Virus record (IMG/VR): IMGVR_UViG_3300042391_000634
Coordinates: 1 to 64,000 of that record
Length of the DNA stretch: 64,000 nt
Reading direction: 5' to 3' (one strand)
Under the pieces are notes generated by a model. It had not been told where the DNA came from. It saw nothing but the letters and a program-made list of their open reading frames with translations, and did not search any database. Of the stretch, positions 1 to 64,000 are shown one piece after another. Numbering within the stretch: the stretch's first letter is position 1; the number at the start of each line of letters is the position of its first letter. Position numbers and translations under genes: made by a program.

Positions 1-2
1 TA

Positions 3-269
3 CGTTATATAACTTGGACAGGAACAACATATACCCCAACATGGGTTGTAAATCCGAGTTATATAACGTATACTCAACCTAATTATACGATTACAACCAC
101 ACCTGGTACAGGAACTTATACAATACCTTACAACGGTACAATTAATACTGCGACAGGTTTTAGTTTAACAACATCAAATACAAACGGAACAACATATACA
201 ACAACAGGAACACTTAATACTTTAACAACGGGAACCGCATTATATTCAAGTAGTAGTTTTAAATTATGA
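3..269 (+). CDS. 3' end of a Thr/Gly/Tyr-rich low-complexity protein (start lies outside the window)
   Basis: Frame 3 is open from base 3: RYITWTGTTYTPTWVVNPSYITYTQPNY...TGTALYSSSSFKL, ending TGA at 267-269, which overlaps the next ATG (ATGA). Missing from the ORF track. Confidence 0.7.
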   Translation, partial: RYITWTGTTYTPTWVVNPSYITYTQPNYTITTTPGTGTYTIPYNGTINTATGFSLTTSNTNGTTYTTTGTLNTLTTGTALYSSSSFKL

Positions 270-1099
270 TAATGAAAAAAATAATTAATTTCACACCAAC
301 AGGTACTCAAACTACTCGTGAAAATTCATACGCACCATTATTACCAAATGAGATAATTGAAGAGGTTCATGAGGCAAATGAATTAGGTATATCTATAGTT
401 CATTTACATGCGAGAGATAAAGAAACATTAAAGAATACATATAAGAAAGAAGTTTACTCTCAAATTATTGAGGGGATAAAAAAACATTGTCCTGAATTAT
501 TAATTTGCGTCTCATTAACCGGTAGAAACTTTTCTGAGTTGGAGAAAAGAACTGAGATTCTACAATTACATCCTGATATGGGATCATTAACGATGTCATC
601 ACTAAACTTCCCAACGGGTGCGTCAGTTAATGAACCAAATATGATTTTATCTTTGATTGAGGAAATGAATAAATATGGTGTGAGTCCTGAGATAGAATGT
701 TTTGATTCTGGTATGTTAAACTATACAAATTATTTAATATCAAAAAATATATTAAAAGGTCCACATTACATCAATGTGATATTGGGGAACATATACAATT
801 CACAATCTGATATTCACACTATTGCGTCTATTAAATCTTCATTACCTAATAATGCGAAAGTATGTTTCGGCGGTATTGGTTCACAACAATTGAGAAGTAA
901 TGTCTATGGGTTACTTGAAGCGGACGGAGTTAGGGTTGGGTTGGAAGATAATTTATATTATAAAGATAAGGAGAAAGCAACCAATATACAATTATTAAAA
1001 AGAATTCATAACATTATGAATGAAATGGAATTAAAAATTTTATCATCAAAAGAACTAAGAGAATTAGGATATGGAAACAGACATAGTAATATTAGGTAA
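266..1099 (+). CDS. 3-keto-5-aminohexanoate cleavage enzyme family (BKACE/DUF849)
   Basis: Family motifs: TPTG...P..P.EI.EE....E.G.SIVHLHARD, PDMGSL..SSLN, PEIECFD.G, G.RVGLEDN. Confidence 0.9.
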   Translation: MIMKKIINFTPTGTQTTRENSYAPLLPNEIIEEVHEANELGISIVHLHARDKETLKNTYKKEVYSQIIEGIKKHCPELLICVSLTGRNFSELEKRTEILQLHPDMGSLTMSSLNFPTGASVNEPNMILSLIEEMNKYGVSPEIECFDSGMLNYTNYLISKNILKGPHYINVILGNIYNSQSDIHTIASIKSSLPNNAKVCFGGIGSQQLRSNVYGLLEADGVRVGLEDNLYYKDKEKATNIQLLKRIHNIMNEMELKILSSKELRELGYGNRHSNIR

Positions 1100-1706
1100 A
1101 GGGGATGCAATTGTTTGCATGATTTTAGATAATTTAGATTCCAATGGGATTTATGGTAATATATCAATATACAATAATTTGTCATTACCCATATTAAGAG
1201 AAATAAATCATCCCGATTTTAATTTAGATATTCGTGAAGAAATTGATATTAAACAATTTAAGAAATATGTTTTAGGTGTTTATGACCCTAAACATAAAAT
1301 TAAAATTATTGAAAAATTAAATCCTGAAATAGAAAAATTTCATACTCTATTATTTAATGATTTAATTATATCTAAAACATCTAAAATAGGTGATGGTTGT
1401 TTAATTCACGCCAATGTATCTATCGGGGCACACACTAATATTGAAAATTTTGTTTCAATAAATAGAAATGTTTCAATTGGTCACCATACTAATATTGGAA
1501 ATTTTGTTTCAATAAATCCTGGTTGTAATATTGCGGGTAATGTTAATATAGGTGAAGGGACATTAATTGGTATGGGAACAAATGTTTTAAACACAGTACA
1601 AATTGGTAAAAATACAATAATTGGTGCCGGTTCAAATGTAACAAGAGACATACCAGACAATGTAGTTGCTTATGGTAATCCATGTAAAATAATAAGAAAT
1701 AATTAA
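1071..1706 (+). CDS. Sugar O/N-acetyltransferase, hexapeptide-repeat (PglD/NeuD-like)
   Basis: Left-handed beta-helix hexapeptide repeats (IGDGCLI, IGHHTNIG, IGEGTLIG, IGAGSNV) and the C-terminal VTRDIPDNVVAYGNPCKII. Confidence 0.9.
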   Translation: METDIVILGKGDAIVCMILDNLDSNGIYGNISIYNNLSLPILREINHPDFNLDIREEIDIKQFKKYVLGVYDPKHKIKIIEKLNPEIEKFHTLLFNDLIISKTSKIGDGCLIHANVSIGAHTNIENFVSINRNVSIGHHTNIGNFVSINPGCNIAGNVNIGEGTLIGMGTNVLNTVQIGKNTIIGAGSNVTRDIPDNVVAYGNPCKIIRNN

Positions 1707-1707
1707 T

Positions 1708-2352
1708 ATGGCACAAGGGGCACATAAAATAACTGAGGACTTTGAAAACTTACTATGTGATTATACAGGATCACCTTATGCAATTGCTTTAGATAATATG
1801 AGTAATGCGTTGTTCTTATCATTATACTATGAAAAGAATATAAAGAAGAGTTTAACCACAACACATATTGATTGTCCATCTAACACATACCCATCGGTTC
1901 CTTGTGAAATTATTCATAATGGTTTTAAAGTAAATTTTATTCAATCAAACAGTGATAAAATAAAAGGACCATATACATTATATCCATCAAATGTAATTGA
2001 TTCCGCATTAAGATTCACGGCCGATATGTTCCAAAATGGAACACATATGTGTGTATCATTTACTGGCCCATATAAAACATTAAAATTAAGTAAAGGTGGT
2101 GCAATATTAACCGATGATTTTGATGCGATGATGTGGTTTAAACGAGCAAGATTTAGTGGTAGAAGAGAATGTTCATATCACGAAGATAATTTTGATATGT
2201 TGGGGTGGAACTTTTATATGATGCCAGAACTTGCTGCTAGAGGTATTTTAATGATGAGTCAATTCTATAATATAGACGGGACTAAAAAACATATTGAAGA
2301 TTTGGAATTAAGATATCCTGATTTATCTAAGTACGAAATATATAAACAATAA
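1708..2352 (+). CDS. DegT/DnrJ/EryC1/StrS-family PLP aminotransferase (short form, 214 aa)
   Basis: FE..L..YTG..YAIA, IDSA, SF...K.L.L..GGAILTDD, G.NFYM.E..AA.G. Shorter than typical family members. Confidence 0.8.
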   Translation: MAQGAHKITEDFENLLCDYTGSPYAIALDNMSNALFLSLYYEKNIKKSLTTTHIDCPSNTYPSVPCEIIHNGFKVNFIQSNSDKIKGPYTLYPSNVIDSALRFTADMFQNGTHMCVSFTGPYKTLKLSKGGAILTDDFDAMMWFKRARFSGRRECSYHEDNFDMLGWNFYMMPELAARGILMMSQFYNIDGTKKHIEDLELRYPDLSKYEIYKQ

Positions 2353-3311
2353 TGAACGATTTAATTTTTATTACAGCATATTGTGAAACTCAAAAACAAG
2401 AAGAGGTTTTAGAACGTTGTGTTAATTCTGTCATAAAATGTGGATACCACATTGCTTTATTATCACATTCACACATATCATTACACATTCAAAAAAAATG
2501 TCAATATTATATGTATGATTATAATAATGACATTTCTAAAGATTATAATTTATTTGGATACACGACATTTCAAATTAATAATAAACAAATACAATCCAGA
2601 TTTTTTAACAAAACATTTTATGGTTTTGCAATATATAGAATGGTCACAATGGCTTGTCAAATTGCAATAAACTTTGGTTACAAAAACATCCATCATATTG
2701 AGTACGATTGTGAATTATTAAACTCAAATTTAATAATTGAAAATAGTAAATTATTAGAAGAATACGATTCGGTGATTTATACCGATAATGGAGATGAAAA
2801 TGGATTTTTATTTGGATCGTTTAAATCTTTTAAAGTTAGTTCATTACCTGAAAAATATAAAAATTACGATAGAGATTTTATCGATAGTGAGATGAGAAAA
2901 CTAAATAAAACGTATTTGGAATATCTAACTAAAAAATTATTTATTGAATCAGGTAATGTGTTATTTAAGAAAGAACCAACAAACGAGGAGTTTAAAAGAG
3001 GTGATTATTTTAATCATAGAAATTTACATTTTACATTATATTATAATCCAGAAGATAAAACTTTAAATATTTTTTACAATGCTTTAGATTTAGGAAAGTC
3101 GGAGGAAATTACCGTAATAATAAATAAAGAAAAAATAGTTAAAATAATAACAAAACCTGCATTTTGGACCACAAGAATTTTAGGTTTATTTAATGAAATA
3201 ATACACGTTAGGGTGGACAATAATAGTAAAATTATTTACGAAATATCTTTTGATAATAAGTTCAGAGAAATTTTTAAAAACAAATCTTATATTTTAAATA
3301 ATGAAAAGTAA
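2352..3311 (+). CDS. Hypothetical protein, possibly glycosyltransferase-like
   Basis: 319 aa, coupled to the sugar genes; contains the acidic motif HHIEYDCEL. Confidence 0.45.
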   Translation: MNDLIFITAYCETQKQEEVLERCVNSVIKCGYHIALLSHSHISLHIQKKCQYYMYDYNNDISKDYNLFGYTTFQINNKQIQSRFFNKTFYGFAIYRMVTMACQIAINFGYKNIHHIEYDCELLNSNLIIENSKLLEEYDSVIYTDNGDENGFLFGSFKSFKVSSLPEKYKNYDRDFIDSEMRKLNKTYLEYLTKKLFIESGNVLFKKEPTNEEFKRGDYFNHRNLHFTLYYNPEDKTLNIFYNALDLGKSEEITVIINKEKIVKIITKPAFWTTRILGLFNEIIHVRVDNNSKIIYEISFDNKFREIFKNKSYILNNEK

Positions 3312-3768
3312 ATTTAACTTTTTCAGGGGGTATGTTGGAACATTAGATATAATGGATGGACAAACATATGCAACAGCATCGTTATATAACCCACATACAC
3401 TTACAAATGACGAAAGAATAGCACAAATCAATAGACGTCTTCAAATAGACGAAGAAATGTGTAATCAAGAAATCATAACTCATGAACAATATATGAGAAA
3501 TAGAGACATGTTAATTGAACAAGAAAGAATAAGAAGATTAGGAATGATAAATCATTCAAGGGAAACCGATAACCAAATTAGATTGTTTCAAGCAACAACA
3601 ACTGTAACCGTAAATCCAACACTATGGACTAAGGTTAAGATATTTGGAACAAGAGTTAAATTGGTTTTAATTGAAACTTGGAAGTTGGAACCTATCGGTG
3701 TTGTGGTGATGACACTGTTAGTGTCAGTTGTTACATTCATAGGTGTAATGAAATTATTCGGAGCATGA
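3301..3768 (+). CDS. FKF-leader protein (MKSKFNFFRG) with C-terminal TM helix
   Basis: ORF track; shared leader; hydrophobic IGVVVMTLLVSVVTFIGVM. Confidence 0.7.
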   Translation: MKSKFNFFRGYVGTLDIMDGQTYATASLYNPHTLTNDERIAQINRRLQIDEEMCNQEIITHEQYMRNRDMLIEQERIRRLGMINHSRETDNQIRLFQATTTVTVNPTLWTKVKIFGTRVKLVLIETWKLEPIGVVVMTLLVSVVTFIGVMKLFGA

Positions 3769-4037
3769 TAAAACCATTCAAATTTTTAACAAAATATGAA
3801 CATCATCGTTTTACTCCTTATTGTTGTTATGATAATGCAAAATTTATTATTGAAACTTTAATATCTACAGATGAATGGGAGACAACCATATTCCCAAAAG
3901 AATACCCACACGAAAATGGTGTATGGAGAGTTCTTTACATACAACGTGGAAGGAATAATTATCATTCCGTTGTTTGTCATGAACCAATAAATCCAGGATA
4001 CATAATTGAAAGATTTATAGTTAATATAGATTTATGA
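3765..4037 (+). CDS. FKF-leader small protein (MIKPFKFLTK)
   Basis: Start reassigned to the ATG at 3765 (ATGA overlap with the upstream stop). Confidence 0.7.
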   Translation: MIKPFKFLTKYEHHRFTPYCCYDNAKFIIETLISTDEWETTIFPKEYPHENGVWRVLYIQRGRNNYHSVVCHEPINPGYIIERFIVNIDL

Positions 4038-4357
4038 TTAGTAGATTCAAATTTTTGACGGATAATGATGAGGATGAAATTCCTGAAGGTTATATCAATT
4101 TAGAGAATGAAAACATTGCAACTTGGATTTGGGAAAGTTTAACACCACCATCAGACACATTATATTATATAGTTTCGGCAGATACTAATGGTATTATTGA
4201 ATTTTTAAGAATGTTTCCGTCAGAGATGATAGTCCCTGTGTGTTCCATTGTTGGTCCAAATGGTGTGGTTCATAACGGTGGAAACGAAGGAAATGGATGG
4301 GGATTTAATATTCAAACCGACCCAATTCACATAACATATTTAAGTTATAACCCATAA
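4034..4357 (+). CDS. FKF-leader small protein (MISRFKFLT)
   Basis: ORF track; ATGA overlap. Confidence 0.7.
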   Translation: MISRFKFLTDNDEDEIPEGYINLENENIATWIWESLTPPSDTLYYIVSADTNGIIEFLRMFPSEMIVPVCSIVGPNGVVHNGGNEGNGWGFNIQTDPIHITYLSYNP

Positions 4358-4514
4358 TATTTATAAATAAAACAAAAATGTCATCAAAATTTTTTAACAA
4401 TTCACAACAACCTAAAGTGGCTAAAGGAGATAAAAAACCAATACCAACTAAACCAATTAAGAACAATACTCAAATTAAGAAGACGGGAAGAGGTAAATAG
4501 GATATTTATATCTA

Positions 4515-5357
4515 ATGAGCGGATTAACAACAATTAAATTAAGTAGTGAAGATTTAAAGAAGGAACAAGAACGCCAAAGGAAACGAGGTAAATTGATACT
4601 TAAACAACTAAAAAAAGGTAAGGTTAAGGTTGTTGTTGGTCTATATGATGAAGATGGAACGGTTCCCGATATTATATTTCAATATCAAATACATGATGCG
4701 GAAGTTAAATCAATTGTTGATTATGCCAATGGAGATGTAAATTGTTTAATTATTTGTTTTTATGATGACATTGATATTTTTAACGAAGATGGTAGTGAAA
4801 TAACAGAAAAATTACCTCTTTGGTTAGTTTCAGAAATTGAGAACAAACTTGAAAAAAAGTTTGAACAATTCAATATTGAACTTAGATTTAACCAACAATC
4901 AGGCGGAGGGAAGAAACATATAGTTAATGAAGAAGTGAATGACGACGACCAAAGACTAATTAACAAAACTAGAGTTATTTATAAATTACTCAAAAAAGGT
5001 GGTAAAATGGGGTTCGACTCTGCACCATATTACCACGAAGTACATTGGACATTACCCAATAAATTTTACGTTAAAATTAAACATCATGATAAAAAGGATG
5101 CTGAACGTTATCAATTAAAAGTTGATAGTTATCCTATTTTATTGTTGAACACTGAAACTATAAATTACACCAAAACCAATGATAAACCATTGAGAAATGG
5201 TGAAAAACATTTAATTGCAGGTGAGATTACAACTCAATTTAAAAAATATGGAATAACTGTTTATTGGGGAGGAGAAGTTCCAAAATATTCTATTTTTAGT
5301 CCAAGATCAATATCTCCCGATGAAACGTATACTGAAGTAGACATCACTCCAAAATAA
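4515..5357 (+). CDS. Two-copy KALKKG-domain protein, putative head-internal protein
   Basis: TATTTATA at 4503-4510; repeats KLILKQLKKG and KTRVIYKLLKKG joined by an IVNEE linker. Confidence 0.65.
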   Translation: MSGLTTIKLSSEDLKKEQERQRKRGKLILKQLKKGKVKVVVGLYDEDGTVPDIIFQYQIHDAEVKSIVDYANGDVNCLIICFYDDIDIFNEDGSEITEKLPLWLVSEIENKLEKKFEQFNIELRFNQQSGGGKKHIVNEEVNDDDQRLINKTRVIYKLLKKGGKMGFDSAPYYHEVHWTLPNKFYVKIKHHDKKDAERYQLKVDSYPILLLNTETINYTKTNDKPLRNGEKHLIAGEITTQFKKYGITVYWGGEVPKYSIFSPRSISPDETYTEVDITPK

Positions 5358-5358
5358 A

Positions 5359-5390
5359 TTTGGATATTCCAAATGGGGGTTGTATATTTG
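5359..5390 (+). promoter_or_regulatory. Bacteroidota-type housekeeping promoter (-33 TTTG, -7 TAnnTTTG)
   Basis: TTTG 5359-5362, 20-nt spacer, TATATTTG 5383-5390; the near-palindrome TTTGGATATTCCAAA overlaps the -33 element. Confidence 0.7.
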
Positions 5391-5585
5391 TTCCATGAAA
5401 GTAAAAATAACAATTAAATACCACATAGAGGTTGGTAATGAGGTCATTGAGTGTGATTCACTTGAACAGGCTGAACGTAAGATGAAACATATGTCAGATG
5501 TTGATAAGTTTCTTATTAAGACAGAATTAAAGGGTGATGAAGTATTAAATCAATTTTTAATTGGTTAATAGGGTATTTATACCTA

Positions 5586-5909
5586 ATGAATAGAAAGGAG
5601 TATAGGAGACTATTACAGGACCCCAAATGGAAGATAAAGGCTTCCTTCATAAGAAAGAGAGATAACCACACCTGCGTCAGATGTGGGAAGAAATCAAATA
5701 GATTACAGGTTCACCATACCAAATACGAAGATGGTCTAATGCCTTGGGAGTATGATAATGATACTTTGGAGTCATTATGTTCTGGTTGTCACAAAAAAGA
5801 ACATAATATTAAACCTAAGAGAAAGTTTACACCAAGGAAGAAGAAAGAACCTAAATTACAAACAAGGGTTATTAAGATTAAACCGTTTGTTGATTCTCTT
5901 GTTCCCTAA
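5586..5909 (+). CDS. HNH endonuclease
   Basis: RDNHTCVRCGK...LQVHHTKY...LESLCSGCHKKEH; preceded by TATTTATA at 5574. Confidence 0.85.
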   Translation: MNRKEYRRLLQDPKWKIKASFIRKRDNHTCVRCGKKSNRLQVHHTKYEDGLMPWEYDNDTLESLCSGCHKKEHNIKPKRKFTPRKKKEPKLQTRVIKIKPFVDSLVP

Positions 5910-6138
5910 CCCTCAATTCGGTTTTAAAAATTTCAATCCATTCTTGTTTGGATTTACCTTCATGAATTTCAGGTATTTCTATTAGTCCTATTCCTCTTAA
6001 ACAACCTAATGTGTTGATAATGTGACTAGTGGTCATCCAAAAAATAGGTGTGTGCCTGCCGGTTGCTGTTTTCCATACCGTATTGTGTCTATCGTAATTG
6101 ACATCTATTTCCGTTCCTTTAAAAAATTTAAAATTCAT
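5878..6138 (-). CDS. FKF-leader small protein (MNFKFFKG), paralog of 12089-12301
   Basis: Shared pattern W.T..G...P....T..I.....L...G......G....EW..I...EL..R. Confidence 0.7.
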   Translation of the reverse strand: MNFKFFKGTEIDVNYDRHNTVWKTATGRHTPIFWMTTSHIINTLGCLRGIGLIEIPEIHEGKSKQEWIEIFKTELRVREQENQQTV

Positions 6139-6146
6139 ACATTGAA

Positions 6147-7499
6147 TTAATTAACGACAATTTCATTTATAGTTATTGTTCCATCTAAATTACCATTTAA
6201 CGCAAGGAAGGTTAGTTTATTATTAACCTTAAATACTTTTACATAAGCCGGTGTAATTTTAGGAATATCTAAACCTTTATTATAATCCCCCATAACACCA
6301 TTATTATTCTTCCAAAATAATTTATTAATGTTAAGTGAATTTCCAGTTTTTAAAAGTTTACCGGCCCATCCATGTAATATAATATCAGGATAACCATCCT
6401 TATCAAAATCGATAATATCAAATTCTCTGAATTGTAATTGGTCAAATGTATAATCTAATCTATTATTAGAAGGTGTAAAGTTTCCTTTACCGTCACTATA
6501 CCAAATTTCAATACCATTGTAATTTGTTCCCTCTGTTGCAATTGCCAAATCAATATTACCATCTTTATTAAAATCGGCGGCTTTAATTGATGTTGAACCT
6601 CTATCGTCTGTTTTAAATATACCAAGAGGACCTGGATCCTTATCTAATTTATATTTCCCAAGAGTTGAGTTATATGAAAAAATACTAACACTATATCTAT
6701 CGTTTGGTTTTTGAAATGTAGGATTAAAACCATAATCTCCTCTAACAATTTCAGGACGAGAATCTCCATATAAATCTTGAATTAAAACTGCACCGCCGGC
6801 TTTTCCACCATAGAAATCTGAAGGGTCAAATATGTTATTGTTTTCGGTAAATGAACCATTACTATTTTGTGTATATGAATGAAGACCAAGATAATTATTA
6901 CCTTTTGTTCCCATGTGTAACCCTATAACATCAATTAAACCATCATTATTAATATCACCTGAAGATACCGAATGATAAAAACTATTAACGGTTGATATGT
7001 TTGAAAATGAAACTTTACTCCCTTCTGTTTTCATTAAAATTAAATTACCAAATGGCCATGGTTGACCATTTAATTCAGGACCAGAATCTGAAAATACCCA
7101 ACTTTGTTTTGTGGTATCAATACAAGTGTAGTTTCTACCACAACCCATAGAAGCCTCAGGATAACTATTTTCATAAGACCAATTATTATTTGTTTTTGTT
7201 AAATGTAAAGTTGGTATTAATGGATATGTATAAAATAATGTTGCAGGTATAATCAAATGTTCAATGTTATCTTTTTGATATAAAATAACACCAGGTATTG
7301 CCAAATTAACACCTTTAGCCACTATGTCGTTTGTAAAGTTTGGAACATTAAAACCAGATATTACTGTGGTTGTTAATGTATAAGGTGAAGTAGGTGGGAT
7401 CACAACTACAGGAGGTTCAATAACTACAGGGGGGACTACAGATTCCTTCTTACAAGATATTATTAATAAAAATAATATAAAATATAGAGTTTTTTTCAT
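6147..7499 (-). CDS. Lipoprotein with FG-GAP/VCBS-like repeats
   Basis: Lipobox LLIISC followed by KKES; repeats GDINNDGLIDVI, DLYGDSRPEIV, ADFNKDGNIDLAI, IDFDKDGYPDII. Confidence 0.8.
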   Translation of the reverse strand: MKKTLYFILFLLIISCKKESVVPPVVIEPPVVVIPPTSPYTLTTTVISGFNVPNFTNDIVAKGVNLAIPGVILYQKDNIEHLIIPATLFYTYPLIPTLHLTKTNNNWSYENSYPEASMGCGRNYTCIDTTKQSWVFSDSGPELNGQPWPFGNLILMKTEGSKVSFSNISTVNSFYHSVSSGDINNDGLIDVIGLHMGTKGNNYLGLHSYTQNSNGSFTENNNIFDPSDFYGGKAGGAVLIQDLYGDSRPEIVRGDYGFNPTFQKPNDRYSVSIFSYNSTLGKYKLDKDPGPLGIFKTDDRGSTSIKAADFNKDGNIDLAIATEGTNYNGIEIWYSDGKGNFTPSNNRLDYTFDQLQFREFDIIDFDKDGYPDIILHGWAGKLLKTGNSLNINKLFWKNNNGVMGDYNKGLDIPKITPAYVKVFKVNNKLTFLALNGNLDGTITINEIVVN

Positions 7500-7586
7500 T
7501 TTTTACATTTATAGGACAAAAATAAGGATATTTTTTTGATATTCCAAATATATTTTATAATTTTAACAAAAAAATACTCTATAATA

Positions 7587-7618
7587 TTTGGAATATATTT
7601 AGTTTATACGTATATTTG
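7587..7618 (+). promoter_or_regulatory. Bacteroidota-type promoter driving the small-gene operon
   Basis: TTTG 7587-7590, 20-nt spacer, TATATTTG 7611-7618. Confidence 0.65.
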
Positions 7619-8123
7619 TGGTATATTAATTCTAAAACTTACATTACTATGTTATTTAAATACAAAATTACTTTAGATGTGGAGGTTGAGTTTGATGCTC
7701 CATTGTTGGGAACTGATACAACTAAAAACAAAAGAAAACAGGTGGATAGTATTGCAAAAAAAGCACTACAAGAAATGATTAATTTTAAAACAACATCTTA
7801 TGTTGGTGTTAATAGAGAAATTAATGATGAAAATTTAAAAGGTAATTACAAAGGTGAAATTATATTAAGGAGTGCAAAAATGTTTGAAGAAGACAAAAAA
7901 AAATAACATGGCAAAAAGACTAATCCAAAAGAAAATTATCTATCTTAAAACTTTATTAACAGAAACAAAAGGTTTCTTTAAAAGATTACAAATAAAGTTT
8001 TGGATTCGTAATGAAGAATGTAAACTAAAAAAATATAAGTAACATGATTGAAGTAATTGTAATTGGATTATACTATGTGTTAGTATTTTCATTATTAAGA
8101 TTTTTTCTAAAATTATTATCCAA

Positions 8124-9044
8124 ATGAGTTACATTTTAATTTACATAATAGGATTTATCTTAACACTAACATTCTTAAAGTTATATGGTAAGAAAATGGA
8201 GATTGATTATGATCCACCACATGATGAGGATTATGATGACTATAAAAATAATGCTGAGGCCTATCTATTCTTTTCATTGAGTTGGTTTGTAACAGCACCA
8301 ATGTTTATTGTTGTTGCAACAATTCAGTTGTTATATAAATTCACCCAATGGTTTATGAAATACCCAAACGTATAATATGACACTATTTTTAATTTATTGG
8401 ATACTAACAACAATATACGGAGTATATTGGTTGGTTAAACACCCATCATCAAGACATGGAGATGACAATGATGAATTTACATTATTGGAAGTTATTGCTA
8501 AAATTTTTCCAGCTGGTTTAATAGCTTGGGCAATTGTTCCAATGTTATTATTACATCAGGTTAAATTCAAAAGATAATGACCGACGCACAAATAGTAATA
8601 TCAGTAATTTTTGCTGTGATATTTTTCGTAATTCTTATTTTTAATGTGGTATCATACCCAAACGTGGAGTTATATAAAAAGAAATATGATGAATTGAAAC
8701 GTGGAGTGTATAAGTATGAACCAGATTATGGTGAATCACATTATTTTTATCTATACAGTTACGATATTCATACTCTAACATTTACTCGCACAGATGTTGA
8801 TATCATATTCTTTCTTGATGGTGATATAAAACTATCACATAACTTATACATACACAAAAGTCATTTGTTTATGTCATTAGTTAGTTGGTATTATTGGAGA
8901 AAGTTTCAAAAGTTAAAAGATGAATTGATTAACCAACATAATTTTAATGAGGCATATGCAAGATATAGATTAGGTTATTTGGAATCGTTACAAGAACAAC
9001 CTAAGAAACAAAACAAACTTACCTTCAAATTTTTTAGAGGATGA
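8124..9044 (+). CDS. Three small membrane proteins (8124-8375, 8377-8577, 8577-9044); the last ends in LTFKFFRG
   Basis: ORF track; hydrophobic N-terminal helices; tight gene spacing. Confidence 0.65.
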
Positions 9045-10541
9045 TAATACCATTTAAATTTTTTGTGGGGAAGGTTTATACCGATGAATTTGAATTTCCA
9101 AGAGTAAGGAGATCTCCAGAACATATAGGTAGAGGATATATTCAAACAATCTTACCGACCGAACCATATCTTGCAACACTACCAGAACCCAACTACGATG
9201 GATTTGTTATCAGTCGTGTAAGAACTAAAATGAGACGAAATATAAATTGGAGAGGATATGAAACTTCTATACAAGAAAGAAATGGTGAGGTAATAATATT
9301 AAAGATTGTAAGTGGTATAAACATTGGTGGAATGTTTCACATAGTTTATTTAATTACAAGAGACGGGAATACTGAAAATTATAGAGTAAGTGTCCCATTA
9401 GTCAATTTACAAAGAAGAGGATAATATGGCAAAAGCAAGAAAGATTTTATCAAACACTATAAGTGAATTGTTAAAAGAAACATCGTTGGAAACAAGAATT
9501 AAAATGTCATGTTGGTTTATGATTAACAATCTTATTCATGAATCAGGCGCAAGAGAAGAATCTGCGTGGGACGAAACAAATCCAAGAGATATTGAGATGA
9601 TGAAACTATTGGACGATAAAACAAAAGAACTAACGGAAACAATATTAAGAAACATTAAAGAATGGGAAGAAGATGGTAAACCAATTTAAATTTTTTGAGG
9701 GGAGACCAAAAAGATTATATCACTACGACCTATTGGTTGGGGGTATGCCTGTTGAGGTAATAACTTCAAACGAACCACCAACACATTTTTTTTCTGGTCC
9801 CACACAACATCATAGTTTTTATGTGGGAGTTCAAAATACACAATTAGAATTAATTTATGATGGCGATATGGATGAATTATCCGTTAGAGCAATGGTAGAT
9901 GAATTAAAATATAGATATATAAATTATATATCAATTAATGAACAGGTAATTGGATTTATGGAAGATTTTTTAAATGAACATTTAGATGGAACATCAACAA
10001 TAAGATACATATGATAAAACCTTTTAAACTACTTAATGGATACACATATATAAATGAGTTGCATGAACCATATATTCCGTTGCAGATAACACATGCACCA
10101 CCATTTGGTATATCACATCGTCATTGGAATATGTTGCCACGGGATTTGAGAGGTGGAACCCTAATACATATGGAAATATACATTGAGGGGTGGGAAGCTG
10201 GTCGCAATAATATCACCATCAATCCATATGAAGGTATCATCAATGACCCTGTGGTTACTGAATGGATTGAGTTGTGGAATAGAGGACATTTGAGGTGGTC
10301 TGGTAGAACAGGAATGAATTATGTTAATGTAAATCCCGACCCACCAATAGATGAAAGATATCCGGAATTCTATAACACAGATGAATTAATATTCTTTGAT
10401 GTAACGGAAGAAAGATTAGGTATGCTTGACGGTGAACCATATAAAGTTATGTTGTTCAGACATATTGAAGAGGGAAATACAATAGAAGGAGATACAATAT
10501 ATCCCGAACATCCAATGTATAATTTTCCTGATATAATTTAA
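9041..10541 (+). CDS. Small ORFs 9041-9424, 9426-9689, 9673-10014 and 10011-10541; three have FKF leaders and 10011 has an RMF-like motif
   Basis: Leaders MIIPFKFF, MVNQFKFF, MIKPFKLL; YIEGWEAGRNNITINPY...WIELWNRG in 10011. Confidence 0.65.
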
Positions 10542-11467
10542 AAAACAAAATAATATGAGATTAAACGTAGAATTACTTGCAATTGATTTTTACAGAGTAG
10601 GAAGAAGTTGGATTTCTATTTTAGAAATCAATTATGGTCACCCATTATTTTATATAGAATGGGGACAAGGTATGAAAATACAAATCAGTTTTTTATTTGG
10701 ACTAATTAAAAATTATTAATATGAAATTTGAAGAAGCGGAAGAAAAATCATTAACTGTAAAATGGGAAATAAGAACTTGCTCGCAAGGAGAAAAATGTTG
10801 GTGTAGAACAATCAAACCTATTGAACCCATACTTTTTGATGACGGGGGTCAAGATGAATATTGGATAGTTGGGTCTGGTGAGTTACATAAAAATATTGCA
10901 GAGTATTTTGTTGAACTCCATAATAAAAATATTGAAAATAAAATTAAATAATATGAAATTCAGAAAAACACTCACAGATAAACGTCTTGAAGAATTGTCT
11001 GATAAGGTAAGAAGAGGAACCCCAATCTTAATGAGTGAGGCGATTGAGGTAGTGGAATATCAAGAGATGTTAAAGAAGAATAAACTACCTTTCACAGATA
11101 GAATGCTTAATTTCTTTAAAATAAAAAAATAATATGAATATCATTTCAAACCCAAGCGATTTATTAAAACACTTATCCTTCTGGCATAACAAAACAGATG
11201 ACGAGTGTATTGAAATGGCAACAGGTGAATTTGGCGTTGATGCTGAACGAGCATTAATTAATATACTTGAAAGAGATTTCTGCACCAATATTAATAATAA
11301 TGTAATTGAAAAATTAAAAACATTATGACACCAAGAGAAAGAAAATATCACATAAACAAACGTCTTCGTAAATTACTTTGGGAAGAAATAACAAGAGTAA
11401 TTGATGAGGACATTGAAAATCAATTAAATGGTGGCAAACCTAATCTAGACATTCAACCAATGACAAT

Positions 11468-14400
11468 ATGAAAACATTTAAGTTCCTCTCAAAGAAACAA
11501 ATACAAGTTCCTATACCCAATAGATATAGTAGTTTAAGTCCTGAGGATAGAAACATATACACAAAAGGATATTATGATGCATTTGATTGTTATAATCATA
11601 GTCGTTCGTTAGAATCACCATACAATCCACTTGTGGAAGAATATGAGTATGAATTATGGAGAGAGGGAGTTACGATGTATGAACGAAATAATAATGCATA
11701 ATGATTAAGGACTTCAAATTTTTTCAAGGTAAAAAAGAAAGAATAAATTGGCAACTAACCGGTTTATTAGATGATGCAACAAATGTTCCATTATTGATTG
11801 GTGTATTGGACATCACATACAAATATATTCAGGATAATAATTTAATAGATAATAATAGGGTTAATAATATATTGATTATTGTTATGACCAAATTATACAG
11901 AGACAAATATAATTCTTATAGTGATTATGATATTAGACGTAAGATTGATGAGGTTGCGGTTCATACCAATAGTGTAACAATAAGAAGATACATACAAGAA
12001 CTTGAAGAGGGTGCTTGGATGAGTATTGATGTTGAAGCGGAGATTAATCATATTATTTATGAAAAATGTAAATGGGAAGAACATGACTATGGATTTTAAA
12101 TTTTTTAAAGGGACACCTCCACCTAAATGGAGAACATACGGTGGATTGATGCATCCATTGGAAACCATAAGCACAAATTATATCAAACGAATAATGAAAC
12201 TTTTGGTAACTAATGGTACATTGCCTAATCAAAAAGATGGGAGAACGGCAACCGAGTGGTATATTATATTAGATAATGAATTAAAAAGAAGAAATGATTA
12301 AACCATTTAAATTCTTTTCAGGGATAAAAATACAATATATTCTAATAATCACCAAGGATACCGATACAACGTACAGCATCCCATTAGATATGTATGGACA
12401 TATAATGGAAGTTGCGGTGGGTTTACACAGGGAGAATATGATATTATTTTCACCAGTAGAGTATAGAGTAGAAAACGAAATTGGTGAGGGAGTAACTTAT
12501 TTCTATATGATAAATAATATTGTACCATATTTTAATATAACTAATAGAATAATGATAGAATATAGTGTAAAGTTTCCTGATACAGAATATTATTGTGATT
12601 TTACCACTCAAGAAAATATATCCTTATATGAAACCATTTAAGTTCTTCCAAAATAATATAAAAAGAAAATGGTATTTAAGGAGTGACCACCTCGGTCAAA
12701 TACAATGGATGTATAGACCTGTGGGGGTAATATTCTATATGGAAAATAGATGGGATGGAAATTTTTATACAGAGGAGATGAAGACAATGACGGTGACGGC
12801 TACAAGTAGATATATGTACTCATACAATCAGTTTATGGAAATGAATAGGGATAATATTATATTTGCATATGAATTCGTGGACAATGCAGATATAAGTAAT
12901 ATGATACATTATAACGAAGATAATTTTGATGATATGCCAAGGGATAGACGACTAATATTTAGAGGAGTAATAAGAAATAATGAAACCATTTAAGTTCTTC
13001 CAAAAAGAAGATTATTTTCTTTCAATAGCAAGAAGAGGTGCGGGGAGAACCATCGCTCAAGACCTTGTGCCGGTTCAACCATTGGGCTCACCTGATAATG
13101 ACCTTCATATTCTTAGGAATTCACTATACGGTGCACTGCGTACAAGAGAATGTGCGGTAATTGCATCATCCATCCGAAATTTTAATAATTGGAGAAATGA
13201 AACATTTGACAGAAGTAGTGTTTTCATTATAACCAATAGAGATTTCACACATACTAATGGAAATAACAATCAAACCACAAGATACAGGGCAATAACGCGA
13301 ATTGATGATTGTTATGGACTAATGTTCGATGATTATATTTTAACGGATAGAATCCACGATATATTATCAAGCGGATATAATGAAACTATAGACCATATTC
13401 ACCAACTAGTTGATGAGGTTAACCTACACACAAGAAACAATGAAACCATTTAAATTTTTTAGAACCCCTTTTAACCCAAGACAATACGATCTTGATTCAT
13501 TTACATTCATCGGTGTTAGTCCCATTAAAACTCATGAAGATGTTCAAGGAAGGTATAGAACAATGATTTTTATGAATAATGATACACGTCTACCACTCAC
13601 TGGAAATTTAATACACGAACACGAGGAAGCATTCCATATGGCGGACATAATTGAAATAAGGGGAAATCAAATATTCCAATTACCAAGACAAGAGGCGGAA
13701 TATATAAACGTAACATTAACATTCACACCAAATGAAACCATTTAAGTTCCTAACCAAACCAAATACAATCAATTACGAAGGTGAGTGGTCACGACATGTT
13801 ATTGGAATAGTTTATGATTATATTAACAATAGATATAGAGACACATATATATCAGAAACATTTGATGCTAAATATATTATTACCGAAACAACATATGAAC
13901 TCGGACAATTATCACGTGCTGTTGTTAAAGTATATCCTAATAGAGATACTAACATGATAATAACATATTGGGTAACCGTGGTAAACACATTTGCATTCAT
14001 AACACAACATAATGTTGAACACTATGCGACCATTTAAATTCCTAAACGATAATAAGAAAGATGATTTTCTTATCCCAACGATGGATGAAATTGCTAACGC
14101 ATTAATTGTTGGAAGAGAAGCATATCTAAATGGACATCCGGTAGAATATAATCCTTTTTTAAGACAACAAACATTTGACGCATTTGACGAGGGATGGGAA
14201 TTAGAACATTCATATGATATATTAAGAGACGCACAACAAAGAGCAAACAATGGACTTTAAATTCTTTCAAAAACCAAAACCAATACAACCACCAGGTAAT
14301 ATGTATCTGATGTTTAATATGGATGATGCTCTAATCAATGTGATAAGATGGTTACAATATCATAATTGGGAAATATTAAATAGTGAAACATATATGTCTC

Positions 14401-15511
14401 AGGTGAATGTACCAATCAATAATTGTTTTATAAGGATAACGAGTTGGAGAAGACATATTAATCCACCAATAAGAGTTCAAATAAAATATAGTGTGTTTGA
14501 AGCAAACACATTTTCAAGAAATTTCACATTTATTATGAATGAAGAAGAATTTTTAAGAAGAATAGATATAACAGGAATATGATAAAAGAGTTTAAATTTT
14601 TAAGTAATAACAAATCAATAGGAACTAATACTATTCCATATCCTGATGATTTAGTATGTCCTTTAATGAGAGAGGTATATAAGGCTGGTTATTTATGTGC
14701 AATGGTGGGAAATCAGATAAGTGATAATCGTTACGCAAATACACAATATGCTTATATGTGGAATAGAGGTTGGATTGATTACCAAATGCAAACTGTAAAT
14801 GAGAGAGTTTAAGTTCCTAAGAAATCCTTTATTAGTTACCATTGATGGGAAATCAATCTATCCGGGGACATTATTCTATAGTATGAATAAGATATGTATA
14901 ATATTACCAAGGAAGATAACACCCAAATATACAATAGTAACAAGATGTATCCATCCAATTTATAAGGATGTATTCAAACCTGATTACGATACATTAATGT
15001 ATTTCAGCACAAAAGAATCTGCCGAGTTCTATAAGAGTAGATTAATACATTGGGATGAACACGTTATTGGTGGTGAGGTATTCCATAACAACGCTGACAT
15101 AACATTAACATTTAGAAGATGATAAGACAATTTAAATTTTTATCGGGAGTGAAATCCATGTTGGATATGTATGGTAGAGAAATCAACTCAAATAACTATA
15201 GAACCATCAGTATAACCGGCAATATTCGTTTTCTAAAAGAATACCATAGAAGATTGGATTGTATTTATATTTCACATTATAATATGTTTAATGAATATCA
15301 TCCATTATTTAATGAATCGGTAGATTTATATAATAGAACGGTTGGATTTATAGAAGGAGGTCACATAACAACCCACGAAGAGATAAGGAGATTTGTTCAT
15401 AGCGCCTATTCAGATATGGTATATGGGATATTTGACCAGTATGAAATAGGTGGGGCAACAAATCAGGAGATATTAGTTGATACATATAACTTTATAAACC
15501 CAAGACGATGA
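11468..15511 (+). CDS. Tandem operon of 13 FKF-leader ORFs (starts 11468, 11701, 12089, 12294, 12628, 12980, 13440, 13732, 14024, 14250, 14579, 14799, 15119)
   Basis: Each begins M-x(1-3)-FKF(F/L). After the first two genes, each start overlaps the upstream stop by 4-14 nt. Several starts were reassigned from the ORF track. Confidence 0.8.
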
Positions 15512-15549
15512 TAAAGATTTTAAATACCTGAAGATGATATTTATATAGG

Positions 15550-16395
15550 ATGAAATTAATGGATATATTATTAGAGGATTGGGAAGATGATTACCGAAAT
15601 GTATCTCATAAGCTTAAACTTATGTATAAATTACTTAGAGTAGGGTCGGTTAAAATTAGTAAATTAATACCTGATTTTGAGACACCATTTTGGACAGGAT
15701 TTGATTGGATTGAAGATGGTGATGCATTGATAACATATGAACTACCAAGCGAATATCATTTAATACCTGGTAGTATAACTAGCATATATAGAATAGTAAT
15801 AAGAGGTATAACTATTAATTGTGAAAAATATCCAGCGTTAGCTGATGACATAGATATTAGGGAAGATTTATTAAGATATATTTTACGTAGAATTGAAAAT
15901 TATCTAATACCTACACTCCAAGAGGGAGACGAAATTGAGTTTAGTATAAGAAAAAAACATGAAGAGAATATTATGTTTAAGAATGTCGTAAATGAAAGTG
16001 TTGTTGATGATAAAGAAAATGATTATGATACCGTTGTTAAAAAGGCACCAACAATTTTCAAAGCACTCAAGAAAGGTAAGATAACAATGGAGGTTGATGC
16101 AATAAGATTATTTTATCGAGGTGCAACGGACCCACAAAAATACACATTTGATTATGATTTAGGAGATGTATACATTGTTGAAACAGATCCATTTGAAAAT
16201 AACTACAATGTTAAAGTTTTAATACCGGCAATTAAAATTAACTGTGACGAAAACCCAAATTTAAATAATATTCAAACAATTAAAATGGACATTCTTAATA
16301 TTGTTAAGAAAAAATTTAACAACTTTGGATTGAACATTATTCTTAGAGCAACAAAATTTCGTTTAAAACATAATGGAAAGTGGATTATACCTTAA
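15550..16395 (+). CDS. CTS-like leader (MKLMDILLED) plus two KALKKG domains
   Basis: TATTTATA at 15538; KLKLMYKLLRVG and KKAPTIFKALKKG joined by a VVNES linker. Confidence 0.7.
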   Translation: MKLMDILLEDWEDDYRNVSHKLKLMYKLLRVGSVKISKLIPDFETPFWTGFDWIEDGDALITYELPSEYHLIPGSITSIYRIVIRGITINCEKYPALADDIDIREDLLRYILRRIENYLIPTLQEGDEIEFSIRKKHEENIMFKNVVNESVVDDKENDYDTVVKKAPTIFKALKKGKITMEVDAIRLFYRGATDPQKYTFDYDLGDVYIVETDPFENNYNVKVLIPAIKINCDENPNLNNIQTIKMDILNIVKKKFNNFGLNIILRATKFRLKHNGKWIIP

Positions 16396-16639
16396 TATAT
16401 AAATCCTCAGGTTTAGGTGGTTTTATTTCAAACACAACTGGTCTTTTCTTTTCCCATTTCTCTAAAATCTGTTGAGCCAAGGACACCATAGCCCTTTCAT
16501 AGTATTCCTCACCATATATTGGGACGATTATACTTTTATACATGTCTAATGTATCTGAAATGTTGAGACTATCAACTTTCTTTTTAACCGTGATGGTTTC
16601 ACTAAAATACTTATACGATAATGAGATTGGTATATTCAT
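16385..16639 (-). CDS. Hypothetical protein
   Basis: 84-aa ORF; upstream TATATTTG on the minus strand near 16644-16651. Confidence 0.55.
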   Translation of the reverse strand: MNIPISLSYKYFSETITVKKKVDSLNISDTLDMYKSIIVPIYGEEYYERAMVSLAQQILEKWEKKRPVVFEIKPPKPEDLYIKV

Positions 16640-16651
16640 TCCACAAATATA

Positions 16652-16690
16652 CTAGAATATTCTAGAATATCACAAATAAAGTTATCCACA
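16652..16690. promoter_or_regulatory. Palindrome CTAGAATATTCTAG plus perfect DnaA box TTATCCACA in a divergent intergenic region
   Basis: Palindrome at 16652-16665; DnaA box at 16682-16690. Confidence 0.55.
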
Positions 16691-16739
16691 TTTAAAATCG
16701 TGTTTTTAAATCTCGAATATTTTTATTATATTTAATGAT

Positions 16740-17162
16740 ATGTTGTCTAAATTTAGATTTTTCAGGGGTATAGTTAGTGCAAGGATTGTCAGTATTGATG
16801 GTGCTTTAGAAAGACTAACAAGGACACCTGTTAGTCATATTCCAATACCCGATACTCTTACAACCTTAGTAGAGATACAACAATTTAGGGCAGGATGGAG
16901 ATCGTGTGAGTTTGGAAGAAACATATACGATAATCCATATAGTAATAGAGAAGCTCTAATATATTCATTACATAGAGCATGGGAATATGGATTTACTGAA
17001 TGTTTTAATAATAGAAGAGTTAATAGAGATGAAGAGGTTTATTTAGAAGGATGGGCGACAGCTCAATTAGGGTTACCATTAAATGAAAACCCACACACAT
17101 ATGGTTCAAACCAATTTAATATGTGGTATATAGGATGGAATGACTTTGTTGATAATCATTAA
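16740..17162 (+). CDS. FKF-leader protein with two RMF/CrpP-like repeats
   Basis: FRAGWRSCEFGRNIYDNPY...AWEYGF and YLEGWATAQLGLPLNENPH...MWYIGW. Confidence 0.6.
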   Translation: MLSKFRFFRGIVSARIVSIDGALERLTRTPVSHIPIPDTLTTLVEIQQFRAGWRSCEFGRNIYDNPYSNREALIYSLHRAWEYGFTECFNNRRVNRDEEVYLEGWATAQLGLPLNENPHTYGSNQFNMWYIGWNDFVDNH

Positions 17163-17166
17163 AAAT

Positions 17167-17493
17167 ATGCGAGACTTCAAATTTCTTACCAAGAACGATA
17201 CAATAAACTTTCATGGACAAATGTCCATTGAAGCGCTCGGATATTTTGATGATTACGTTAATCGTATAATTAGATATGAAATCACAACAACAACCGCAAC
17301 ATATAAGATAGCAGATTACACTTATGGTGAAGGTAACGTTGTGGCGGGAACCGTCAACGCATATCCATTAGATGCTCCCAATATCATGGTCACCTACACT
17401 ATAAGGGGTGGAGAGATTACATCACATACAATACATATAGATTATTGGAATACGATGGGGCAATTGATAAATACAATAAGACGAGAGGATTAG
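17167..17493 (+). CDS. FKF-leader protein (MRDFKFLT), paralog of 13732-14037
   Basis: Aligns by eye: FKFLTK..TIN..G......G...DY.N... Confidence 0.65.
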   Translation: MRDFKFLTKNDTINFHGQMSIEALGYFDDYVNRIIRYEITTTTATYKIADYTYGEGNVVAGTVNAYPLDAPNIMVTYTIRGGEITSHTIHIDYWNTMGQLINTIRRED

Positions 17494-17545
17494 TCGGTAG
17501 CAATACTATAATACAATTCACCACGTTTATAAGATATTTATGTAG

Positions 17546-18229
17546 ATGAAAATACAAGCATTATTCATCAGTGATGTCCACTTAGGTTCTAAAGGTTCAA
17601 ATGCAGAACAAGTCTTAGATTTACTCAAACAATATCAACCCGAATATCTATTCTTAGTTGGTGATATAATAGATGGATGGTTACTTAAACGTAGGTTCCG
17701 TTGGCCTCAATCACATACAAATGTATTAAGAAAGATAATGTCATATTCAAAGAACGGAACCAAAGTAATTTATATACCAGGAAATCACGATGAGTTCTTA
17801 AGAGAGTATGGTGAGTTTTCTTTCGGCAATATAGAAATACACAATGAATATGTATGGAATAATACTTTTATTACACACGGAGATTTATATGATGGTGTGG
17901 TTAAACTTAAATGGTTGGGTATCTTAGGGTCAATAGGTTATGATATGGCAATAACAATAGATAGAAAATTAAAGAAATTGGGAATGAAACGTTCTTTATC
18001 TAAGTTCTTAAAAGATAAGGTAAAGGAAGCTGTTAAATTCATTACACAATTTGAGGTGGAGTTAACCAGACAAGCAAAGAAACATCACTGTACATCCGTT
18101 ATATGTGGTCATATTCATCATCCTGAGGATAGAGATATTGATGGAATAAGATATTTAAATTGTGGGGATTGGATTGAGAACAATAGTTATATCATATACA
18201 ACAACAATGAATACACAGTCATTAAGTAA
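17546..18229 (+). CDS. Metallophosphoesterase, LpxH/PlcP-like (UDP-2,3-diacylglucosamine hydrolase family)
   Basis: FISDVHLG, LVGDIIDGW, YIPGNHDE, HGDLYD, VICGHIH, YLNCGDW. Confidence 0.88.
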   Translation: MKIQALFISDVHLGSKGSNAEQVLDLLKQYQPEYLFLVGDIIDGWLLKRRFRWPQSHTNVLRKIMSYSKNGTKVIYIPGNHDEFLREYGEFSFGNIEIHNEYVWNNTFITHGDLYDGVVKLKWLGILGSIGYDMAITIDRKLKKLGMKRSLSKFLKDKVKEAVKFITQFEVELTRQAKKHHCTSVICGHIHHPEDRDIDGIRYLNCGDWIENNSYIIYNNNEYTVIK

Positions 18230-18923
18230 TCAATTAACAATAGTCATTCCATCAAAGAATGAAAATAGAACGTTATATGATTGTATCTATAACATATCTA
18301 AACAAACCAACATTGCAGGGATAAAGATAATAATAGCAGATGTATCAGATGAAGAAGAATCTATATGGTATTTATGGAAATTACAATCGGACTTTAAATA
18401 TTCATTAAACATAGAGGTAATAGAAGGGGGATATCCATCTCAGGGAAGACTTAACGGATCAAAACTTGTAACAACCCCATATATGTTATTCTTGGATGCA
18501 GATATATTCTTAACCAATAAGGATATAATCGTGGAGTGTATGAAATATAAGAAGGACTTAATTACGGTCCCGTTTTATACGGATAAACCATACAGATGGG
18601 TATTCAGATTATTTGATATGTTCCAATCAATATCCTCGTTATTGGGAACTCCATTTGCTGTAGGAGGATTTCAGTTATGGAACACAAAGACGTATTGGGA
18701 AATAGGAGGATACAATCCAGAGGAGTTATTCGCAGAGGACTATTCGTTATCAAAGATGGTTATGTCAAAGAACTTTAAGGTGGTTAATATAAAAGGAACA
18801 TACACATCACCAAGACGATTTAAATCTAAGGGTGTATTATGGATGTTCAATATAATGATTAAATCTTATCTCAATAGAAACAACCCATCCTTTTTTAAAC
18901 AGACCCACAACTATTGGACATAA
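18207..18923 (+). CDS. Glycosyltransferase family 2
   Basis: TIVIPSKNE, IIIAD, LFLDAD, GGYNPEELFAED. Confidence 0.85.
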   Translation: MNTQSLSNQLTIVIPSKNENRTLYDCIYNISKQTNIAGIKIIIADVSDEEESIWYLWKLQSDFKYSLNIEVIEGGYPSQGRLNGSKLVTTPYMLFLDADIFLTNKDIIVECMKYKKDLITVPFYTDKPYRWVFRLFDMFQSISSLLGTPFAVGGFQLWNTKTYWEIGGYNPEELFAEDYSLSKMVMSKNFKVVNIKGTYTSPRRFKSKGVLWMFNIMIKSYLNRNNPSFFKQTHNYWT

Positions 18924-18950
18924 CTATTTCATGGGATATTTATAAAGGTA

Positions 18951-19784
18951 ATGAAATTATTAGATATTATAAAAGAAGATGTGAGGTACTTTAAGAAAGA
19001 AGAACCTAGTGAGGAAAAGAGGGTAAAAACCATTTTCAAAGCACTTAGAAATGGTATTGTAAAGGTTCCACACCCAAGGACAAACAACATCATCAAGTTT
19101 AGATATCATATAAGTGATAATGTATTTTATAGATGGGAAAATTATATGAGTGAGAAGTGCCTTACTATCATTACCAGCAACTTCCCTGAAGAAGGTATAA
19201 CCATTTACTGTGATGATAAAGATGTGATAGATATGTGTACAAATAACACAGAATCTATCTCAAAGAACCCAACTGGTATTCATCTAAGGGAAATGTTCAT
19301 GAATAAACTTAAAAATAGATTCAATAAATTTCAGGTTAGTTTTTATGTTAATAAACAAGGTATGAAGTTTGTTTTAGAAGAACCAACCGAACTAATCAAT
19401 GAGAATGAAGAGGACGATAGAATAATAAAAAAGGTAGGGGTAATATTCAAAGCTCTTAATAAAAAAATGTATCGTGAGAACAAAGATTTTAAGTTTTATT
19501 TTGTTCTTCCCGATAAATTTAAGGTTTTATTAAATGATACCCCCGAAATAGAACGGCACAGACAAATTAGAAGAGAATATGGTTTTTTATATGTTCAGGT
19601 GGGAAATGATGGTGAAAACAATGATGTTAAATTCTACTATAAAAAAGAAGGTGATTATGAATTAAATAGATTAAATATCAATACAAATGATCAGTATAAT
19701 TATAACCTGTTTATTGTTAACGAAAAGTTTAAACCATTTAATATAAAACTAATATATAAAAATAGAGCAGGCAAGTGGGAATAA
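18951..19784 (+). CDS. CTS-like leader (MKLLDIIKED) plus two KALKKG domains
   Basis: TATTTATA at 18937; KRVKTIFKALRNG and KKVGVIFKALNKK joined by a LINEN linker. Confidence 0.7.
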   Translation: MKLLDIIKEDVRYFKKEEPSEEKRVKTIFKALRNGIVKVPHPRTNNIIKFRYHISDNVFYRWENYMSEKCLTIITSNFPEEGITIYCDDKDVIDMCTNNTESISKNPTGIHLREMFMNKLKNRFNKFQVSFYVNKQGMKFVLEEPTELINENEEDDRIIKKVGVIFKALNKKMYRENKDFKFYFVLPDKFKVLLNDTPEIERHRQIRREYGFLYVQVGNDGENNDVKFYYKKEGDYELNRLNINTNDQYNYNLFIVNEKFKPFNIKLIYKNRAGKWE

Positions 19785-20830
19785 TGAAATTAATAGACAC
19801 ACTTAGTGAGGATGAGGAGAAAAAATTAATCAAGAAGGCCAAGTTAATTTTTTCTATATTAAAGAAGGGAACAATCACTCGTAGAGATGGTGTGTCATTT
19901 AGTTATGAGCTCAAGGATAATATGGTCCCAAGAATCGTAAAAGGTGAGGTAGAGATAAGTGCGTTCATTACCGAGATCATAGAAAGAACCTACTGTCCTA
20001 TCAATGAACATGCGATGAAAGATTTAATTATGGACAAATTCAATCACTTCAATATTAATGCAAATTTATATTATACTTCCAATAGTCATGTAGAGAAATA
20101 CAAAGGAAAGAAACCGTGGGAAGAACAAAGGGAACTAAACGAATCCAAAGAGGATAACGAAAAACTTATAAAGAAGGTTAAGACCATTTATAAAGCCATA
20201 AGTGGTAGTATTATTCGTAAAGGACATTTCGGTAATATTACATATGAATTACCTCGTGAATATGATATTCAAATAGATGTAAATGACGATCCTTTTGTAA
20301 AGGTCGGTAGGAATGGGACAGACAATGAGATTAAATTCTATTATGTCGATGGTACAAGTGGTGAAGTTAAACAATATAGGTTAAACAACCACGAATATCA
20401 TTTATTTGTAAGAGAGATAGAAAGACGTAAGTTTAAACCGTTTAATATTGTATTATGGTATGAACCAAATGAGAACGTGATTCAACCTATAAATGAGGCT
20501 CTAATGAGGTATACAGAAGATGATTTAACCGACAAGGACAGGAAGAAAGTTAAACTTATATATGATTTATTTAAAACGGGGAGGTATATAGATGATGATA
20601 CGAAATATGAATATGTTCTTCCTGATGAGTATTATGTATCCATAGATGATGAAACGGGAATGCCTGTTGTTGTATTAACGATGAATCCGTCACAGACATT
20701 AGATTTATATATGGTTTTAACCAATACATATATTCCTAAGGTAGATAAAGAATACAATAACTTATATAAGGATACAAAGAGAAGAATTAAAGAGAAGTTT
20801 AATAATTTTAACATAGATATTATATTTTAA
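19784..20830 (+). CDS. CTS-like leader (MKLIDTLSED) plus three KALKKG domains
   Basis: KKAKLIFSILKKG, KKVKTIYKAISG and KKVKLIYDLFKTG; linkers LNES and INEA. Confidence 0.7.
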   Translation: MKLIDTLSEDEEKKLIKKAKLIFSILKKGTITRRDGVSFSYELKDNMVPRIVKGEVEISAFITEIIERTYCPINEHAMKDLIMDKFNHFNINANLYYTSNSHVEKYKGKKPWEEQRELNESKEDNEKLIKKVKTIYKAISGSIIRKGHFGNITYELPREYDIQIDVNDDPFVKVGRNGTDNEIKFYYVDGTSGEVKQYRLNNHEYHLFVREIERRKFKPFNIVLWYEPNENVIQPINEALMRYTEDDLTDKDRKKVKLIYDLFKTGRYIDDDTKYEYVLPDEYYVSIDDETGMPVVVLTMNPSQTLDLYMVLTNTYIPKVDKEYNNLYKDTKRRIKEKFNNFNIDIIF

Positions 20831-20858
20831 TGTAAAGATTTATGTGTATATTATACAA

Positions 20859-21473
20859 ATGAGAGTTTTAATCCTAACACACCCAAGAAGCGGGGGAATG
20901 TCCTTAATGAATTATATTCAGAAAGAATTAGATTACAATCAATATCATGAACCATTTTTCGACAATCTAAGTCACGGTTTAACTGATGAAGATATCAATA
21001 CAAAATTATTAGTAGAAGATAACATAGTGGTTAAAGACTTTCCATTTCTTATTAAAGAAAGGGGGTATGATATTAATGATGTGATATCTAAATTCGATAA
21101 GGTAATTATTCACCATAGAGGTAATCATAGAGATGTGGCAATTAGTTTAACCTATTTTCAATATGGATATGGTAGTAATTTACATGAAACATATAAAGTA
21201 ACGGACGAATGGATAAAGGATAATGAGGATAAGATAGAACAAATGATGGTGAATACGAATGAAATGTTCAATACAATTGAAAATATGAAGAATGAGGGGT
21301 GTCTAAGAACAAGTTACGATGGGATATATAACGATAAATCAGATGTACCAAGACTATTAAAGTATCTAAACATATATAGCCCGATTTATTTAGACATATT
21401 AGATAAAAGACACAAATTACAAAATGGGGAGGTAGGAATGGGTAATGTTAAGATTAGACCAAAATTAATATGA
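20859..21473 (+). CDS. Sulfotransferase-like (PAPS-binding loop) protein
   Basis: N-terminal ILTHPRSGGMSL, then EPF, and IIHHR.N.RD.AIS. Confidence 0.55.
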   Translation: MRVLILTHPRSGGMSLMNYIQKELDYNQYHEPFFDNLSHGLTDEDINTKLLVEDNIVVKDFPFLIKERGYDINDVISKFDKVIIHHRGNHRDVAISLTYFQYGYGSNLHETYKVTDEWIKDNEDKIEQMMVNTNEMFNTIENMKNEGCLRTSYDGIYNDKSDVPRLLKYLNIYSPIYLDILDKRHKLQNGEVGMGNVKIRPKLI

Positions 21474-21497
21474 TATTTTTGATATATTTATAAAGAC

Positions 21498-21947
21498 ATG
21501 AAGTTATTAGATATAGTAAGAGAAGAGGAAGATAAACAGAATTATCTTATTAAACAAAGAAAAAAGGTTAGACATATACACTCAGCACTAAAAAGGGGTA
21601 AAATTACTATAGATAATATACAATATAACTATGTTCTTGGTAATGATTTTGATATTGATGTTATATATCGTAACGGGTATGAGGAAACAGAGGTTAGGTT
21701 TAAGGAAGAAATGTTAACACCAAAATATAGAGATAAGATTTTAAAATTATATAAGGTTAATCCTGATGGGGAGGAAGAATATGTTCCTTATGGACATACT
21801 ATGAAGTCTTATAAAGAATATTATCATGCTATGAAATTTGATAATCCAACATATGAATCTGCGTGGGATATAATTAAAGATAAGTTTAAAAATTTTAGAA
21901 TACGTATATATCCTTTTAACGTTACTCAAACTAACCTTGATTTATAA
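21498..21947 (+). CDS. CTS-like leader (MKLLDIVREE) plus one KALKKG domain
   Basis: TATTTATA at 21485; KKVRHIHSALKRG...IKDKFKNFRI. Confidence 0.7.
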   Translation: MKLLDIVREEEDKQNYLIKQRKKVRHIHSALKRGKITIDNIQYNYVLGNDFDIDVIYRNGYEETEVRFKEEMLTPKYRDKILKLYKVNPDGEEEYVPYGHTMKSYKEYYHAMKFDNPTYESAWDIIKDKFKNFRIRIYPFNVTQTNLDL

Positions 21948-21951
21948 AGAC

Positions 21952-22311
21952 ATGAAACTATTAGATATACTTAACGAGGATGCTGAGGTGGACGTTCCAA
22001 AAGAGAAACGTAGGGTTAAAACCGTATTCAAGGCATTAAGGAAAGGGGTTATGTTTGTTCCATTTCTCGGATATAAGATTAAATATGAACTTAATAACGA
22101 CTACCAATTAAGTGTAGGGATAGGTAAAAGTCATAATGACACCATTTTATTTGTTCCATCAGATGATAAGACACCAAAGATAAAGTTATATGAGATTGGT
22201 TCTGACGGGGTGGAAAGATATTTCGAGGTAAATGGATATGACTCCATATATCAACTGATGTGGCAAAAAATATCAGAGAGATTCAAACATTTCCACATAC
22301 ATCTAAGATAA
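21952..22311 (+). CDS. CTS-like leader (MKLLDILNED) plus one KALKKG domain
   Basis: RRVKTVFKALRKG...ISERFKHFHI. Confidence 0.7.
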   Translation: MKLLDILNEDAEVDVPKEKRRVKTVFKALRKGVMFVPFLGYKIKYELNNDYQLSVGIGKSHNDTILFVPSDDKTPKIKLYEIGSDGVERYFEVNGYDSIYQLMWQKISERFKHFHIHLR

Positions 22312-22332
22312 GTGGGATAACTTATTTAAGGA

Positions 22333-22968
22333 TTAAATAAGTTGTTTGGCATGTGTTTTCATTTGTCCCATAACGTAATCACATATGTTTTCCTGAACTC
22401 CACGTGTATAATGACACTCCTCTTGTTTATGATATTCATTATCGTTCAACCATGTATCGAAATCCGTGGGGAAGGTAATCTTTGTTCCATACTCTAAAAG
22501 GGAATTAGACCATTCATTCTCAACAATAAAGATATAGTATATATGAACCCCCATAAGATGTAATTGTTTGAAGATGATATCAAACTGATGAAAGAGTCTC
22601 CTATTGTAATCTTCGTTATAATCTAACTGATGGGTTATGATATCCATAATATAATCTTTTCTAAAATTACGTGTATTGTTTAACTCTCTATCATTGTAGT
22701 AACGATTGGTTGACATCACCTTATTTTTTTCCCTATCGTAATAGGAACCTCTAACAAAGAAGGATAAGTTAAAGAATAAGATATCACCCTTTTTAATGTC
22801 CGTTACGCAGGATAATAGTTTGTTGAGTATCATCTCATTAGACCCACCAGATATTACTCCACGTGAATTGAATTTGTATTTAATCCTTTCAGATATAAGA
22901 CCAACAAAGTGTGTGTCTTCTTTACCCACCGTACCGTAACTATCCCCAAAATGATATATTGTCCCCAT
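22333..22968 (-). CDS. SGNH/GDSL-like hypothetical protein
   Basis: FGDSYG block I, GGSNE block II, C-terminal ECHY; similar to 54832-55590. Confidence 0.5.
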   Translation of the reverse strand: MGTIYHFGDSYGTVGKEDTHFVGLISERIKYKFNSRGVISGGSNEMILNKLLSCVTDIKKGDILFFNLSFFVRGSYYDREKNKVMSTNRYYNDRELNNTRNFRKDYIMDIITHQLDYNEDYNRRLFHQFDIIFKQLHLMGVHIYYIFIVENEWSNSLLEYGTKITFPTDFDTWLNDNEYHKQEECHYTRGVQENICDYVMGQMKTHAKQLI

Positions 22969-23012
22969 ATGTATAAGTAGTTGTAACTCACAAAAATGAC
23001 CCCAATCACGAA

Positions 23013-23021
23013 TGTGGATAA
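23013..23021 (-). promoter_or_regulatory. Perfect DnaA box in a divergent intergenic region
   Basis: TGTGGATAA, the reverse complement of TTATCCACA. Confidence 0.5.
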
Positions 23022-23088
23022 CTTTATGAGGAATAATTTAGAATATACGGAAATATTTCATACATTTGTAAAAACAATATAAAATATT

Positions 23089-23373
23089 ATGAAATACGGT
23101 TCATTAACAAAGAAAAACAAACCAACAAGGTTATCAGTGGAATTATTTTTAAAATACTTCGAACTCGGGGGTAATCCAACTGACACAAAGATTAATCCTC
23201 TAATAGGGGAAAGAATACAAGAGATGATGGGATGGAAAAAAGGCGAAGGATTAATATGTCTTCATTGGGGATTACATCCAAATGCAAGGAACAGTAAGAA
23301 ACATACTTATCATATCCCAATGACCGAAGCAAAGAATATGGCTTGGGATTTATATAGTAAATGTTCTAAGTAG
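23089..23373 (+). CDS. Hypothetical protein
   Basis: 94-aa ORF; upstream TACATTTG -7 element. Confidence 0.6.
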   Translation: MKYGSLTKKNKPTRLSVELFLKYFELGGNPTDTKINPLIGERIQEMMGWKKGEGLICLHWGLHPNARNSKKHTYHIPMTEAKNMAWDLYSKCSK

Positions 23374-23393
23374 ATTAACCATAAAACAAATAT

Positions 23394-23419
23394 AAGGGGA
23401 CTTAACTGTCCCTTTTTTT
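23394..23419 (+). terminator. Intrinsic terminator
   Basis: GGGGAC-TTAACT-GTCCCT followed by a T tract. Confidence 0.7.
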
Positions 23420-23672
23420 ATGACCTCAACCACCGTGAATGGGACTTCCGGCGTCGGAGAACAACCACCAAAACCGGCATACGACAACTATATGTATTTA
23501 CATATAAATCCCATTATAATATCTTTATTATATCCAAATAGATATAATCTCTAAAGCGACTGGAGTTCCTCAGTCCGTTAGTGGTATTATATTTTTTAGG
23601 ATATATTTTGAATTTTGGATGGAATTCTTTATATTAAACATTAAAGACCTACATGTAGGGGTAAAGTAATAT

Positions 23673-24773
23673 ATGGATAATAAACAATTCAAAGAACTAA
23701 AATCTCAGGGGAAACACAAATGTACACACTGTAAAGAAATAAAACCTATAAGTGAGTATTATGTTAATAAGAATTATAACACAATAAAGGGTCCGTGTAA
23801 GAAGTGTTATGTCTCATATAATAAAAGATTCAAAAAACATAAGGAAAAGGGAACCAAATGGTTATTGTCTTTAAGGGATAATGGAACAAAGAGATGTTAT
23901 AGTTGTATGGAGATATTACCATTTGATAAGTTTGGTAAGAATAAGAAGTCTATTGATGGACATATGCCATCATGTAAAGTATGTAAGAGTAGGATTGATA
24001 AGGAATATAGGGATTGTGATAAGAATAGACAAAAACTATTGGATAAGAAGAAGGAATACTATCAAAAGATTAAAGGTACGGAAATACATCGTATTAATCA
24101 GAAGAAGAGTAATGAAAAGAGAGATTATAAGGACGAATATAAAAAGTTAAGGAGTAACGAATGGAGAAGAGCAAAGGATGATTTGAGAAAATTAATTACT
24201 TCGTCATTTAAGAAAAGGGAATGGGTTCAGAAGGATACAAAGACCGAACAACTATTAGGTGCTGATTACTTCACCGTAAAAGGATATATTGAAAGACAGT
24301 TTCTTAAAGGAATGACTTGGGAGAATCATGGTGAATGGCATTTGGATCACATTATACCTTTGGACTCTGCGGGTAAAGATAAGGATATATTATATAGATT
24401 GTTTTATTATAAGAATTTATGTCCCGTATGGTGGAAAGATAATTTACAAAAGAGTTACAAAATACCTGAAGTGTGTACACTATGGAGTAATCCCATAGTT
24501 CCCTATAAAGAATTTAATCAGATATTTGAACCTACCCATAAGGGTAATGTTGGATCTAAACTATTCATTGAGAATGGAACAAGATTTGGAAGATTAATTA
24601 CATTGGAAGAATCTGAACCCGTTATATTAAACTCAGGTTGGAATAGAAGGATGTTTAAATGTCTATGTGATTGTGGTGTTGAAAAGGTCATTAGTATGCA
24701 GTCTTTAAGGTCTAAAAAAACGGTATCTTGTGGTTGTTACCATAAGGAAGTTATTAAAGGTAAGAGGAAATAA
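23673..24773 (+). CDS. Homing-endonuclease-like protein: Zn-finger repeats, HNH-like core, C-terminal CDCG/SCGC domain
   Basis: KCTHCKEIKP, RCYSCMEILP, CKVCK; WENHGEWHLDHIIPL; GTRFGRLIT...KCLCDCG...TVSCGC. Confidence 0.75.
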   Translation: MDNKQFKELKSQGKHKCTHCKEIKPISEYYVNKNYNTIKGPCKKCYVSYNKRFKKHKEKGTKWLLSLRDNGTKRCYSCMEILPFDKFGKNKKSIDGHMPSCKVCKSRIDKEYRDCDKNRQKLLDKKKEYYQKIKGTEIHRINQKKSNEKRDYKDEYKKLRSNEWRRAKDDLRKLITSSFKKREWVQKDTKTEQLLGADYFTVKGYIERQFLKGMTWENHGEWHLDHIIPLDSAGKDKDILYRLFYYKNLCPVWWKDNLQKSYKIPEVCTLWSNPIVPYKEFNQIFEPTHKGNVGSKLFIENGTRFGRLITLEESEPVILNSGWNRRMFKCLCDCGVEKVISMQSLRSKKTVSCGCYHKEVIKGKRK

Positions 24774-24780
24774 ACCCTGA

Positions 24781-25565
24781 AGGGGACCAAAGGTCCCCGC
24801 AAACTTCCGAGATTGTCACCATTTTACTTCCGAGATTGTCCACGTTTTACTTCCCACTATGTCTCCGACATCCGTGTCGGGAACACCCCCGATTTCCCAC
24901 TCGACCTAATTTTACTACGTTGTTTTCAGGAATAAAATCCCACCTGTAGACCCCTGAAATTTACCCCCATTTTATCCCCGTTATTGACCCTGTTAGAGGG
25001 GTTTTATTTACATGTTTTTATCGTAGGTTGTAAATCGGTATAATAATCCCACTTTTAGTGATATTTATTGATTGTGTATATACCAGCGTCATTTTGGGGA
25101 GAAAGTGGGGAAAAGTGGTAAGTTGTGGGGATTGACCCTTCCGTCAATCGAGACCCATATTCTAAAAATTTCAGATATATAACTGTATTACGGGGTCCTT
25201 CGGACCCCTTCAGGTGTGTCATAGTGTCATACAATGGTATATATGTATATATAATAGGATATGTAATACGTTCATTATTAAGGGACTAATTTCTATTTAA
25301 CATAATACCTGTTATAGGTTCACAAGTTATTAACATTGTCATACACCCTGACGACCGACCGAAGGGAGGGAGGAAACTTACTAACAACTTATCCACATTC
25401 CGTAATACGTCACTTTGCCAGACAATATCACGTTGATAGAATACCCGTTCACAAAACTTGCCAAACAATATTAGAGAACTTTTGGGCCAAACACATTTGT
25501 CCGTCATACATTCGTTCCACTACGGTAATACATAAAACCTGAAGGGGACCCATAGGGTCCCCGTA
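24781..25565. repeat. Non-coding, GC-enriched hairpin/direct-repeat zone at a convergent strand switch
   Basis: GGGGACC-AAA-GGTCCCC (24782), CTTCCGAGATTGTC x2, GGGGTCC-TTCG-GACCCC (25192), GGGGACCC-ATA-GGGTCCCC (about 25544), DnaA box 25389-25397. Confidence 0.6.
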
Positions 25566-25589
25566 ATTATGATTAATGTGTAATACGTA

Positions 25590-26513
25590 TTAATAATCTA
25601 TACCGAAGTTCCCGAAACGAGTTCTTAGAAATGAACGGAATTCTGATTGTTCTTCTTCAGACAGAGGTGAATCCGAAGGAGAGTTCTTTTTACCATCAAC
25701 TATCTCCCACCCAAAATTGGCTGCAACCGTGAACTCAGGATGTAATACTTTGTCTTGTTTGTTGTATGAATTATAATCTTGATGAACAATAAACCCTGCC
25801 TTTTTAACGTCGTAATCACTCAACTCATATGTATGACCTTTCCAAGTTCCCTTTCTAAGAGCTAGAAATACTGTATGGGCTTTCTTAAGTAACTTCTTCA
25901 TATATGGTCCATAGTCATCCGAGAAGGTTGGAAGGTCTGTTGGGGATAATTTATATGTTGATAACAATAGTGACCTTGAAAATAATATATTACCAAGTGG
26001 ACGTGGAGCCGAAACCTTTGTGTTCCATATGTGGTTCTCCATCATGTCCTTTAAGTGAAATATACCCCTCAATGGAAATACATTGATACGTTGTATCTTA
26101 ATGTCATACATGTCCAACAAACTTGTTGGAAAGATAGACGGTTTATCCCTAAGGTCAGGATTAATCTTTATCAAACTATCCACAAAGTCCTCCATACATA
26201 TTGTTAACAAATTTGTTGGGATGACTGGTGTTGAATCCATGTTTGGCATAAAGTCAATATCACATGTAATCTCCCCCAGTACACCTTCTTTGAATCTTTC
26301 TGGTGTGAATGGTATCTCTTCTATACGGATTGAATTATGAATCTCACCCTCGGGAACGATTAGGGTCTTCCAAAAGATATGGTCACTTCTATATTTCTTC
26401 AGGGTCTGAACCAATTTCTCGTTGGACCTTCTTTCAGATTTGAGCTCATCGTTATCGGATGGGATATCTGAAGGTATTGTTTCGTCCTGTTCTCTTAGTT
26501 TACTTAATTTCAT
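25590..26513 (-). CDS. Leader (MKLSKLREQ) plus C-terminal KALKKG domain protein
   Basis: TATTTATA directly upstream on the minus strand; KKAHTVFLALRKG...LRTRFGNFGI. Confidence 0.65.
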   Translation of the reverse strand: MKLSKLREQDETIPSDIPSDNDELKSERRSNEKLVQTLKKYRSDHIFWKTLIVPEGEIHNSIRIEEIPFTPERFKEGVLGEITCDIDFMPNMDSTPVIPTNLLTICMEDFVDSLIKINPDLRDKPSIFPTSLLDMYDIKIQRINVFPLRGIFHLKDMMENHIWNTKVSAPRPLGNILFSRSLLLSTYKLSPTDLPTFSDDYGPYMKKLLKKAHTVFLALRKGTWKGHTYELSDYDVKKAGFIVHQDYNSYNKQDKVLHPEFTVAANFGWEIVDGKKNSPSDSPLSEEEQSEFRSFLRTRFGNFGIDY

Positions 26514-26687
26514 GTATATAAATATTGCCAAACAATATTGACAGTGGATTCCTCCTCAAGGTTTATTTTTTTGCCAAACAATATTCGAGTCATCGTCTTC
26601 TGAGTTACTTTACTATTGACTGTCTACTGTAAACAATAAACCCCCCACAATAGTGGAGGGCTTACTATTGTCGTCCTATTGGGACAA

Positions 26688-26867
26688 TTACGCCGCTAAC
26701 AATTGGTTACGGTATGTAATTGCTGTTCTCTTGTTAGAGAAGTTCTTGCTGTGTTTAGTTCCTTCTACTGATACACGAACACGGTAGCTGTTACCATCAA
26801 AGTATACATTGTTAGAAACTGGCACATAAGTTGTCTTGGTGCGACGGGTTGTTTTTGTTGTTTTCAT
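26688..26867 (-). CDS. Small basic AP2-like DNA-binding protein
   Basis: NVYFDGNSYRVRVSVEGTKHSKNFSNKRTAITYRN resembles the AP2 beta-sheet plus helix; K/T/R-rich N-terminus. Confidence 0.5.
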   Translation of the reverse strand: MKTTKTTRRTKTTYVPVSNNVYFDGNSYRVRVSVEGTKHSKNFSNKRTAITYRNQLLAA

Positions 26868-27141
26868 CTTACTGAATTTAAATTTTAACATTATTGATTA
26901 TATTAAAATATAAAAAAATAAATCCGTAAAAAAAAATAAACGGCAACTATTTTTTCTTTTTCCCAGTAATTGTTTTGCCAAACAACATCCCGAATCCACA
27001 GTGGAACCTTAACTTCTTCTTATATAATCATACCACTCCTCACCCCATCTCTCCTCCATATAGATGAAGTGACCTTTTCTTTCCTCAGTATTAAACATTA
27101 AATACCCTTTAAAGTAATCCTTATACCACCGTAGTTTTCTT

Positions 27142-28061
27142 TTAAACCTTATCATGGTATGTTACATTTACGGTTACCTCATCTAATTTAAATGTATCAT
27201 AGAACTTCTCTAAGACATCTATCTTAGCAAGACCTGTTTCTTCAGGTTCTTGGTAGTAGTGGATGTGTTTCTTAATCTTCTTAATCTCATCCGTAATCCA
27301 TAGTTTAACAAATTGGTCATTCATTTTCTAATAGTTTATATTGTTTATCACCAATAGTATCCAAGATATATGCCACCTCTACTATATCTTCCAAGTCGTA
27401 AGTGGATAGGTCATCGAACTCATCACCATATGGTGTGGTACCTGTTAAGTATTGTCCATCAGACATTGTCTTAACTATGTATGGGACCTTGACCATTGAC
27501 GCGTCGTAGGTATTCTCCTCCGTTACATACACTGTGAACGGGTTGGTAAACTCTATGGTTTCATCAAGTTTGAATAGATTCTCTATCTCATTGCAGAACT
27601 TGGTCTTCAGGTTCTTTACTTCTTCCCTTGAGTTGTAGTTCATATTATTTAATATTAAGTTTGTGGTCAATTGAATATATTTCTTTTATCTTGGACCCAT
27701 CCATATTCACACCATCCTTATTCCAAAACGGTAGGACTCTTGGATTATACTTCACCTGTTGTCCATTGTCGGGGATGAAGTCCTCAGTTCTAATATCGAT
27801 GGTGTCACATAGAACCCACGCACATACCACCTTGTGTTCCCCATTTAATATCTTCATTGCTGTGGTCCTACTATTCTTAAGGACACAATCCTTCATTACC
27901 AACTGAACATCATATGGACTGTAGTATTTGGTATATCCATTTAGGTATTGGACCTTCCACTTCATATAGTTCTCACCTCTCCCGAGGTTGAACCTAACCT
28001 TGATTTTCTTTCCCATATTAATCTTCAGTTTCTTCGTCACAACAATAAACACATTCCCCAT
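27142..28061 (-). CDS. Three hypothetical early proteins (27142-27324, 27317-27670, 27645-about 28013)
   Basis: ORF track; overlapping stops and starts. Confidence 0.6.
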
Positions 28062-28659
28062 CTTCTTCTAAGTCACCTCCACATACTCCACATACATCAC
28101 TCTCGTCCTCATCTTCATCTAAGAGGTCTCTGTCGGAGTTACCAAGATAAGTTATCCTGATTCCTACAATCTTTTCTTTATCCATCATAACCTCCATAGG
28201 ATATTGTCCATCTCCAATACCTGATGAGGTTACCACACCCGTGTCATACGAACCAAATTGGTCCTTATGTATTGTGAACTGACACATCTTCTCATACCAC
28301 TTATCACCACCATCTCTAAAAGGTATTTCGAACGGTTGGTCAAGTGTGGGTGTTGTAATACCTTCTGCTATTTCATCGTTACGGTAACTTGTCATACAGA
28401 AGATTCCACACTGACCTGAGTCAACACCACATTCACTGTGGTCTTCCCACTCAAGTGATACACCATCGTCGGTTATGGATTCGTGAAGTATTGTAATACC
28501 TGATACACGAACACCCCAACCTGTTCCTTCGTCGGACTTTTCAACTTCGACATTGTAGAGACCGGGTAATACATTATCTAATTTGGTTTGACACCAAGTA
28601 TCCAATGAGTAACAAGGATCGGATACCATTACATTTTCGGAGAGAGTAATTTGATTCAT
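28018..28659 (-). CDS. DUF4241-like protein with acidic tail and C-terminal Zn ribbon
   Basis: VSDPCY, GVDSGQCGIF, SSGIGDGQY; CGVCGG..EEDGECVYC. Confidence 0.5.
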   Translation of the reverse strand: MNQITLSENVMVSDPCYSLDTWCQTKLDNVLPGLYNVEVEKSDEGTGWGVRVSGITILHESITDDGVSLEWEDHSECGVDSGQCGIFCMTSYRNDEIAEGITTPTLDQPFEIPFRDGGDKWYEKMCQFTIHKDQFGSYDTGVVTSSGIGDGQYPMEVMMDKEKIVGIRITYLGNSDRDLLDEDEDESDVCGVCGGDLEEDGECVYCCDEETED

Positions 28660-28709
28660 AGTTTTAAGTTTAGGATGTAAAGTTAATAAAGATTTAGAAT
28701 ATCACAAAT

Positions 28710-29210
28710 TTATTTGGAATATATTTTCTTATAGTTATCCACATTTTCTTCTATCTCATATCTCATTACTGTGGATATCTTGTCATACACTCGGTCCATG
28801 AATAACTCATTGCCAGACAATATCGTCACGTCTGCTGTTCCTTCGGGGAAGTATAAATCTATTGGGTCTATAAGAACCCTTACTTCATTAATATCATTAT
28901 CCGACCTGAAGAATGGACAACGACCATACACATAAGTGTTCCTAACAGTGTAGAGTTTAACACACTCTTTCATGTTAGTTAAAGCTCTAATCTGCATAAT
29001 GATTACTTCTAAGTTAGCCAACTGTTGAATGTCCATCTTATGTTTCGAAACCTTGGTTCTATATTCTGTTACAAAGTCTGCCAAACAATATTCGCCTGGC
29101 CCGTCTGTGTTATCACTTCTTGTTATGAACTGGTCATAGGAACTCCTTTCTTTAGAGGTCCCTACAATATTTACAAATACTCCTTCGGTGGTTTTATTTA
29201 CCCTACCCAT
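28710..29210 (-). CDS. Hypothetical protein containing two repeat half-sites and a DnaA box within its coding sequence
   Basis: TGCCAGACAA near 28811, TGCCAAACAA near 29079, TTATCCACA at 28735-28743. Confidence 0.6.
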   Translation of the reverse strand: MGRVNKTTEGVFVNIVGTSKERSSYDQFITRSDNTDGPGEYCLADFVTEYRTKVSKHKMDIQQLANLEVIIMQIRALTNMKECVKLYTVRNTYVYGRCPFFRSDNDINEVRVLIDPIDLYFPEGTADVTILSGNELFMDRVYDKISTVMRYEIEENVDNYKKIYSK

Positions 29211-29423
29211 GTTTTCTTATTTAAAATGTTAAAAAATGCTTCAGTTATTTTGCCAAACCAATTCGACCTGGAGACTCTGGCTGGTCGACCAGAAAAAACC
29301 CTGGTGTTAAAATCGTTCCCTCCATAGTATGGAGTTGGTTTTCTATATGCACTTGCCACACCATATTGGCGGCACCACTCGTCTTGAGGTGGTTGTTTTT
29401 CAGGGTAAGTAGTCTTACTCACT

Positions 29424-30035
29424 TTAGGATTCGACATTGCTTTCTTTTGTTTCGTTATATAATCTTGTTAATTCTTTCTTGTCTTCGTATGATACGAACA
29501 TATATTGGTTAAGGAAGTCTTCTAATGACATCTCTTCGCCCGAGATACTATCTAAACTATAGTCCACTTCAGACCAAAACTCATCTTTAGATAAAATATA
29601 CATTCCCTCAAGGAAACCAAACTCTTGGTCAAAGACATCCAACTCACCATCTTGCCAAGTAAATGTTGTCTCACCTGTAAATCCTACCCCACCTTCAGAG
29701 TAGTAGATGTGTCCATTCACCTGATACATTTTGCACAGATTCTCCATAAAAGGAATGGGAGGACTCCAAGCTGTTTCACAACTAAAAGATATTTCATCTT
29801 TGTTTAATGTAAATGCGTGTCTATCATATGAGATATCCCATTTAGTTCCAAACCAATTTACATTAGTATCATACCATTTCTCTTTGTAATCACCTTCAGA
29901 CATATAGGATGGAATACCTATTAGAGATTTAAACACATCATCATTCTCCTTAAGATTCTTAAGAACAGCGGTGAGGGCTTTAATAGTTCCCTCATTACCG
30001 CTGATTGTAATATTGTTATTGCACCAATTTGGCAT
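29424..30035 (-). CDS. DUF1281/Api92-like ferredoxin-fold protein
   Basis: MPNWCNNNITISG...WYDTNVNWFGTKWD...F.CETAWSPP...Y.EGGVGF.G. Confidence 0.7.
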   Translation of the reverse strand: MPNWCNNNITISGNEGTIKALTAVLKNLKENDDVFKSLIGIPSYMSEGDYKEKWYDTNVNWFGTKWDISYDRHAFTLNKDEISFSCETAWSPPIPFMENLCKMYQVNGHIYYSEGGVGFTGETTFTWQDGELDVFDQEFGFLEGMYILSKDEFWSEVDYSLDSISGEEMSLEDFLNQYMFVSYEDKKELTRLYNETKESNVES

Positions 30036-30291
30036 ATTATAAGAATTTAGTTTTATCGTAGAAGTTATTGTCGAGAGCTTTCTTAATCCCACTAATTAAA
30101 TGACATCTTGGTTCGGTGTCATACACTTCAGGATATTTAACCTTAATTTTCTCTCTTGCGGTATCAAACATAGTTTCGATTACTTCGGGAGTAACTCCTT
30201 TACCTTTTTCAATAAACTTCACAATTTTATTTAATTGTGTTTGACAAGCTGTATCACCAGCTTTACTATACATTTCAAAACTCATAGTATT

Positions 30292-30888
30292 TTAGTTTTC
30301 TTGTTCTTGTTTAAAATCATTTAGGAACTCACTCTCTAATGGTAAGTTATTCAAATCATATTTCTTTATCAACTTGATTGGATAATACTCACTTTCTTTA
30401 TCGGTTAGATTAAAGAACCTGTCCTCTATGGTTAATGGATTTTTATTAAAACCCTCGTAAACCTCTAATACATTCTTATCCAAATCTACAAGATATGCCC
30501 ACTCACAGAATAAACTATCACCTGCGAAGTCGGTGCTATCAGTAATCCATATCTCATCTTCTTCACCATTCATAATCATTTCAAGAATTTTAGCTCCATT
30601 GTCTCTTGTTAGATAAGGATACTTTTCCTGATACAATTTTGACTGGTCTCCATCCATCCAACCATTCTCACATCCAATAGACTTTAGCCACTTGCTAATT
30701 TCTTTTTCTTTACTACCATTCATAAACTTGACCTTACTTAATTTCTTCTTGAAGTCGTCCAAGTTGTTTGTTGATAAAAAGTCTAATACGACAACACCAT
30801 TACCTGATGGGTATCCATCCCATTGTCCGTATTGAGCTACCTTTGTTTCTCCATTGGAGATTACCATTGTTAAGTTTCTTGTTCCCAT
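30292..30888 (-). CDS. Conserved phage hypothetical protein (GTR...QWDGYPSG.G family)
   Basis: MGTRNLTMV...YGQWDGYPSGNG...EWAYLVDLDKNVLEVY. Confidence 0.6.
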   Translation of the reverse strand: MGTRNLTMVISNGETKVAQYGQWDGYPSGNGVVVLDFLSTNNLDDFKKKLSKVKFMNGSKEKEISKWLKSIGCENGWMDGDQSKLYQEKYPYLTRDNGAKILEMIMNGEEDEIWITDSTDFAGDSLFCEWAYLVDLDKNVLEVYEGFNKNPLTIEDRFFNLTDKESEYYPIKLIKKYDLNNLPLESEFLNDFKQEQEN

Positions 30889-31187
30889 TTTTATAAGTTT
30901 AGGATACAAAGATAATCATTATATCATTACACACAAACTTTTTTTGTTAAAATTTTGCTAAAGGATTTTAAATTTCTCACAGACATGCATCTGGTTGATA
31001 TTGTTTGGCAACGTTTGCGCTGGTAAATGCTGCAAATGCGCTCAGGGGGTATTTGTTTGGCAAAATCTTGGTATTGATAATCAATGAGTTATGTTTTGCC
31101 AAACAATATCTGTCTGGTGTGCCTGGTGATTTTTCTGGTAAAACTGGTGAATTGGCTGGTGCGAAGCAACATTGGCACATGCGAAGC

Positions 31188-31216
31188 AAAAAAAATCCCC
31201 CGTATTTCTACGAGGG
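31188..31216 (-). terminator. Repeated intrinsic terminator (CCCTCGTA-GAAA-TACGGGG followed by a U tract)
   Basis: Near-identical copies at about 31191, 33884 and 37250; variants at about 26638, 35039, 36172, 38219, 38808 and 39586. Confidence 0.75.
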
Positions 31217-31640
31217 ACTGAACTAAACTTACGAACCCACCTATCTAAAACTTACTTACTTTGTAATACGTCTTTTAATAATCTGAAAGAACCTTTGATT
31301 ATAGTTGTCTCTTTAATTGCATCATCTATTGATTTAAAACTCTTGTGTAATACGAAAGTCTTACCATCATTAGAATACCAAACATCGTATGTGTTTTTAC
31401 TTTGGGATAAAATAATCTTCGTTGTCATAATAATACGGATTGATTAAGATGTAAAGGTAATACATTTTATATTACAAACAAAAAAATTTAATTATAAACA
31501 TTATTTTTCCACATTTATTTTTGCCAGACAACATCCCTCAGGGGCCTTACATCTTGTCATACAGCAAATAAAAATGGGTATCATTTCTGACACCCATTCT
31601 ATAACAAACACTACTATATTGAACACTTCTATATAATATA

Positions 31641-33577
31641 CTAAATATTTTCCACTTTATCAACTTTGTTGGAATAAACCTCCAATACATCACCCAACTG
31701 ATTCATATTGTATATTTCAGCCGTCGACTCTCCACCATTTTCACTTGGGTCTAATGTTTCTTTGACACCATCTATTTCTTCCCAACTGATTTCATCGAGG
31801 TCTCCCGATTCATACATTTCTTTGGCAATCTTCACGGCTTGGTTTAAGTCCTCAGCTTTAACTTCAAAGTCGGTTCTCATCCACGTGGTAATCTTTTGGT
31901 CTATAAAGAATTCAAATGTTTTCATTGTTACTTATTTAATTCGTTAATTAATGTGATATCAGCTTCGGACATTTCATCTACCATTACTTTACTTAACTCG
32001 TCGAGATGTTTGCCAGAGAATTTGTCATACCCACCCATTTGGTATTTGGGATAAACAATTTTTGTTTCGGTGTCGATTACAGATGCAACTGATTTTAATT
32101 CTACTATCATGTTAATTAATTTAATTTTCTTATTGACATATAATTTTCTAATTCATCCAAAGAAATACGACCATCGTTAGAACTATAATAACCTTGTAGT
32201 TCGTATCGTTTTTTCCATTTATCAAATGCCTCAAATGCTTTTTTCTTTGAGGGGTAATATGGTTTATCGAACTCAATCGTAAACCCGTCGGGGGATAATA
32301 CTTGATACTTTATCATAGTCCTGCGTTTTTAATTATACAATCTAATTTATATTCAAACTCTTGGGTCATACCCTCAATGTCATACACCCTTTTAGTTTCA
32401 TCGTCGTCGGGATGATAAAATGAGATGTCCACTTTAATTACATTTTCATTGGTTTTTTTAACCATTGTTTGTGAATATTCGGTTTCGTGTTTAGTGTCCA
32501 TATGTTGAGAACCACTAAATCTATTTTGTGAATGAACAACTACAACTTGGTGAGGACCTACCGGTTCCCAACCATCGTTAATTTTATTACCAACTACTAC
32601 TGAAAGTCCTTCGGGACTACTTGATGCTACGATTTTATATTCCATTTGATTTAATTCATCATTAAGTTAAAAAATTTGATACCTAACTCTTGTAATTCTT
32701 TACACTTTCTTTTTTTTACTACTTCATCACGAACGTACATTGACTTATCGGATGTAATACCTAAGTCCATCATAGAAAAGAAGTGTTCCCACTTACCACC
32801 AACGAATAACTCACCTGTAAATCTTTCAAGTGCATTGTAACATTCGTAGGTCATTTTTAATTTAACCCCATTAACTTTCGGTTCTTGTATTACTAACACA
32901 TCGTGGGATGTATCCCTTGTGTGTGATTTACTTTCGTAGATTACTTTATTTTTCATTTGTGATAGTTTTAAATTGATTTAGATTACAAAGATAATTTAAT
33001 ATTGTGTTAGGGAAATGTTAAAGTGTTAACGATATAAGGTAACATAATCACCAAAATACTTTTCAAAAACATTTAATAAGTTTTCGTAATCACCTTTCAT
33101 CATTTCAGATTGAATTACTTTACCATCCAAACCTAATTGTTTTGCAAACTTGGATGCCATACCAATTAATACAAATGCGTTTCCATCGGGACCAGTTAGG
33201 TCGATTTCAATTCCTGATTTTTTTTCGTTGATTGACTTTATCATAACTTAATTTTTATTTTTGTTTATAATTTTTTTCTCAAACCATTGTTTCATTGTTA
33301 ATGGTGTTAGGGCATCGGATAAATCAGTTAGAATATATTCTCCTGATTTAATTTTAGTTTCAGTTTCTTTTTTCGATTCCCCCAAAAATTGATTCCTATA
33401 CTTTCCCGTTGTCTTGGAATAATTCCAATAGGTCTCATCCAAATAAACTCTCCCGTCTTCAATCTTTACAATAATACTTTCGTAGGACTGAAAGATTCTT
33501 AAACTTTCGTTTCTAATTACAATCTGATTGGGAACTTTGTTCCCGTTCGAACTTGTTAAATTTCTAATTGTTGTCAT
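31641..33577 (-). CDS. Seven small early hypothetical ORFs (31641-31925, 31928-32110, 32116-32316, 32313-32645, 32651-32956, 33026-33244, 33248-33577)
   Basis: ORF track; TATCTTTG -7 elements upstream (CAAAGATA at about 32986 and about 33596 on the + strand). Confidence 0.6.
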
Positions 33578-33931
33578 ATTATTTGATTTAGGATACAAAG
33601 ATAATTCATTTTAAATTATACTACAAACTATTTTATGTTAAAACTTTGTTAAGATGTAATACGAATGTTTCACCTGTCGTCCGAGCTATGATATTGTTTG
33701 GCATTGTAATACGTTTGCCAAACAACTTTGGATGTCATCGGAACATGTGGGACTTCGGGAACATCAGGAACATCTTTTTGGGAACATTGGGAACATTGGG
33801 AACATGCGCACTGTGAATATCTTCTGGCAAATGCCAAACAATATTCATAGCTCACCAGGTGCTAGTATTTCCTATCGGACAATAAAAAACCCCCGTATTT
33901 CTACGAGGGTTCGGGGGACAAACAATAACCA

Positions 33932-34777
33932 TTAAACCATATGAACCAAATCTGAAAATATCTCTTGTTCTACTTGACCGATACCACCGAACATTTTTGC
34001 CTCGGTATTATCGTTCTTACTATAAGAGTGTGTTGTGTATTTTGTTACACCACTAAACAAACCCCAAAGGTTATCACCTTTACCTTGAATCTCACCATTT
34101 AAGTCAATATAGAATCTACTTAAATTGTTTTTAGTTCTTGTAGATAATTCATCACTATCTAAACTAAATTCAGGTTTGATGCCAAACAACTTTCGTGTCA
34201 CCTTCTCCTTCAACAAATCGTCAAAACGTGTTTCACTCAATTCAGTAATGAATCTGAATGTTTCTTTTTCTTCTTCCAATACAACGTCTAATCTTCTACA
34301 AATGTCTTCCACTTTTAAAGACATAGACTTTGTGTGTCGAACTTTGTTTTGAAGTCCACTCATCACTCTAAAGAATGTGTTCATACAACTGATAGTCGTA
34401 TTAGAATGACCGAATGCTAATGATGTAGAACCATCAAAAGAATTCACACCTGTTAAATAACCCTCAATTCGGTCGTTACCCAATTTAAGGTCGTTACCTT
34501 TTAATTGAACGTAAATACGTCCACCACCTTTGAACTCACCACCACGATGAATTTCTAAACCTGTTCTACCTGATACTTGATGTAATAAGTCCATCAACTC
34601 ATGGTTCTGATAAGGAACATAACCATCAGAGTGTAAACCCACAATATCTTGTGTGTCGTTTCTAACGATTGCTTTTTTGTTTGGAATACTAATACCACTA
34701 ATGGTTTGTAATTCCTCCTGACGTACCGTCCAATTAAGGTTGGTCTTGTCTAATAATGTTTTTACTTGTTCGTTCAT
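33932..34777 (-). CDS. DUF932-family phage/plasmid protein
   Basis: W.V..E.L, AIVR.DT..IVG.HS..Y...QN, NSFDGSTS..F..S.....CMN, LWGLFSGVTKY.TH. Confidence 0.8.
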   Translation of the reverse strand: MNEQVKTLLDKTNLNWTVRQEELQTISGISIPNKKAIVRNDTQDIVGLHSDGYVPYQNHELMDLLHQVSGRTGLEIHRGGEFKGGGRIYVQLKGNDLKLGNDRIEGYLTGVNSFDGSTSLAFGHSNTTISCMNTFFRVMSGLQNKVRHTKSMSLKVEDICRRLDVVLEEEKETFRFITELSETRFDDLLKEKVTRKLFGIKPEFSLDSDELSTRTKNNLSRFYIDLNGEIQGKGDNLWGLFSGVTKYTTHSYSKNDNTEAKMFGGIGQVEQEIFSDLVHMV

Positions 34778-35089
34778 ATAAATTAATTTAGAGTGTAAAG
34801 GTAGGTCTTTTATATTACCCACCAAATAATATTTGTTAACACTTTGTTAAAGAATATGTAATACGAATGGGATCCACTGTGCCATCTGAATATTGATTGG
34901 CAATTGCCAAACAAATTGTCTACGGTGCCCTGAACCAAGTCGTGTTGTCCTGTTTTTTATATAATAAAGTGGACAAGTGTAATACGTTTGCCAAACAATA
35001 TATTTGCATGCATGATGCAGGAAAGTTTGGACATAAAAAAAGGGATTGTCATACGACAACCCCCTCTTACTTTATCACTACTAACCCTC

Positions 35090-35836
35090 TTAAATGTTTC
35101 TCAAATTAATTCTACTTTCTTTGTTTCTACTAAAATTATAGATTTCTTCTATCATTTTAATATATTCATCTACACTACCACAAAAGTGAATATTAGTTGG
35201 TCTTAACTTTACCTTACGAACAAACTCACTAAAAGAAAAGTCTTTACATCTTGTTAAAGTTTTGATAATCGCTCTTACGAATGTTGAACGATTATAACCC
35301 TCAAACAAAGGTTTCAATTCCATAATGTTCATCGCCCATTCAATCGCCTTATCCATATTCTTTGTAACAAACTTACCACTCTCAAAGTTCTCTCTATCAC
35401 AACCACTTAACGAATTCGTACATAACATCATACATTCAGTTGGTCTTAATTCGGGATATTGTTTCATAAAGTTATTTAACTTAATGTAGTGTGGATTTCC
35501 CTCTACAACAAACCCGTGAATATGGTCGGTTATCGCCCAATTCTTTTGACGACTATTTAAACTTCTAATTGTTTCAAAACCTGCGGTCGTTTCTAAAATA
35601 TAAGAAATAGGAACCCCTACTTCCATAGCGGCGGTTACTCTATGTTGTCCATCAATGATTTCACCTTTCTTGTTGATAACAACATAAGAACCTCTTTCCC
35701 AACCACGAACTTTCATATTGTTTACAATATTCTTTACGTGGGATTTGTTAATAACTCTATTGTCACTTCTAAATGTGAAAATAGAATAATCTTTTGTTTG
35801 GTAAACTTCGTTTACTTTTTTTCCGTTACGTATCAT
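35090..35836 (-). CDS. ParB/Srx N-terminal-like protein
   Basis: NR.IN..HVK.I...M, VVINKKGEIIDGQHRVTAA. Confidence 0.7.
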   Translation of the reverse strand: MIRNGKKVNEVYQTKDYSIFTFRSDNRVINKSHVKNIVNNMKVRGWERGSYVVINKKGEIIDGQHRVTAAMEVGVPISYILETTAGFETIRSLNSRQKNWAITDHIHGFVVEGNPHYIKLNNFMKQYPELRPTECMMLCTNSLSGCDRENFESGKFVTKNMDKAIEWAMNIMELKPLFEGYNRSTFVRAIIKTLTRCKDFSFSEFVRKVKLRPTNIHFCGSVDEYIKMIEEIYNFSRNKESRINLRNI

Positions 35837-36225
35837 TTTTATTTTTGTTCAGATTTTATCCTGTCCCCGAGATTGATTAATAATGATAGAACAAAGATAT
35901 GTTGTATATTATTATATTCCAAGTATTATTTAGAATATTTTAGTTAAGAATATGTTAAAGTGTAATACGAAGATTTCCCCGCTGTTGCTGCAGTACGATA
36001 TTGATTGGCAAATTTTTGACCAGTGTTGATGCAGCTCAGGACCAGTGACGATATTGATTGGCAAATGCCAAACAAGTTTCAGCGCATGCGTTGTGGGACT
36101 CGACTAAGTGTAATACGTTTGCCAAACAATATTCCCTGAACTTCACAGTGCCGCTGAATTTGATAAACAAAAAAAAGGATAGTCTTTCGACTACCCTTCT
36201 TCACCTTTTCCAACCTTATGTATTT

Positions 36226-36771
36226 CTACACAAGTTCTTTTTCCAAGTGTTGTAATACGGACTTACCTTCACTTTCACATTCTTCTTCACCAAAATATCC
36301 ACCACAACTTTCAACTAATGTTTTATGTTCGTGTCCTTTATCACAAGTTTCTATTTCATATACTTCATAACAATAAACTTCACCCGTTAGATACTTATCG
36401 TAAGTTTCAATTTCACCTTTAAGGTATTCTTCAACTTTAGTTTCATCAATACCTTCTTTCTTTATCTTATGTTTAGATACAAAGATAAAACCAACCTGTC
36501 CACTATCCCAACGACAATCAAACGGACTTGTTGATATAGTTATACCCGAGTGGTCATATAGATACAAAGGTAAGATAACAACTTCACCTTCATTAGTAAT
36601 AATACCTTCTTTTAATTCGTCCCAACTATCATAATCTTCAGTTCGATAATCAGTCTTGTCACCAAGTTCATACCTTTTGTGAAAACATACCATCGTTCCC
36701 AAGTTATCCCAATCGGTTCGAGGGTTCATTGGGTTTGTGTCTTGTTCAATTTTTAATTCAAATTTTTTCAT
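36226..36771 (-). CDS. Conserved phage hypothetical protein
   Basis: NPRTDWDNLGTM.CFH.RY.LGD...LPLYLYDHSG.TI...WDSGQVGF...SCGGYFG. Confidence 0.65.
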   Translation of the reverse strand: MKKFELKIEQDTNPMNPRTDWDNLGTMVCFHKRYELGDKTDYRTEDYDSWDELKEGIITNEGEVVILPLYLYDHSGITISTSPFDCRWDSGQVGFIFVSKHKIKKEGIDETKVEEYLKGEIETYDKYLTGEVYCYEVYEIETCDKGHEHKTLVESCGGYFGEEECESEGKSVLQHLEKELV

Positions 36772-37305
36772 ATTGTTTGTTTTAGAGTATAAAGGTAAGT
36801 CTTTTATATAACATACCAAAATATTATCGTTAAGACTTTGTTAAAGAATATATCACCTGTTGGGACCGGCATCGATTGAATATTGGTTGGCAATTGCCAA
36901 ACAAATAGCAGCGCGCGCTGCTTTTCACGGGGTATTGTAATACGTTTGCCAAACAATAACCGCACAGGCCTGTGGCGCATGGTCTACAGCATTTCTTGTT
37001 CATTAATTCTTCTTGTTCACGTTCCGTGAACATAGGTAATACGTGAACACTTTTGCCAGACAATATTTCCTGAATTCGAACCGTCGGGGTGTATTCCCTC
37101 CACTATGTATTACGAAAGTCAATGGTAGTAAGGGTTTAATAATTCTTTAGAGAACTTTTAGTAAGTTTTTAGCAAATATTGTAGCAAATAGTGTGAAACT
37201 TGCCAAACAACTTGTCTACAGCGCGCACCCGGTAGATTCTCTACCAAATAAAAACCCCCCGTATTTCTACGAGGGGAACACAATATAAATCACAAACAGA
37301 ACAAA

Positions 37306-37898
37306 CTAATCTACCATATCATATTTCCAATCCATTTTTTCCATAACCTTCTCAATCTTGTCATACACTTTGGAATCTTCTACTCGGTTGAACATTTCAT
37401 CAAACACAAGTATAGAACTCGGGTCACAAAAATAGGTGTTTGTTTCTTTAACAACAACAACGTTGTATTCATCAACATTATACCAATTACCAACTCTTTG
37501 TAATTTCATATCAATTAATTTTTAGGGTTTAAGTAGATTTCCATTCTCGCGGGAACGACTTTTGCCAGATTACATTCATCACAACATTCGTCATCTTCAT
37601 TTTTAGTTTCTAACGGGTGTGGGTCATTACCATAACCTTCTACTTCTTTGTCACAAAGACAACAGATAAACTTTTCCATTTTTATTTAATTTAATACTTG
37701 AAAAATATCCTTACCAATAATCAATCCTAATGTTCTTCCGTTATCCCATTTAACATTGACAACATCAAAACCAACATTATACACAACTCCTTCACGACCA
37801 ACTAAAATTGGTTGTGGGTCATCTTCCATTGGTTCAATAAGTTTAACTCTTTTACCCATAAGTAATTGTGGGTTTACAAGGAAATCATTTACTATCAT
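37306..37898 (-). CDS. Small ORFs 37306-37509, 37515-37679 (Cys-rich CCLC...CCDEC; absent from the track) and 37686-37898 (DUF4314-like)
   Basis: Manual translation MEKFICCLCDKEVEGYGNDPHP...CCDECN; G.RV.LI..M.DD..PI..G.EG.V...VKWDNGRTLGLI.G.D. Confidence 0.55.
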
Positions 37899-38265
37899 AG
37901 TGTTTGTTTTAGAGTGTAAAGATAAGTGTAATACTTTTATATTACAAACTCATTTAGTTAAAACTATGTTAATGTGTAATACGACCAAACCCGTGGAGGA
38001 AGACCGGATAATTTATTGTTTGGCAAAATGTAAAGTAAAACCCCCACAATATGTAATACGAATTCACCCGTGGGACGAGTTTACTCAGGAGATATTGATT
38101 GGCAACCTTGTTACCTTTTTATATAAAACCATAACATAAGTCAAGTTTTTGAATCAATAAACTTGACATCTGCCAAACAATATCCGGATGGAGACGACAG
38201 GTGAGAGGTGTGGAAATAAAAAACCCCCTACTTTCGTAGAGGGTCTTGGTCTTTGGGAGGAATAA

Positions 38266-38532
38266 TTAATTCAATGGAATTTCTTTACCAATACCATACT
38301 CACAAATTTTGTGTAGTAAGGGTAAAACTCTACTACCGATAATCTCATTCAAATACTCATCTCTGTCAAATTCATCATCGGTGTCATCTTCAATGTTTTT
38401 ACCCGTTTGGTCAAAATACATATCACCAATCATTTCAAGAAATTCGTTATCACTCATTTCTTCAATCAATTGTGTTAATCGGTCAGTAATAACTCCATTA
38501 ACAATTTCTAATACTTTTTCTTTTTTGTTCAT
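38266..38532 (-). CDS. Hypothetical protein
   Basis: Start reassigned to MNKKEK, downstream of the conserved TACCTTTACACTCTAAA module. Confidence 0.6.
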   Translation of the reverse strand: MNKKEKVLEIVNGVITDRLTQLIEEMSDNEFLEMIGDMYFDQTGKNIEDDTDDEFDRDEYLNEIIGSRVLPLLHKICEYGIGKEIPLN

Positions 38533-39630
38533 TTTATTTGTTTTAGAGTGTAAAGGTAATACAATTATAGGACATACCAAAATTCATCAGTTAAAACTTT
38601 GTTAATGTAATACGTTTTCACCCGGGTGTAACTGATTGTTGTGTGGCAATTGCCAAACAAGTTCACCGATGGGATCCACGGTGTGTGTCGTAATACGAAT
38701 CTTTGCCAAACAATAGTTCGGATACTTCACGGGGAAGTGTTCCTTCATTAGAATAATTGCCACACAACATCTTAGCGGAACCCTGACTCAAGTCCGTTGT
38801 GGACATAAAAAACCCCCACCATAGAAATGATGAGGGTAAATCTAAAATGAAAACACAGACAATTACATATAAGACCATTTACGACCAAGAATATTGTTTA
38901 CCATTACACGAAACGATTTTTTATACAAACGATACATTCTATCCTCTCCCGTTGAAGTTCCAATTTTATCACTGAACTTAAAAGTCCATATAAAACGAAC
39001 AATAAAGAAAGGAGTTAAAATAAACACGATAATGATAGTTTGCCAAAGAAATTTCAATAGATACTTCATAATTTTAAAATTTTAAATGAGTTTTTAAATT
39101 ACCCTACAAGGACAATGTAGGACATAAAATAGGTTAATGAGAAACTGAACATTAGTAGTCCGTAGATTTTGATTTTCTTTTCCATTTGATTAAGTAGTTT
39201 AGGACACAAAGATAATACTTTTATCTTTATATTTTCTTATCTATTAAGAATTGGTCGTTAAAATTATGTTAATGTAATACCAAGTGGTGAGGAGTTACGA
39301 AGACACAGGAGAATATTGTGTGGCAAATCGGATATGGTTACGAATATTAACGGATATATACGGATATTGCCAATCAATATCACATTCTACAAGGAATCCA
39401 ACATTCGTTGTATGACAATTGCCAAACCATATTATTTTCTACAACCGAGATCCCTTCCATTTTTATTGTTAAACCTATGTTAAAGGTTTGCCAAACAACA
39501 ATTCGGATTTGGATTCTGTGTTCGGTGTTATGTATGACAATTGCCAAACAATAGTTCGGATTACTTCGTAAGGTTCGGGTCAAAAAAAAACCACTCCTTT
39601 CGGAGTGGTCGGTTTGTAGGGGAACAAACC

Positions 39631-40185
39631 TTAAAGAATTGTGTATTCTTGTTTAAGAATTTTAATTCTTTTAATGTGGTCTAAACTCATTACCTTATAG
39701 TTTAAGGTATTGTCTAAACCATTTTGATACTTTGAGTAGTCCGTTTTCGTATCAATAAGGTATTGAGTGAACATTACCTTTTCAATACTATTACCCTCAA
39801 ACACATACTTTGTATCAAGGTAAGAACTATCGTGGTCTTGGTAACGAAAGTAAAATTTCGTTGGGTCGGACTTTAATACTACCAAACTTTTTGATACTAA
39901 CTGATAAGGACTTTCTTTCTTATCCTCGTTTACGATAGGGGTAATTCCTTCGGTCTTATACTTTCTACCTAATTGACCTTCGTAATCAAAACCCGTTTGG
40001 ATATTTGATAACTTTTGTTCAATCAAAACTAAATCGTAATAAGGGTTAGGGTTACTTTTACCACTTACTTTGAAGTCAAGATATTTGTTCATCTTAACTT
40101 TTTTTAATGTTGTCAATCCCACATTAGGGACAAAGATATCTATACCTGATAGTATATCTTTTAGTTCTGTTTTTGTAATGTTCAT
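39631..40185 (-). CDS. Hypothetical protein, first gene of the inverted island
   Basis: Start MNITKTE; TATCTTTG -7 element upstream. Confidence 0.6.
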   Translation of the reverse strand: MNITKTELKDILSGIDIFVPNVGLTTLKKVKMNKYLDFKVSGKSNPNPYYDLVLIEQKLSNIQTGFDYEGQLGRKYKTEGITPIVNEDKKESPYQLVSKSLVVLKSDPTKFYFRYQDHDSSYLDTKYVFEGNSIEKVMFTQYLIDTKTDYSKYQNGLDNTLNYKVMSLDHIKRIKILKQEYTIL

Positions 40186-40235
40186 ATATCTTATTGTTTT
40201 GTTCCCACAAAGATATAGTATATTCCAATACAAAG

Positions 40236-40278
40236 TTAGAATATTCTAATAAAGTTATCCACATTCCGTTGTGGATAA
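40236..40278. promoter_or_regulatory. Palindrome TTAGAATATTCTAA plus an inverted pair of perfect DnaA boxes
   Basis: Palindrome 40236-40249; TTATCCACA 40255-40263 and TGTGGATAA 40270-40278, 6 bp apart. Confidence 0.65.
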
Positions 40279-40319
40279 AGTGTTGATATCGTGGGGGTTC
40301 ACCTTCGGGAACAAAGTTG

Positions 40320-40610
40320 TTTGGCAGTGGGGTGTATAGGGGTGTAGGTAGTGGTAGGGGGGGTCCCCCCTCCCGTATCCCCCCTTTATATAGTCATTTT
40401 GGGGGGGTCTAAACAGGGGGTCAATGCCACGACTGAAATTTTTCCAGAAATTTTTGGGAACATTTAAGGTTTTTTACTGCTCACATTTAAGACTGAAAAT
40501 TAGAACTATATTTCTAATCCATATAATAACTCTTATTATTCGGGGGGTAAAACCTGTAATTGGAAATATATGTCTAAAAACTGAAAAAAAAATTCCAGAA
40601 AATTTTTGGG
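40320..40610. other. G-run-rich non-coding zone at the divergent strand switch (possible terminus, pac or origin)
   Basis: GGGGTGTA x2, GGGGGGGTCCCCCC (40357-40370), GGGGGGGTCT, GGGGGTC; direct repeat ACTGAAA...TTCCAGAAA(A)TTTTTGGGA near 40432 and 40580. Confidence 0.45.
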
Positions 40611-40622
40611 ATATTTATACAT

Positions 40623-41168
40623 ATGAACTTACAAGAAGATATACAAAGGATTAAGGAGGTGATGGGGATTAATGAATTAAGAAACCCGTGGTTCAATTAT
40701 GTGCAATCCAAAACAAAAGAGATTACCGGACAAGATTGGCCTAACTATGTATTAAAAGATTGGTTATATAGTTTCACCAAAAAATATGAGAATAGTGATT
40801 CTCCTGAAGTTTATAAAAACATTGTTAAGTCCTTTGTGGAAAGTTTTGTAGAAGGACACGGTAAGGGTAATTGGGAACATAAGGTATTAGATGTTAGTAT
40901 GAATATTTTTATCCCATCAACACAAGAGAATTTAAAAAAGAAGATAGAAGGTGATATTAACAAAGATATACCCAAAGATGAAGAAAGACATAATGTACAA
41001 CAATCTAAATTAGATAAGGTGGGAGTTTCTCCTGAACCTATTATTGTTCTACAGAAAAAAGACGGTATTGAATTATTGGAAGGTTGGCACAGAACCACAT
41101 CTGCCCTTAATAAATTTGGTACCTATAAACAAAATGCTTGGGTATATGTACCTGATATATTAAAATAA
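40623..41168 (+). CDS. Leader plus ParB/Srx-like domain protein
   Basis: TATTTATA at 40612; MNLQEDIQRIKEVMGINE; PEPIIVLQKKDGIELLEGWHRTTSAL. Confidence 0.65.
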   Translation: MNLQEDIQRIKEVMGINELRNPWFNYVQSKTKEITGQDWPNYVLKDWLYSFTKKYENSDSPEVYKNIVKSFVESFVEGHGKGNWEHKVLDVSMNIFIPSTQENLKKKIEGDINKDIPKDEERHNVQQSKLDKVGVSPEPIIVLQKKDGIELLEGWHRTTSALNKFGTYKQNAWVYVPDILK

Positions 41169-41169
41169 T

Positions 41170-41718
41170 ATGAAATTAGTGTCGGTCTTAAATGAAGTTT
41201 TGAATATAGGGAGTGGAGAGAGAATACATGTCTCTAACAACCCTATGCAGGAACTACGTGACCTAACCGCACAGAACGGTGTTCCTTCTGATAATAGACC
41301 TATAGGTAAACCTGATGGGTTTTGGTATGCATTCGGTGATAGTTGGTTATATTGGACATCTATGAATATGTCAACTAAAAATTACGAACATGCATATAAG
41401 GTTATTGTTGATAGGTCCAAAATAGTATCCATACGTAATCAGGATATGTTAGATGATTTTAACCGTGAATTTACATATGAAACGGATAGTAAATATATGC
41501 CGTATTTAGTAGATTGGGTTAAGGTATCTCAAAAATATTCAGGGTTTGAAATTCCAGCTTATGATGACCTTGAAATTAGTGGAGATAGATATATCATACG
41601 AAATAGATGGTTATTAAATTGGGACATTCCCTCAGGTGTTATATGGAACCCCAATGCTGTATTGAAACTAAAACCATTGGGTAATCCTAATACACTCAAA
41701 CAACCAAGAAAGAATTAA
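41170..41718 (+). CDS. Leader (MKLVSVLNE) plus putative ART-like domain
   Basis: IH.S....KPDGFWYAFG..W..W...DW.KVSQKYSGFEI...WDIPSGVIWN, a pattern I associate with viral ADP-ribosyltransferase-like folds. Confidence 0.45.
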   Translation: MKLVSVLNEVLNIGSGERIHVSNNPMQELRDLTAQNGVPSDNRPIGKPDGFWYAFGDSWLYWTSMNMSTKNYEHAYKVIVDRSKIVSIRNQDMLDDFNREFTYETDSKYMPYLVDWVKVSQKYSGFEIPAYDDLEISGDRYIIRNRWLLNWDIPSGVIWNPNAVLKLKPLGNPNTLKQPRKN

Positions 41719-41744
41719 TAACATAATTAAGATATTTATATAAC

Positions 41745-42389
41745 ATGTATAAGAATTTCAATATTACAGAGTCAGAGAAAGAACAAATCTTAAATAGACT
41801 CAAAGAGAATGGTTACAGACAACCGACAAATAAAAAAGTTATATCTGAACAAGGTGAACCAGAAGGTGAATTGGAACAAAATCCAATAGGAGAATTAAGA
41901 AATGATTTTCATATTGCAAGTAAAGATGAATATGGAATATTATACCTTTTACGTAATAAAAGAGGTGGGGAATATGGTGTGTTCAATAAATCAAAGATGG
42001 ATTGGGAACATGGATATCAACCAAGTTTTACTGAATCGGATATAAAATTATACGAAACACAAACAGGAGAGTCTGTACTTATACAAAAATATATGGGAAT
42101 TGGTGATAAAGTATTCTATACCCTATATAAAATAGATGGAGACGATTCGATGACATCTACGGTGAAATTTTTAAATACAAGAGAACATGTTGACGTTGTA
42201 AAAAATCTAAAACCTATTGATACTGACGAACCTGTTAATAATGGTGGTTTTGATGAGAAATACACCGATAGTGTATATGAGGAAGATGAGACAATGGATA
42301 AGGAAGACTACATGGTAAAACATGGTCAAAATCCAATGAACGAAGGTAAAGAGATATTAAAGGACGTATTTAAGAAATTAATCAAATAA
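41745..42389 (+). CDS. Leader-bearing acidic hypothetical protein
   Basis: TATTTATA at 41733; MYKNFNITESEKEQIL; internal VISEQ and MNEG. Confidence 0.6.
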   Translation: MYKNFNITESEKEQILNRLKENGYRQPTNKKVISEQGEPEGELEQNPIGELRNDFHIASKDEYGILYLLRNKRGGEYGVFNKSKMDWEHGYQPSFTESDIKLYETQTGESVLIQKYMGIGDKVFYTLYKIDGDDSMTSTVKFLNTREHVDVVKNLKPIDTDEPVNNGGFDEKYTDSVYEEDETMDKEDYMVKHGQNPMNEGKEILKDVFKKLIK

Positions 42390-42396
42390 AGATACC

Positions 42397-42478
42397 CAGG
42401 GTTTGAAGACCCTGCTTAGGACCGGGACTAGTTACTAATCCCGTTGGGATATGAATTCGCTACTCATATCCCTTTTTT
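42397..42478 (+). ncRNA. Candidate structured RNA: three tandem hairpins, the last a terminator
   Basis: CAGGGT/ACCCTG, CGGGA/TCCCG, GGGATATGA/TCATATCCC followed by T6. Confidence 0.4.
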
Positions 42479-42493
42479 ATTGTATTTATACAT

Positions 42494-42937
42494 ATGAAAC
42501 TAATGGACCTGTTAACTGAGAATACTAATGAACCAAGAGTTGTATATTTTAATACTCCCGATGGTTATAGTGGTTCACCGGAAGACCATAAGATGATTAA
42601 GAAGATGAAAACCATCTATAAGGCCCTATCTAAGGGTCGTGGTGAGGTTCAGGTACATCATGGTGATAATTACCCTCCCCTTGATTTATCCTACGAATTA
42701 CCCCCTTTAAACACCGTTGCAATCCTTATTGACTATCCCACTAAGAAACAACTTAAGAATGGTGCCGAAATTGCTTATACGTTTGATGTTGTCGGTAAGG
42801 TGAAATACACCCTCCATAACTTTGAAACACAACGAGATACCGATATTGATAGATTTATGATGCATAAGGGACATGAAATATCGTTTGTCTATAAAAAGAG
42901 ATTTGAAGACTTTGATATTGGTATCACCAGTTCTTAA
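42494..42937 (+). CDS. CTS-like leader (MKLMDLLTEN) plus one KALKKG domain
   Basis: TATTTATA at 42483; KKMKTIYKALSKG...YKKRFEDFDI. Confidence 0.7.
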   Translation: MKLMDLLTENTNEPRVVYFNTPDGYSGSPEDHKMIKKMKTIYKALSKGRGEVQVHHGDNYPPLDLSYELPPLNTVAILIDYPTKKQLKNGAEIAYTFDVVGKVKYTLHNFETQRDTDIDRFMMHKGHEISFVYKKRFEDFDIGITSS

Positions 42938-42978
42938 ACCACCCGAGGAACTCTTGGTTTACAATATATTTATATAAC

Positions 42979-43965
42979 ATGAAAGTATTAATCTCAGAAC
43001 AACAACTAAAACGTATTATAACGGAACAATCATCAGGTGGTTTAATACCATCATTAGGTTATAAAATAATAAATGATATTGAACATACCTATTCATTCAC
43101 CACTTCTGATGGAAAGGTTAGTGGTGGAAATTACAATGGAAAAGAAAAAGAAAGTAATATAAGTGAATATATCAATAATACCATCGGGTTAGATAGTTGG
43201 AATAAATTAAACGATTTATTTAAAGTGCAATTATACTCCTACATGTATCAACACGATTCTGGTGATGGTGGAATGAGAATGTGGTGGATTGCCGGTCTTG
43301 CACAAGCAATTGATTCTAATATTAAAAGACCCCTAATCGGTAAAAAACCTTTGACCGATCCTAACGTGGTTAATGCAATTAAAATAATTAAAGATGCTTG
43401 TAAAAATAACACCATTAATTCATATTATAAACAATGGTTAACTGTTGTCGACAATCAAATGAGTGGTACTGGTAGTCAACACCCCGATAACTATAAAAAC
43501 GTTTGGAAGAATAGACCGAGAGCTATTGAACGTCTAATGAGTGGAGAAAAATGGGATGTGGTTAAAAAAGAATTTAATTCTACAGTTATAAGTGAACCTA
43601 AAAAATCTGTAGATGTTAAAACAACTCCTGTTGACAAACCTAATAATACCCCTATAATCAATTCTAAGACCATTTCTATTAAGTCAGTAGATTTATCTAC
43701 ATTCTTAACCGATATTAAGACAGAAACCCTTAATAAGACACTTGATTTGAATTCTGCAGTTATTGATGTGGATAATCTCTCATTGACCGTTAAATCATCC
43801 GATAAGGGTGTGTTGGTTAAAAAGTTGGTTCTTACCCTATCTACACAGGCAGATGGTAATACTGCGGCCGATAATGTCTTGGGTAAAAATCCTGGTTCTA
43901 AGGTTGTCTCTAAAGGTAAGTTTGAAAGTGGTAAAAGAACATACCATTTGATTGCAATAATCTAA
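42979..43965 (+). CDS. Leader-bearing hypothetical protein (MKVLISEQQLKRIITE)
   Basis: TATTTATA at 42967; 328 aa. Confidence 0.65.
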   Translation: MKVLISEQQLKRIITEQSSGGLIPSLGYKIINDIEHTYSFTTSDGKVSGGNYNGKEKESNISEYINNTIGLDSWNKLNDLFKVQLYSYMYQHDSGDGGMRMWWIAGLAQAIDSNIKRPLIGKKPLTDPNVVNAIKIIKDACKNNTINSYYKQWLTVVDNQMSGTGSQHPDNYKNVWKNRPRAIERLMSGEKWDVVKKEFNSTVISEPKKSVDVKTTPVDKPNNTPIINSKTISIKSVDLSTFLTDIKTETLNKTLDLNSAVIDVDNLSLTVKSSDKGVLVKKLVLTLSTQADGNTAADNVLGKNPGSKVVSKGKFESGKRTYHLIAII

Positions 43966-44069
43966 CCTCGTATACCCCCGTTCACAAGTTTCCGACGCCG
44001 GAACCCCCATTGAAATTTGTCCCTCTCTTTTTGTGTCCGTTAATAATAGTGGGATATTTATATGTGTAT

Positions 44070-45380
44070 ATGAAATTAATTGATATTATATTTGAGAGTG
44101 TTGTTGATTTATCTGAAGTAGTAACTAAAGATGAGTTTATTAAAAGGGCACAACAAGTTCATAAGGATGAAAACGGTAATCCAAAATATAGATATAACAA
44201 TGTTATTTATAAGAACACTAGAGTTCCTATAACTGTTACATGTCCAAAACATGGAGACTTTACGGTGTCTCCTGATAATCACACAAGAGGTAGAGGTTGT
44301 AAAATGTGTGGATATGAAAGTACATCTAAAAAGAAAAGAATGACAAAAGATGAGTTTGTTAAAAAAGCACAACAAGTTCATAAGGATGAAAACGGAAACC
44401 CTTCATACAATTACGATAAGGTAAATTATACAACAGGTAGAGTAAAAGTTCCTATCACATGCCCAATACACGGAGATTTTCTTATTGCACCTAATAGTCA
44501 TTTAGCCAATCATGGATGTCCAAAATGTGGATGGAAAAGGTTGGCACTAGTTAAATCTGATACTAAAGACAATTTCGTTAAAAAAGCGGAACAAATTCAT
44601 AAAGATGAGAATGGAAACCCCATGTATGTTTATAATGACGTAACTTATAAAAATGCCATGACAAAGGTCGATATTACTTGTCCAATACATGGAAATTTTA
44701 ATATGAGTCCAAATGCACATTTAGTGGGTCAAAAATGTCCAAAGTGTTCATTAATCAATAGGTCTAATTTAAGGAGATTCACAAAAGATGAGTTTATTAA
44801 AAGAGCACAACAATCAAATAAAGACGATAATGGAAATCCACTATACACATATGATAATGTAAATTATCATAATACTACTGAGAAAGTGAATATTACTTGT
44901 CCTATACACGGAGATTTTCTAATGTCACCTCAATCTCACTTAATAGGTTCAGGATGTTCTAAATGTAGTGAATCAAAAGGGGAGAAATCAATTAGAAAAC
45001 ATTTAAAAGAAATGAATATCACATTTAACTCACAAGAGAGATTTGGTAGTTGTTTTTCTGTAGGAGAAAAAAGTAAAAGATGTTATAAACTTCCTTTTGA
45101 CTTTTTCATACCAAACATAAAAACCGCAATTGAGGTCGATGGTACTCCACATTTCCAACCTAAATTCGGAGAGGAACAACTTAACTCAACAATATTCAAC
45201 GATAAAATAAAAAATAAATTTGTTAAATCGTCTAATCAAATTAATAAATTAATTAGGTTATATTATGATGGAAAAAATATGGATGAATTAATTTCAGAAT
45301 TAAATCGTCTTCTCAAAGAAAAAACATCTAACAAAATAGTTTTATCTAAAGGTTACCCTAAAGGGGGTTGGAACAAATAA
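44070..45380 (+). CDS. Leader plus four DUF723-like CPxHG repeats plus PD-(D/E)XK (Vsr/DUF559-like) endonuclease
   Basis: F...AQQ.HKDENGNP.Y.Y..V.Y.....V.ITCP.HG.F...P..H..G.GC.KC x4; SKGEK.I, LPFDFFIP....AIEVDG..HF. Confidence 0.8.
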   Translation: MKLIDIIFESVVDLSEVVTKDEFIKRAQQVHKDENGNPKYRYNNVIYKNTRVPITVTCPKHGDFTVSPDNHTRGRGCKMCGYESTSKKKRMTKDEFVKKAQQVHKDENGNPSYNYDKVNYTTGRVKVPITCPIHGDFLIAPNSHLANHGCPKCGWKRLALVKSDTKDNFVKKAEQIHKDENGNPMYVYNDVTYKNAMTKVDITCPIHGNFNMSPNAHLVGQKCPKCSLINRSNLRRFTKDEFIKRAQQSNKDDNGNPLYTYDNVNYHNTTEKVNITCPIHGDFLMSPQSHLIGSGCSKCSESKGEKSIRKHLKEMNITFNSQERFGSCFSVGEKSKRCYKLPFDFFIPNIKTAIEVDGTPHFQPKFGEEQLNSTIFNDKIKNKFVKSSNQINKLIRLYYDGKNMDELISELNRLLKEKTSNKIVLSKGYPKGGWNK

Positions 45381-45662
45381 TTAACCAATACTAATACTCT
45401 TAATATCTCTAATTGAGATATTCTTTAATTTTAATGTTCCGTGAGCAAATGGAATGAACTTACCTGACTGTTGAAAGTGCATAAAGACGTAATAGAGGTA
45501 TTGTGGGTCCAAGACATCAGTTTGTATTACCTTAACCCCGATACGTTCAGAATCGAACTCTTTTACAGGCATACCGACGGTTTTATCCGATCCCTTTCTA
45601 ACCAACCAAAAATCCGCTTCGGGAAAGTTGATTTTAAATTCACATAAATCTCCTAATGTCAT
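45381..45662 (-). CDS. Small protein resembling a Type I R-M specificity (HsdS) fragment
   Basis: MTLGDLCE...LDPQYLYYVF......G....GT..LKNISIRDIKSISI; TATTTAT directly upstream on the minus strand. Confidence 0.45.
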   Translation of the reverse strand: MTLGDLCEFKINFPEADFWLVRKGSDKTVGMPVKEFDSERIGVKVIQTDVLDPQYLYYVFMHFQQSGKFIPFAHGTLKLKNISIRDIKSISIG

Positions 45663-45692
45663 AATCATAAATATCTGGTATTTATATACAGT

Positions 45693-46784
45693 ATGAAAAT
45701 TATTATAACGGAGGAACAACTTAACAATATAATATCTGAACACGGATATGGTAGTAAACCTTTACCACAAGAAGAGGTGGATAAAAGATTATTGAAAGCA
45801 AAGAAGGTCGCCGTTAAATTTCCAAACCCAAGACAATTCTCATTAAAATACCCCAACTTATGGAATTTTCTTAGAAGTAAAGGATTACTTGATGATGTGT
45901 TCCCTAATAGAAAATTATACAAAAATGATGGTTATTGGACCCCCGAGACGATATCACAAGAAGCAAGTAAGTATAACACTAAAACTGAATTTTTGAGGTC
46001 TAATCAAGTTGCATATAAAAAGGCGGTTGAGTTAGGTATATTAAACGATTTAATACCTATAGATGGTAGATATGGTTCGTCTGGTAATAAAAAGAAATGG
46101 ACATTGGAAAAATCAATTCAGGTTGCAAAAGAATTTGAAGGGACAAAGACAGAATTTTGGAAAAAACATCCAGCAGCAACATTGGAGTTGAGAAGAAACA
46201 ATTTATTGAAATCTATATTTCCTGACGATAAACGAAAAGGTGATGATGATATATTGATAAATCAAGCAAAAGAATATGAAAATAGATCGGTATTAAGACG
46301 TGATAATCCATCTTTATATAGTAAGTTAGTGATTAGAGGGATGTTATATGATGTATTTCCAAAAGTAGAAATGACCGCCGATGAGATTATTACAAAGGCT
46401 AAAGAATATGAAACACCAACTGAATTATCAAAAGGTAATCAAAATTTATATTTAAAATTAAAAAAAATACCGAATGGTTATGAATTGGCGTTCGGTAAAG
46501 AATATAAATACAAAAAATTATTTGACATTGCGAAACAATACCAAAACAAATATGAATTACTTAAGGGTAATGCGTATGTATATAATAATTTGGAAAAATT
46601 GGGATTATTAAATAAAGCATATGGTATTGAACCAATTGAAAAATTATCCTTAACAAACACATTTAATAAAATTAATCCTGAACCAAAACGAAAGGATAAA
46701 ACAAATAGTAAAATAAAATCATATGAGGATAAAACTACAAAAGAAAAAATGGAATTAATAAGACAATTACGTAGTAAAAATTAA
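45693..46784 (+). CDS. Leader plus tandem helical repeats of the type found in 46935-48152; no nuclease motif seen
   Basis: WT.E....A.KY.TK.EF...N..AY..A...G.L repeated about six times. Confidence 0.65.
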   Translation: MKIIITEEQLNNIISEHGYGSKPLPQEEVDKRLLKAKKVAVKFPNPRQFSLKYPNLWNFLRSKGLLDDVFPNRKLYKNDGYWTPETISQEASKYNTKTEFLRSNQVAYKKAVELGILNDLIPIDGRYGSSGNKKKWTLEKSIQVAKEFEGTKTEFWKKHPAATLELRRNNLLKSIFPDDKRKGDDDILINQAKEYENRSVLRRDNPSLYSKLVIRGMLYDVFPKVEMTADEIITKAKEYETPTELSKGNQNLYLKLKKIPNGYELAFGKEYKYKKLFDIAKQYQNKYELLKGNAYVYNNLEKLGLLNKAYGIEPIEKLSLTNTFNKINPEPKRKDKTNSKIKSYEDKTTKEKMELIRQLRSKN

Positions 46785-46879
46785 ATAGTTTTTCTATAAA
46801 AATTAGATATTTATTAATATACTAGTATTAAATAACTAGATATAAAGAATTAGAATACCAGTTTATACTGGGTAAAACC

Positions 46880-46905
46880 AATCCTCTCCGTTGAGAGGTT
46901 TTTTT
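46880..46905 (+). terminator. Intrinsic terminator
   Basis: CCTCTC-CGTT-GAGAGG followed by a T tract. Confidence 0.7.
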
Positions 46906-46934
46906 ATTTATATAATCGATATTTATATGTGTAT

Positions 46935-48152
46935 ATGAAATTATTAGACATTATATTTGAAAATAAACCTCGTAATGAAAAATCAGATGAAGATTTAAAA
47001 AGAGAGTTGATAAGTAGTCCGAATACAACTGGATTAACATTTGATAATGCTAAATTTATATATAACTCACAACAAAAAAGATATCAAATAACAAATTATT
47101 CTTGTAAATCACACCCCACGTGGTTCAAAGATGGATGGTCCAGAGTAAGTCAAGTTATGGATGGTAGAGCCACATGTGCGGAATGTGCGAAATTAAAACA
47201 AAGGAACAGGCTTGATAAAGAAAGATTAGAAAAAAATGAATTAATAAAAAAATTAGCAGAAAAATACGGTGACCAATTTAAAGAAAAAGAACCCTTATTA
47301 TATGCTGACGGTATTGCAAATAAAATTATTGAACCAAAAAGAAAAAGACCAGGTGAATGGACGGCGAAGGAGATTGAGGATATTGCAGATAACTACACAG
47401 ACTTAAACGATTTTTTTAATAAAGAAAATGCGGCGTATCAAATGGCAGTTAAAATGGGAATAAAAGACCATATAGTTGCACATATGAGTCTTAAAAGACG
47501 TAATTTATCATTTGAAGATATACAAAAAATGGCCGAACCTTTTAAACATAAAATTGAATTTTCAAGAAACGATCCTGCGGCCTATAGAACGGCATATGAC
47601 AATGGGTGGATTGATAAAATTAAAGAGTGGATACCATTAGGTAATAAAGAAAAAAGAATGGTTTACGCTTATGAATTTTATGATAAAAAAGGAAATCCAT
47701 TAGCGATATATGTTGGTTTAACATTAAATGAAGATAGAAGAGGTAAAGAACATAGGGGTCAATGGGTTTCCCGTTCTGGAAAAGAATCTCCGGTTTATAG
47801 ATATATTATAGATAATAAGTTAAAACCAATTTATAAAGTATTGTCAAATGGATACATTCCTTACAAAGAAGCCATTGATATGGAATGTTATTATCAAAAT
47901 GATTTTTATAAAAAAGACAAACACGAAGATGGTTCTTTAGTTTGGAAACCTTTACATAGTGTAAAATGTGGTGGTCTCGGAGGATTCATAAAATGGACTG
48001 AAGAAAAATTAAGAAAGGAAGTGTCAAAATATGAAACACTAAAAGATTTTACCAAATATTCTGGTGGAGCCCCAAGTGCAGCAAAACGATTGGGTATATA
48101 TTATGATTTAATAAAAAATTTAAGTAGAAGGGGAAATATTAATATAAAATAA
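46935..48152 (+). CDS. Leader plus GIY-YIG homing-endonuclease-like protein with helical repeats
   Basis: RMVYAYEF......AIYVGLT....RR..EH...E.Y; C-x2-C; AAY..A...G repeats. Confidence 0.75.
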   Translation: MKLLDIIFENKPRNEKSDEDLKRELISSPNTTGLTFDNAKFIYNSQQKRYQITNYSCKSHPTWFKDGWSRVSQVMDGRATCAECAKLKQRNRLDKERLEKNELIKKLAEKYGDQFKEKEPLLYADGIANKIIEPKRKRPGEWTAKEIEDIADNYTDLNDFFNKENAAYQMAVKMGIKDHIVAHMSLKRRNLSFEDIQKMAEPFKHKIEFSRNDPAAYRTAYDNGWIDKIKEWIPLGNKEKRMVYAYEFYDKKGNPLAIYVGLTLNEDRRGKEHRGQWVSRSGKESPVYRYIIDNKLKPIYKVLSNGYIPYKEAIDMECYYQNDFYKKDKHEDGSLVWKPLHSVKCGGLGGFIKWTEEKLRKEVSKYETLKDFTKYSGGAPSAAKRLGIYYDLIKNLSRRGNINIK

Positions 48153-48154
48153 TA

Positions 48155-48676
48155 ATGAAACTACAAGACATATTATTAGAGAAGTTAAGGGACATGGTGT
48201 CAATCCCAATCTACCATCATACCACAGAAGAACGTGCTTTAGGTATTATGAATAGTAATATGTTGACAGGGTCAAAACAATATGAGGAGGTTTTAAATTT
48301 AGATAGGGTATTAAAACAATCCAAACATAAAACAATGGTTTCTTTTACTCGTGATAAGAACTTTATACCGGATGGGTCTATTGGCAATTCTGGTGACGGT
48401 CCTCGTATTAAACCCGATATGTTGAACGTAATCTTTGTTGCAGATAGAAGTCGTCTTAAAACACGTTATAGAGTGGTTCCATTTGATTATGGAACAATTG
48501 CAAATAAAGCATGGATGGACGAAATACCTCGTAGTCGTAAAAATCCAGAAGTGGAGGAAAGAGTATTAACTGATAGAATATATCCATTAAGACAATATCT
48601 TACAAACATCATTTATACAGGTCAAGATCCTGAGGTACAAAAGAAGATAGATGAATATCTATCTGGAATTAAGTAA
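48155..48676 (+). CDS. Leader (MKLQDILLE) plus ADP-ribosyltransferase-like domain
   Basis: PIYHHTT...ALGIM.SN.L, VSFTRDK, E.EERV: an H-x-T / S-x-T / E-x-E pattern. Confidence 0.55.
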   Translation: MKLQDILLEKLRDMVSIPIYHHTTEERALGIMNSNMLTGSKQYEEVLNLDRVLKQSKHKTMVSFTRDKNFIPDGSIGNSGDGPRIKPDMLNVIFVADRSRLKTRYRVVPFDYGTIANKAWMDEIPRSRKNPEVEERVLTDRIYPLRQYLTNIIYTGQDPEVQKKIDEYLSGIK

Positions 48677-48688
48677 TATTTATATCTA

Positions 48689-50101
48689 ATGAAGCTTCAG
48701 GTAACAGAATCACAATTAAAACTTATTGAACAACAACAGTTAAATGAACTGAAGTGGTTGGGTGATATTAAATCACACATTCATAGATTAGACATACCTT
48801 TAACTCCGTCCTTTGTAAATTATATTTGGGGTAAACAAAGAGTCACAACGTTTCATATTGGAGATGTTAACGGTATAGATAAGGTGGGTGAAATGGTCGG
48901 AACAAGAAAATCATTATCCACATTTAGATTTATGGAAAAGTATATGTTGAAGGACATTAAAGGTATACAGACTGAAGGTGGAATTATATATCAAATAGAA
49001 GGAGATTTACAATTTGATGCTCCAACTGACATTATGAGTACGCCAGACGAATCGGGAAGAAGATGGATTACAATACACACATTACCAATTGAATTTGTTG
49101 AAAAATTTTATGGTGAATTTAAAAAACACAATAAGTTTAATTATATAAACGAACCAAAAGATTTAATTAGTTATTATAGGTGGATTGATGGATTTATTAG
49201 GGACCACGCAAAAGAAATTCGAGAACATTTTACCGACATCAAGAAAAATAGAGGAGATAGAGAAAGTACGTGGAACGAGACAGTTGTAAATAATATCCAA
49301 ATTAAAGATATTCTTTGGAGAGAATCAATTGTTGCATTTTTAGAAACATGGGAGACTACAGAACAAAAAATAAAAGTAATACAAGAGATTGGAACCAAAT
49401 TAAGTTCAATTGCCACCGGAGATGTTTATTTATCTGATGGTAAAGGAACGTTTGGTTTTAGAGATATTAACCCCATAAAATGGGTTGAACGAAGGGGAGG
49501 GTTAACCGATTTTAAAAAATACGTTAAAAAATTCCACGTAGATAGGGAACCAAGAACTATACATATTAACGAAGATAAACCAAACCCAAACAATCCACCA
49601 TTTGAGAAACGAATTGAGGGGGGTATTTTAAGTACACCCGATAAACCTGTTGATAATACTGCTTGTGTTATTTTTGGTGGAGTTAGTTATGCGACACCTA
49701 AATGGATGTTAAGTCAAATGCCACAAGAACTAAAAGATAAAAAAACAATTTTAGTATTACCATATACAAGTGATATAACACAAGCAAAAAGAATATTGGG
49801 TAAAACGTCCATAAAATCTGTTTTAGGTTTTAGTCAAGGTGGACTTAAAGCGTGGCCAGCAAGTGGTGAATATGAGTTTGTTGGGTTAATTGATCCAACA
49901 ACAAAAGAAGATTCACTTAGATACCACATTAATGATAAAAGGGTTCATATGATTTATAACCCGTCTGGTTGGGGATTTCCTGAAGTTGTTAAATGTCAGA
50001 AAAAAGCGGCAAAAATAATGTTAGGTAATGCAATATTACTTAATATAGGACATAGTGAAATGCCGGCTGAATTCTTTAAAAGATTTGGAAATTACCTTTA
50101 A
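48689..50101 (+). CDS. Leader plus two-domain protein; C-terminal alpha/beta-hydrolase-like domain
   Basis: TATTTATA at 48677; INED linker; nucleophile elbow LGFSQGG; C-terminal His in GHSEMP. Confidence 0.55.
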   Translation: MKLQVTESQLKLIEQQQLNELKWLGDIKSHIHRLDIPLTPSFVNYIWGKQRVTTFHIGDVNGIDKVGEMVGTRKSLSTFRFMEKYMLKDIKGIQTEGGIIYQIEGDLQFDAPTDIMSTPDESGRRWITIHTLPIEFVEKFYGEFKKHNKFNYINEPKDLISYYRWIDGFIRDHAKEIREHFTDIKKNRGDRESTWNETVVNNIQIKDILWRESIVAFLETWETTEQKIKVIQEIGTKLSSIATGDVYLSDGKGTFGFRDINPIKWVERRGGLTDFKKYVKKFHVDREPRTIHINEDKPNPNNPPFEKRIEGGILSTPDKPVDNTACVIFGGVSYATPKWMLSQMPQELKDKKTILVLPYTSDITQAKRILGKTSIKSVLGFSQGGLKAWPASGEYEFVGLIDPTTKEDSLRYHINDKRVHMIYNPSGWGFPEVVKCQKKAAKIMLGNAILLNIGHSEMPAEFFKRFGNYL

Positions 50102-50643
50102 CTAAGAGAACTTAATGCTCTTGATAATAAACTCTTAACTTTTTTTGCGTAATTGTTTGTTCCACAAGATGGTGGTATACAATAGATACGATTTAACTTG
50201 GCAACGTATTGGTCTTTAGACAAATTAGATAACTTATTGTAATCTTGCCACATTTTATAGTCTTTTACCGAATCTTGCCAATTATCGAAACTAGCATGAC
50301 CCCTATTCGGACCTTTAGATAATGTCTGTCTTTGTCTTGGATGTTTCATCCCAAACAGGTTGTTATTATCTAAAAATATACCACTTTTAAAATATCCAGT
50401 TTCCAACATAGATTGAGCCATTGCAACATCTGGATACATAACTCCTTGATTTTTAAGTTCTTGTCCTAAGTTTTTCTCAGAAAATGGTAAAGGACCTTCT
50501 TCGGTTTTCTTCTGTTTCTTTTGTTCAGGAGAGGTTAGTTCCTTATATTTATCATAAACATACTTACCAATTTGAATTGGATTAACGATTTGTTCATTAA
50601 TCATCTTTTCAAGGTCTTTTTGTTTAATTTTAATAATTTTCAT
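50098..50643 (-). CDS. Leader plus glucosaminidase (GH73-like peptidoglycan hydrolase)
   Basis: VAMAQSMLETGYF.S.....NNNLFGMK...GHASFDNWQDSVKDY; leader ends MINEQ. Confidence 0.8.
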   Translation of the reverse strand: MKIIKIKQKDLEKMINEQIVNPIQIGKYVYDKYKELTSPEQKKQKKTEEGPLPFSEKNLGQELKNQGVMYPDVAMAQSMLETGYFKSGIFLDNNNLFGMKHPRQRQTLSKGPNRGHASFDNWQDSVKDYKMWQDYNKLSNLSKDQYVAKLNRIYCIPPSCGTNNYAKKVKSLLSRALSSLS

Positions 50644-50697
50644 CTATTTTATAAATATTCACAAAATGTTCGATATTTATATAAAAACACAAAAACA

Positions 50698-50895
50698 ATG
50701 GAAGAGAAAACATTTATTGCAATTACCTTACCTGGAGAAAGTACCCCAGCTATTGGAACTGAACACATTACAAATAGAGAAGATGCAATTGCTTGGTTGG
50801 AAACACACCAAGAATTCATTCCTAACGCCGAAGGTTCAGAACTTGAAGCAAGTAGCAAGTATATTCTTTTAGAGAGACACGCACCAACGGCTTAA
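50698..50895 (+). CDS. Small hypothetical protein
   Basis: Start MEEKTF; upstream ATTTATATAAAAACACAAAAA is also found before 55648. Confidence 0.6.
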   Translation: MEEKTFIAITLPGESTPAIGTEHITNREDAIAWLETHQEFIPNAEGSELEASSKYILLERHAPTA

Positions 50896-50961
50896 TTTAG
50901 ATAATATATTAAAAAATTATAATAAGAACCCTCTCCTGAGGGTTTTTTTTGTAAAAATATT

Positions 50962-50992
50962 TTTGAAATATTCTAAAATATACATATCTTTG
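50962..50992 (+). promoter_or_regulatory. Bacteroidota-type promoter
   Basis: TTTG 50962-50965, 19-nt spacer, TATCTTTG 50985-50992. Confidence 0.7.
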
Positions 50993-51012
50993 TTCTATCA
51001 AATTAAAAATAT

Positions 51013-52530
51013 ATGAAAAAGTTTTGTCTTGGTTTTATTTTATTAATTATAATTTCTTGTAATAAACAAGTTGATTATAGTAAAGATATAAATGAATTAA
51101 AATCACAAATTTCTTTATTACAAGGACAAATTGGTGGGTTACGTAAAACTACCGATTCATTAACGAATGAGTTAAAGGGGATTAATTCCCAAGTAAGTGA
51201 AGTATCTCGTAAAGTTGATTCTATATTAAATAGAATAACAGTCATTAATACACAGTTAATTGATTTGAATAGTCAATTAACAAAAAATAGTGCAGACATT
51301 GATGGTCTCCTAAAAAAAATTGAGGATTTACAGATTGAGTTAGTTAACTTAACTAAACTAATCCAAGATTTAAAATATCAACAAGTTGCAACTTCTGGTT
51401 ATGAAATTATTTCAGTTGACCCAAGATTAAAATCAAACGGAAAGGGAGTAATAAACGTACCCGTTGTTATTGTGAATTATCTACCTACGTCTGACGGTAC
51501 TTATCTTGATAGATGGAAAACTTACGACTCAAGAGTAGTAAAACAACAAAAAGATATATTAACACTTAAAAGAGCAAATGAAAAAATATTAAGTGAAAAA
51601 ATAATTGAAAAATTAAGTATTGAAGAGGGTTCAAGATTTAGAGATTATGGTAAAAATATAACAAGACCTTACGTTAATATAAATGTTGTGGCATATATAA
51701 ATGTTTATGATATAAAATTAATAAAGATTGGAACTAAAATTATTGATACCACAACTAACGACAGTGATGACGGTATAGATAATCCTGTAACAATAGATAG
51801 ACATTTTATAGATTTTAATGATTTATTTAATAGAGTAGACATTAAAAATTACGTAAATAATATGGGAGTAAAAGAGGTATGGTTTACATCATTTACAAAG
51901 GAGGTTGGTTCAAATAGTTATAATGTTTTTGAGTCAAGTATGTCTCCATCTATAAATTCTACAAACACTGCGAATATTTCAAATGGAGGTGGAGATTTAA
52001 AAGATTTACCAAGATTCAATAGTACATATATCGTATATGGTTTTAATGGATGGAGAGGAGTCGATACTGACTTACATAATAGAGGACATCAAATAGAAAG
52101 ACAATTAGAATATGTTGATTTTGAAAAATTTTATTATGGTAATTTTGCTAAGGATAGAAACACTATTGGTGGGTATACACATACTCCGGTAAACACAACA
52201 AAGCAATATGATTATAATAACACATCAGTTGTCTCTTCTGATATTACAACGTGGAAACCTTCAAGAGGAATTGGTATACCAACAAATAACTTATCTTGGT
52301 TAAATATTACTTATACTTTTAGTAATCAAATGATTGCACCAAATTCATTTGCAATTGGTAATGATGATTGGAATAAAAATGCTGAAGTTAAGTGGCATAT
52401 CTATTGGTGGCAATCACTTGCGGGATATAATAATAATATTGAGGATAATGGTAAAAAAGTTACAAATTGGTGGGATATAATTTATAATTGGGATGACGCG
52501 ATTAGAAATAAAACAAAACTAGTTTACTAA
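51013..52530 (+). CDS. Lipoprotein with coiled coil and possible zincin-like domain
   Basis: Lipobox LLIIISC followed by NK; heptad repeats over about residues 25-120; LHNRGHQIE. Confidence 0.65.
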   Translation: MKKFCLGFILLIIISCNKQVDYSKDINELKSQISLLQGQIGGLRKTTDSLTNELKGINSQVSEVSRKVDSILNRITVINTQLIDLNSQLTKNSADIDGLLKKIEDLQIELVNLTKLIQDLKYQQVATSGYEIISVDPRLKSNGKGVINVPVVIVNYLPTSDGTYLDRWKTYDSRVVKQQKDILTLKRANEKILSEKIIEKLSIEEGSRFRDYGKNITRPYVNINVVAYINVYDIKLIKIGTKIIDTTTNDSDDGIDNPVTIDRHFIDFNDLFNRVDIKNYVNNMGVKEVWFTSFTKEVGSNSYNVFESSMSPSINSTNTANISNGGGDLKDLPRFNSTYIVYGFNGWRGVDTDLHNRGHQIERQLEYVDFEKFYYGNFAKDRNTIGGYTHTPVNTTKQYDYNNTSVVSSDITTWKPSRGIGIPTNNLSWLNITYTFSNQMIAPNSFAIGNDDWNKNAEVKWHIYWWQSLAGYNNNIEDNGKKVTNWWDIIYNWDDAIRNKTKLVY

Positions 52531-53328
52531 AAAAGTTAAATAATCCTCTAATCCTTTTTCTAAATTGAATTCAGGTTCCCAACCAATCATCCAATTGTCA
52601 GAATTACTTTTAGTATGAAATTGATATCCTTTTGGTATATCTTTTTCATTATGGTAGGTGTAATTAATTTTTAAAATATCTAAAACATCTTCAAAGGTTC
52701 TATCCTCACCACTACCCACTTCATACCATTCACCCATGTTTTTTTCAAAGTTTTCCATAGCATATAAGTTTGCACTTACAACATCTTTAACATAAACAAA
52801 ATCCCTTTGTGGTTTATTGGGGAATAACTTGATTTCCTGACCTTCTTTTTGTTTTTCCAACATTTGATATGCAACTGATGCCATCTTCCCTTTTTGGTCC
52901 TCTAATGGACCGTAAACGTTAAAATAACGTAAACCAATACCACCACATTTAACAACGTATTGTTCCGCAACATATTTGCTCCACCCATAAAGATTAGATG
53001 GATATTCTTCATTTGTCCCAAAGTTAGCCGCCGATGAGGAGTAAATAAACTTTTTACCTAACAATTGACACCACTCAGCAACTCTACGAGTAAATTCAAA
53101 GTTCCTTGTCATCATATAATTTACATCGGTTTCCAAAGTGTCTGAACAAGCGCCAACGTGAAACACCACCTCTGGATTGAATTTATTTAATTTATAATAT
53201 ATTTCATTATACCAATCCTCAATATCAAAAATATCTTCGTTTATTTCTAATATATCGTGTTTATCTTTTAACTCATTTAAAAGATTTTTTCCAATAAAAC
53301 CATTTGTCCCTGTTATTAAAATTCTCAT
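52519..53328 (-). CDS. hldD: ADP-L-glycero-D-manno-heptose 6-epimerase-like
   Basis: ITGTNGFIGKNL, FHVGACSDTLETD..YMM.RN, YSSSAA, NLYGWSK, GLRYFNVYGP.E..KG.MASV, RDFVYVKDV. Confidence 0.85.
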   Translation of the reverse strand: MRILITGTNGFIGKNLLNELKDKHDILEINEDIFDIEDWYNEIYYKLNKFNPEVVFHVGACSDTLETDVNYMMTRNFEFTRRVAEWCQLLGKKFIYSSSAANFGTNEEYPSNLYGWSKYVAEQYVVKCGGIGLRYFNVYGPLEDQKGKMASVAYQMLEKQKEGQEIKLFPNKPQRDFVYVKDVVSANLYAMENFEKNMGEWYEVGSGEDRTFEDVLDILKINYTYHNEKDIPKGYQFHTKSNSDNWMIGWEPEFNLEKGLEDYLTFLVN

Positions 53329-53330
53329 AA

Positions 53331-54095
53331 CTATTTTTTTTGTCTCGTTATTGGTACACTCACCCCTCTTTTTTGAACAACAATAGATGACATTTCATTT
53401 GCGTATATTATTGATTCCTCAATGTTTTTTGTTTCCAAATATTTTACAGTAAATGATGCGGTAAAAGTATCGCCAGCACCACTAACATCAATTGTTTCAC
53501 GAGGATCGGGTGACGGATATATGGTATCCATATACTTTGCACCTTTTGAACCTAACGTTACAATTAATTTGTTTGGATATTGTTTCTTAATATCATCACT
53601 AAAATTACTATACTCGTGTTCGTTTAATTTTATAAAATTAAAACTGGCCACAAGGTTAGGTGAAATTTGTTTCTTTGTATCCATAACAATAAAACGAGAA
53701 TGATATGCGACTTCTAATAATATTTTTTCATTCAAATATCCCTTATTGTAATCACTTACAATAATTGCATCAGATTCTTTTATTCCATCAATTACACTAT
53801 CGGTCAATTCCAAAGGTGTAATTGTTTCCTCACCCTCGTCAACCCTAATAAACATATGGTTAGATTTATCATCCACATATCTTGTTTTTTTAATTGGTTG
53901 AAATTGATGTAAATGTTTAATTGTCACATCTTGGTCTAGTGACTTCAAATTTTCAACTACGTTTCCCGCCATTCCAAAATTTCTTTCTATATATAACGGA
54001 TTAAAAACTGGCACAGGAGCCTCAGGACTTAATCTCTTTGTTTCACCATATACAAATATATCCGTACAAAACTCACCTATTACTGTTATTTTCAT
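53331..54095 (-). CDS. HldE-like heptose-7-phosphate kinase domain (PfkB family)
   Basis: RLSPEAPVPV, GMAGNV..NL, KTRY, SDYNKG, DVSGAGDTF. Confidence 0.85.
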   Translation of the reverse strand: MKITVIGEFCTDIFVYGETKRLSPEAPVPVFNPLYIERNFGMAGNVVENLKSLDQDVTIKHLHQFQPIKKTRYVDDKSNHMFIRVDEGEETITPLELTDSVIDGIKESDAIIVSDYNKGYLNEKILLEVAYHSRFIVMDTKKQISPNLVASFNFIKLNEHEYSNFSDDIKKQYPNKLIVTLGSKGAKYMDTIYPSPDPRETIDVSGAGDTFTASFTVKYLETKNIEESIIYANEMSSIVVQKRGVSVPITRQKK

Positions 54096-54471
54096 GTTTT
54101 AAAATCTTTGTTGTTGATTTATTTTCTATCTTATCAAAAAATGATATTCTATCCACTAATTCGTTACCTATAATTTCGTGGTATTTGTAATCATCACCAA
54201 TTACCATAATTTCAGTATCCCATTCCATAATACATTTTTCAAGTTCTTCATCGGTACCAAAACTGACAACACTATCAACATACTTTATTGATTTCATAAA
54301 ATCAATTCTATCTTGTAATGTGTTTACAGGTCTATTAGAACCTTTTTTTAGTTTAACCCTTTCATCGGTATCTAAACCAACTCTAACAACCCCCAGACTA
54401 CTGGCGTGTTCTAATAATTTAATGTGTCCAACGTGCATTACATCAAACGTTCCATTAACCCAAATTTTCAT
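54073..54471 (-). CDS. HldE-like/cytidylyltransferase-family nucleotidyltransferase
   Basis: NGTFDVMHVGH, GLDTDERV..KKG.NRPVN, GDDY, STTKI. Confidence 0.85.
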   Translation of the reverse strand: MKIWVNGTFDVMHVGHIKLLEHASSLGVVRVGLDTDERVKLKKGSNRPVNTLQDRIDFMKSIKYVDSVVSFGTDEELEKCIMEWDTEIMVIGDDYKYHEIIGNELVDRISFFDKIENKSTTKILKHENNSNR

Positions 54472-54854
54472 TTTTGTGAATCTCCTTTCCATACTCTATA
54501 TGAATCTGTATCTTTATGTTCTGTTGATACTTCAAATACCACCCCATCAGTTAGTGCCTCTAATTGATGTGGTTGACCCGGTCTTTGTCTAACAGTATCC
54601 CCAACTTTTAATTTTTGTTCAATTGTTTCTGCGGTTTCTGTATCTATCCATCTATAGATAAATTCACCATTATCTACATACCACGTCTCATCCTTAATCA
54701 TGTGGTAATGCATTGAAAATTTAGCACCTTGTTTAAACCTTAAAAGTTTACCACAATACATTTCATTATTTTCAATTATAATTTCATCACCCCAACCTTT
54801 TGGAACGCAACAACCTTCAGTTTCTAAAGCATTAATTACTATTGGTTTTTCCAT
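54468..54854 (-). CDS. Cupin-domain protein (sugar isomerase-like)
   Basis: KGWGDE, YCGKLL, SMHYH.IKDETWYV, PGQPHQL, EVST.H...DSYRV. Confidence 0.75.
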   Translation of the reverse strand: MEKPIVINALETEGCCVPKGWGDEIIIENNEMYCGKLLRFKQGAKFSMHYHMIKDETWYVDNGEFIYRWIDTETAETIEQKLKVGDTVRQRPGQPHQLEALTDGVVFEVSTEHKDTDSYRVWKGDSQK

Positions 54855-55590
54855 ATTTTTCTTTTATATCGTTATACATTTCTAAACACCACCACTCTAA
54901 AAATTTAGGATTTGGGTGACCGTCATTTATATCTTCATATAATGGATGAATTTTCATTAGGGTTCTCATGTCGCCTAATTTATTAAAAAAACACTTATCA
55001 TTTAATATTTTTAATTTAAATTCATCTGACAATAGATATATATCGTTGTGACCCGATACGTGTTGTTTATTTGGGTAGAACATATCTAATATAGAACCTA
55101 ACCCCTCAAACATAACATAATCAATATTTTTATTGTCAAGGTAATTCTTGGTTAAAATCATTGATTGGATTGTTCTTAAAATATTTTCTTTATAGTCAAA
55201 CCATAGTGAAATAAAAAAATCTTGGTTATCTCTAAAAAAATATAATTCGGGCGAATCGTTCTTCATTAATTCAAGTTGTTCTAATGATGGAACATTAAAT
55301 GACTTATATTTCATTTCAGACTCAACCCAAAATTCACGCCGACTCCATTCACTCCATTGTATCCCCAAACACACATTATTAGTGTCATTGGACTCACAAA
55401 ATTTAACCACGTTGTTCATTATAAGGTTATTTGATGACCCGTTAAACCCATAATTATAATGTTCACAATTAAGTAATTTTGATAGGTGATACCCCCATGA
55501 CCCCACTTCTCCTATTTTATGACCATTTGAATAAGAACAACCAAAGGTAACAAATCTATCATATTTCTTATTTGAATCAATTAATGACAT
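54832..55590 (-). CDS. SGNH-like hypothetical protein
   Basis: TFGCSYSNG, W...L...L, GSSN, IQWS...R.E, C-terminal DGHPN. Confidence 0.55.
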   Translation of the reverse strand: MSLIDSNKKYDRFVTFGCSYSNGHKIGEVGSWGYHLSKLLNCEHYNYGFNGSSNNLIMNNVVKFCESNDTNNVCLGIQWSEWSRREFWVESEMKYKSFNVPSLEQLELMKNDSPELYFFRDNQDFFISLWFDYKENILRTIQSMILTKNYLDNKNIDYVMFEGLGSILDMFYPNKQHVSGHNDIYLLSDEFKLKILNDKCFFNKLGDMRTLMKIHPLYEDINDGHPNPKFLEWWCLEMYNDIKEKYGKTNSN

Positions 55591-55647
55591 ACATATAATA
55601 TAATCAATTTATTTCTAAATTACAAGTATTTATATAAAAACACAAAA

Positions 55648-55839
55648 ATGGGAAAGAAGTTTAAAATCACAGAAGACCAATTAAAAAGATTGGTAGAAAA
55701 TAAAGATAAGTTCCAAGAAGAACCAGTTGAATCAACAGAAGAAGAAACTATAGATTTACCTGAAGAGGAAGAAACCGAGGATAACCAAATCAACGAGGCG
55801 GTAGAAAAGATTAAATCACAATTCAAGAGATTTATGTAA
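55648..55839 (+). CDS. Small acidic leader-bearing protein
   Basis: TATTTATA at 55627; KITEDQLKRLVE...INEAVEKIK. Confidence 0.6.
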   Translation: MGKKFKITEDQLKRLVENKDKFQEEPVESTEEETIDLPEEEETEDNQINEAVEKIKSQFKRFM

Positions 55840-55857
55840 TCTCATAAAACTTATAGG

Positions 55858-55885
55858 AAAACCCTTCAGAAATGAGGGGTTTTTT
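55858..55885 (+). terminator. Intrinsic terminator with GAAA tetraloop
   Basis: AAACCCTTCA-GAAA-TGAGGGGTTT followed by a T tract. Confidence 0.7.
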
Positions 55886-55913
55886 ATTAAAAATATAAGG
55901 ATATTTATATATA

Positions 55914-57779
55914 ATGAATTTTAACGCCCTATTAGAAGAATTACTACTTGAGTTAAGTGGAACGGAAATATACCAAAAGTATTATTCCAAAATACCATAT
56001 GAGACTTTTGTGGAGATAGTAATGGCCGACCCAAAGTCAAATATAGACGGTGTTGGTAATTTACAATCATTAGGAAAATACTCAAAACTACTTTTATCGT
56101 TTTATCAAAAGGGAACATTACAAATTGAGGATTTAGTTAAGGCCAAAGAATATCTTGGGTATGTCTATCAACATAGAATTTCTTTGGATATTAATAGTTT
56201 AAGGAGTTTGGCTGACTTATATAAAGTGGTTCAGAAATATATTATTGAGGATACGTTAGATTTTAAGGAAATTATAAATGCACTAACGATAGACGTTGAT
56301 TATAAGTTATTACACGAAGGTGAGGATTGGTCCTTCTACCAACCTTTAACAGAAAAGGGTGCATCTTATTTAGGTTTTGGAACTGAGTGGTGCACAACGT
56401 GGGGAAAACATTGTTTAAATAAAAAACATAGAGATAGAGATAATTATTTCCAAACACATCACAACAAAGGTCCTTTGTTTATTATTATGAACAAAATAAA
56501 CCCAATCGACAAATACCAATTTCATTTCGAATCAAATCAATATATGGATAAAATGGATAGGAGAATTAATCTATCTGAATTTTGGTTTGGTAAAGATGAG
56601 GTTAAGTTTTATTTTTTCCCTTCATTGGTAAGAGAAACATCAAAAGAAGAGGTTGAAAGTGAAGTAAAAAGAATATCAATATTACCCGACGAAGATGGAA
56701 TGGAAATCATAAAAAAATCTATTGGTGTTATTAATAATCCGTTGGTTAATGCGATATTAACTAACGATGAAGATGCGTTAGAAGATTTAATTGTAGATGA
56801 TAGTAGAGATGGTTCGGTTTATATTAATAACGGAAGACTTATTATACAGGTTGATAAATTATCAGGTGACGCTGAGGGGGTTGAAAAGTCAATTGACCAA
56901 TATAGATATGAAGGAAGTAATGGTTGGGAATTTGTTCATAGTGATATAGAAAACAAATATTATGAACAAGAAGATTACGTATTAGATATAGAAGGGATTT
57001 TTACAAATTACTACAATAACAATAAAAGTGAATTGAGTGAGGATTTAGGTGTTATATCATATGAACAATTTAAAGATGATTATTTTGATAATTACGTTAA
57101 TGATGAAAACCTAAAAGATTATTATGTCGATGATGTAACTGATTTATCTTACGGAAGTTACCAACAAGAAAATGATAAAGAGGCTGACGAAATTGAAAAA
57201 TACTTATCATTTGGTAGTAGGAGTGATGAACTTAATTTTTCCGTTGTATTCTTTGTTCGATTTTTAATTAAAAAAGGAATATCTCGTATTGATTACAATT
57301 CGGATAATGATAATGGACTTACATTACAAGATGTAACGGACATGTATATCAGTAATTACAGATTAACGGTAGAAATTGAAGAGCCTGTTTATAATTTTGA
57401 AATAACATACCCAAAATACGGAGATGGTAATTATATCACAAAACGCACAGATGAATATTTTAATAAATTAATTGGTGACCCTGAAAATAACAAAAATTGT
57501 ATTGAACTAAGAAAAAAATTAAATAACATTATTAATAAATTCTTTAATGGAGGATATGGAACAAATATGTTTGATAATAAACATGTTCGTGTTCAACTTA
57601 AATCACAAAATATTGATTGTAACACTGGTTCGATTAAAATAGATTATGAGAATAAAGATAATGAACAAAATTTTTATAACAAATCAGTTAAAATAGATAA
57701 TTTAGTTTCATATCTAACTAATTATCAATTAAATTTGAATGAATCTAAATTGAATTTAACCTCTTTGATTTCCAAGTAA
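55914..57779 (+). CDS. Large leader-bearing hypothetical protein (MNFNALLEELLLE)
   Basis: TATTTATA at 55902; GASYLG.GTEWCT...GPLFII...KYQFHF.S.Q.MD..D motif. Confidence 0.65.
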   Translation: MNFNALLEELLLELSGTEIYQKYYSKIPYETFVEIVMADPKSNIDGVGNLQSLGKYSKLLLSFYQKGTLQIEDLVKAKEYLGYVYQHRISLDINSLRSLADLYKVVQKYIIEDTLDFKEIINALTIDVDYKLLHEGEDWSFYQPLTEKGASYLGFGTEWCTTWGKHCLNKKHRDRDNYFQTHHNKGPLFIIMNKINPIDKYQFHFESNQYMDKMDRRINLSEFWFGKDEVKFYFFPSLVRETSKEEVESEVKRISILPDEDGMEIIKKSIGVINNPLVNAILTNDEDALEDLIVDDSRDGSVYINNGRLIIQVDKLSGDAEGVEKSIDQYRYEGSNGWEFVHSDIENKYYEQEDYVLDIEGIFTNYYNNNKSELSEDLGVISYEQFKDDYFDNYVNDENLKDYYVDDVTDLSYGSYQQENDKEADEIEKYLSFGSRSDELNFSVVFFVRFLIKKGISRIDYNSDNDNGLTLQDVTDMYISNYRLTVEIEEPVYNFEITYPKYGDGNYITKRTDEYFNKLIGDPENNKNCIELRKKLNNIINKFFNGGYGTNMFDNKHVRVQLKSQNIDCNTGSIKIDYENKDNEQNFYNKSVKIDNLVSYLTNYQLNLNESKLNLTSLISK

Positions 57780-57798
57780 TTTTTCATATATTACGATA

Positions 57799-59133
57799 AT
57801 GAAAATTGTATATGGTTATGATATAATGACCTTTAATGGCCCATTACCAAATTGTCTTAATCCAAAATTTATACCAACAATTTACGAAGGTTCTAAATAT
57901 GACTATCGTAAATCATACCACTATTTTAATGAAAAATGGAAATGTGATTTTGCGGTTTTTAATAGTCACGATTACAATAAAATTATAGATTATAAATCAG
58001 TTTATGAAATTGTAAAAGATAGAAATAATAACAATGACTATAAATGGTTTTACATTGTTGAACCTCATTCAGGATTAGATCTATTTTTTGGACAACACTC
58101 AACACATAATGAATTTGCTTTAAATTTTATATCGGATAATGTTATAGATGAAATTGTTAATTATAACGGTAACTTATTAATTAATTATACCGTTGACGGA
58201 GGACTTGGAATTAATTTAAAGAACTTTCAAAAAATAGTTGATTTTACAAGAGGAAAAAATATACCTGACGAAAAGGTTTATTTTATTTTTGCGGATTATA
58301 AACTCAAAAGAAATTTTGAAAAAATAAATGTTGGATATAAGGTATTAGATTTTAATTTTTATTTAATTTTTAAATCGCACGAATTTAATCACATTTATAA
58401 TCAATCTGTTGTTCAACCAGATGATTATATAAACCACATTAAGGAAGATAAGAAAGATTTCTTGATGTTAACCAGACATTGGAAACAACATAGAGTATTC
58501 TTAATCAATAAATTACATCGTTTAGGTTTAGATAAAAGTTTAATATCTTGGGAAAAATCATACTATGATGATAGAATGATAAATGAACTATTCAAATATG
58601 ATGAAAATAAAGAACTTGCAAATTTATTAAAAACAGAATCAAGACATGTTGATGTGGCAGATTTGGTAAACGTATCAGGATATGGTTTTGAAAATAAAGA
58701 AATGTATTTGAACACCTATATTAGTATTGTCACCGAATCTATATTTTTTCAAAATGATAATATAGATTTTTTAACGGGGTTTCTATCTGAAAAAATATGG
58801 AAACCAATAGGTCACTGCCAACCTTTTATTTTGGCCGCTCCGTCAAAATCATTAGAATATATAAAAAATAGATTTGGGTTTAAAACATTTCATCCTTTTA
58901 TTGATGAAACATACGATACGGTTAATGATGACATGGAAAGATTAAATCTGATACAAAGTGAAATTGATAGATTCTCTAAAAAAACAAAAGAAGAGAAAGT
59001 TCAATTTTTAAATGATGTAAAAGACATATGTATTTACAATCAAAAACTATTTTTAAAATACGGTAAAAATTACGAATTACCGTTAGATGAAAATGTAGAG
59101 TTAAAGAAGGTCTACGATTTCCTTTCTACTTAG
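57799..59133 (+). CDS. Glycosyltransferase-like protein
   Basis: C-terminal YISIVTES...FLSEKIWKPI...QPFI...FGFKTF...DE.YD, similar to GT10-like tails. Confidence 0.5.
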   Translation: MKIVYGYDIMTFNGPLPNCLNPKFIPTIYEGSKYDYRKSYHYFNEKWKCDFAVFNSHDYNKIIDYKSVYEIVKDRNNNNDYKWFYIVEPHSGLDLFFGQHSTHNEFALNFISDNVIDEIVNYNGNLLINYTVDGGLGINLKNFQKIVDFTRGKNIPDEKVYFIFADYKLKRNFEKINVGYKVLDFNFYLIFKSHEFNHIYNQSVVQPDDYINHIKEDKKDFLMLTRHWKQHRVFLINKLHRLGLDKSLISWEKSYYDDRMINELFKYDENKELANLLKTESRHVDVADLVNVSGYGFENKEMYLNTYISIVTESIFFQNDNIDFLTGFLSEKIWKPIGHCQPFILAAPSKSLEYIKNRFGFKTFHPFIDETYDTVNDDMERLNLIQSEIDRFSKKTKEEKVQFLNDVKDICIYNQKLFLKYGKNYELPLDENVELKKVYDFLST

Positions 59134-59155
59134 ATATTTATAATAAACAAGTTTT

Positions 59156-59584
59156 GTGAGAATATTAATATCAGAAGGTCAATTAGAGAATTTAAAGAAA
59201 TCGGTTAAGAAAATACATTGTTCTGAATGTGGGTGGGAATGGGATTTATCTGATAGTGGAAATGACCCTTACACTTGTCACAAATGTGGTCATGTTAATG
59301 AAGAACAAGAGGTTGACGAAAGAAGTCGTAGTTTTGCATTTACAAGAAAAAAACGATTATTTAGTAAACCAGAAAGAATGTCCAATCCTTTAAGATATAA
59401 ACTTGCAGATAGACTTGAGGAATATAGACCACTTACCGATATACAAATTAAAAGTATTGAGGACCTTAATAAGGATGCCAAATTCCTAACTTGTAAGAAT
59501 TGTAGAAAGAAATTTACCCAAACAACATACAAAAAGAAGAAGTCTTTACCTATATGTCCTTATTGTGGGACACATAACAAATAG
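59156..59584 (+). CDS. Leader plus Zn-ribbon protein
   Basis: CSECG..CHKCG and CKNC..CPYCG; MRILISEGQLENL. Confidence 0.65.
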   Translation: MRILISEGQLENLKKSVKKIHCSECGWEWDLSDSGNDPYTCHKCGHVNEEQEVDERSRSFAFTRKKRLFSKPERMSNPLRYKLADRLEEYRPLTDIQIKSIEDLNKDAKFLTCKNCRKKFTQTTYKKKKSLPICPYCGTHNK

Positions 59585-59624
59585 TATAATTAAAATAAAA
59601 TTATACAAATATTTTTTTATTTTT

Positions 59625-59655
59625 TTTGGATATTCCAATAATATCCATATCTTTG
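59625..59655 (+). promoter_or_regulatory. Bacteroidota-type promoter
   Basis: TTTG 59625-59628, 19-nt spacer, TATCTTTG 59648-59655. Confidence 0.7.
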
Positions 59656-59673
59656 TGTTCTAAATTAAAAATT

Positions 59674-60084
59674 ATGAAAAAATCAACACTTAGTTTATTG
59701 ATGTTATTGTTATTTGGGAACTTATTTTCCCAAACTTATGTTATTAATGTTAAAAATGTTCAAAAGTTTGAACATTCAATGATGGAGACAAATAAGGCCA
59801 TTGTGGAAGATAAAGTAACATACAAAGAATCGGGCACCGCCAATTCTAAATATATTTTTGATTTAAATAAAATGAAATTATTCAGAAATATGAACGGATT
59901 GGAGGGTGAATTTGATATTGTAGAAAAAAAGTCAGATAATTCAATATTCAATATTTGGGTTAAGTTTCCTAATGATGTATACGTGAATTATGTCTTTCAA
60001 AAAGAGGACGATAATTTTAAAACTTTATTCTGTAGATGGTCTAAAGAAGATAAAATTGTTGGGTGGTTTGATAGAACACTATAA
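59674..60084 (+). CDS. Secreted hypothetical protein
   Basis: Signal peptide MKKSTLSLLMLLLFGNLFS followed by Q. Confidence 0.65.
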   Translation: MKKSTLSLLMLLLFGNLFSQTYVINVKNVQKFEHSMMETNKAIVEDKVTYKESGTANSKYIFDLNKMKLFRNMNGLEGEFDIVEKKSDNSIFNIWVKFPNDVYVNYVFQKEDDNFKTLFCRWSKEDKIVGWFDRTL

Positions 60085-60085
60085 T

Positions 60086-60115
60086 AAAAAAAAGGAGTCA
60101 ATTGACTCCTTTTTT
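60086..60115. terminator. Bidirectional terminator
   Basis: A8-GGAGTCAATTGACTCC-T6 between convergent genes. Confidence 0.8.
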
Positions 60116-60119
60116 AATT

Positions 60120-60686
60120 CTAACCATTTGTCATTTTACCTTTTTGATAATCTAATAATTTACTTAATGATACCCAATATTGATCCATTGTTATATTTAA
60201 AACCTCTACATTAAAAAGTCTATGTAATGTATTTGTATAATCTTTATTAATATCTCTTTCATCCATTTTTTGTAAAAGTCTTGCTGACATTCCTTTAATT
60301 GCTTTAGATGGTAGGTTATATTGTGCCGCAACGTCCAAGAAAGCCCAAATAGAACCAAGAATATATTTGAAGTTATTTGGTTTGGTTGGGTCTTTTTGCA
60401 TTTGAGCGTTAGCTTCTTGAGCTAAACCTGTTAAATCTAAACCCATAGATTTTAAAACTACCTCAGGTCTACTTCCCGTTTGGAAATTTATAAACTTATT
60501 AATATCCTCATTACTTTTTATAAGTGGTAACCTATAAACTTTACCTTGTTGGTCTTTAAAAAGTTGTTCATCAGGGGTTTGTTGAGGTGCTGCCGGTTTT
60601 GCCACAGGAGCCGTTTGTTCTTTTATAACCTTATTGATCATTAGTTTTAACTGTGATTCGGTTAATCTTACTATTTTTTTGGACAT
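60120..60686 (-). CDS. Leader-bearing hypothetical protein (MSKKIVRLTESQLKLMINKVIKEQ)
   Basis: Start reassigned; TATTTATA upstream on the minus strand. Confidence 0.65.
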   Translation of the reverse strand: MSKKIVRLTESQLKLMINKVIKEQTAPVAKPAAPQQTPDEQLFKDQQGKVYRLPLIKSNEDINKFINFQTGSRPEVVLKSMGLDLTGLAQEANAQMQKDPTKPNNFKYILGSIWAFLDVAAQYNLPSKAIKGMSARLLQKMDERDINKDYTNTLHRLFNVEVLNITMDQYWVSLSKLLDYQKGKMTNG

Positions 60687-60731
60687 AAATCTTTTAATAT
60701 AAATAGTTAATATTTTAAAAAAAAACATTTT

Positions 60732-60762
60732 TTTGGATATTCCAAATATATTATTACCTTTG
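60732..60762 (+). promoter_or_regulatory. Bacteroidota-type promoter
   Basis: TTTG 60732-60735, 19-nt spacer, TACCTTTG 60755-60762; nearly identical to the 59625 module. Confidence 0.7.
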
Positions 60763-60780
60763 TGTCCTAAATTAAAAATT

Positions 60781-61113
60781 ATGAAAAAAGTATTTCTATT
60801 ATTGTTTTTAAGTTTTTCTATAATTAGTTGTTTTTCACAGACCATTAGTGAGAATGACATTGGGAAATGTATGGATAGTATTTTCAAATGTCACATTACT
60901 ATGTGGGTAACAGAAATTCAACCAAACGGTGAAAAAAAATTAATTTGGATTAGTTACTATAAGTTTGAAAACAACAAATTACTCACATTATTTGCAGATG
61001 AAAAGGAACTACAAAAAATATTACTTACAATCAAGAGCAACCCTCCATCTGGTTGCCCCATTAGGACTGACGTTGATAACTTTAATCGTATCAAGACCAT
61101 TTATTTTTGGTAA
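60781..61113 (+). CDS. Secreted hypothetical protein
   Basis: Signal peptide MKKVFLLLFLSFSIISCFS followed by Q. Confidence 0.55.
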   Translation: MKKVFLLLFLSFSIISCFSQTISENDIGKCMDSIFKCHITMWVTEIQPNGEKKLIWISYYKFENNKLLTLFADEKELQKILLTIKSNPPSGCPIRTDVDNFNRIKTIYFW

Positions 61114-62181
61114 TTCAAATTTTTGATAGGTTTTACCTATTTTAGATGTTAGATATCCCCATTTAAAATCTGTACCTAACGATTTTAATAATTTTCTAAT
61201 ATTTTTTCCTTTTGTATCAAAAGTATTAAATGCATCCATATATTCTTGATTAGGGGAATGTCCTATGGGTCCAAATGTATTTTTAAATGATTCATTTAAT
61301 CCCCATTCTTCATTTTTTAGTGCAGACATTAATCTTGGGTCATTTAATTGTATTTGTTCAAATGTTGTATCATAAAAATAATCCGGTAATGTTCCACCAG
61401 AACCGAATTTATTTAATAATGCGGTTCCTATTAACATTCTTATATCATCATCACCACCCTCTCCTGAGAATCCTTTATATCCGTATATTTTATTATTATA
61501 CTCAGCAATTAAAATATCAGGCATTGTAATGGAATGTAAAGATATGTTCGCCATACCCTCACCTCTTCCAATGTTGTATTCTAAAACTTGGGTAAAATTA
61601 TTAATCGACGACGCGTAGGCACCGTCTGCTTCTATTGGTTTTGCGTTACAGTATTCTTTTACATCATATTTCTTTTCTTCTTTTTGTCCTAATCCGGATA
61701 ATTTTAATATAACATACTGCCATTTAGTGTATTTTTCATCTTTAGAATTACCATTTTCAGCATCCCATTCGTCTCCCTGACTCCCCATATCTTTTGGTTG
61801 AAAAGTCACATTTTGAGGTAATTTTCCTTTTAAATATGTTATTGTATTATTTATTCTATATTTTGATAAATCACCAGGATTTAAACCGACACCTCTATTT
61901 GGAACTTTAGATTCCGACCCTTCAACATAAACCACAAATTTTTGATTTTGAGGATAATCCTTAATATCGTTTTTAATTGAGCTTATTGCATTATCAATTT
62001 CTGAAGTATTTGTTAGTTTATATTGACCACTTTCAAAAGAGTTAGTTATGTTATAATTTTTAGTAGATGAGTTGGTAATTACAGATGGTAATTCTGTTTT
62101 AACAATTCGTTGCTCCTTAATGATTCTTTTAACCATTAACTTCAACTGAGACTCCTTAATTCTTATTACTTTTTTGGACAT
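61021..62181 (-). CDS. Leader plus OmpA C-terminal-like domain protein
   Basis: F.SG.Y.L...I...I..IK...V.VEGSESKV...LS..R...TITYL...QYV. Confidence 0.5.
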   Translation of the reverse strand: MSKKVIRIKESQLKLMVKRIIKEQRIVKTELPSVITNSSTKNYNITNSFESGQYKLTNTSEIDNAISSIKNDIKDYPQNQKFVVYVEGSESKVPNRGVGLNPGDLSKYRINNTITYLKGKLPQNVTFQPKDMGSQGDEWDAENGNSKDEKYTKWQYVILKLSGLGQKEEKKYDVKEYCNAKPIEADGAYASSINNFTQVLEYNIGRGEGMANISLHSITMPDILIAEYNNKIYGYKGFSGEGGDDDIRMLIGTALLNKFGSGGTLPDYFYDTTFEQIQLNDPRLMSALKNEEWGLNESFKNTFGPIGHSPNQEYMDAFNTFDTKGKNIRKLLKSLGTDFKWGYLTSKIGKTYQKFELPKINGLDTIKVINVSPNGATRWRVALDCK

Positions 62182-62240
62182 AAAACTTTATATATAAATA
62201 CTATTGTTTTTATAATGGTATTTATAATAAAAGAAAGACT

Positions 62241-63083
62241 ATGTTACTAAAATTAGGATCTGAAGGAGAAGACGTTAAAAAACTCCAAATTAAGTTAGGG
62301 GTTGACCCAATAGGTAAGTTCGGACCAAAGACTGAATCTGCAGTAAAATCATTTCAAACAAAACATGGAATAACGCCCGACGGTATTGTGGGTGACGGAA
62401 CGTGGTCTAAAATGTTCACAGAAGGGACAGTAAGTGCACCTACGGTAATTACAGAACCAGCACCAATTAAGAGTGTGGGTGGTTTAAAATTAGAGGGATT
62501 AAGGGGTCATATACCTGATGCGGTAATTGCTCAAATTCCCGATACGGCGGCCAAATTTGAAATCAATACCCCATTAAGACTTGCACATTTCTTGGCTCAA
62601 TGTGGTCACGAAAGTGGTGGATTTAGACTTACAAAAGAAAATTTAAATTATTCGGCAAAAGGATTAAACGGGACATTTAAAAAGTATTTCCCAACACTTG
62701 AGTCAGCAACACCTTACGAAAGAAAACCAGAAAAGATTGCAAATAAGGTATATGGTGGAAGAATGGGAAATGGTCCTGAATCTTCAGGAGACGGTGCTAA
62801 ATTCTGTGGTCGTGGTTATATTCAATTAACAGGTAAAGACAACTACACTGCATTTGGTAAGTCAATCAATGAAGATATGTCGGCCAATCCCGATAAAGTG
62901 GCATCATCTTATGCTTTATTATCGGCGGCTTGGTTCTTTAATAAGAACGGATTACATAAAATGGCCGATGGTGGGGCAACTGATGCGGTTGTAACATCTA
63001 TCACCAAACGAGTTAATGGTGGAACAATTGGTTTACCTGACCGTATTAAACACTTTAAAGAATACTATTCATTGTTATCATAA
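62241..63083 (+). CDS. Endolysin: peptidoglycan-binding domain plus GH19 catalytic domain
   Basis: GS.GEDVKKLQ..LG...DGIVG..T; RLAHFLAQCGHESGGF, ENLNYSA, GRGYIQLTGKDNY, VNGGTIGL.DR. Confidence 0.92.
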   Translation: MLLKLGSEGEDVKKLQIKLGVDPIGKFGPKTESAVKSFQTKHGITPDGIVGDGTWSKMFTEGTVSAPTVITEPAPIKSVGGLKLEGLRGHIPDAVIAQIPDTAAKFEINTPLRLAHFLAQCGHESGGFRLTKENLNYSAKGLNGTFKKYFPTLESATPYERKPEKIANKVYGGRMGNGPESSGDGAKFCGRGYIQLTGKDNYTAFGKSINEDMSANPDKVASSYALLSAAWFFNKNGLHKMADGGATDAVVTSITKRVNGGTIGLPDRIKHFKEYYSLLS

Positions 63084-63110
63084 AAAAAGGGACCATTACG
63101 GTCCCTTTTT
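63082..63110. terminator. Bidirectional terminator
   Basis: A7-GGGACC-ATTAC-GGTCCC-T5. Confidence 0.8.
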
Positions 63111-63113
63111 CAT

Positions 63114-63959
63114 TTAGTATGTTTCTCTTATATCTACATCCGTTTCAGGATTAAAATCTGTAATTCTTTGTGTATCATTATCCTCATCATCATTTTTTGG
63201 GTGCATTTTACTACTTAATTCATCCCATTTTTTTGCACCAATAAAATGACCTTTACCTAATTCATTTTCATCATTAACGGGATATACACAATAAAGTGTC
63301 GTATTATCAATATCACCGTTATTTTTTACATATGATTCAACCAAATAATCTTTACCTTGGTCGTCAACATAAAGTAATGTGTTATTTTCATTATATGGAG
63401 GTTCAAATGTGATACCATCATGAATAACCCAATTGTTTTTACCAAAATGATATAAACCAAAACTTTTTTTATTCACTTTACTGTTAAGTAATTGAATTAG
63501 AGGATTATCAATACTGGATCTGGCAACAATGAATTCCTCTCTCATCAAATGTTGATAGATAATACCAACACCCAAATCGGACATATTTTGGTTTACAATT
63601 CTACCATTTTCGTCTAATCTTGAACCTAAAGATTTTATATGTTTATTTAATAAATTAAACTCACTACCAATCATTTTTATAGTTTTCATTAATTCATATG
63701 ATTGGAATTTATCAATAACGTCTCTTGATGTTGTTGTTAAAATATAAAGTTCTCTTAAGTCGAGGTCCATACTTAACCAAGACCTTTCGGTTTTAATTGT
63801 ACCGCCTCTTTCAATATAAGCCTTTTTAATTTCTCTTCTTGCTGCTGCGAATTCGTTTCTTCCTGGTGTTTCAGAAATTCTACTTATTGTGTCTTTATTT
63901 AACAATTCACCTTCATCATATTTAATGTATGTCTCAAATTTCTCTCTATGTTCCGACAA
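63114..63959 (-). CDS. Hypothetical protein
   Basis: 281-aa ORF from the track; the start may lie elsewhere. Confidence 0.55.
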   Translation of the reverse strand: MSEHREKFETYIKYDEGELLNKDTISRISETPGRNEFAAARREIKKAYIERGGTIKTERSWLSMDLDLRELYILTTTSRDVIDKFQSYELMKTIKMIGSEFNLLNKHIKSLGSRLDENGRIVNQNMSDLGVGIIYQHLMREEFIVARSSIDNPLIQLLNSKVNKKSFGLYHFGKNNWVIHDGITFEPPYNENNTLLYVDDQGKDYLVESYVKNNGDIDNTTLYCVYPVNDENELGKGHFIGAKKWDELSSKMHPKNDDEDNDTQRITDFNPETDVDIRETY

Positions 63960-64000
63960 CTGAGGATATAATTGAACTACTTGTTCCCATGTTTTTGTAT

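What the first reader, a model, noticed from the sequence alone, without database searches (positions are those of the whole stretch)
9673..15531. The FK codons double as the upstream gene's stop codon: a plug-in coupling junction, with orphan copies
Seen: at nine junctions (stops ending 9689, 12099, 12641, 12993, 13453, 13745, 14037, 14260, 14812) the upstream TAA sits inside the downstream TTT-AAR (Phe-Lys) codons. ATGAAACCATTTAA therefore forces four upstream proteins to end in ETI. A frameshifted stub of the leader (ATGATAAAGATTTTAAATACCTGA) sits at 15508 after the last gene. The 8577-9044 protein ends in LTFKFFRG just before the next leader. Inference: the 14-20 bp junction acts as start, stop and crossover point, so genes can be added or lost like cassettes while translational coupling is kept. 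Programmed readthrough or frameshifting at the TTTAAA(T) runs is a weaker alternative.
Basis: partly seen in the sequence, partly recalled or inferred. Interest (0 to 1): 0.6.

Follow-up and report, generated by a model that had tools for sequence, protein, structure and literature searches.

The report
Shared peptide tag links phage gene cassettes
An uncultured 335-kb freshwater phage carries about two dozen small, otherwise unrelated genes that all begin with the same Phe-Lys-Phe-Phe/Leu tag, and the DNA coding for that tag is the point where the previous gene stops and where related phages have swapped, gained and lost these genes one at a time.

Summary
All nine junctions, the four forced -ETI ends, the stub at 15508 and the FKFFRG end of 8577-9044 are as described.

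What it is: a hyperplastic region of a T4-type jumbo phage from lake metagenomes. Between 3.3 and 17.5 kb about 23 small genes, with bodies unrelated to one another, start M-(I)-K/R-x-F-K-F-F/L.

The tag is conserved as protein. In 99 leaders, codon positions 1 and 2 are fixed and third positions vary at the genome's normal codon usage. TTT is used in 80% of leaders against 81% genome-wide. The TAA inside Phe-Lys is therefore an automatic by-product, not a selected device.

Across relatives and four independent lake samples, cassette order differs. Ancestry switches across the six Phe-Lys bases. Contig joints share 6-9 bases inside leaders. One cassette has spread recently on its own. The 15508 stub marks a 1.65-kb insertion with both ends in a leader.

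Translational coupling is inferred, not tested. Frameshifting is unsupported. The tag's function is unknown; my best guess is a terminal docking or sorting peptide.

The closest precedents are the T4 internal-protein targeting sequence and PeSL linkers. I rate it a new variant of a known kind.

The parts
3301..3768 (+). Small gene with variant leader MKSKFNFFRG (Lys replaced by Asn). Its homologue in L005 starts MINKFKFFRG.
3765..4357 (+). Two tagged genes (3765-4037 MIKPFKFL, 4034-4357 MISRFKFL). Both use TTC for the first Phe, so there is no TAA. Both have ATGA junctions.
5878..6138 (-). Tagged gene on the minus strand (MNFKFFKG). It is a paralogue of 12089-12301.
7588..7618 (+). Bacteroidota-type promoter-like site (TTG-N19-TAtaTTTG) in the divergent intergenic region upstream of the + strand operon that holds the array.
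   Evidence: consensus match only
8577..9044 (+). Untagged protein with a hydrophobic N-terminal stretch (a membrane anchor by my reading; no prediction was run). It ends in a C-terminal copy of the tag (LTFKFFRG) and stops at the ATGA of the next leader. The C-terminal FKF motif is kept in L005 and L013.
9041..9424 (+). Tagged gene MIIPFKFF.
9426..9689 (+). Untagged gene whose TAA lies in the Phe-Lys codons of the next leader.
9673..10541 (+). Tagged genes 9673-10014 (MVNQFKFF) and 10011-10541 (MIKPFKLL).
10555..11471 (+). Five untagged mini-genes, mostly joined by a second conserved junction, TAATATG(A) (11325 joins by ATGA). The relative L018 has four extra ~60-residue genes inserted at gene boundaries in this stretch, three of them showing this junction.
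11468..15511 (+). Unbroken run of 13 tagged cassettes, starting at 11468, 11701, 12089, 12294, 12628, 12980, 13440, 13732, 14024, 14250, 14579, 14799 and 15119. Every junction overlaps.
15508..15531 (+). Orphan leader stub. It equals the L021 leader ATGATGAAAGATTTTAAAT with one base missing, and it supplies the TGA stop of 15119-15511.
15512..17166 (.). Segment absent from L021, where the 15119-type cassette abuts the 17167-type. Both ends lie in a leader. It holds 15550-16395 (+, preceded by TATTTATA), 16385-16639 (-) and the tagged gene 16740-17162 (MLSKFRFF).
17167..17493 (+). Last tagged cassette (MRDFKFL), a paralogue of 13732-14037.

Best explanation
The region is a hyperplastic block of small genes in an uncultured T4-type jumbo phage. 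The genes are probably early, and the host is probably a Bacteroidota bacterium.

1. The tag (shown). Each cassette encodes a small protein of 68-176 residues. Its first 7-9 residues form a flexible terminal tag, M-(I)-K/R-x-F-K-F-F/L, kept by selection on the peptide.

2. The stops (shown). Phe-Lys is normally written TTT-AAR in this AT-rich genome, and codon 2 usually starts with A. Every leader therefore carries a TAA in the +2 frame and a TGA in the +1 frame. An upstream gene in either frame runs into the leader and stops there. This fixes its last residues (-ETI and the like) and makes start and stop overlap.

3. The crossover (shown by comparison; the mechanism is inferred). The leader is the only repeated DNA in the array, with exact runs up to 26 bases. 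The phage's recombination machinery, or micro-homology joining, crosses over within or next to the Phe-Lys-Phe codons. Any such in-frame crossover leaves both neighbours intact. Cassettes can thus be deleted, inserted, reordered and passed between co-infecting relatives.

4. Expression (inferred). The overlaps allow termination-reinitiation coupling along a long mRNA that has no Shine-Dalgarno sites.

5. Tag function (guess). The tag is a terminal docking or sorting peptide that brings many different effectors to one partner.
For: Protein-level tag:
- In 99 leaders, codon positions 1 and 2 are invariant and third positions vary at genome codon usage.
- 36 body clusters share the tag. The bodies are unrelated by BLASTP and hhalign.
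- dN/dS is 0.16-0.47, so these are real genes.
- In the AF2 model of the 12294-type cassette, the body has pLDDT 84-91 and residues 1-10 have pLDDT 40.

Crossover in the leader:
- blastn blocks start at -20..+9 of a leader ATG and end at +14..+38 of the next in most cases (some HSPs of diverged cassettes break inside genes), in nine loci of relatives.
- Pairs with the same upstream but different downstream cassette are 73% identical in the 15 bases before Phe-Lys and 55% after. The reverse case gives 53% and 70%. Background is 50% and 53%.
- The 12294-type cassette ends QENISLYETI in five genomes with four different successors.
- Lake-metagenome contigs from four samples join 12301>12633 (9 shared bases), 12987>15130 (6 shared bases), 11463>15119 (three samples) and 15119>12631.
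- The 12294 cassette is 93% identical at synonymous sites where its neighbours are 58-78%. dS varies 0.03-0.44 between neighbouring cassettes of one genome pair.
- Stubs occur at 15508 and in L014.
- Leader pairs share runs of 12 or more bases in 28 of 190 pairs, against 0 of 190 in body controls. All the larger direct-repeat families, and 8 of the 20 listed, lie at leader junctions.

Expression context:
- Shine-Dalgarno-like motifs are depleted upstream of starts (13/340 against 38/340 inside genes).
- There is no + strand terminator and no promoter excess in the array.
Against: - Selection alone would also leave only recombinants with breakpoints at gene boundaries. Untagged neighbour genes turn over at TAATATG junctions without the tag.
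- Some joints lie outside the leader, for example 12081>15065/15078 (the L005-like C-terminal end of the 11701-type gene) and the body chimera P0049.
- Coupling and early expression rest on motif matches only.
- There are no RNA, proteome or isolate data.
- The partner of the tag is unknown.
- The second structure model was uninformative.
Confidence: 0.75

Rival explanations
1. Selection filter only. Recombination is random, and the leader has no mechanistic role. Breakpoints are seen in the junction only because every other recombinant breaks a gene in this spacer-less array.
For: Untagged mini-genes next door are also gained and lost at gene boundaries. A few joints and one chimera lie outside leaders.
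Against: Joints share 6-9 bases inside leaders. Ancestry switches within about 6 bases. Leaders are the only repeats, with exact runs up to 26 bases. The untagged genes have their own conserved junction, which is again a short shared sequence.
Confidence: 0.15
2. The tag is a capsid-targeting sequence like that of the T4 internal proteins. The cassettes would then be virion-packaged, injected effectors.
For: The phage has the T4 head module: prohead protease, scaffold and gp23-type capsid protein. The T4 sequence MKTYQEFIAE resembles MKTFKFFQKE. Residues 4 and 7 matter for T4 targeting, and those positions are aromatic or Leu here. T4 internal proteins are likewise diverse bodies behind one conserved tag. 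One tagged protein is a capsid-protein fragment.
Against: No conserved Glu or cleavage motif follows the tag, and net charge ranges from -14 to +8. The distance from Met to Phe-Lys-Phe varies. The late-type TATTTATA motif is absent from the array, and a host-type promoter lies upstream. Two proteins with hydrophobic N-terminal segments (membrane-anchored by my reading; no prediction was run) carry the motif at their C-terminus.
Confidence: 0.2
3. The leader acts as RNA. An AU-rich, unstructured start region would allow initiation without a Shine-Dalgarno site, and the peptide would be incidental.
For: The genome lacks Shine-Dalgarno sites and has A-rich start contexts. The leader is very AU-rich.
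Against: Variation is confined to synonymous positions. C-containing codons are freely used: TTC in 37% of cases at the second Phe, and CTC/CTA/CTT at codon 4. The only replacements are Lys to Arg and Phe to Leu. The motif also occurs at C-termini.
Confidence: 0.08
4. Programmed +1 frameshifting or readthrough at ATT-TAA-R fuses neighbouring cassette proteins.
For: The stop lies on a run of T and A, and the downstream frame is +1 from the upstream frame.
Against: The same cassette uses TAA-in-FK, ATGA, TAATG or a gap in different genomes. There is no TTT enrichment. No stimulatory element was sought or seen. Neighbours change freely, so no fusion partner is conserved.
Confidence: 0.03

Closest known systems
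T4 internal proteins with their capsid targeting sequence (IPI, IPII, IPIII and polymorphic IP loci of T-even phages)
   Same: T4-superfamily phage. A short conserved N-terminal tag of about 10 residues sits on small, mutually unrelated, fast-turning-over proteins (PMC3012670, PMC9026906).
   Different: Different sequence, variable spacing from Met, no conserved cleavage Glu, about 25 genes per genome rather than 3-5, probably early expression, and the motif also occurs at C-termini. Packaging is untested. That the T4 targeting sequence serves as a crossover site is my recollection of Repoila et al. 1994 and was not checked here.
PeSL promoter-stem-loop cassettes of T4-type phages (Arbiol et al. 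2010, PMC2839356; Comeau et al. 2014, PMC4122927)
   Same: Short conserved linkers flank ORFan genes in hyperplastic regions. They act as homologous-recombination sites for deletion, insertion and shuffling without a dedicated recombinase.
   Different: PeSLs are intergenic regulatory DNA of about 100 bases carrying a promoter and a terminator. Here the linker is about 20 coding bases inside overlapping genes. It carries no promoter or terminator and is constrained as peptide.
Integron gene cassettes
   Same: An ordered array of promoter-less single-gene cassettes, read from one upstream promoter, that can be reshuffled.
   Different: No tyrosine integrase in the genome. No structured attC site was looked for. 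The linker is coding.
Orphan toxin cassettes of CdiA/Rhs/MafB loci (from my own knowledge)
   Same: A short conserved coding motif marks the point where variable modules are swapped by homologous recombination. Orphan stubs are left behind.
   Different: Those swap C-terminal domains of one large protein. Here whole small genes are swapped, and the motif is their N-terminus.

Membership tests
T4-type capsid targeting sequence / internal proteins | The phage has the T4 prohead module (gp21-type protease, scaffold, gp23-type capsid protein) | tested here: met
   Peptidase_S77 at C1:123018-123485 (E 5e-21). Acidic 420-residue ORF (gp22-like scaffold by my reading of position and composition; not tested) at 123686. 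Gp23 family capsid protein at 124971-126746.
T4-type capsid targeting sequence / internal proteins | A fixed N-terminal propeptide of about 10 residues ending in a protease site (L/I-x-Glu) | tested here: not met
   Only F-K-F-F/L is fixed. Met lies 2-4 residues before it. No position in the 20 residues after it is enriched for Glu.
T4-type capsid targeting sequence / internal proteins | The proteins are present in the virion and injected | not testable with these tools
   No isolate and no proteome. No RNA runs hold the locus.
T4-type capsid targeting sequence / internal proteins | Expressed when proheads assemble (late) | tested here: inconclusive
   The TATTTATA motif seen before the scaffold gene and about 50 other genes is absent upstream of array genes. 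A host-type promoter-like site lies at 7588-7618. These are motif matches only.
PeSL modular-shuffling elements | An intergenic element with an early promoter and a stem-loop terminator | tested here: not met
   The array genes overlap, so there is no spacer. Promoter-like sites are not above shuffles (146 against 137 +/- 10), and there is no + strand terminator between 8 and 15.5 kb.
PeSL modular-shuffling elements | A conserved linker flanks variable ORFans, and indel ends map to it | tested here: met
Integron | Tyrosine-recombinase integrase | tested here: not met
   PF00589 has no match in the 335-kb genome, while the control rings in 14 of 14 genomes.
Integron | Structured attC recombination sites between cassettes | not tested
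   There is no spacer between cassettes. The leader holds only the 6-base palindrome TTTAAA. No fold test was run.

The most novel reading that the evidence does not exclude
A clade of uncultured freshwater jumbo phages runs a recombinase-free, integron-like cassette system. In it, the codons of a four-residue peptide tag (F-K-F-F/L) are the universal in-frame linker. The tag itself would be a new sorting signal, for example for packaging and injection or for delivery to one host machine, shared by dozens of unrelated effector families.
Probability: 0.2. Interest if true: 0.8.

Novelty: new variant of a known kind. Interest (0 to 1): 0.62.

Why it matters
It shows, with natural-population data, how a phage can keep a large and rapidly changing set of small genes expressible. 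One short coding motif supplies the start, the neighbour's stop and a safe in-frame crossover site.

It extends the linker-mediated shuffling idea (PeSL, T4 targeting sequence) to a coding linker in a host group that lacks Shine-Dalgarno initiation.

It also flags a new, abundant peptide tag. There are 54 and 166 protein clusters for just two cassettes in lake metagenomes, and none has any annotation. If the tag is a sorting or docking signal, it is a handle for finding the partner and for cataloguing the accessory proteins, whose functions are unknown, of a whole uncultured phage clade.

Tried and rejected
Searches that found nothing:
- GenBank phages: no DNA match to 9000-16000 and no tblastn match to three cassette proteins.
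- Pfam and PHROGs on nearly all cassette proteins gave nothing above cut-off. The exception is Gp23 on the 303-kb fragment. There was a weak RMF hit (E 0.02) for 14579 and a weak Gp23 hit for 12980. BLASTP of 12980 against the phage's own capsid protein is not significant.
- Foldseek of the 12294-type model against the PDB gave no match.
- The literature search for the motif found only the unrelated (KFF)3K delivery peptide.
- No tRNA in the window.
- No RNA run holds the locus.

Attempts that failed or were uninformative:
- AF2 of the 12628-type cassette had pLDDT 45.

Ideas rejected or left unresolved:
- TTT is selected to keep the TAA: rejected.
- The bodies are one diverged family: no support from hhalign.
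- The nearest capsid relatives carry the leader: they do not.
- L021 has lost the start of the 14024-type gene: the leader there reads TTGAAAACATTTAAA, so by my reading it uses a TTG start.
- Diversifying selection: dN/dS is below 0.5 throughout.


Full report
**1. The observation**

The window is the first 64 kb of a single 335,630-base virus record. It has 31% G+C and is rated complete by CheckV.

One search shows that at all nine listed stops the TAA sits inside TTT-AAR of the next gene. One search shows the proteins ending at 12641, 12993, 13453 and 13745 end in -ETI. That ending is ATGAAACCATTTAA read in the +2 frame. The stub at 15508 and the LTFKFFRG end of 8577-9044 are also present.

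The leader is far from chance. The pattern ATG-N3-9-TTYAARTTYYT occurs 27 times in the genome, and its reversed control occurs 0 times. Twenty + strand genes between 3765 and 17493 start with it. A variant, MKSKFNFFRG, heads 3301-3768. One copy is on the - strand at 6138, two lie near 303 kb, and a GTG-start copy lies at 323.4 kb.

**2. What the genome is**

It has a T4-type head module: a Peptidase_S77 prohead protease, an acidic scaffold and a 591-residue Gp23-family capsid protein.

The capsid protein's best matches are an uncultured 484-kb phage, Microcystis phage Mel-JY01 and the Flavobacterium 'immuto' phages, at 40-44% identity. None of these carries the leader.

Sequencing runs that hold the array are lake or freshwater metagenomes.

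Shine-Dalgarno-like motifs are depleted before start codons (13 of 340, against 38 of 340 inside genes), and the upstream bases are A-rich. That fits a Bacteroidota host, but this is an inference.

Relatives with the same arrays exist only as IMG/VR and metagenome contigs of 97-636 kb.

**3. The leader is a peptide tag**

- In 99 leaders from 12 sources, the first two positions of the four codons are invariant, apart from Leu CTN. Third positions vary: TTT 79 / TTC 20; AAA 76 / AAG 22; TTT 60 / TTC 37. The fourth codon takes seven spellings of Phe or Leu.
- Genome-wide, Phe is TTT in 81% of cases and Lys is AAA in 80%. Selection is therefore on F-K-F-F/L, and the TAA in the +2 frame is not selected for.
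- Thirty-six body clusters share M-(I)-K/R-P/D/E/Q-F-K-F-F/L. No residue is conserved after it, and net charge runs from -14 to +8.
- The bodies are unrelated by BLASTP and by profile-profile comparison.
- dN/dS is 0.16-0.47, so these are real genes.
- Two cassettes have 54 and 166 homologue clusters in metagenomes, all unnamed.
- In the AF2 model of the 12294-type protein, the body is confident (pLDDT 84-91) and residues 1-10 are not (pLDDT 40). The model has no PDB match.

**4. Why the stops fall in the leader**

Phe-Lys written TTT-AAR holds a TAA in the +2 frame. ATGA, where codon 2 starts with A as it does in about 85% of leaders, holds a TGA in the +1 frame. An upstream gene in either frame is closed inside the leader.

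Window junctions: 9 TAA-in-Phe-Lys, 1 TAA in Ile-Lys, 7 ATGA, 1 TAATG, 1 gap, 1 intergenic.

Over 85 junctions, the TAA frame is used 50 times, the ATGA frame 28 times and the same frame 7 times.

In 120 natural variants of the 12628-type protein, most end in N-E-T/N/S-I. That is simply the next leader read out of frame.

**5. The cassette test**

- (a) blastn blocks between the window and nine loci of relatives start at -20..+9 of a leader ATG and end at +14..+38 of the next leader in most cases; a few HSPs of diverged cassettes break inside genes.
- (b) Cassette order differs between genomes. For example, the 12294, 12628 and 12980 types occur in three different orders.
- (c) The 12294-type protein ends QENISLYETI in five genomes with four different successors. 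The 12980-type ends through TAA-in-FK, ATGA or TAATG according to its neighbour.
- (d) Ancestry switches across the six Phe-Lys bases. With the same upstream but a different downstream cassette, the 15 bases before Phe-Lys are 73% identical and the 15 after are 55%. The reverse case gives 53% and 70%. Background is 50% and 53%.
- (e) Contigs from four independent lake samples show these joints:
  - 12301>12633, with 9 shared bases inside both leaders;
  - 12987>15130, with 6 shared bases;
  - 11463>15119, in three samples;
  - 15119>12631, an order change;
  - 12108>12627.
- (f) The 12294 cassette is 93% identical at synonymous sites between the window and L013, L009 and L020, where neighbouring cassettes are 58-78%. 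dS of adjacent cassettes in one genome pair ranges from 0.03 to 0.44. Single cassettes have therefore moved recently.
- (g) The 15508 stub equals the L021 leader ATGATGAAAGATTTTAAAT minus one base. In L021 the 15119-type cassette abuts the 17167-type. So 15512-17166 is an insertion with both ends in a leader. L014 has a stub that supplies a stop with no gene after it.
- (h) Leaders are the only sizeable repeats in the array. They share exact runs up to 26 bases, with 28 of 190 pairs at 12 or more bases against 0 of 190 in the body controls.

**6. Limits**

- Selection for intact genes would by itself bias surviving breakpoints to the junction.
- The untagged mini-genes at 10555-11471 turn over too. 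L018 has four extra genes there, inserted at gene boundaries, three of them showing a second conserved junction, TAATATG.
- Some joints lie outside leaders. Examples are 12081>15065/15078, which matches the L005-like tail of the 11701-type gene, and a body chimera, P0049.
- Logan contigs and IMG/VR contigs are assemblies. The shared runs are shorter than the 31-base Logan words mentioned in the run-search tool, so by my reasoning from how word-based assemblers work they should not create false joins, but I could not inspect raw reads.

**7. Expression**

There is no + strand terminator, and promoter-like sites are not above shuffles in the array. A TTG-N19-TAtaTTTG site lies at 7588-7618. The TATTTATA motif, found 3-35 bases before about 50 long genes including the scaffold gene, is absent from the array except before 15550.

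I infer one long early transcript with termination-reinitiation coupling. Nothing here tests that.

**8. What the tag does**

This is unknown.

The T4 capsid targeting sequence is the obvious analogue, and the head module is present. Against it: there is no cleavage motif, the spacing varies, expression looks early, and two proteins with hydrophobic N-terminal segments, which I read as membrane anchors, end in the motif. Those two are 8577-9044, which ends in ...NKLTFKFFRG and keeps the motif in L005 and L013, and a protein near 323.4 kb, which ends in ...NKLKDFKFLSGGK. Each is followed at once by a tagged gene.

A motif that works at either end of a disordered tail fits a docking peptide, a degron or a membrane-proximal anchor better. 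From memory only, phi-basic-phi resembles the ClpX N-motif 1 of Flynn et al. 2003.

**9. Comparison and verdict**

Linker-mediated shuffling in T4-type hyperplastic regions is known (PeSL). So are diverse proteins behind one conserved N-terminal tag (T4 internal proteins).

What is new here is the combination. The linker is coding and constrained as peptide. It also closes the upstream reading frame in two of the three frames. It occurs in a genome without Shine-Dalgarno sites and without an integrase, in an uncultured clade, and is documented with population-level joints.

I rate it a new variant of a known kind, with interest 0.62.

Noticed in passing
G000:C1:302925-303167 (- strand; L002 1468-1710): An 80-residue tagged protein (MGVRQFRFFHG...) is the leader fused to a fragment of the phage's own major capsid protein. 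It is 51% identical to capsid residues 349-405 (Pfam Gp23, E 1.6e-13). A second tagged gene, MNFKFFKG, lies just upstream of it.
   Followed up: partly
window 12980-13453: Residues 13-98 give a weak match to the N-terminal part of the Gp23 profile (E about 1e-3, below cut-off). BLASTP against the phage's own capsid protein is not significant.
   Followed up: partly
whole genome; in the window before 4515, 5586, 15550, 18951, 41745, 42979, 45693, 48689, 55914 and others: The motif (G)ATATTTATA lies 3-35 bases (mode 4) before the ATG of about 50 of 340 long ORFs, including the scaffold gene. It is possibly the late promoter, with leaderless or near-leaderless mRNAs. It reads TATTTATA, not the T4 TATAAATA.
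   Followed up: partly
window 8577-9044 and G000:C1 about 322.96-323.40 kb: Two different proteins with hydrophobic N-terminal segments (membrane-anchored by my reading; no prediction was run) end in a C-terminal copy of the tag, preceded by NKL. Each is immediately followed by a tagged gene. The one at 323393 starts with GTG.
   Followed up: partly
window 10541-11471 and L018 1195-2905: Untagged mini-genes use a second conserved junction, TAATATG(A). The relative has four extra ~60-residue genes inserted at gene boundaries in this stretch, three of them showing this junction.
   Followed up: partly
whole genome: Shine-Dalgarno-like motifs are depleted upstream of starts, and the context is A-rich at -14..-10, -5 and -3. 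Bacteroidota-type promoter-like sites lie at 5360-5390 and 7588-7618.
   Followed up: partly
protein P0049 (metagenome): A chimera: the N-terminal two thirds of the 12294-type body joined to the C-terminal third of the 12628-type body. The crossover, or an assembly error, lies inside the bodies.
   Followed up: no
window 23673-24773, 44010-45380, 45693-48152: There is an endonuclease VII/HNH-like protein, an HNH homing-endonuclease-like protein, and two adjacent paralogues of phrog_20046. A GIY-YIG gene lies beside the array in the 636-kb relative L026.
   Followed up: no
window 14024-14260, 14579-14812, 16740-17162, 11468-11701: Three cassette bodies are detectably related to one another (14579 with 16740 and with 14024) and, by my reading, these and 11468 share a G-x-x-x-G...NPY...W..GW-like pattern reminiscent of ribosome modulation factor. 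The only Pfam signal is RMF at E 0.02 for 14579.
   Followed up: partly

What the first reader, a model, noticed from the sequence alone, without database searches (positions are those of the whole stretch)
16682..40278. Six perfect DnaA boxes, five of them intergenic and concentrated at strand switches
Seen: TTATCCACA at 16682, 23013(-), 25389, 28735, 40255 and 40270(-), the last two as an inverted pair 6 bp apart; variant TTTTCCACA at 31505. A rough expectation at about 70% AT is about 0.8 copies in 64 kb (both strands). Boxes at 16682, 28735 and 40255 follow a TAGAATAT motif. Known: TTATCCACA is the high-affinity DnaA box. Inference: the phage uses host DnaA to regulate early promoters or prime replication, or titrates DnaA (datA-like) to stall host replication.
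Basis: partly seen in the sequence, partly recalled or inferred. Interest (0 to 1): 0.68.

Follow-up and report, generated by a model that had tools for sequence, protein, structure and literature searches.

The report
DnaA boxes beside phage-encoded DnaA domain
A 335-kb lake-water phage carries a few conserved, perfect binding sites for the bacterial replication initiator DnaA at the control regions of its early-type genes. It also encodes its own copy of just the DNA-binding domain of DnaA, so it most likely reads these sites itself rather than relying only on the host protein.

Summary
The window has 8 against about 1.4-1.8 expected. The whole 335,630-bp phage genome has only 10, so there is no genome-wide excess. 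The signal is local. All five intergenic copies, plus one in the last codons of a gene, lie within 16.7-40.3 kb (5 observed, 0.4-0.7 expected). Only the perfect consensus is enriched.

The sites are conserved at matching positions in related phages, including the inverted pair with its 6-bp spacer. In a clade with only 53-62% protein identity, boxes bracket the same minus-strand gene module.

The new fact is that the phage encodes a 132-aa protein consisting only of DnaA domain IV. It lies outside the window at 328,451-328,849. Its base-contact residues are conserved, and its promoter and leader type otherwise occurs only in the box-bracketed module.

My best reading is that the boxes are operators at Bacteroidota-type early promoters, read by this phage protein and possibly also by host DnaA. 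A replication origin or a T5-like role remains possible. datA-like titration is not supported. The protein-box link is inferred, and it is not universal among phages carrying the protein.

The parts
16682..16690 (+). Perfect DnaA box, intergenic, between gene 16385-16639(-) and gene 16740-17162(+)
   Evidence: On the minus strand it reads TGTGGATAACTTTAT, followed by TTTG-N20-TATATTTG (16644-16651). This segment is absent from relative G006.
23013..23021 (-). Perfect DnaA box in the divergent intergenic region between 22333-22968(-) and 23089-23373(+)
   Evidence: It is conserved 9/9 in G006 while the flanks carry indels. On the plus strand the layout is TGTGGATAA-N17-TAGAATAT-N14-TACATTTG(23061-23068)-N20-ATG.
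25389..25397 (+). Perfect DnaA box near the low-coordinate end of the minus-strand module
   Evidence: G006 has two boxes here. Each lineage keeps one perfect and one decayed copy, which is site turnover. The next element downstream on the plus strand is TTTGCCAGACAA. No -7 motif was found between the box and the small conserved ORF 25055-25234(-), so its target is uncertain.
28735..28743 (+). Perfect DnaA box in the last codons of gene 28710-29210(-), 79 nt upstream of the start of gene 28018-28656(-)
   Evidence: It is conserved 9/9 in G006. On the minus strand the layout is TGTGGATAA-N22-TAAATTTG(28705-28712), so the box occupies the -33 position of that promoter.
40255..40278 (.). Inverted pair of perfect DnaA boxes (40255-40263 plus strand, 40270-40278 minus strand) with a 6-bp spacer, 70-93 nt upstream of the first gene of the minus module
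   Evidence: The pair lies in a 40-nt block identical in G006, with the same spacer. On the minus strand the layout is box-ACGGAA-box-N16-TAACTTTG(40231-40238)-N15-TATCTTTG(40208-40215)-N22-ATG 40185. No variants fall inside the boxes in two lake populations.
43767..43775 (-). Exact TTATCCACA inside ORF 42979-43965(+), judged a chance copy
   Evidence: Most of this gene gave no match in G006.
48914..48922 (+). Exact TTATCCACA inside ORF 48689-50101(+), judged a chance copy
31505..31513 (+). Variant TTTTCCACA, intergenic, followed after 9 nt by TTTGCCAGACAA
   Evidence: It is not conserved in G006 and the variant is not enriched. It is probably not a functional box.
25055..40185 (-). Minus-strand module of small genes with Bacteroidota-type promoters, bracketed by the boxes at 25389 and 40255/40270
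   Evidence: Gene map and G006 conservation. Promoters follow TTTG-N19-20-TAYCTTTR. The module contains DUF932 (33932-34825) and DUF1281_C/Api92-like (29424-30092) genes. It is syntenic, and bracketed by boxes, in clade G008-G010. RNA contigs cover 38264-38534 and 39820-40186.
40330..40640 (.). Unique GC-tract element (G7TC6TCCCGTATC6...G7), followed by AT-rich direct repeats AAATTTTTCCAGAAA, next to the inverted box pair
   Evidence: It is the only cluster of G/C runs of 6 or more in the genome. It is conserved in five phages, including ones without the DnaA_C gene. Hairpin energy is no better than shuffles.
40237..40248 (.). Further copies lie at 16653-16664, 23039-23046 and 28695-28702, with TGGAATAT at 28715-28722
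   Evidence: In canonical promoters of this genome the same motif abuts the -33 element (TTTGGAATATCC). It also occurs without a box, for example at 35931, where G006 has two boxes.

Best explanation
The five intergenic boxes, and the one at the 3' end of a gene, are cis-regulatory operators. They sit directly upstream of, or in place of, the -33 element of Bacteroidota-type host promoters (TTTG-N19-21-TAnnTTTG). These promoters drive a few genes at the borders of, and inside, an early-type module.

The most likely reader is the phage's own 132-aa protein, which consists only of DnaA domain IV (G000:C1:328451-328849, outside the window). It is transcribed from the same promoter and leader type as the module. 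Because it lacks the AAA+ oligomerisation domain it would bind non-cooperatively. That fits the finding that only perfect high-affinity boxes, sometimes in close pairs, are kept.

Once bound at about -35 to -60, it would switch those promoters as infection proceeds. The direction of the switch is unknown. Host DnaA recognises the same 9-mer and could occupy the sites before the phage protein accumulates. The same protein could also compete with host DnaA on the host chromosome.

Shown: the sites, their local excess, their conservation, the promoter geometry, and the domain identity and contact residues of the protein. Inferred: that this protein binds these sites, and that binding changes transcription.
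For: Local excess: 5 intergenic boxes against 0.41-0.74 expected, and 8 of 10 genomic copies within 32 kb.

Specificity: only the perfect consensus is enriched.

Conservation in G006 (72-88% DNA identity): 40255/40270, 28735 and 23013 are kept 9/9. Site 25389 shows turnover, which indicates selection for keeping a site. In the G008-G010 clade (53-62% protein identity) an inverted pair and a single box bracket the syntenic module.

Geometry: boxes read TGTGGATAAC(TTTAT) 16-39 nt before a TAnnTTTG -7 motif of genes 39631, 28018, 23089 and 16385. G006 shows the same layout.

The protein: PF08299 at 4e-19, with no PF00308 domain. Equivalents of R399, R407, D433, H434, T435, T436 and H439 are conserved against 1J1V, and are invariant or nearly so across the family. 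The model matches the DnaA domain IV-DnaA box complex 1J1V with TM 0.92 and rmsd 1.2 A.

Co-regulation: the signature TAYCTTTRnAnYCTAAA occurs 8 times in 335 kb. Seven are in the module and one is in front of the DnaA_C gene.

Co-occurrence: relatives G007-G010 carry a 126-aa DnaA_C gene, and G008-G010 also carry an inverted box pair. G015 carries a DnaA_C gene and an intergenic box pair.
Against: No binding or expression data exist, and RNA contigs only show that two module genes are transcribed in lakes.

The link between protein and boxes is not universal. G018 (DnaA_C present, 97% complete) has 2 intergenic boxes against 0.62 expected, and G012's are mostly in coding sequence. Olleya phage Harreka_1 and Rhizobium phage RHph_N28_2 encode short DnaA_C proteins but have 1 and 0 boxes.

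Conversely, G004 and G005 (complete, no DnaA_C gene) keep two intergenic box clusters, one beside the conserved GC-tract element. So at least that site does not need the phage protein.

The distance from box to -7 motif varies (16-39 nt), and for 16682 and 25389 the target gene is uncertain. Conservation of box 28735 may partly reflect coding constraint. Among all intergenic 9-mers the box ranks only 107th.
Confidence: 0.45

Rival explanations
1. Host DnaA alone reads the boxes, as a transcription factor that couples phage early promoters to the host's replication and growth state. The phage DnaA_C protein acts elsewhere, for example on host oriC or the host DnaA regulon.
For: G004 and G005 lack the DnaA_C gene yet keep intergenic box clusters. 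Several DnaA_C-bearing phages have no excess of their own boxes. The box equals the standard bacterial consensus (established knowledge). Host DnaA acting on phage promoters is known from lambda pR (recalled from memory, not checked here).
Against: Host DnaA normally works cooperatively on mixtures of strong and weak boxes, but here only perfect boxes are enriched. The phage protein shares the module's promoter type and keeps every base-contact residue tested except the P423 equivalent, which is K. It therefore can hardly avoid binding these sites if it is present.
Confidence: 0.2
2. The inverted pair, together with the unique GC-tract and AT-rich repeat element at 40.2-40.6 kb, is a replication origin, or part of one, that recruits host DnaA as P1 oriR and many plasmid origins do. 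The other boxes are accessory or regulatory.
For: The region is a 477-bp non-coding gap between divergent genes. It holds the only cluster of G/C runs in the genome, AT-rich direct repeats and two perfect boxes. The element is conserved in five diverged phages, four of them with an adjacent box.
Against: There are only two boxes and no weak-box array. G002 keeps the element without a box. GC skew follows transcription and shows no origin signature. No replication genes lie nearby, and the DNA polymerase is at 146.8 kb. Hairpins are no more stable than shuffles. The domain IV-only protein cannot unwind DNA or load a helicase.
Confidence: 0.12
3. The boxes work as proposed for the T5 injection stop signal. 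They would anchor or pause the first-entering, repeat-rich early DNA on membrane-bound host DnaA.
For: T5-like phages keep about eight DnaA boxes, in pairs 3 bp apart, in a repeat-rich untranslated region of the first-step-transfer DNA (bioRxiv 10.1101/866236). Here the boxes bracket an early-type module whose spacers are full of repeats and palindromes. Relatives G006 and G015 have direct pairs with a 3-bp spacer.
Against: The T5 role itself is a hypothesis. The physical ends and entry order of this genome are unknown, because the record is linear with no terminal repeats. The boxes here sit at fixed places relative to promoters, which that model does not require.
Confidence: 0.05
4. The boxes titrate host DnaA, in the manner of datA, to stall host replication.
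For: Many genome copies, each with 6-8 perfect boxes, would add binding sites (inference only).
Against: The sites are spread over 24 kb with at most two within 1 kb, and there is no genome-wide excess. A phage that makes its own box-binding domain has a more direct way to interfere with DnaA.
Confidence: 0.03
5. The boxes have no DnaA-related function. The 9-mer would be part of a duplicated promoter cassette (ATAAAGTTATCCACATT) recognised by something else, or would be kept by descent and coding constraint.
For: Four sites share flanks beyond the 9-mer. G006 is close enough (72-88%) that some conservation comes for free. Box 28735 is coding. The a priori P value is only 1e-3 to 1e-4, and far stronger motifs exist in the same DNA.
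Against: The 9-mer recurs in different arrangements and flanks: an inverted pair with a 6-bp or 26-bp spacer, a direct pair with a 3-bp spacer, and turnover of neighbouring copies. These are seen in clades whose DNA no longer aligns. A co-regulated DnaA-box-binding domain encoded in the same genome would also be a remarkable coincidence.
Confidence: 0.1

Closest known systems
DnaA boxes in the injection-stop (iss) region of T5-like phages (bioRxiv 10.1101/866236, read)
   Same: Both have perfect and near-perfect DnaA boxes conserved in non-coding, repeat- and palindrome-rich DNA associated with the earliest genes. Both have boxes in close pairs, and in neither case do they lie at a known origin.
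   Different: T5 has about eight boxes in a fixed inverted-repeat scaffold within one untranslated region and encodes no DnaA-like protein. Here five or six single or paired boxes sit at separate promoters over 24 kb, and the phage encodes a DnaA domain IV protein. The T5 function is itself unproven.
Bacterial DnaA acting as a transcription factor at DnaA boxes (dnaA autoregulation, lambda pR). Recalled knowledge, not checked here.
   Same: In both, a 9-bp box next to or overlapping promoter elements modulates RNA polymerase.
   Different: The likely reader here is a stand-alone domain IV with no AAA+ domain or domain I, so there is no nucleotide switch or cooperative filament. The promoters are of the Bacteroidota -33/-7 type.
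E. coli DnaA domain IV bound to a DnaA box (PDB 1J1V), and the Pfam family Bac_DnaA_C (PF08299)
   Same: The phage protein has the same fold (TM 0.92, rmsd 1.2 A). It keeps the GGRDHTT..H signature and the R399 equivalent.
   Different: It is 132 aa in total. It has a disordered N-terminus carrying an invariant PYxFPG motif of unknown role. The P423 equivalent is K.
Short DnaA_C proteins annotated in cultured phages: Olleya phage Harreka_1 gp24, Rhizobium phage RHph_N28_2, Pelagibacter phages HTVC010P and HTVC035P
   Same: These are small phage proteins containing only, or little more than, the DnaA helix-turn-helix domain, and they lie among early or replication genes.
   Different: They share only about 30-33% identity with this protein. 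No function has been reported for them in the papers I could search. Harreka_1 and RHph_N28_2 have no excess of boxes in their own genomes.
Origins that use host DnaA boxes, such as P1 oriR and plasmid origins (recalled knowledge)
   Same: Both have perfect boxes flanking a unique non-coding element with AT-rich repeats.
   Different: No initiator gene, iterons of the Rep type, or replication genes lie next to the boxes here. Most of the boxes are elsewhere, at promoters.

Membership tests
High-affinity DnaA box (TTATCCACA, R1/R4 type) | Exact 9-bp consensus sequence | tested here: met
   There are eight exact copies in the window and ten in the genome.
High-affinity DnaA box (TTATCCACA, R1/R4 type) | Occupied by DnaA domain IV in vitro or in vivo | not testable with these tools
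   This needs EMSA, footprinting or ChIP. The only support here is indirect: conservation and a cognate domain encoded by the phage.
Bac_DnaA_C / DnaA domain IV (the phage 132-aa protein) | Profile match above Pfam's gathering score | tested here: met
   PF08299 scores 68.7 bits against a cut-off of 31.5, E 4e-19. The six-frame search gave 69.7 bits.
Bac_DnaA_C / DnaA domain IV (the phage 132-aa protein) | Base-contacting residues of the 1J1V complex (R399, P423, D433, H434, T435, H439) | tested here: met
   Five of six are conserved, as the R70 equivalent and GGRDHTTIIH. The P423 equivalent is K. R70, D96, H97, T98, T99 and H102 are invariant or nearly so in the family.
Bac_DnaA_C / DnaA domain IV (the phage 132-aa protein) | Domain IV fold | tested here: met
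   The AlphaFold2 model has pLDDT 76. Its top PDB hits are 1J1V_A (TM 0.92, rmsd 1.2 A) and 3PVP.
DnaA replication initiator (full protein) | AAA+ ATPase domain III (PF00308) and N-terminal domain I | tested here: not met
   No PF00308 match was found anywhere in the 335-kb genome, and the protein is only 132 aa. It is therefore not an initiator.
oriC-like or DnaA-dependent origin | Cluster of several strong and weak boxes next to an AT-rich unwinding element | tested here: inconclusive
   Two perfect boxes and AT-rich repeats lie at 40.2-40.6 kb, but weak boxes are not enriched. There is no skew signal and no nearby replication genes.
datA-like DnaA titration locus | Four or more boxes packed within about 1 kb | tested here: not met
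   There are at most two boxes within 1 kb, and the sites are spread over 24 kb.
T5-type iss DnaA-box array | Pairs of boxes 3 bp apart inside inverted repeats of a large untranslated region of the first-injected DNA | tested here: inconclusive
   The window has one inverted pair with a 6-bp spacer. Relatives G006 and G015 have direct pairs with a 3-bp spacer. The scaffold of inverted repeats was not found, and the entry end of the genome is unknown.
Bacteroidota sigma-A promoter (-33 TTTG / -7 TAnnTTTG) | TTTG, 19-21 nt, TAnnTTTG at a short fixed distance upstream of start codons | tested here: met
   Eighteen TTTG-N19-20-TAYCTTTR sites were found. Seven lie in front of module genes and one in front of the DnaA_C gene. 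TAnnTTTG peaks 10-30 nt before starts, unlike the reversed control. Transcription starts were not mapped.

The most novel reading that the evidence does not exclude
A widespread group of freshwater jumbo phages has captured only the DNA-binding domain of the host replication initiator and made it an early protein with two jobs. As a non-cooperative transcription factor it would read perfect DnaA boxes that bracket and punctuate the phage's early, anti-defence-like module. As a dominant-negative competitor it would occupy host DnaA boxes at oriC and in the DnaA regulon, shutting down host initiation. The invariant N-terminal PYxFPG peptide would be its handle on RNA polymerase or another partner.
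Probability: 0.3. Interest if true: 0.72.

Novelty: new variant of a known kind. Interest (0 to 1): 0.58.

Why it matters
DnaA boxes on phage DNA have been noted before in T5, lambda and P1, always with host DnaA as the assumed reader. Here a large uncultured phage group from many lakes combines conserved perfect boxes at early-type promoters with a phage-encoded, co-regulated DnaA domain IV.

If the protein reads the boxes, it would show how a phage turns a piece of the host's replication initiator into its own transcription factor. It would probably also be a competitor of the host initiator. The idea is directly testable with one small protein and 30-bp DNA fragments.

The work also yields practical annotation for this unannotated clade. 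It points to a Bacteroidota-type early promoter, a candidate early regulon, a candidate late promoter motif, and a unique conserved non-coding element that may be an origin.

Tried and rejected
- **Near-identity search** of 8 kb against 50,697 phage records found nothing, so there is no close cultured relative.
- **Rfam and tRNA scans** of the window found nothing.
- **GC skew** follows transcription only and gives no origin signal.
- **The sigma-70 promoter scan** was uninformative: 75 hits against 84 expected. I first read TAGAATAT as a -10 element with the box just downstream of the start site. I dropped that reading after finding the Bacteroidota -33/-7 pattern and seeing that the motif abuts -33 in canonical promoters.
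- **My codon-usage gene finder** missed real genes in the higher-GC module, for example 28710-29210. I corrected it by checking conservation in G006. My earlier claim that all six boxes are intergenic, and the sizes I gave for the 'long spacers', were revised accordingly.
- **Whole-record box counts against the reversed-word control** are about 2-4 fold higher in records both with and without the DnaA_C gene. They therefore do not discriminate.
- **Pfam and PHROG scans** of about 50 neighbouring proteins returned almost only unknowns. There was no replication initiator, helicase or loader near the boxes.
- **The bacterial-genome scan** with the protein family found only one distant hit, in an Alistipes MAG at 28% identity. 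It gave no host assignment.
- **Hairpin folding** of the GC-tract element and of the conserved 25335-25375 element was no better than shuffles.
- **Not searched or not used:** records behind L011/L088 (334 kb), L019/L093 (316 kb), L094 and L099 are not held, so their box counts are unknown. Complex prediction and the large representative search were not used, because no claim here rests on them.

Full report
**Source.** The window is the first 64 kb of a 335,630-bp virus record. The record is 31% GC, linear with no terminal repeats, and estimated complete by CheckV. It comes from lake-water metagenomes and near-identical DNA is present in many lake samples. It has a contractile-tail sheath gene, a family-B-like DNA polymerase and collagen-like tail fibres. 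No close cultured relative was found.

**Checking the observation.** All six TTATCCACA sites are at the stated places, and the last two form an inverted pair with a 6-bp spacer. Two further exact copies, 43767(-) and 48914(+), lie inside long ORFs.
- The window holds 8 copies. Shuffles expect 1.4, and Markov orders 1-5 expect 1.3-1.8, giving P about 1e-4 to 6e-4.
- The enrichment is modest. The box ranks about 100th among the window's 9-mers, and single-mismatch variants are not enriched.
- The whole genome has only 10 copies against 5-7 expected.
- The real signal is therefore positional. Eight of the ten lie within 32 kb (scan P 1.5e-5).
- Five lie in the 24.7 kb of intergenic DNA, where 0.41-0.74 are expected (P 7e-5 to 1e-3).
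- The sixth, 28735, lies in the last codons of a conserved gene, 28710-29210(-).
- In intergenic DNA only the perfect consensus is over-represented. The four remaining genic copies in the genome match chance.

**Conservation.** Record G006 is a 66.9-kb fragment, syntenic with window 10-46 kb at 72-88% DNA identity.
- It has 11 exact boxes, all in its 42-65 kb part.
- The inverted pair with the same 6-bp spacer lies in a 40-nt identical block. Boxes 28735 and 23013 are kept 9/9 while their flanks carry indels.
- At 25389, G006 has two neighbouring boxes. Each lineage retains one perfect and one decayed copy.
- G006 also has a direct pair with a 3-bp spacer at a promoter where the window (35931) has lost both boxes.
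- In clade G008-G010 (53-62% protein identity, DNA not alignable) the minus-strand module is syntenic. An inverted pair lies about 0.9 kb upstream of its first conserved gene, and a single box lies about 2.4 kb beyond its last. This is the same bracketing as 40255/40270 and 25389 in the window.
- The nearest relative for the 40623 gene, L019, also has a box beside the same non-coding element.

**The phage-encoded DnaA domain.** A six-frame search of the genome with PF08299 (Bac_DnaA_C) found one strong match at 328,568-328,768, and no AAA+ domain (PF00308) anywhere.
- The ORF is 132 aa and matches Pfam at E 4e-19.
- Against E. coli DnaA domain IV (1J1V), the equivalents of R399, R407, D433, H434, T435, T436 and H439 are conserved (GGRDHTTIIH). 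The P423 equivalent is K.
- The AlphaFold2 model superposes on the 1J1V DnaA-box complex with TM 0.92 and rmsd 1.2 A.
- The family is large in metagenomes, with 96 homologues, nearly all of 132 aa. The contact residues are invariant or nearly so.
- It carries an invariant N-terminal PYxFPG motif in a disordered segment.
- It occurs in many jumbo-phage contigs and essentially not in bacterial genomes.
- Short DnaA_C proteins are annotated in a few cultured phages. I found no functional study of them.

**Promoter context.** The minus-strand genes from about 25 to 40 kb have canonical Bacteroidota-type promoters, TTTG-N19-20-TAYCTTT(G/A), followed by a shared leader.
- TAnnTTTG peaks 10-30 nt before start codons, unlike its reversed control.
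- The extended signature TAYCTTTRnAnYCTAAA occurs exactly 8 times in 335 kb. Seven are in this module and one is in front of the DnaA_C gene. The protein therefore appears to belong to the same, presumably host-polymerase-dependent early, regulon.
- The module includes DUF932 and DUF1281_C/Api92-like genes.
- Two of its genes are covered by metatranscriptome contigs, while the spacers and the box region are not. Contigs cannot show transcript ends.
- Read in the direction of the nearest downstream gene, the boxes appear as TGTGGATAAC(TTTAT), 16-39 nt before a -7 motif. At 28018, and at one of the two -7 motifs of 39631, the box occupies the place of the -33 element. At 16385 and 23089 it lies just upstream of that element. 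G006 shows the same arrangement.
It is a recurring, partly palindromic promoter-region motif (TAGAATATTCTA, TTGGAATAT). In canonical promoters it abuts -33 (TTTGGAATATCC), and it also occurs without boxes.
- For 16682 and 25389 the regulated gene is uncertain.

**Interpretation.** The best-supported reading is that these boxes are operators at a handful of early-type promoters. The phage's own domain IV protein is at least one of their readers. A domain IV without the AAA+ module cannot bind cooperatively, which would explain why only perfect boxes and tight pairs are kept (inference). Whether binding activates or represses cannot be told from sequence.

**Limits.** The protein-box link is not universal.
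- G018 (DnaA_C present, 97% complete) has no significant intergenic excess, and G012's boxes are mostly coding.
- Two cultured phages with DnaA_C proteins have 1 and 0 boxes.
- G004 and G005 (complete, no DnaA_C gene) keep two intergenic clusters of TTATCCACA plus TTTTCCACA. One lies beside a GC-tract element homologous to window 40330-40480.
- Host DnaA is therefore a credible reader, at least at that element.

**The GC-tract element and the other rivals.** The element is the only cluster of G/C runs in the genome and is conserved in five phages. It lies between divergent genes with AT-rich direct repeats, so an origin role is possible. Nothing further supports that role. The T5 injection-stop region is the closest published parallel for conserved DnaA boxes in repeat-rich early DNA. 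datA-like titration does not fit the dispersed layout.

**Verdict.** I class the finding as a new variant of a known kind, of moderate to good interest, and it can be tested directly with one small protein.

Noticed in passing
window 22342-40325 (31 of 33 genomic copies): TTTGCCA(A/G)ACAA(TAT) is by far the most over-represented word in the window, with 27-28 copies of the core 9-mers against about 0.4-0.7 expected at Markov order 1-3. It lies mostly in the spacers of the minus-strand module. It often forms the palindrome TTGnTTGGCAATTGCCAAnCAA, followed about 50 nt later by GTAATACGTTTGCCAAACAATAT, with CGTATTACA as a companion motif. It is also present in G006 but scarce in more distant relatives. 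It looks like an operator array for another regulator.
   Followed up: partly
window 40330-40640: A unique GC-tract element (GGGGGGGTCCCCCCTCCCGTATCCCCCC...GGGGGGG) is followed by direct repeats AAATTTTTCCAGAAA. It is the only cluster of G/C runs of 6 or more in a 31% GC genome. The core CCCGTATCCCCCCTT is invariant in five phages with only about 61% protein identity in the neighbouring gene. It may be an origin, a packaging site or an RNA. Folding energy is no better than shuffles.
   Followed up: partly
window 30898-38558 minus strand, and G000:C1:328403-328442: The Bacteroidota-type promoter plus leader signature TAYCTTTRnAnYCTAAA occurs exactly 8 times in 335 kb. Seven copies are in the module and one is before the DnaA_C gene. 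This points to a Bacteroidota host (a lake-water phage of 31% GC) and defines a candidate early regulon.
   Followed up: partly
whole genome, for example window 40608-40616 before the ATG at 40623: (A)GTATTTATA lies 10-30 nt upstream of 52 start codons genome-wide. It is a second promoter class, possibly late, or a translation-initiation signal.
   Followed up: partly
window 33932-34825(-) and 29424-30092(-): DUF932 and DUF1281_C (Api92-like) proteins are encoded here. From memory, not checked here, these families are typical of plasmid and ICE leading regions and of prophage anti-restriction clusters. That would suggest the module is an early anti-defence island.
   Followed up: no
G000:C1:328451-328849 (L009:1384-1782), residues 1-16: The DnaA_C family has an invariant N-terminal motif, (S)PYxFPG(L), in a segment predicted to be disordered. 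This looks like a short docking peptide for an unknown partner.
   Followed up: no
window 25335-25375: A 29-nt stretch, ACACCCTGACGACCGACCGAAGGGAGGGA, just before box 25389 is identical in G006, although the surrounding DNA is about 72% identical. No stable fold was found and its function is unknown.
   Followed up: partly
window 23673-24773(+) and 44010-45380(+): Endonuclease VII/HNH-type and HNH homing-endonuclease-like genes flank the box-rich region. G006 matches only 61 aa of the first (38% identity), which suggests mobile insertions.
   Followed up: no
window 38600-39630: A spacer of about 1.1 kb with no conserved ORF has no metatranscriptome coverage. Population variants in lake metagenomes show deletions and rearrangement joints here (skips of 103-1584 bases). 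It appears to be a hypervariable repeat-rich spacer.
   Followed up: no
G015 locus L154 (G015:C1:163666-166494): In a distant DnaA_C-bearing phage, one intergenic box lies directly next to what looks like the 3' end of a tRNA gene (GGTTCGAATCC...).
   Followed up: no

What the first reader, a model, noticed from the sequence alone, without database searches (positions are those of the whole stretch)
17546..18923. PlcP-like phosphoesterase plus GT2: possible phage-encoded membrane lipid remodelling
Seen: a complete calcineurin-like motif set plus the SLSKFLKDKVKEAVKFI segment, overlapping a GT2 gene. Known: the phosphate-starvation phospholipase PlcP is usually annotated as LpxH-like and is often adjacent to a glycosyltransferase that converts the released diacylglycerol to glycolipid. 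Inference: the phage could free phosphate from host phospholipids or alter lipid A or the membrane. The TATTTAT motif upstream suggests late expression.
Basis: partly seen in the sequence, partly recalled or inferred. Interest (0 to 1): 0.6.

Follow-up and report, generated by a model that had tools for sequence, protein, structure and literature searches.

The report
Phage PlcP-like lipid phosphoesterase plus glycosyltransferase
A giant lake phage carries a tightly linked two-gene unit, an enzyme of the bacterial PlcP phospholipid-cleaving family (labelled LpxH in databases) plus a phage-specific sugar transferase, which probably lets the phage strip phosphate from host membrane lipids and replace them with phosphorus-free glycolipid.

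Summary
ORF 17546-18229 (227 aa) is a complete calcineurin-type metallophosphoesterase (MPE) with an LpxH-like helical insert. It overlaps by 23 nt a 238-aa GT2 glycosyltransferase (18207-18923).

The window is the start of a 335.6-kb freshwater jumbo phage with a distant T4-like terminase.

The MPE is not LpxH. It fails the LpxH equivalog cut-offs, keeps His where proteobacterial LpxH has Arg, and is split from LpxH by a 99-100% supported long branch.

It groups instead with bacterial proteins, 33-44% identical, that sit in classic plcP contexts: directly upstream of GT21 or GT-B glycosyltransferases or an OlsF-like ornithine-lipid synthase, or next to a phytase.

About 60 of 80 related phage loci keep MPE and GT2 adjacent, in either gene order, while the flanking genes vary.

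The GT2 belongs to an almost phage-only family. It is not orthologous to Agt or Pgt, and its acceptor is unproven.

It also precedes the terminase, portal and endolysin-like genes, so late expression is plausible.

Homologues in pelagiphage, cyanophage and marine T4-like phages show that viral "lpxH" genes are PlcP-family.

Substrates and physiology are inferred, not shown.

The parts
17535..17541 (+). TATTTAT upstream element, ending 4 nt before the MPE start codon; probably a late-type promoter or initiation element for the two-gene operon
   Evidence: It is the most enriched upstream 7-mer in the genome (77/399 genes against 5.4 expected). It ends 4-8 nt before the ATG in 40 genes, including the terminase, portal and endolysin-like genes. 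It is conserved at the same spacing in 20 of 28 distinct MPE>GT2 loci although the sequence further upstream differs.
17546..18229 (+). PlcP-family (LpxH-fold) metallophosphoesterase, 227 aa
   Evidence: Pfam Metallophos E 7.7e-15. LpxH equivalogs score 44 bits against a cut-off of 134 and 37 against 190. The motif is GNHD, not GNRD. Tree placement with PlcP-context proteins, split from LpxH at 99-100% SH-aLRT. The top 24 Foldseek hits are LpxH structures.
17894..18082 (+). Helical insertion (about residues 117-179) between the HGD and GHxH motifs; cationic and amphipathic; predicted lipid- and membrane-binding lid
   Evidence: AlphaFold2 gives two long helices at 122-144 and 151-179 with pLDDT 50-62. 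It aligns with the LpxH helical insertion domain (PMC5016852). It has 16 K/R against 6 D/E and a peak hydrophobic moment of 0.64.
18207..18923 (+). Phage-specific small GT2 (GT-A fold) glycosyltransferase, 238 aa, overlapping the MPE by 23 nt
   Evidence: Pfam Glycos_transf_2 E 4.3e-8. Invariant DxD (D97, D99), E177-D178 and R203-R204-F205. Model pLDDT 91. GT-A fold, Z 17-19.6. It abuts the MPE in about 60 of 80 viral loci, in either gene order. Distant family members are also next to an MPE.
18792..18920 (+). C-terminal 43 residues of the GT2: basic and aromatic tail, predicted membrane-interface element
   Evidence: 8 K/R, 0 D/E, 9 aromatic residues, no transmembrane segment. Helices 203-208, 210-222 and 227-231 in the model.

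Best explanation
The two overlapping genes form one operon of a freshwater jumbo myovirus.

Gene 1 encodes a metallophosphoesterase of the PlcP clade, presumably Mn-dependent. It has the same two-domain architecture as LpxH: a dinuclear metal core plus a helical lid that holds acyl chains. Unlike proteobacterial LpxH, it keeps the catalytic His of ordinary phosphodiesterases.

Gene 2 encodes a small inverting GT-A glycosyltransferase with a DxD metal site, an ED catalytic-base motif, and a basic, aromatic C-terminal tail.

Proposed mechanism:
1. Both proteins dock on the cytoplasmic face of the host inner membrane through their cationic amphipathic elements.
2. The phosphoesterase cleaves the glycerol-phosphate bond of host glycerophospholipids, giving diacylglycerol and a soluble phospho-head group.
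3. Host phosphatases then feed that phosphate into synthesis of the 335-kb phage genome.
4. The GT2 transfers a sugar from a nucleotide-sugar to the diacylglycerol, giving a phosphorus-free glycolipid that keeps the membrane intact until lysis.

The likely host is a low-GC FCB-group bacterium, probably Bacteroidota, in a lake. From general knowledge, lakes are often phosphorus-limited.

Shown here: family placement, exclusion of LpxH, operon structure, conserved pairing, a shared late-type upstream element, and predicted peripheral-membrane features.

Inferred: the substrates, the products, the phosphorus benefit and the host.
For: 1. Not LpxH. NCBIfam PRK05340 scores 44 bits (cut-off 134) and TIGR01854 scores 37 and 24 bits (cut-off 190). 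[quoted passage not shown] A profile of the family scores phage and PlcP-like proteins 199-350 bits, true LpxH 49-60, and Bacteroidota LpxH-like 80-90. The trees split LpxH plus LpxH-like from the rest at 99-100% SH-aLRT on long branches. Cellvibrio, Pleionea and a gammaproteobacterial MAG each carry a true LpxH (248-328 bits) besides the phage-like paralogue.

2. PlcP context of the cellular relatives. The downstream gene is a GT21 (163 bits) in Paracoccus, a Glyco_trans_1_3/GT4 enzyme in Prolixibacteraceae, Ginsengibacter and Verrucomicrobia, and an OlsF-like acyltransferase in Pleionea. The upstream gene in Draconibacterium is a phytase. These match the plcP neighbourhood types described in PMC4796936.

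3. Pairing. The GT2 abuts the MPE in about 60 of 80 viral loci, downstream in most and upstream in one sub-lineage. The flanking genes are not conserved: 0-3 loci each, against 85 for the MPE and 67 for the GT2. Distant GT2 family members are also next to an MPE.

4. Fold. The top 24 hits are LpxH structures, consistent with an MPE core plus helical insert.

5. Membrane features.

6. Phosphorus link in other phages. The Mosig homologue is adjacent to a phosphate ABC transporter gene. S-SRM01 carries its homologue in the hli/psbA auxiliary-gene island. This genome carries PhoH.

7. Habitat. The region is held in lake and freshwater metagenome runs from 20 studies.
Against: - No experimentally verified PlcP sequence could be placed in the tree. 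Orthology rests on synteny and taxonomy.
- The GT2 is not related to Agt (GT4/GT-B) or to Pgt (GT21; hhalign E 0.34), and its fold does not reveal the acceptor.
- About 20 of the 80 related loci have the MPE with no GT2 within 4 kb. Mosig and S-SRM01 have no adjacent GT either.
- The phage proteins have a shortened insert and lack the C-terminal tail of the bacterial homologues, so the substrate may differ.
- A late-type upstream element is not the timing one would first expect for supplying phosphorus to DNA synthesis.
- The insert is modelled at low confidence (pLDDT 50-62).
- The trees are quick searches with SH-aLRT support only, and the donor lineage is unresolved.
- No RNA data were found.
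Confidence: 0.5

Rival explanations
1. Envelope-glycan or lipid-carrier modification. The GT2 works like the phage transferases GtrB or TarP on a polyprenyl-phosphate or a surface polymer. The phosphoesterase processes a pyrophosphate-linked lipid or nucleotide-sugar intermediate. The result changes the host surface, for receptor masking or superinfection exclusion.
For: The best structural matches of the GT2 include the polyprenyl-phosphate mannosyltransferase PcManGT (Z 19.6) and the prophage teichoic-acid transferase TarP. The invariant Arg residues R81, R203 and R204 could bind a phosphate on the acceptor. The LpxH fold is that of a lipid pyrophosphatase.
Against: The Z scores are tied with many unrelated GT2 enzymes. 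The GT2 has no transmembrane helices, unlike GtrB- or DPMS-type enzymes. No flippase or GtrA/GtrC-like partner lies beside it. The MPE's cellular relatives sit in phosphorus-starvation lipid operons, not glycan operons. A late-type element fits superinfection exclusion poorly.
Confidence: 0.2
2. Lysis helper. The phosphoesterase is a late phospholipase that weakens the host inner membrane at the end of infection, and the GT2 has a separate role.
For: The same upstream element precedes the endolysin-like, terminase and portal genes. The protein has a cationic amphipathic membrane-binding insert. About a quarter of related loci have the MPE without the GT2.
Against: The tight pairing, overlapping and independent of gene order, argues that the two enzymes work together. 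The gene is not next to the endolysin-like gene (319736-321145). Homologues in Mosig and S-SRM01 lie among auxiliary metabolic genes, not lysis genes.
Confidence: 0.12
3. It is a genuine LpxH-type UDP-2,3-diacylglucosamine pyrophosphatase that boosts or alters host lipid A synthesis, as the database labels say.
For: JGI, NCBI and KEGG-based surveys label it LpxH. The nearest solved fold is LpxH. Bacteroidota LpxH-like paralogues also have GNHD, so His alone does not exclude this role in that phylum. The cellular clade member L089 lies 3 kb from lpxA.
Against: It fails both LpxH equivalog cut-offs by a wide margin. It is separated from both proteobacterial LpxH and Bacteroidota LpxH-like proteins at 99-100% support. 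The Saprospirales MAG has its own LpxH-like gene at 71 bits. Homologues occur in a phage of SAR11. From my own knowledge, Alphaproteobacteria use LpxI rather than LpxH. A partner GT2 has no place in the Raetz pathway.
Confidence: 0.06
4. It is a soluble nucleotide or cyclic-nucleotide phosphodiesterase used against host signalling or defence systems.
For: Calcineurin-type phosphoesterases include cyclic-nucleotide phosphodiesterases such as Rv0805, which is the next-best fold hit after LpxH (E 1e-6).
Against: There is no significant PADLOC match. The family-specific helical insert and the invariant NCGDWIEN motif are shared with the PlcP-context proteins. The conserved GT2 partner would be left unexplained.
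Confidence: 0.04

Closest known systems
PlcP, the phosphate-starvation phospholipase C of Sinorhizobium meliloti (SMc00171), Phaeobacter sp. MED193, SAR11 HTCC7211 and Pseudomonas aeruginosa, with its partner glycosyltransferases Agt and Pgt
   Same: It is a calcineurin-type metallophosphoesterase routinely annotated as LpxH-like. It keeps GNHD. It groups in a clade with bacterial genes that lie directly upstream of glycolipid or ornithine-lipid synthesis genes (PMC4796936). It is itself fused in an operon with a glycosyltransferase.
   Different: It is phage-encoded and 227 aa long. It has a shortened insert and lacks the C-terminal tail of the bacterial proteins. It is preceded by a phage late-type element rather than a Pho box. 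Its partner is a phage-specific 238-aa GT2, not Agt (GT4) or Pgt (GT21). No verified PlcP could be compared directly.
LpxH (UDP-2,3-diacylglucosamine pyrophosphatase; PDB 5B49, 5K8K, 6PH9)
   Same: It has the same two-domain architecture, an MPE core plus a helical insertion, and the same seven metal ligands. LpxH is the best solved-structure match.
   Different: About 19% identity. His81 replaces Arg80. It fails the equivalog cut-offs and sits in a separate clade. Genomes that have the phage-like paralogue also have a true LpxH.
Phage phosphorus-acquisition auxiliary genes (pstS, phoA, phoH of cyanophages and pelagiphages)
   Same: The proposed benefit is the same: relieving phosphorus limitation of phage replication. 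The Mosig homologue lies beside a pstS-like gene, and this genome has phoH.
   Different: The proposed phosphorus source is the host's own membrane lipids rather than external phosphate. The proposed route needs two enzymes and creates a replacement lipid.
Phage glycosyltransferases that modify host envelope polymers (TarP, GtrB)
   Same: They are phage-borne GT2 enzymes with a GT-A fold. TarP is the top Foldseek hit for the GT2 model.
   Different: 14-18% identity. No TarP trimerisation domain or GtrB transmembrane helices were seen. The partner here is a lipid phosphoesterase rather than GtrA/GtrC.

Membership tests
LpxH (UDP-2,3-diacylglucosamine diphosphatase) | Scores above the curated equivalog cut-offs (NF003743 134 bits; TIGR01854 190 bits) | tested here: not met
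   44 bits and 37 bits; 24 bits in the genome search. True LpxH from Cellvibrio, Pleionea and a gammaproteobacterial MAG score 248-328 bits.
LpxH (UDP-2,3-diacylglucosamine diphosphatase) | Arg in place of the catalytic His of the GNH motif (Arg80 of PaLpxH), which binds the beta-phosphate (PMC5016852) | tested here: not met
   The query and all 28 family members have GNHD. The four gammaproteobacterial LpxHs have GNRD. Caveat: Bacteroidota LpxH-like paralogues also have GNHD.
LpxH (UDP-2,3-diacylglucosamine diphosphatase) | Groups phylogenetically with LpxH | tested here: not met
   LpxH plus LpxH-like are split from the phage and PlcP-like clade at 99% and 100% SH-aLRT on long branches.
LpxH (UDP-2,3-diacylglucosamine diphosphatase) | MPE core with a helical insertion domain between the HGD and GH motifs | tested here: met
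   The model has helices 122-144 and 151-179 inserted in the core. The top 24 Foldseek hits are LpxH. PlcP-like proteins share this feature, so it does not discriminate.
PlcP (phosphate-starvation phospholipase C, metallophosphoesterase type) | Complete calcineurin-type dinuclear metal site with the catalytic His retained | tested here: met
   D10, H12, D40, N80, H81, H111, H189 and H191 are invariant. Pfam Metallophos E 7.7e-15.
PlcP (phosphate-starvation phospholipase C, metallophosphoesterase type) | Groups with proteins encoded in plcP-type operons (upstream of Agt/Pgt glycosyltransferases or other phosphorus-free-lipid genes), apart from LpxH | tested here: met
   Neighbour scans, trees and the context types in PMC4796936. 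The phage clade branches from an unresolved polytomy inside this group.
PlcP (phosphate-starvation phospholipase C, metallophosphoesterase type) | Sequence similarity to an experimentally verified PlcP (the literature criterion is BLASTP E<1e-40 to MED193_17359) | not testable with these tools
   No tool route led to MED193_17359, PB7211_983, SMc00171 or PA3219. The genomes reached were unnamed, and the biochemistry paper PMC6052262 is not held.
PlcP (phosphate-starvation phospholipase C, metallophosphoesterase type) | Mn-dependent release of diacylglycerol from PE, PG or PC | not testable with these tools
   This needs an enzyme assay.
PlcP (phosphate-starvation phospholipase C, metallophosphoesterase type) | Pho-regulon control (a Pho box upstream) | not tested
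   The upstream region is only 52 nt and holds the phage TATTTAT element. No Pho-box model for the unknown host was available.
Pgt-type processive lipid glycosyltransferase (GT21) | Significant similarity to Glyco_transf_21 or to a plcP-linked Pgt | tested here: not met
   The Pfam GT21 score is borderline: 21.9 bits against a 21.7 cut-off. The profile against the Paracoccus plcP-linked GT21 gives hhalign E 0.34.
Agt-type glycolipid glycosyltransferase (GT4, GT-B fold) | GT-B fold and GT4 family domains | tested here: not met
   The phage enzyme is a single-domain GT-A/GT2.
GT2 inverting glycosyltransferases (GT-A) | GT-A fold with a DxD metal motif and an acidic catalytic base | tested here: met
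   PF00535 E 4.3e-8. Invariant D97-x-D99 and E177-D178. Z 17-19.6 to many GT2 structures.
Polyprenyl-phosphate glycosyltransferases (GtrB/DPMS type) | GT-A domain followed by interface helices and C-terminal transmembrane helices | tested here: inconclusive
   The best Z is to PcManGT (19.6), but it is tied with soluble GT2 enzymes. The protein has a basic, aromatic C-terminal tail but no transmembrane segment.

The most novel reading that the evidence does not exclude
Phages of aquatic bacteria scavenge phosphorus from their host's own membrane. The genes that virome surveys list as viral 'lpxH' under LPS biosynthesis would then be a PlcP-family phospholipid-cleaving auxiliary gene spread across T4-like myophages of SAR11, cyanobacteria, other marine hosts and freshwater FCB-group hosts. 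In the freshwater jumbo-phage lineage it has recruited a phage-only GT2, and possibly the nearby sulfotransferase-like gene, to build a replacement phosphorus-free (perhaps sulfated) glycolipid. That would be a virus-encoded membrane-lipid renovation pathway with no orthologue of the bacterial partner enzymes.
Probability: 0.35. Interest if true: 0.78.

Novelty: new variant of a known kind. Interest (0 to 1): 0.62.

Why it matters
Phosphorus often limits both lake bacteria and their phages, and a 335-kb genome is costly in phosphorus. From general knowledge, membrane phospholipids are a sizeable phosphorus store in the cell.

A phage-encoded route that converts them to glycolipid would be a new class of auxiliary metabolic function: the phosphorus would come from inside the host cell rather than from external uptake.

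It would also change how infected cells contribute to aquatic lipid and phosphorus budgets.

It would correct a systematic annotation error. Thousands of viral and many alphaproteobacterial proteins are labelled LpxH, and virome surveys count them as lipopolysaccharide biosynthesis.

The phage-specific GT2 family could also be a new type of lipid glycosyltransferase.

Tried and rejected
- Nucleotide search of the phage collection with the region: no match.
- GT21/Pgt lead for the GT2: rejected by hhalign, E 0.34.
- Complex prediction on MPE plus GT2: no verdict (score 0.00). This counts neither for nor against binding.
- GDSL/SGNH lead: the window ORF at 22333-22968 has an FGDSYG N-terminus but no family match. 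It shows no similarity to the GDSL-like neighbours in L088 or L002, and those two are not similar to each other.
- Defence-system scan (PADLOC): nothing significant.
- PstS in the genome: not found with PF12849.
- RNA evidence: no listed holder of the region is on record as RNA.
- MAG and SAG contigs in the phage clade: I first took all four to be mis-binned phage. L089 and L090 proved cellular, L088 proved phage, and L087 is too short to tell.
- The careful tree search did not finish in the time allowed. The quick IQ-TREE results with SH-aLRT support were used.
Full report
**Setting.** The window is the first 64 kb of a 335,630-bp IMG/VR virus record that CheckV rates as complete. GC content is about 31%. 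The large terminase is a distant T4-superfamily type: 30% identical to a Microcystis myovirus, 28% to Flavobacterium myoviruses, and 27-28% to uncultured huge phages. The region is held in lake and freshwater metagenome runs from 20 separate studies, and none of the holders is on record as RNA. The protein has about 8,000 scored relatives in public data. The top 120 are 84-100% identical, and many lie on contigs of 100-330 kb.

**Observation.** ORF 17546-18229 (227 aa) and ORF 18207-18923 (238 aa from the ATG) are both present.
- The first is a calcineurin-type metallophosphoesterase (Pfam E 7.7e-15). Every metal-ligand motif is invariant across 28 phage and bacterial homologues, and so is a family-specific NCGDWIEN motif.
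- The second is a GT2 glycosyltransferase (E 4.3e-8). Across 22 diverged phage homologues it has invariant DxD, ED and RRF motifs.
- The two genes overlap by 23 nt.

**Is it LpxH?** No.
- It reaches 44 and 37 bits against LpxH equivalog cut-offs of 134 and 190.
- In its alignment to solved P. aeruginosa LpxH it reads GNHD where LpxH has GNRD. The LpxH structure paper states that this His-to-Arg change holds for LpxH in all species of known sequence and that Arg80 binds the beta-phosphate (PMC5016852). The four gammaproteobacterial LpxHs I fetched all have GNRD.
- One caution: the Bacteroidota LpxH-like paralogues have GNHD. For a Bacteroidota host this residue alone is therefore not decisive.
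- The decisive evidence is the profile scores and the trees. A profile of the phage and PlcP-like family scores its own members 199-350 bits, true LpxH 49-60, and Bacteroidota LpxH-like 80-90.
- Two quick maximum-likelihood trees split LpxH plus LpxH-like from everything else at 99% and 100% SH-aLRT on long branches.
- Cellvibrio, Pleionea and a gammaproteobacterial MAG each carry a genuine LpxH in addition to the phage-like paralogue.

**Is it PlcP-like?** The cellular relatives are 33-44% identical and come from Planctomycetota, Cellvibrio, Pleionea, Verrucomicrobia, Bacteroidota, Aurantimonas and Paracoccus. They sit in the neighbourhoods that define plcP in the literature (PMC4796936):
- directly upstream of a GT21 Pgt-type transferase in Paracoccus (163 bits);
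- directly upstream of GT-B/GT4 transferases in three lineages;
- directly upstream of an OlsF-like ornithine-lipid synthase in Pleionea;
- next to a phytase in Draconibacterium (all).

In addition, 191 of 251 sampled genomes in the Aurantimonas family carry an orthologue about 50% identical. I could not fetch an experimentally verified PlcP by name, so this membership rests on synteny and phylogeny, not on direct comparison.

**Structure.** The AlphaFold2 model has a confident core and a low-confidence two-helix insert (pLDDT 83 overall). Its top 24 Foldseek hits are all LpxH structures, followed by a drop to Rv0805. This shows the shared architecture: a core plus a helical lid that, in LpxH, buries the acyl chains. 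None of the listed hits is described as PlcP. The insert is strongly cationic and amphipathic, and the protein has no transmembrane segment. The phage proteins have a shorter insert than the bacterial homologues and lack their C-terminal tail.

**The pair is a module.**
- In about 60 of 80 related viral loci a homologue of the GT2 abuts the MPE. It is usually downstream with the same overlap, but in one sub-lineage it is upstream.
- The flanking genes are found in only 0-3 of those loci each, against 85 for the MPE and 67 for the GT2.
- The module is embedded in arrays of fast-evolving paralogous small genes.
- A library-wide profile search found 374 clusters at E<1e-30, of which about 100 are full-length at 225-245 aa.
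- A distant member lies in a phage-like contig directly after a Metallophos gene. Another is preceded by an MPE fragment.
- No homologue of this GT2 lies beside any of the bacterial MPEs.

The GT2 therefore looks like a phage-specific, non-orthologous replacement for Agt or Pgt. It is unrelated to the Paracoccus GT21 (hhalign E 0.34). Its model (pLDDT 91) matches many GT2 enzymes about equally: PcManGT Z 19.6, BcsA 19.1, WrtF 18.5, TarP 17.6. The acceptor is not revealed. The C-terminal 43 residues carry 8 basic, 0 acidic and 9 aromatic residues, which fits binding at a membrane surface. About 20 related loci, and the Mosig and S-SRM01 phages, have the MPE without an adjacent GT.

**Expression signal.**
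- TATTTAT is not over-represented in the window as a whole.
- It is the most enriched 7-mer just upstream of start codons genome-wide: 77 of 399 crude gene calls against 5.4 expected.
- It usually ends 4-8 nt before the ATG, and the extended consensus is aTATTTATA.
- Genes that carry it include the large terminase, the portal protein and an endolysin-like gene.
- It is conserved 4-6 nt before the MPE start in 20 of 28 distinct MPE>GT2 loci, although the sequence further upstream differs completely.

Since the phage has a T4-like terminase, and T4 late promoters read TATAAATA (my own knowledge), a late-type element is a reasonable reading. The very short spacing suggests near-leaderless transcripts. 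This is inference without RNA data.

**Host and origin.**
- The jumbo-phage MPE clade (96-99% support) contains four contigs from MAGs or a single-cell genome.
- L089, a 100-kb contig of a marine Bacteroidetes single-cell genome with 30% GC, is truly chromosomal. It encodes LpxA, EF-P, SucD, a FabG-like reductase, an SPFH protein, MscL and an E1 dehydrogenase. The same genome also has an ordinary Bacteroidota PlcP-like copy.
- L090 is also cellular: a SusC-like receptor lies downstream.
- L088 is a mis-binned phage contig. L087 is too short to judge.
- This points to low-GC FCB-group bacteria as the source or host. The deeper branching order is an unresolved polytomy.

**Wider occurrence in phages.**
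- Pelagibacter phage Mosig has a homologue (40% identity) beside a phosphate ABC transporter gene.
- Freshwater cyanophage S-SRM01 has one (34%) in its hli/psbA/ferredoxin island.
- One of the most widespread marine clusters related to Mosig's protein lies in T4-like contigs, between baseplate genes and near dsrC.
- Mosig's closest named cellular relatives are Alphaproteobacteria. From my own knowledge, that class uses LpxI rather than LpxH.
- Virome surveys list viral lpxH under lipopolysaccharide biosynthesis. No paper in the searched library links plcP with auxiliary metabolic genes.

**Mechanism and rivals.** The best-supported reading is a phage-borne version of the PlcP-glycosyltransferase lipid-renovation pathway. 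The phosphoesterase would cleave phospholipid to diacylglycerol plus a phospho-head group, and the GT2 would glycosylate the diacylglycerol. This would free phosphorus while preserving the membrane.

I put about 0.8 on 'PlcP-family, not LpxH', about 0.4 on 'the GT2 glycosylates diacylglycerol', and 0.5 on the overall account.

The rivals are:
- an envelope-glycan or lipid-carrier modifying pair (0.2);
- a late lysis-helper phospholipase (0.12);
- a genuine LpxH (0.06);
- a soluble nucleotide phosphodiesterase (0.04).

PADLOC shows no defence-system match. The complex prediction gave no verdict.

**Limits.** Substrates, products, timing and host are all inferred. The trees are quick searches with SH-aLRT support only. 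The insert is modelled with low confidence. No verified PlcP, LpxG or broad LpxH sample is in the tree. Read laying was not used, because no RNA run holds the region. No step needed referral.

Noticed in passing
G000 genome-wide; in the window e.g. 4503-4509, 15538-15544, 17535-17541, 18937-18943, 21485-21491, 40612-40618, 48677-48683, 55902-55908: The element aTATTTATA ends only 4-8 nt before the start codon of at least 40 genes, including the terminase, portal and endolysin-like genes. That is too close for a normal leader with a ribosome-binding site, so it suggests near-leaderless late transcripts or an unusual initiation signal.
   Followed up: partly
window 13732-17493 and 15550-16395, 18951-22311: The module is embedded in arrays of paralogous small genes. 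One set has N-termini like M..FKFL (13732, 14012, 14250, 14579, 14799, 15119, 16740, 17140). A second family starts MKLLDI..ED (15550, 18951, 19775, 21498, 21937). Some pairs are detectable by BLASTP, but almost none are conserved in related phages.
   Followed up: partly
window 20844-21473 (+): This 209-aa ORF has no Pfam, NCBIfam or PHROG family. By language-model features it resembles phage clusters carrying Sulfotransfer_3 and Stf0 sulfotransferase domains (0.96-0.97). Homologues lie close to the MPE in L002 and L020. It could modify the GT2 product.
   Followed up: partly
window 22333-22968 (-): This 211-aa ORF starts MGTIYHFGDSYG, which resembles block I of SGNH/GDSL hydrolases. No family match was found, and it has no similarity to the GDSL-like genes near the MPE in L088 and L002.
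   Followed up: yes
L088 1784-3994 and 5645-6340: This contig, binned as a Saprospirales MAG, is phage. It has a thymidylate synthase gene split by an I-TevI/NUMOD3 homing endonuclease and an Mtd-like tropism determinant. A GDSL-like lipase/acylhydrolase (32.0 bits, cut-off 32.9) lies 1 kb after the MPE.
   Followed up: partly
L190 and L191 (marine metagenome contigs of 31-41 kb): A very widespread marine T4-like phage lineage carries a PlcP-like MPE between gp53 and gp2/tail-tube/baseplate genes, together with a DsrC gene and a Tn7 TnsA-like endonuclease gene directly upstream.
   Followed up: no
L154, L163, L180 (Bacteroidota genomes): The Bacteroidota LpxH-like paralogues (71-85 bits to TIGR01854) keep GNHD rather than GNRD. 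This runs against the published statement that LpxH has Arg at this position in all species of known sequence (PMC5016852).
   Followed up: no
P0110 / L002; proteins: There is systematic mislabelling. Thousands of phage proteins and alphaproteobacterial PlcP-like proteins are named UDP-2,3-diacylglucosamine diphosphatase or LpxH. One (NCX06266.1) is attributed to an Actinobacteria MAG but lies on a phage-like contig with the GT2 next to it.
   Followed up: partly
window 23673-24773 (+) and 44010-45380 (+): The first ORF is a probable homing-endonuclease-type protein that combines endonuclease VII, HNH and Lar-like matches. The second is a 456-aa protein with DUF723, treble-clef zinc-finger and TreK matches.
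   Followed up: no
window 6147-7499 (-): A 450-aa protein with FG-GAP repeats on the minus strand, in an otherwise plus-strand block.
   Followed up: no
L089 (Bacteroidetes single-cell genome, contig of 100 kb): A cellular copy of the phage-type MPE lies in a housekeeping region (lpxA, efp, sucD, fabG-like, SPFH | MPE | methyltransferase, mscL). The same genome also has an ordinary Bacteroidota PlcP-like paralogue. The direction of transfer between phage and cell is open.
   Followed up: partly

What the first reader, a model, noticed from the sequence alone, without database searches (positions are those of the whole stretch)
24781..40610. A 15-kb inverted early island bounded by GGGG(A/T)C hairpin zones: possible terminal-repeat or first-step-transfer region
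Seen: essentially all genes from 25.6 to 40.2 kb are on the minus strand in a mostly plus-strand window. The left boundary (24781-25565) has three GGGGACC/GGTCCCC-type hairpins (one with a C-UUCG-G loop), direct repeats and a DnaA box. The right boundary (40236-40610) has G-runs, GGGGGGGTCCCCCC, a direct repeat and two DnaA boxes. Known: SPO1 and T5 place small host-takeover genes under strong host promoters in a long terminal repeat, and T5 has a repeat- and hairpin-rich injection-stop signal. Inference: 40.3-40.4 kb may be a physical genome end or origin, and 24.8-25.6 kb an injection-stop-like or repeat boundary.
Basis: partly seen in the sequence, partly recalled or inferred. Interest (0 to 1): 0.62.

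Follow-up and report, generated by a model that had tools for sequence, protein, structure and literature searches.

The report
Self-regulated early/anti-defence island, T4-like jumbo phage
The inverted 15-kb block is a hypervariable cluster of small, probably early and anti-defence genes in a T4-like freshwater jumbo phage; it has its own repeated promoter-operator-terminator cassettes and two conserved non-coding boundary elements, and nothing indicates a genome end or terminal repeat.

Summary
Genes at 25.6-40.2 kb are all on the minus strand. The three GGGGNCC hairpins are the only ones in the 335.6-kb genome, and the two boundaries are its two densest G/C-run clusters.

The end, terminal-repeat and injection-stop reading is not supported:
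- The record closes on itself through a 126-bp overlap.
- Relatives read straight across its ends.
- Terminase, portal and capsid are T4-type, which predicts headful packaging.
- Both boundary elements are single-copy.
- The roughly 2x contig-depth step at 40.1-40.7 kb coincides with strain branch points.

What is there is about 28 small genes in at least 9 short operons. Each has a Bacteroidota-type promoter (TTTG-N19-TAnnTTTG), an intrinsic terminator and upstream arrays of a 14-bp motif, ATATTGTTTGGCAA. 27 of its 28 genomic copies lie in the island, and it changes sequence between related lineages.

Gene content matches establishment/anti-restriction sets: DUF932, DUF1281_C, DUF4314 and a ParB/KorB-like protein.

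The left boundary holds a roughly 300-bp non-coding core conserved across nine lineages. Its function is unknown; an origin, a protein-binding array or an insulator remain possible.

Closest known: T4 hyperplastic regions with PeSL cassettes.

The parts
24782..24798 (.). GC hairpin GGGGACC-AAA-GGTCCCC, 8 nt after the stop of the plus-strand gene 23673-24773. On the minus strand it is followed by TTCAGGGTTTATTT. It marks the convergent junction and is probably a bidirectional transcript stop.
   Evidence: It is not at this exact place in relatives, which carry another GC hairpin about 100 bp further in.
24803..24863 (+). 23-bp direct repeats (ACTTCCGAGATTGTC core, 2.5 copies), iteron-like.
   Evidence: Partly conserved in L055.
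24935..25240 (.). Conserved non-coding core. It consists of five phased C-tracts (about 12.5-bp period, 24948-25000), an AT-rich spacer of about 95 bp with invariant TTTTTATCGT, TATATA..GTCATTTTGGGG, four phased G-tracts (about 10.5-bp period, 25096-25131) and GGGGATTGACCC. Single copy. Function unknown; candidates are a protein-binding array, an origin or an insulator.
   Evidence: More than 90% identical in L055 and L056, where the flanking genes are about 70%. Found in nine lineages. The G-tract block is inverted in L079 and L058. RNA folds are no better than shuffles. No Rfam match.
25192..25214 (+). Hairpin GGGGTCC-UUCG-GACCCC plus TTCAGG, directly after the invariant TATAACTGTAnTAC.
   Evidence: Identical in L055, L056, L065 and L071.
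25215..25537 (-). Island-type regulatory stretch without a gene. It holds operator sites at 25415 and 25458, CGTATTAC boxes at 25263 and 25402, GTATGAC boxes, and TTATCCACA at 25389.
   Evidence: Indels relative to L055 and L056 rule out a conserved ORF.
25538..25562 (-). Hairpin GGGGACCC-UAU-GGGUCCCC plus TTCAGGTTTTATG, 28 nt after the stop of the last island gene. Probably its terminator.
   Evidence: Conserved, with loop changes, in L055, L056 and L071.
25590..40185 (-). The island: about 28 small genes in at least 9 transcription units.
27645..28061 (-). Phage L5 gp82-like protein.
   Evidence: PF25735, E 5e-7.
29424..30035 (-). DUF1281_C / Api92-like ferredoxin-like domain protein.
   Evidence: E 6e-13. 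The family recurs in relatives' islands.
33932..34777 (-). DUF932 / TIGR03299 phage/plasmid-like protein.
   Evidence: Found in every relative's island examined.
35090..35836 (-). ParB/Noc/KorB-like two-domain protein (DGQHR motif in the N-domain, helical C-half). Candidate binder of the operator motif.
   Evidence: phrog_12305, E 1e-35. Homologs carry PF02195. The AF2 model has pLDDT 88. Foldseek matches ParB, Noc and KorB at probability 1.0.
37686..37898 (-). DUF4314 protein.
   Evidence: E 3e-12. Recurs in relatives.
39631..40185 (-). First and best-conserved island gene (184 aa), specific to this clade. The fold is a small beta-barrel with only weak Sm/WYL/YaeO-like matches.
   Evidence: RNA-library contigs cover 39820-40186.
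34893..34914 (.). Palindromic full operator TTGATTGGCAA|TTGCCAAACAA. Sister sites lie at 36883-36904 and 38639-38660. About 25 further half-sites ATATTGTTTGGCAA lie between 25415 and 40327.
36771..37276 (-). Example of one full regulatory cassette. In order: terminator (37276-37255), operator and CGTATTAC boxes, palindrome, TTAACAAAGTCTTAAC, TTTG (-33), TACCTTTA (-7), and ATG at 36771.
31194..31219 (-). One of four near-identical terminators, CCCTCGTAGAAATACGGGGG plus a T-run. The others are at 33887-33912, 37255-37276 and 38220-38247. Further minus-strand terminators lie at 31571-31600, 36171-36202, 38812-38837 and 39589-39610.
40186..40622 (.). Right boundary, a divergent control region. It holds tandem -7 boxes for the 184-aa gene (40209-40216 and 40229-40236), the palindrome TTATCCACA-N6-TGTGGATAA (40255-40278), one operator half-site (40317), the G/C-run core (40328-40421) including TATATA-GTCATTTTGGGG (40386-40404), and then ATATTTATA immediately before the ATG at 40623.
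   Evidence: The core is conserved in seven relatives.

Best explanation
The block is a hyperplastic early-gene island of a roughly 335-kb T4-superfamily jumbo phage from lake water. Its host is probably a Flavobacteriia/Bacteroidota bacterium.

The island is transcribed leftwards, opposite to its neighbours, as at least 9 short operons. Each operon starts from a host-type promoter (TTTG, about 19 nt, TAnnTTTG, about 20 nt before the ATG) and ends at a strong intrinsic terminator.

Upstream of the promoters lie arrays of a 14-bp site, ATATTGTTTGGCAA, some paired into 22-bp palindromes, together with CGTATTAC and TTAAC-N6-TTAAC boxes. These sites are confined to the island and make it one regulon.

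I infer that a phage protein binds them to switch the whole island off, or on, together. The likeliest candidate is the island's own ParB/KorB-like protein. This would resemble KorB on plasmid RK2 or stoperator-binding repressors in cluster A mycobacteriophages.

The genes are of the establishment/anti-restriction kind, and cassettes are exchanged between relatives at the repeated regulatory modules.

The right boundary is the divergent control region between this regulon and a rightward set of genes that use a different start-proximal motif, ATATTTATA. The left boundary is the convergent end, where GC hairpins stop transcripts from both sides. It also contains a deeply conserved, iteron-like DNA element of unknown role.

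Shown: strand layout, motifs and their confinement to the island, terminators, conservation, protein families, T4-type core genes, and circular assembly.

Inferred: early timing, host RNA polymerase use, anti-defence function, the ParB-operator pairing, and terminator activity of the boundary hairpins.
For: T4-type core: TerL, portal E 8e-80, gp23 E 2e-63. The nearest isolates include Flavobacterium phage immuto, and one homolog of the first gene is binned to Flavobacteriales.

Promoters: at least 11 island genes carry TTTG-N19-TAnnTTTR about 20 nt before the ATG. There are 9 full matches in 16 kb against 1.3 in shuffles, and the extended box TAnnTTTRnAnnCTAAA has 8 of its 14 genomic copies in the island, all on the minus strand.

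Terminators: 19 against 10 expected, with 8 strong ones on the minus strand.

Operator confinement: ATATTGTTTGGCAA (up to 1 mismatch) 27 of 28 copies in the island; TTGGCANNTGCCAA 6 of 6; CGTATTAC 18 of 25. The sites stop exactly at 25415 and 40317.

Lineage-specific variants of the same motif in relatives' islands:
- ATAATGTTTGGCT, 30 copies
- ATATTGTTCCGCT, about 46 copies, mostly intergenic
- ATTATGACCGGC, about 25 copies
- ATATTGTTTTGC, about 10 copies

ParB/KorB-like protein.

Gene families shared by the islands: DUF932, DUF1281_C, DUF4314, GP88 and L5 gp82. Relatives also carry an orphan DNA methylase, a weak SAM-lyase hit and a faint AcrVA2 hit.

Mosaicism and contig breaks at the repeated modules.

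Hairpin clusters at the same convergent boundary in other lineages, four within about 360 bp in L061 and L062, with the stem covarying A-T to T-A.

RNA-library contigs lie on island genes but not on the 40187-40640 spacer.
Against: - There are no expression-timing data. The RNA contigs come from relatives (90-97% identity), and DNA carry-over cannot be excluded.
- No island protein has a proven anti-defence function, and most have no family at all.
- The link between the ParB-like protein and the motif is circumstantial. Any island gene would co-diverge with the motif. Two unrelated small phages with 34-35% identical ParB-like genes have no repeated motif. The ParB CTP-binding box GERRxRA reads DGQHR here.
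- The boundary hairpins lack the U-tract that the island's internal terminators have.
- Concerted evolution of repeated cassettes could give lineage-specific motifs without any binding protein.
Confidence: 0.6

Rival explanations
1. One reading: the island is a collapsed long terminal repeat or a first-step-transfer region, with a physical genome end at 40.3-40.4 kb and an injection-stop or repeat boundary at 24.8-25.6 kb.
For: Contig depth in the probable source run is 22.6x over 37.6-40.1 kb and 9.7-11.7x right of 40.66 kb. A second lake sample shows 8.7-9.3x against 3.2-4.3x. Small early-type genes with strong promoters sit in terminal repeats in SPO1 and T5 (established knowledge). Homologs of the DUF932 gene lie near the right end of many actinophage genomes.
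Against: - The depth falls in three steps (22.6, 19, 11.3, 9.7) at unitig breaks. Each break has alternative branches, including joints 40386>40584 and several different sequences entering at 40621. That is the signature of co-existing strains in a hypervariable flank.
- The record closes into a circle, and relatives cross its ends.
- Both boundary elements are single-copy.
- Terminase, portal and capsid are T4-type, which means headful packaging and permuted ends.
Confidence: 0.07
2. One or both boundary elements are replication origins. In the left core, inverted arrays of phased C/G-tract iterons flank an AT-rich spacer. Alternatively, a promoter (TATATA..GTCATTTTGGGG) reads into a G-rich non-template strand and forms a priming R-loop, as at T4 oriF/oriG or ColE1. 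DnaA boxes lie nearby. This is compatible with the main explanation.
For: - The core is conserved at nucleotide level in lineages whose island proteins are only about 50% identical.
- It is single-copy.
- The tracts are phased at about one helical turn.
- Inversion of the G-tract block in two lineages points to a double-stranded DNA site.
- GTCATTTTGGGG after TATATA is shared by both boundaries.
- TTATCCACA is enriched, 8 against 1.4 expected.
- 23-bp direct repeats lie at 24803-24863.
Against: - Skew only follows transcription and shows no origin-type inflection.
- No initiator gene was identified next to the element.
- The DnaA-like boxes sit at a fixed distance upstream of four promoters, in the direction of transcription.
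- Origins in T4-type phages are not known to use iterons (established knowledge).
Confidence: 0.2
3. The left core encodes one or two small RNAs. One would be a C-rich RNA ending at the weak terminator at 24986-25010. The other would be a G-rich RNA of about 125 nt starting after TATATA near 25088 and ending at the UUCG hairpin at 25192-25208.
For: The sequence is strongly conserved without an ORF. Terminator-like hairpins lie at both candidate 3' ends. The stem of the hairpin family covaries.
Against: - Folding energy is no better than shuffled sequence (z -1.3 and 0.0).
- The internal hairpin predicted in the window is not kept in relatives.
- The G-tract block is inverted in two lineages without a matching change in the C-tract.
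- There is no Rfam match.
- No RNA data were available for this stretch.
Confidence: 0.15
4. The island is a horizontally acquired plasmid- or ICE-derived module, inserted between 15-bp direct repeats (TTATCCACATTCCGT at 25389 and 40255).
For: GC content is 33-37% against about 30% in the flanks. The gene families are typical of conjugative-element establishment regions. The 15-mer occurs only at the two boundaries.
Against: - No integrase or transposase was found among the proteins searched.
- The island, with the same families and boundary elements, is present in many divergent relatives, so any acquisition is ancient.
- In relatives the left copy of the box sits at a different place and lacks the full 15-mer.
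- The higher GC comes largely from the GC-rich regulatory spacers.
Confidence: 0.08

Closest known systems
Hyperplastic regions of T4-like phages with PeSL (promoter-early stem-loop) cassettes (Arbiol et al. 2010, PMC2839356; Comeau et al. 2014, PMC4122927)
   Same: It is a T4-type core genome. It has a block of small, mostly unknown, variable genes. Repeated composite terminator-plus-early-promoter motifs sit between the cassettes. Indels and replacements between relatives are bounded by those motifs.
   Different: The promoters are of Bacteroidota type (-33 TTTG, -7 TAnnTTTG), not sigma-70 type. The spacers are much longer, 300-480 bp. They carry an additional island-exclusive operator array that changes between lineages. 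The island is delimited by two conserved non-coding elements. The genome is twice the usual size.
KorB-OB global regulon of IncP plasmid RK2 (ParB-family repressor with 12 palindromic operators)
   Same: A ParB-fold protein is encoded within the regulated region. Palindromic sites lie at varying distances upstream of many promoters. The model matches KorB structures 8qa8 and 8qa9.
   Different: Binding is not shown. The CTP-binding box is not conserved (DGQHR). Most sites are half-sites. The element is a lytic-type phage, not a plasmid. No KorA-like partner was identified.
Stoperators of cluster A mycobacteriophages (L5, Bxb1)
   Same: There are dozens of copies of a 13-14-bp asymmetric site in short intergenic spaces, and the consensus shifts between related lineages.
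   Different: The sites are confined to one 16-kb island rather than spread over the genome. Their orientation is not uniform (19 minus, 9 plus here; both orientations in L083). No immunity repressor or integrase was seen, and the genome is T4-like and presumably virulent.
SPO1 host-takeover module and T5 pre-early (first-step-transfer) region
   Same: It is a dense cluster of small genes with strong host-type promoters and terminators, plausibly acting first in infection.
   Different: Those modules lie in long terminal repeats of genomes with fixed ends. Here there is no evidence for a repeat or an end, and the packaging genes are T4-type.
Anti-defence islands in plasmid leading regions (Samuel et al. 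2024, PMC11541004)
   Same: Establishment-type genes are clustered, uniformly oriented, and mostly small and uncharacterised. Methylases and anti-restriction candidates occur in relatives' islands.
   Different: The DNA is double-stranded phage DNA, and no single-strand (Frpo-type) promoters are needed or seen. The family overlap is my observation; it was not tested against that paper's lists.

Membership tests
T5-type first-step-transfer region / injection-stop signal | Lies within a long direct terminal repeat of a genome with fixed ends | tested here: not met
   There is no second copy of the island or its boundaries. The assembly closes into a circle, and relatives cross the record ends. 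The depth step is confounded by strain branches.
T5-type first-step-transfer region / injection-stop signal | T5-like packaging and injection machinery (fixed-end terminase, A1/A2 pre-early proteins) | tested here: not met
   TerL, portal and capsid are T4-type. A1 and A2 homologs were not searched for specifically. None of the island proteins hit a named T5 family.
T5-type first-step-transfer region / injection-stop signal | Two-step DNA entry pausing at the signal | not testable with these tools
   Needs an infection experiment.
SPO1-type host-takeover module | Many small genes, each group with a strong host-type early promoter and a terminator | tested here: met
SPO1-type host-takeover module | Located in the terminal redundancy | tested here: not met
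   Raw-read coverage was not available.
T4-like hyperplastic region with PeSL cassettes | Genome of the T4 superfamily | tested here: met
   gp17-, gp20- and gp23-type genes.
T4-like hyperplastic region with PeSL cassettes | Repeated composite terminator/early-promoter motifs between small variable ORFs | tested here: met
   Four near-identical terminators and at least 8 promoters with a shared extended box.
T4-like hyperplastic region with PeSL cassettes | Indels and replacements between close relatives have their end points in the motifs | tested here: inconclusive
   Alignment blocks with L002-L010 start and stop at the regulatory spacers, and several relatives' contigs break there. Breakpoints were not mapped to the base.
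ParB/KorB-type operator regulon | ParB/Srx N-domain plus helical DNA-binding domain | tested here: met
   PF02195 in homologs. Model pLDDT 88. ParB, Noc and KorB matches at probability 1.0.
ParB/KorB-type operator regulon | CTP-binding box GERRxRA | tested here: not met
   The aligned position reads DGQHRvxAA, invariant in 28 homologs.
ParB/KorB-type operator regulon | The protein binds the repeated palindromic sites | not testable with these tools
   There is only co-location and co-divergence. The complex predictor takes no DNA.
Cluster A mycobacteriophage stoperators | Many copies of an asymmetric 13-14-bp site with lineage-specific consensus | tested here: met
Cluster A mycobacteriophage stoperators | Sites in one orientation relative to transcription, spread over the whole genome of a temperate phage | tested here: not met
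   There are 19 minus and 9 plus copies, and 27 of 28 lie within 16 kb. Both orientations occur in L083.
DnaA-dependent origin | Cluster of DnaA boxes next to an AT-rich unwinding element | tested here: inconclusive
   There are two boxes at 40255 and 40270 and one at 25389, and the nonamer is enriched in the window. However, the boxes are part of a promoter-upstream motif shared by four genes, and skew is uninformative.

The most novel reading that the evidence does not exclude
This clade of freshwater T4-like jumbo phages keeps its early/anti-defence genes in a self-contained regulon. A phage ParB/KorB-like protein recognises dozens of rapidly co-evolving operator sites and silences or times the whole island. 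The island is anchored by an ancient iteron-like DNA element that may be an origin or a loading site. That would be a plasmid-style global control circuit inside a lytic phage.
Probability: 0.22. Interest if true: 0.7.

Novelty: new variant of a known kind. Interest (0 to 1): 0.5.

Why it matters
The island corrects a tempting misreading: strand inversion plus GC hairpins does not mean a genome end. It also gives a clean, sequence-defined example of how a large uncultured phage organises its accessory early genes.

Three features give concrete handles for experiments and annotation:
- The island-exclusive operator motif marks such islands in related metagenomic genomes.
- The lineage-to-lineage drift of that motif suggests a specificity-evolving regulator-site pair, like immunity systems but in a T4-like phage.
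- The boundary core is conserved more deeply than the proteins around it.

The roughly 28 unknown genes are a candidate pool for new anti-defence functions against Bacteroidota defence systems.

Tried and rejected
- **Nucleotide and protein searches of isolated phages.** The island and a conserved flank gene gave no match, so there is no cultured close relative.
- **Whole-genome handle for the 334-kb relative.** It is not held. Circular continuity was shown instead with loci L011 and L012.
- **tRNA and Rfam scans.** The window and both boundaries gave nothing. There was one sub-threshold snoRNA hit, which I take as chance.
- **Sigma-70 promoter scan.** It found no more sites than shuffles (72 against 72.6). 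That fits a host with non-sigma-70-type promoters.
- **RNA folds of the two halves of the left core.** They were no better than shuffles, so I did not build a covariance model.
- **Reading ATATTGTTTGGCAAACGTATTACA as a sigma-54-type -24/-12 promoter.** Rejected because the spacing between TGGCAA and CGTATTAC varies (0, 4 or 9 nt) and GC at -12 is replaced by AC.
- **Reading GGGGGGGTCCCCCC as a functional hairpin.** Rejected because it is not conserved.
- **GTCATTTTGGGG site at 22944.** It lies inside a coding sequence and I take it as chance.
- **Read evidence.** Only Logan contigs were available, with no raw reads, and only one stretch could be laid (5,901 bases, within the operators' limit). 
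- **Structure searches for the 184-aa first gene.** Foldseek found nothing. VIA-align gave only Z 5-6.4 small-beta-barrel matches (YaeO, Hfq, WYL), below the level that means kinship.
- **NCBIfam and PDB sequence searches.** They added nothing beyond TIGR03299 for the DUF932 protein.
- **Complex prediction.** Not used, because the claim at stake is protein-DNA binding, which it does not test.

Full report
**Setting**

The window is the first 64 kb of a 335,630-bp IMG/VR virus record with about 30% GC. The record has no terminal repeat as filed. However, positions 11-136 are identical to positions 335505-335630, and the first ten bases look like an assembler artefact. Two relatives (L011, L012) read straight from sequence matching our 3' end into sequence matching our 5' start. 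So the record is a closed circle in assembly, and its ends are arbitrary.

The genome carries T4-type genes:
- terminase, with best isolate matches to Microcystis phage Mel-JY01, Flavobacterium phage immuto, and huge uncultured phages
- portal (E 8e-80)
- major capsid (E 2e-63)

. No cultured close relative exists in the phage collection. IMG/VR holds dozens of related contigs, several of 290-334 kb. Public runs that hold the sequence are lake-water and freshwater metagenomes.

**Checking the observation**

- The GGGGNCC-loop-GGNCCCC hairpin occurs three times in the whole genome, all within 24782-25562.
- The two boundaries are the two densest G/C-run clusters of the genome.
- TTATCCACA occurs 8 times in the window against 1.4 expected.
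- The boundaries share a unique 15-mer and the 12-mer GTCATTTTGGGG preceded by TATATA.

GC skew changes sign at both edges. It does the same at every other minus-strand block of the genome, so it only reports transcription direction.

**What the island is**

On the minus strand the island holds about 28 small genes. At least eleven of them are preceded, about 20 nt before the ATG, by TAnnTTT(G/A), with TTTG about 19 nt further upstream. That is the promoter form known for Bacteroidota housekeeping sigma factors (established knowledge, not tested here).
- Full matches are about seven times more frequent than in shuffled island sequence.
- An extended version of the -7 box has 8 of its 14 genomic copies here, all on the minus strand.
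- A sigma-70 scan finds no excess.
- Eight strong intrinsic terminators lie on the minus strand. Four are near-identical, with the CCCTCGTAGAAATACGGGGG stem followed by a T-run.

The spacers between a terminator and the next promoter are long, 300-480 bp, GC-rich and built from the same parts in the same order:
1. ATATTGTTTGGCAA sites, three times paired into the 22-bp palindrome TTGnTTGGCAA|TTGCCAAACAA
2. CGTATTAC boxes
3. TTAAC-N6-TTAAC
4. the promoter

Genome-wide, 27 of the 28 copies of the 14-mer (up to one mismatch) lie in the island. So do all six palindrome hits and 18 of 25 CGTATTAC boxes, although the island is 4.8% of the genome. The outermost copies are at 25415 and 40317, exactly at the two boundaries. 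The island is therefore one regulon with its own cis-element.

**Gene content**

Families recognised:
- DUF932/TIGR03299
- DUF1281_C (Api92-like)
- DUF4314
- phage L5 gp82-like
- a weak DpnD/PcfM hit
- a ParB-like protein

.

Homologs of the ParB-like protein carry PF02195. Its AlphaFold model (pLDDT 88) matches ParB, Noc and KorB over both domains with Foldseek probability 1.0. The CTP box reads DGQHR rather than GERR.

Islands of five further lineages were reached through this protein. They repeat the same families and add GP88, DUF6915, bPH_2, an orphan cytosine methylase, a weak SAM-lyase hit and a faint AcrVA2-like hit. This is the flavour of the establishment/anti-restriction gene sets of plasmids and phages. 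No function is proven.

The first gene (184 aa) is the best conserved and is specific to the clade. Its fold gives only weak small-barrel matches.

**Comparison with relatives**

The island is mosaic. Alignable blocks with eight relatives begin and end at the regulatory spacers, cassettes are replaced or missing, and several relatives' contigs break inside the island at the repeated modules.

The key result is that the high-copy motif changes with lineage while keeping its frame:

| Lineage | Motif | Copies |
|---|---|---|
| This genome and close relatives | ATATTGTTTGGCAA | 28 in the genome, 27 in the island |
| L088 | ATAATGTTTGGCT | 30 |
| L083 | ATATTGTTCCGCT | about 46, nearly all intergenic, often inverted pairs about 50 bp apart |
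| L085 | ATTATGACCGGC | about 25 |
| L089 | ATATTGTTTTGC | about 10 |

. This behaviour is typical of a binding site that co-evolves with its protein. Mixed orientation argues for a DNA site rather than an RNA signal.

The island-encoded ParB/KorB-like protein is the only recognisable DNA-binding candidate, but the link is circumstantial. Two unrelated small phages with distant homologs have no such motif.

**Right boundary (40186-40622)**

This is the divergent control region. On the minus strand two tandem -7 boxes precede the 184-aa gene. The TTATCCACA-N6-TGTGGATAA palindrome overlaps the upstream part of the distal one.

The same TGTGGATAACTnTA element sits upstream of three other promoters, in the direction of transcription, at 16682, 23013 and 28735. 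So I read the 'DnaA boxes' as a promoter-class element. Whether host DnaA or a phage factor binds it is open.

The G/C-run core is conserved in seven relatives, but the G7/C6 palindrome is not. To the right, plus-strand genes carry a different signal, ATATTTATA, 2-9 nt before the start codon. There are 36 such sites in the genome, eight of them in 40-50 kb and one in the island, before its last gene. Cassettes there are also shuffled between relatives.

**Left boundary (24782-25562)**

This is the convergent end.
- The hairpin at 25544 follows the last island gene by 28 nt.
- The hairpin at 24782 follows the plus-strand gene 23673-24773 by 8 nt.
- The third, at 25192, follows a conserved core on the plus strand.

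The hairpin family, with TAC/TGC before and TTCAGG after, recurs in about 19 related low-GC contigs. Its stem covaries (GGGGACC/GGTCCCC against GGGGTCC/GGACCCC) and its loops vary. In another lineage four copies in mixed orientation fill the same junction. I infer a bidirectional transcript barrier. Unlike the internal terminators these hairpins lack a U-tract, so terminator activity is an inference.

Between them lies a roughly 300-bp core (24935-25240) with three features:
- It is more than 90% identical in relatives whose flanking genes are about 70% identical.
- It is detectable in nine lineages.
- It is single-copy.

It consists of five C-tracts phased at about 12.5 bp, an AT-rich spacer of about 95 bp, TATATA..GTCATTTTGGGG, and four G-tracts phased at about 10.5 bp. 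In two lineages the G-tract block is inverted. RNA folding is no better than shuffles, and Rfam finds nothing. A double-stranded DNA function fits best: an origin, a loading or centromere-like site, or an insulator. An sRNA is not excluded.

**The end / terminal-repeat hypothesis**

Against it:
- circular closure of the assembly
- relatives crossing both the record ends and the right boundary
- single-copy boundaries
- T4-type packaging genes

.

For it there is only contig depth: 22.6x, then 19x, 11.3x and 9.7-11.7x across 40.1-40.7 kb in the probable source run, and a similar fall in a second lake sample. Each step is a unitig break with alternative branches present in the same runs. The joints 40386>40584 and 40386>40577 are examples, and several different sequences join at 40621. 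The fall in the second sample is gradual.

That is what co-existing strains with different cassettes to the right of a shared island edge would give. Logan contigs cannot show read starts, and only one stretch could be laid. The decisive raw-read test remains to be done. I put this reading at about 7%.

**Verdict**

The closest known kind is a T4-type hyperplastic region with PeSL promoter-terminator cassettes (PMC2839356, PMC4122927). This one is a new variant for three reasons:
- It has Bacteroidota-type promoters.
- It has an island-exclusive operator array that drifts between lineages and may be read by a ParB/KorB-like protein.
- It has two conserved non-coding boundary elements.

No alternative genetic code was used.

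Noticed in passing
window 1-136 and genome 335505-335630: The record is filed as linear but closes on itself. Positions 11-136 repeat the last 126 bases, and the first 10 bases look like an assembler artefact, being the reverse complement of bases 59-68. Both record ends lie inside a gene.
   Followed up: yes
window 40610-55910, plus strand: ATATTTATA lies 2-9 nt before the start codon of many plus-strand genes. There are 36 such sites in the genome, 30 on the plus strand and 8 within 40-50 kb. This may be a second promoter or start-site class, reminiscent of but not identical to the T4 late box TATAAATA.
   Followed up: partly
window 16682, 23013, 28735, 40255: A DnaA-box-containing element, TGTGGATAACTnTA, often next to TAGAATAT, lies upstream of four promoters in the direction of transcription. 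This looks like a small promoter class of its own.
   Followed up: partly
window 44124-44938: Four tandem 219-bp repeats (64-71% identical) lie inside the 456-aa gene 44010-45380. That gene has treble-clef zinc-finger hits (DUF723, DUF4379) and a faint TreK hit. The 366-aa gene just left of the island (23673-24773) also has a weak zinc-finger-type hit.
   Followed up: no
genome 216-245 kb and 184-200 kb (outside the window): The 11-mer CCTGAAGAACC occurs up to 60 times per 16 kb in a 36-40% GC stretch at 224-240 kb. CCAACTAGTAC occurs about 20 times at 184-200 kb. These are probably highly repetitive coding sequence.
   Followed up: no
genome 302958-303137 and window 13016-13273: Besides the main gp23-type capsid gene at 125.2-126.7 kb, there are short extra matches to the Gp23 family. 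One is over the cut-off at 303 kb. The other, in the window, is weak.
   Followed up: no
window 38264-38534, 39820-40186, 41168-41488: Contigs from two lake metatranscriptome libraries, 90-97% identical and therefore from relatives, lie on island genes and on genes to the right. None lies on the 40187-40640 spacer.
   Followed up: partly
window 6147-7499, minus strand: A 450-aa protein with FG-GAP repeats and a faint dockerin-like hit, in a small minus-strand patch of the otherwise plus-strand left flank.
   Followed up: no
L049 16497-16739 and L036 1293-1369: In two more distant relatives a match to the right-boundary core lies only about 6 kb from the homolog of the gene at window 266-1099. 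The island's position relative to that gene therefore differs between lineages.
   Followed up: no
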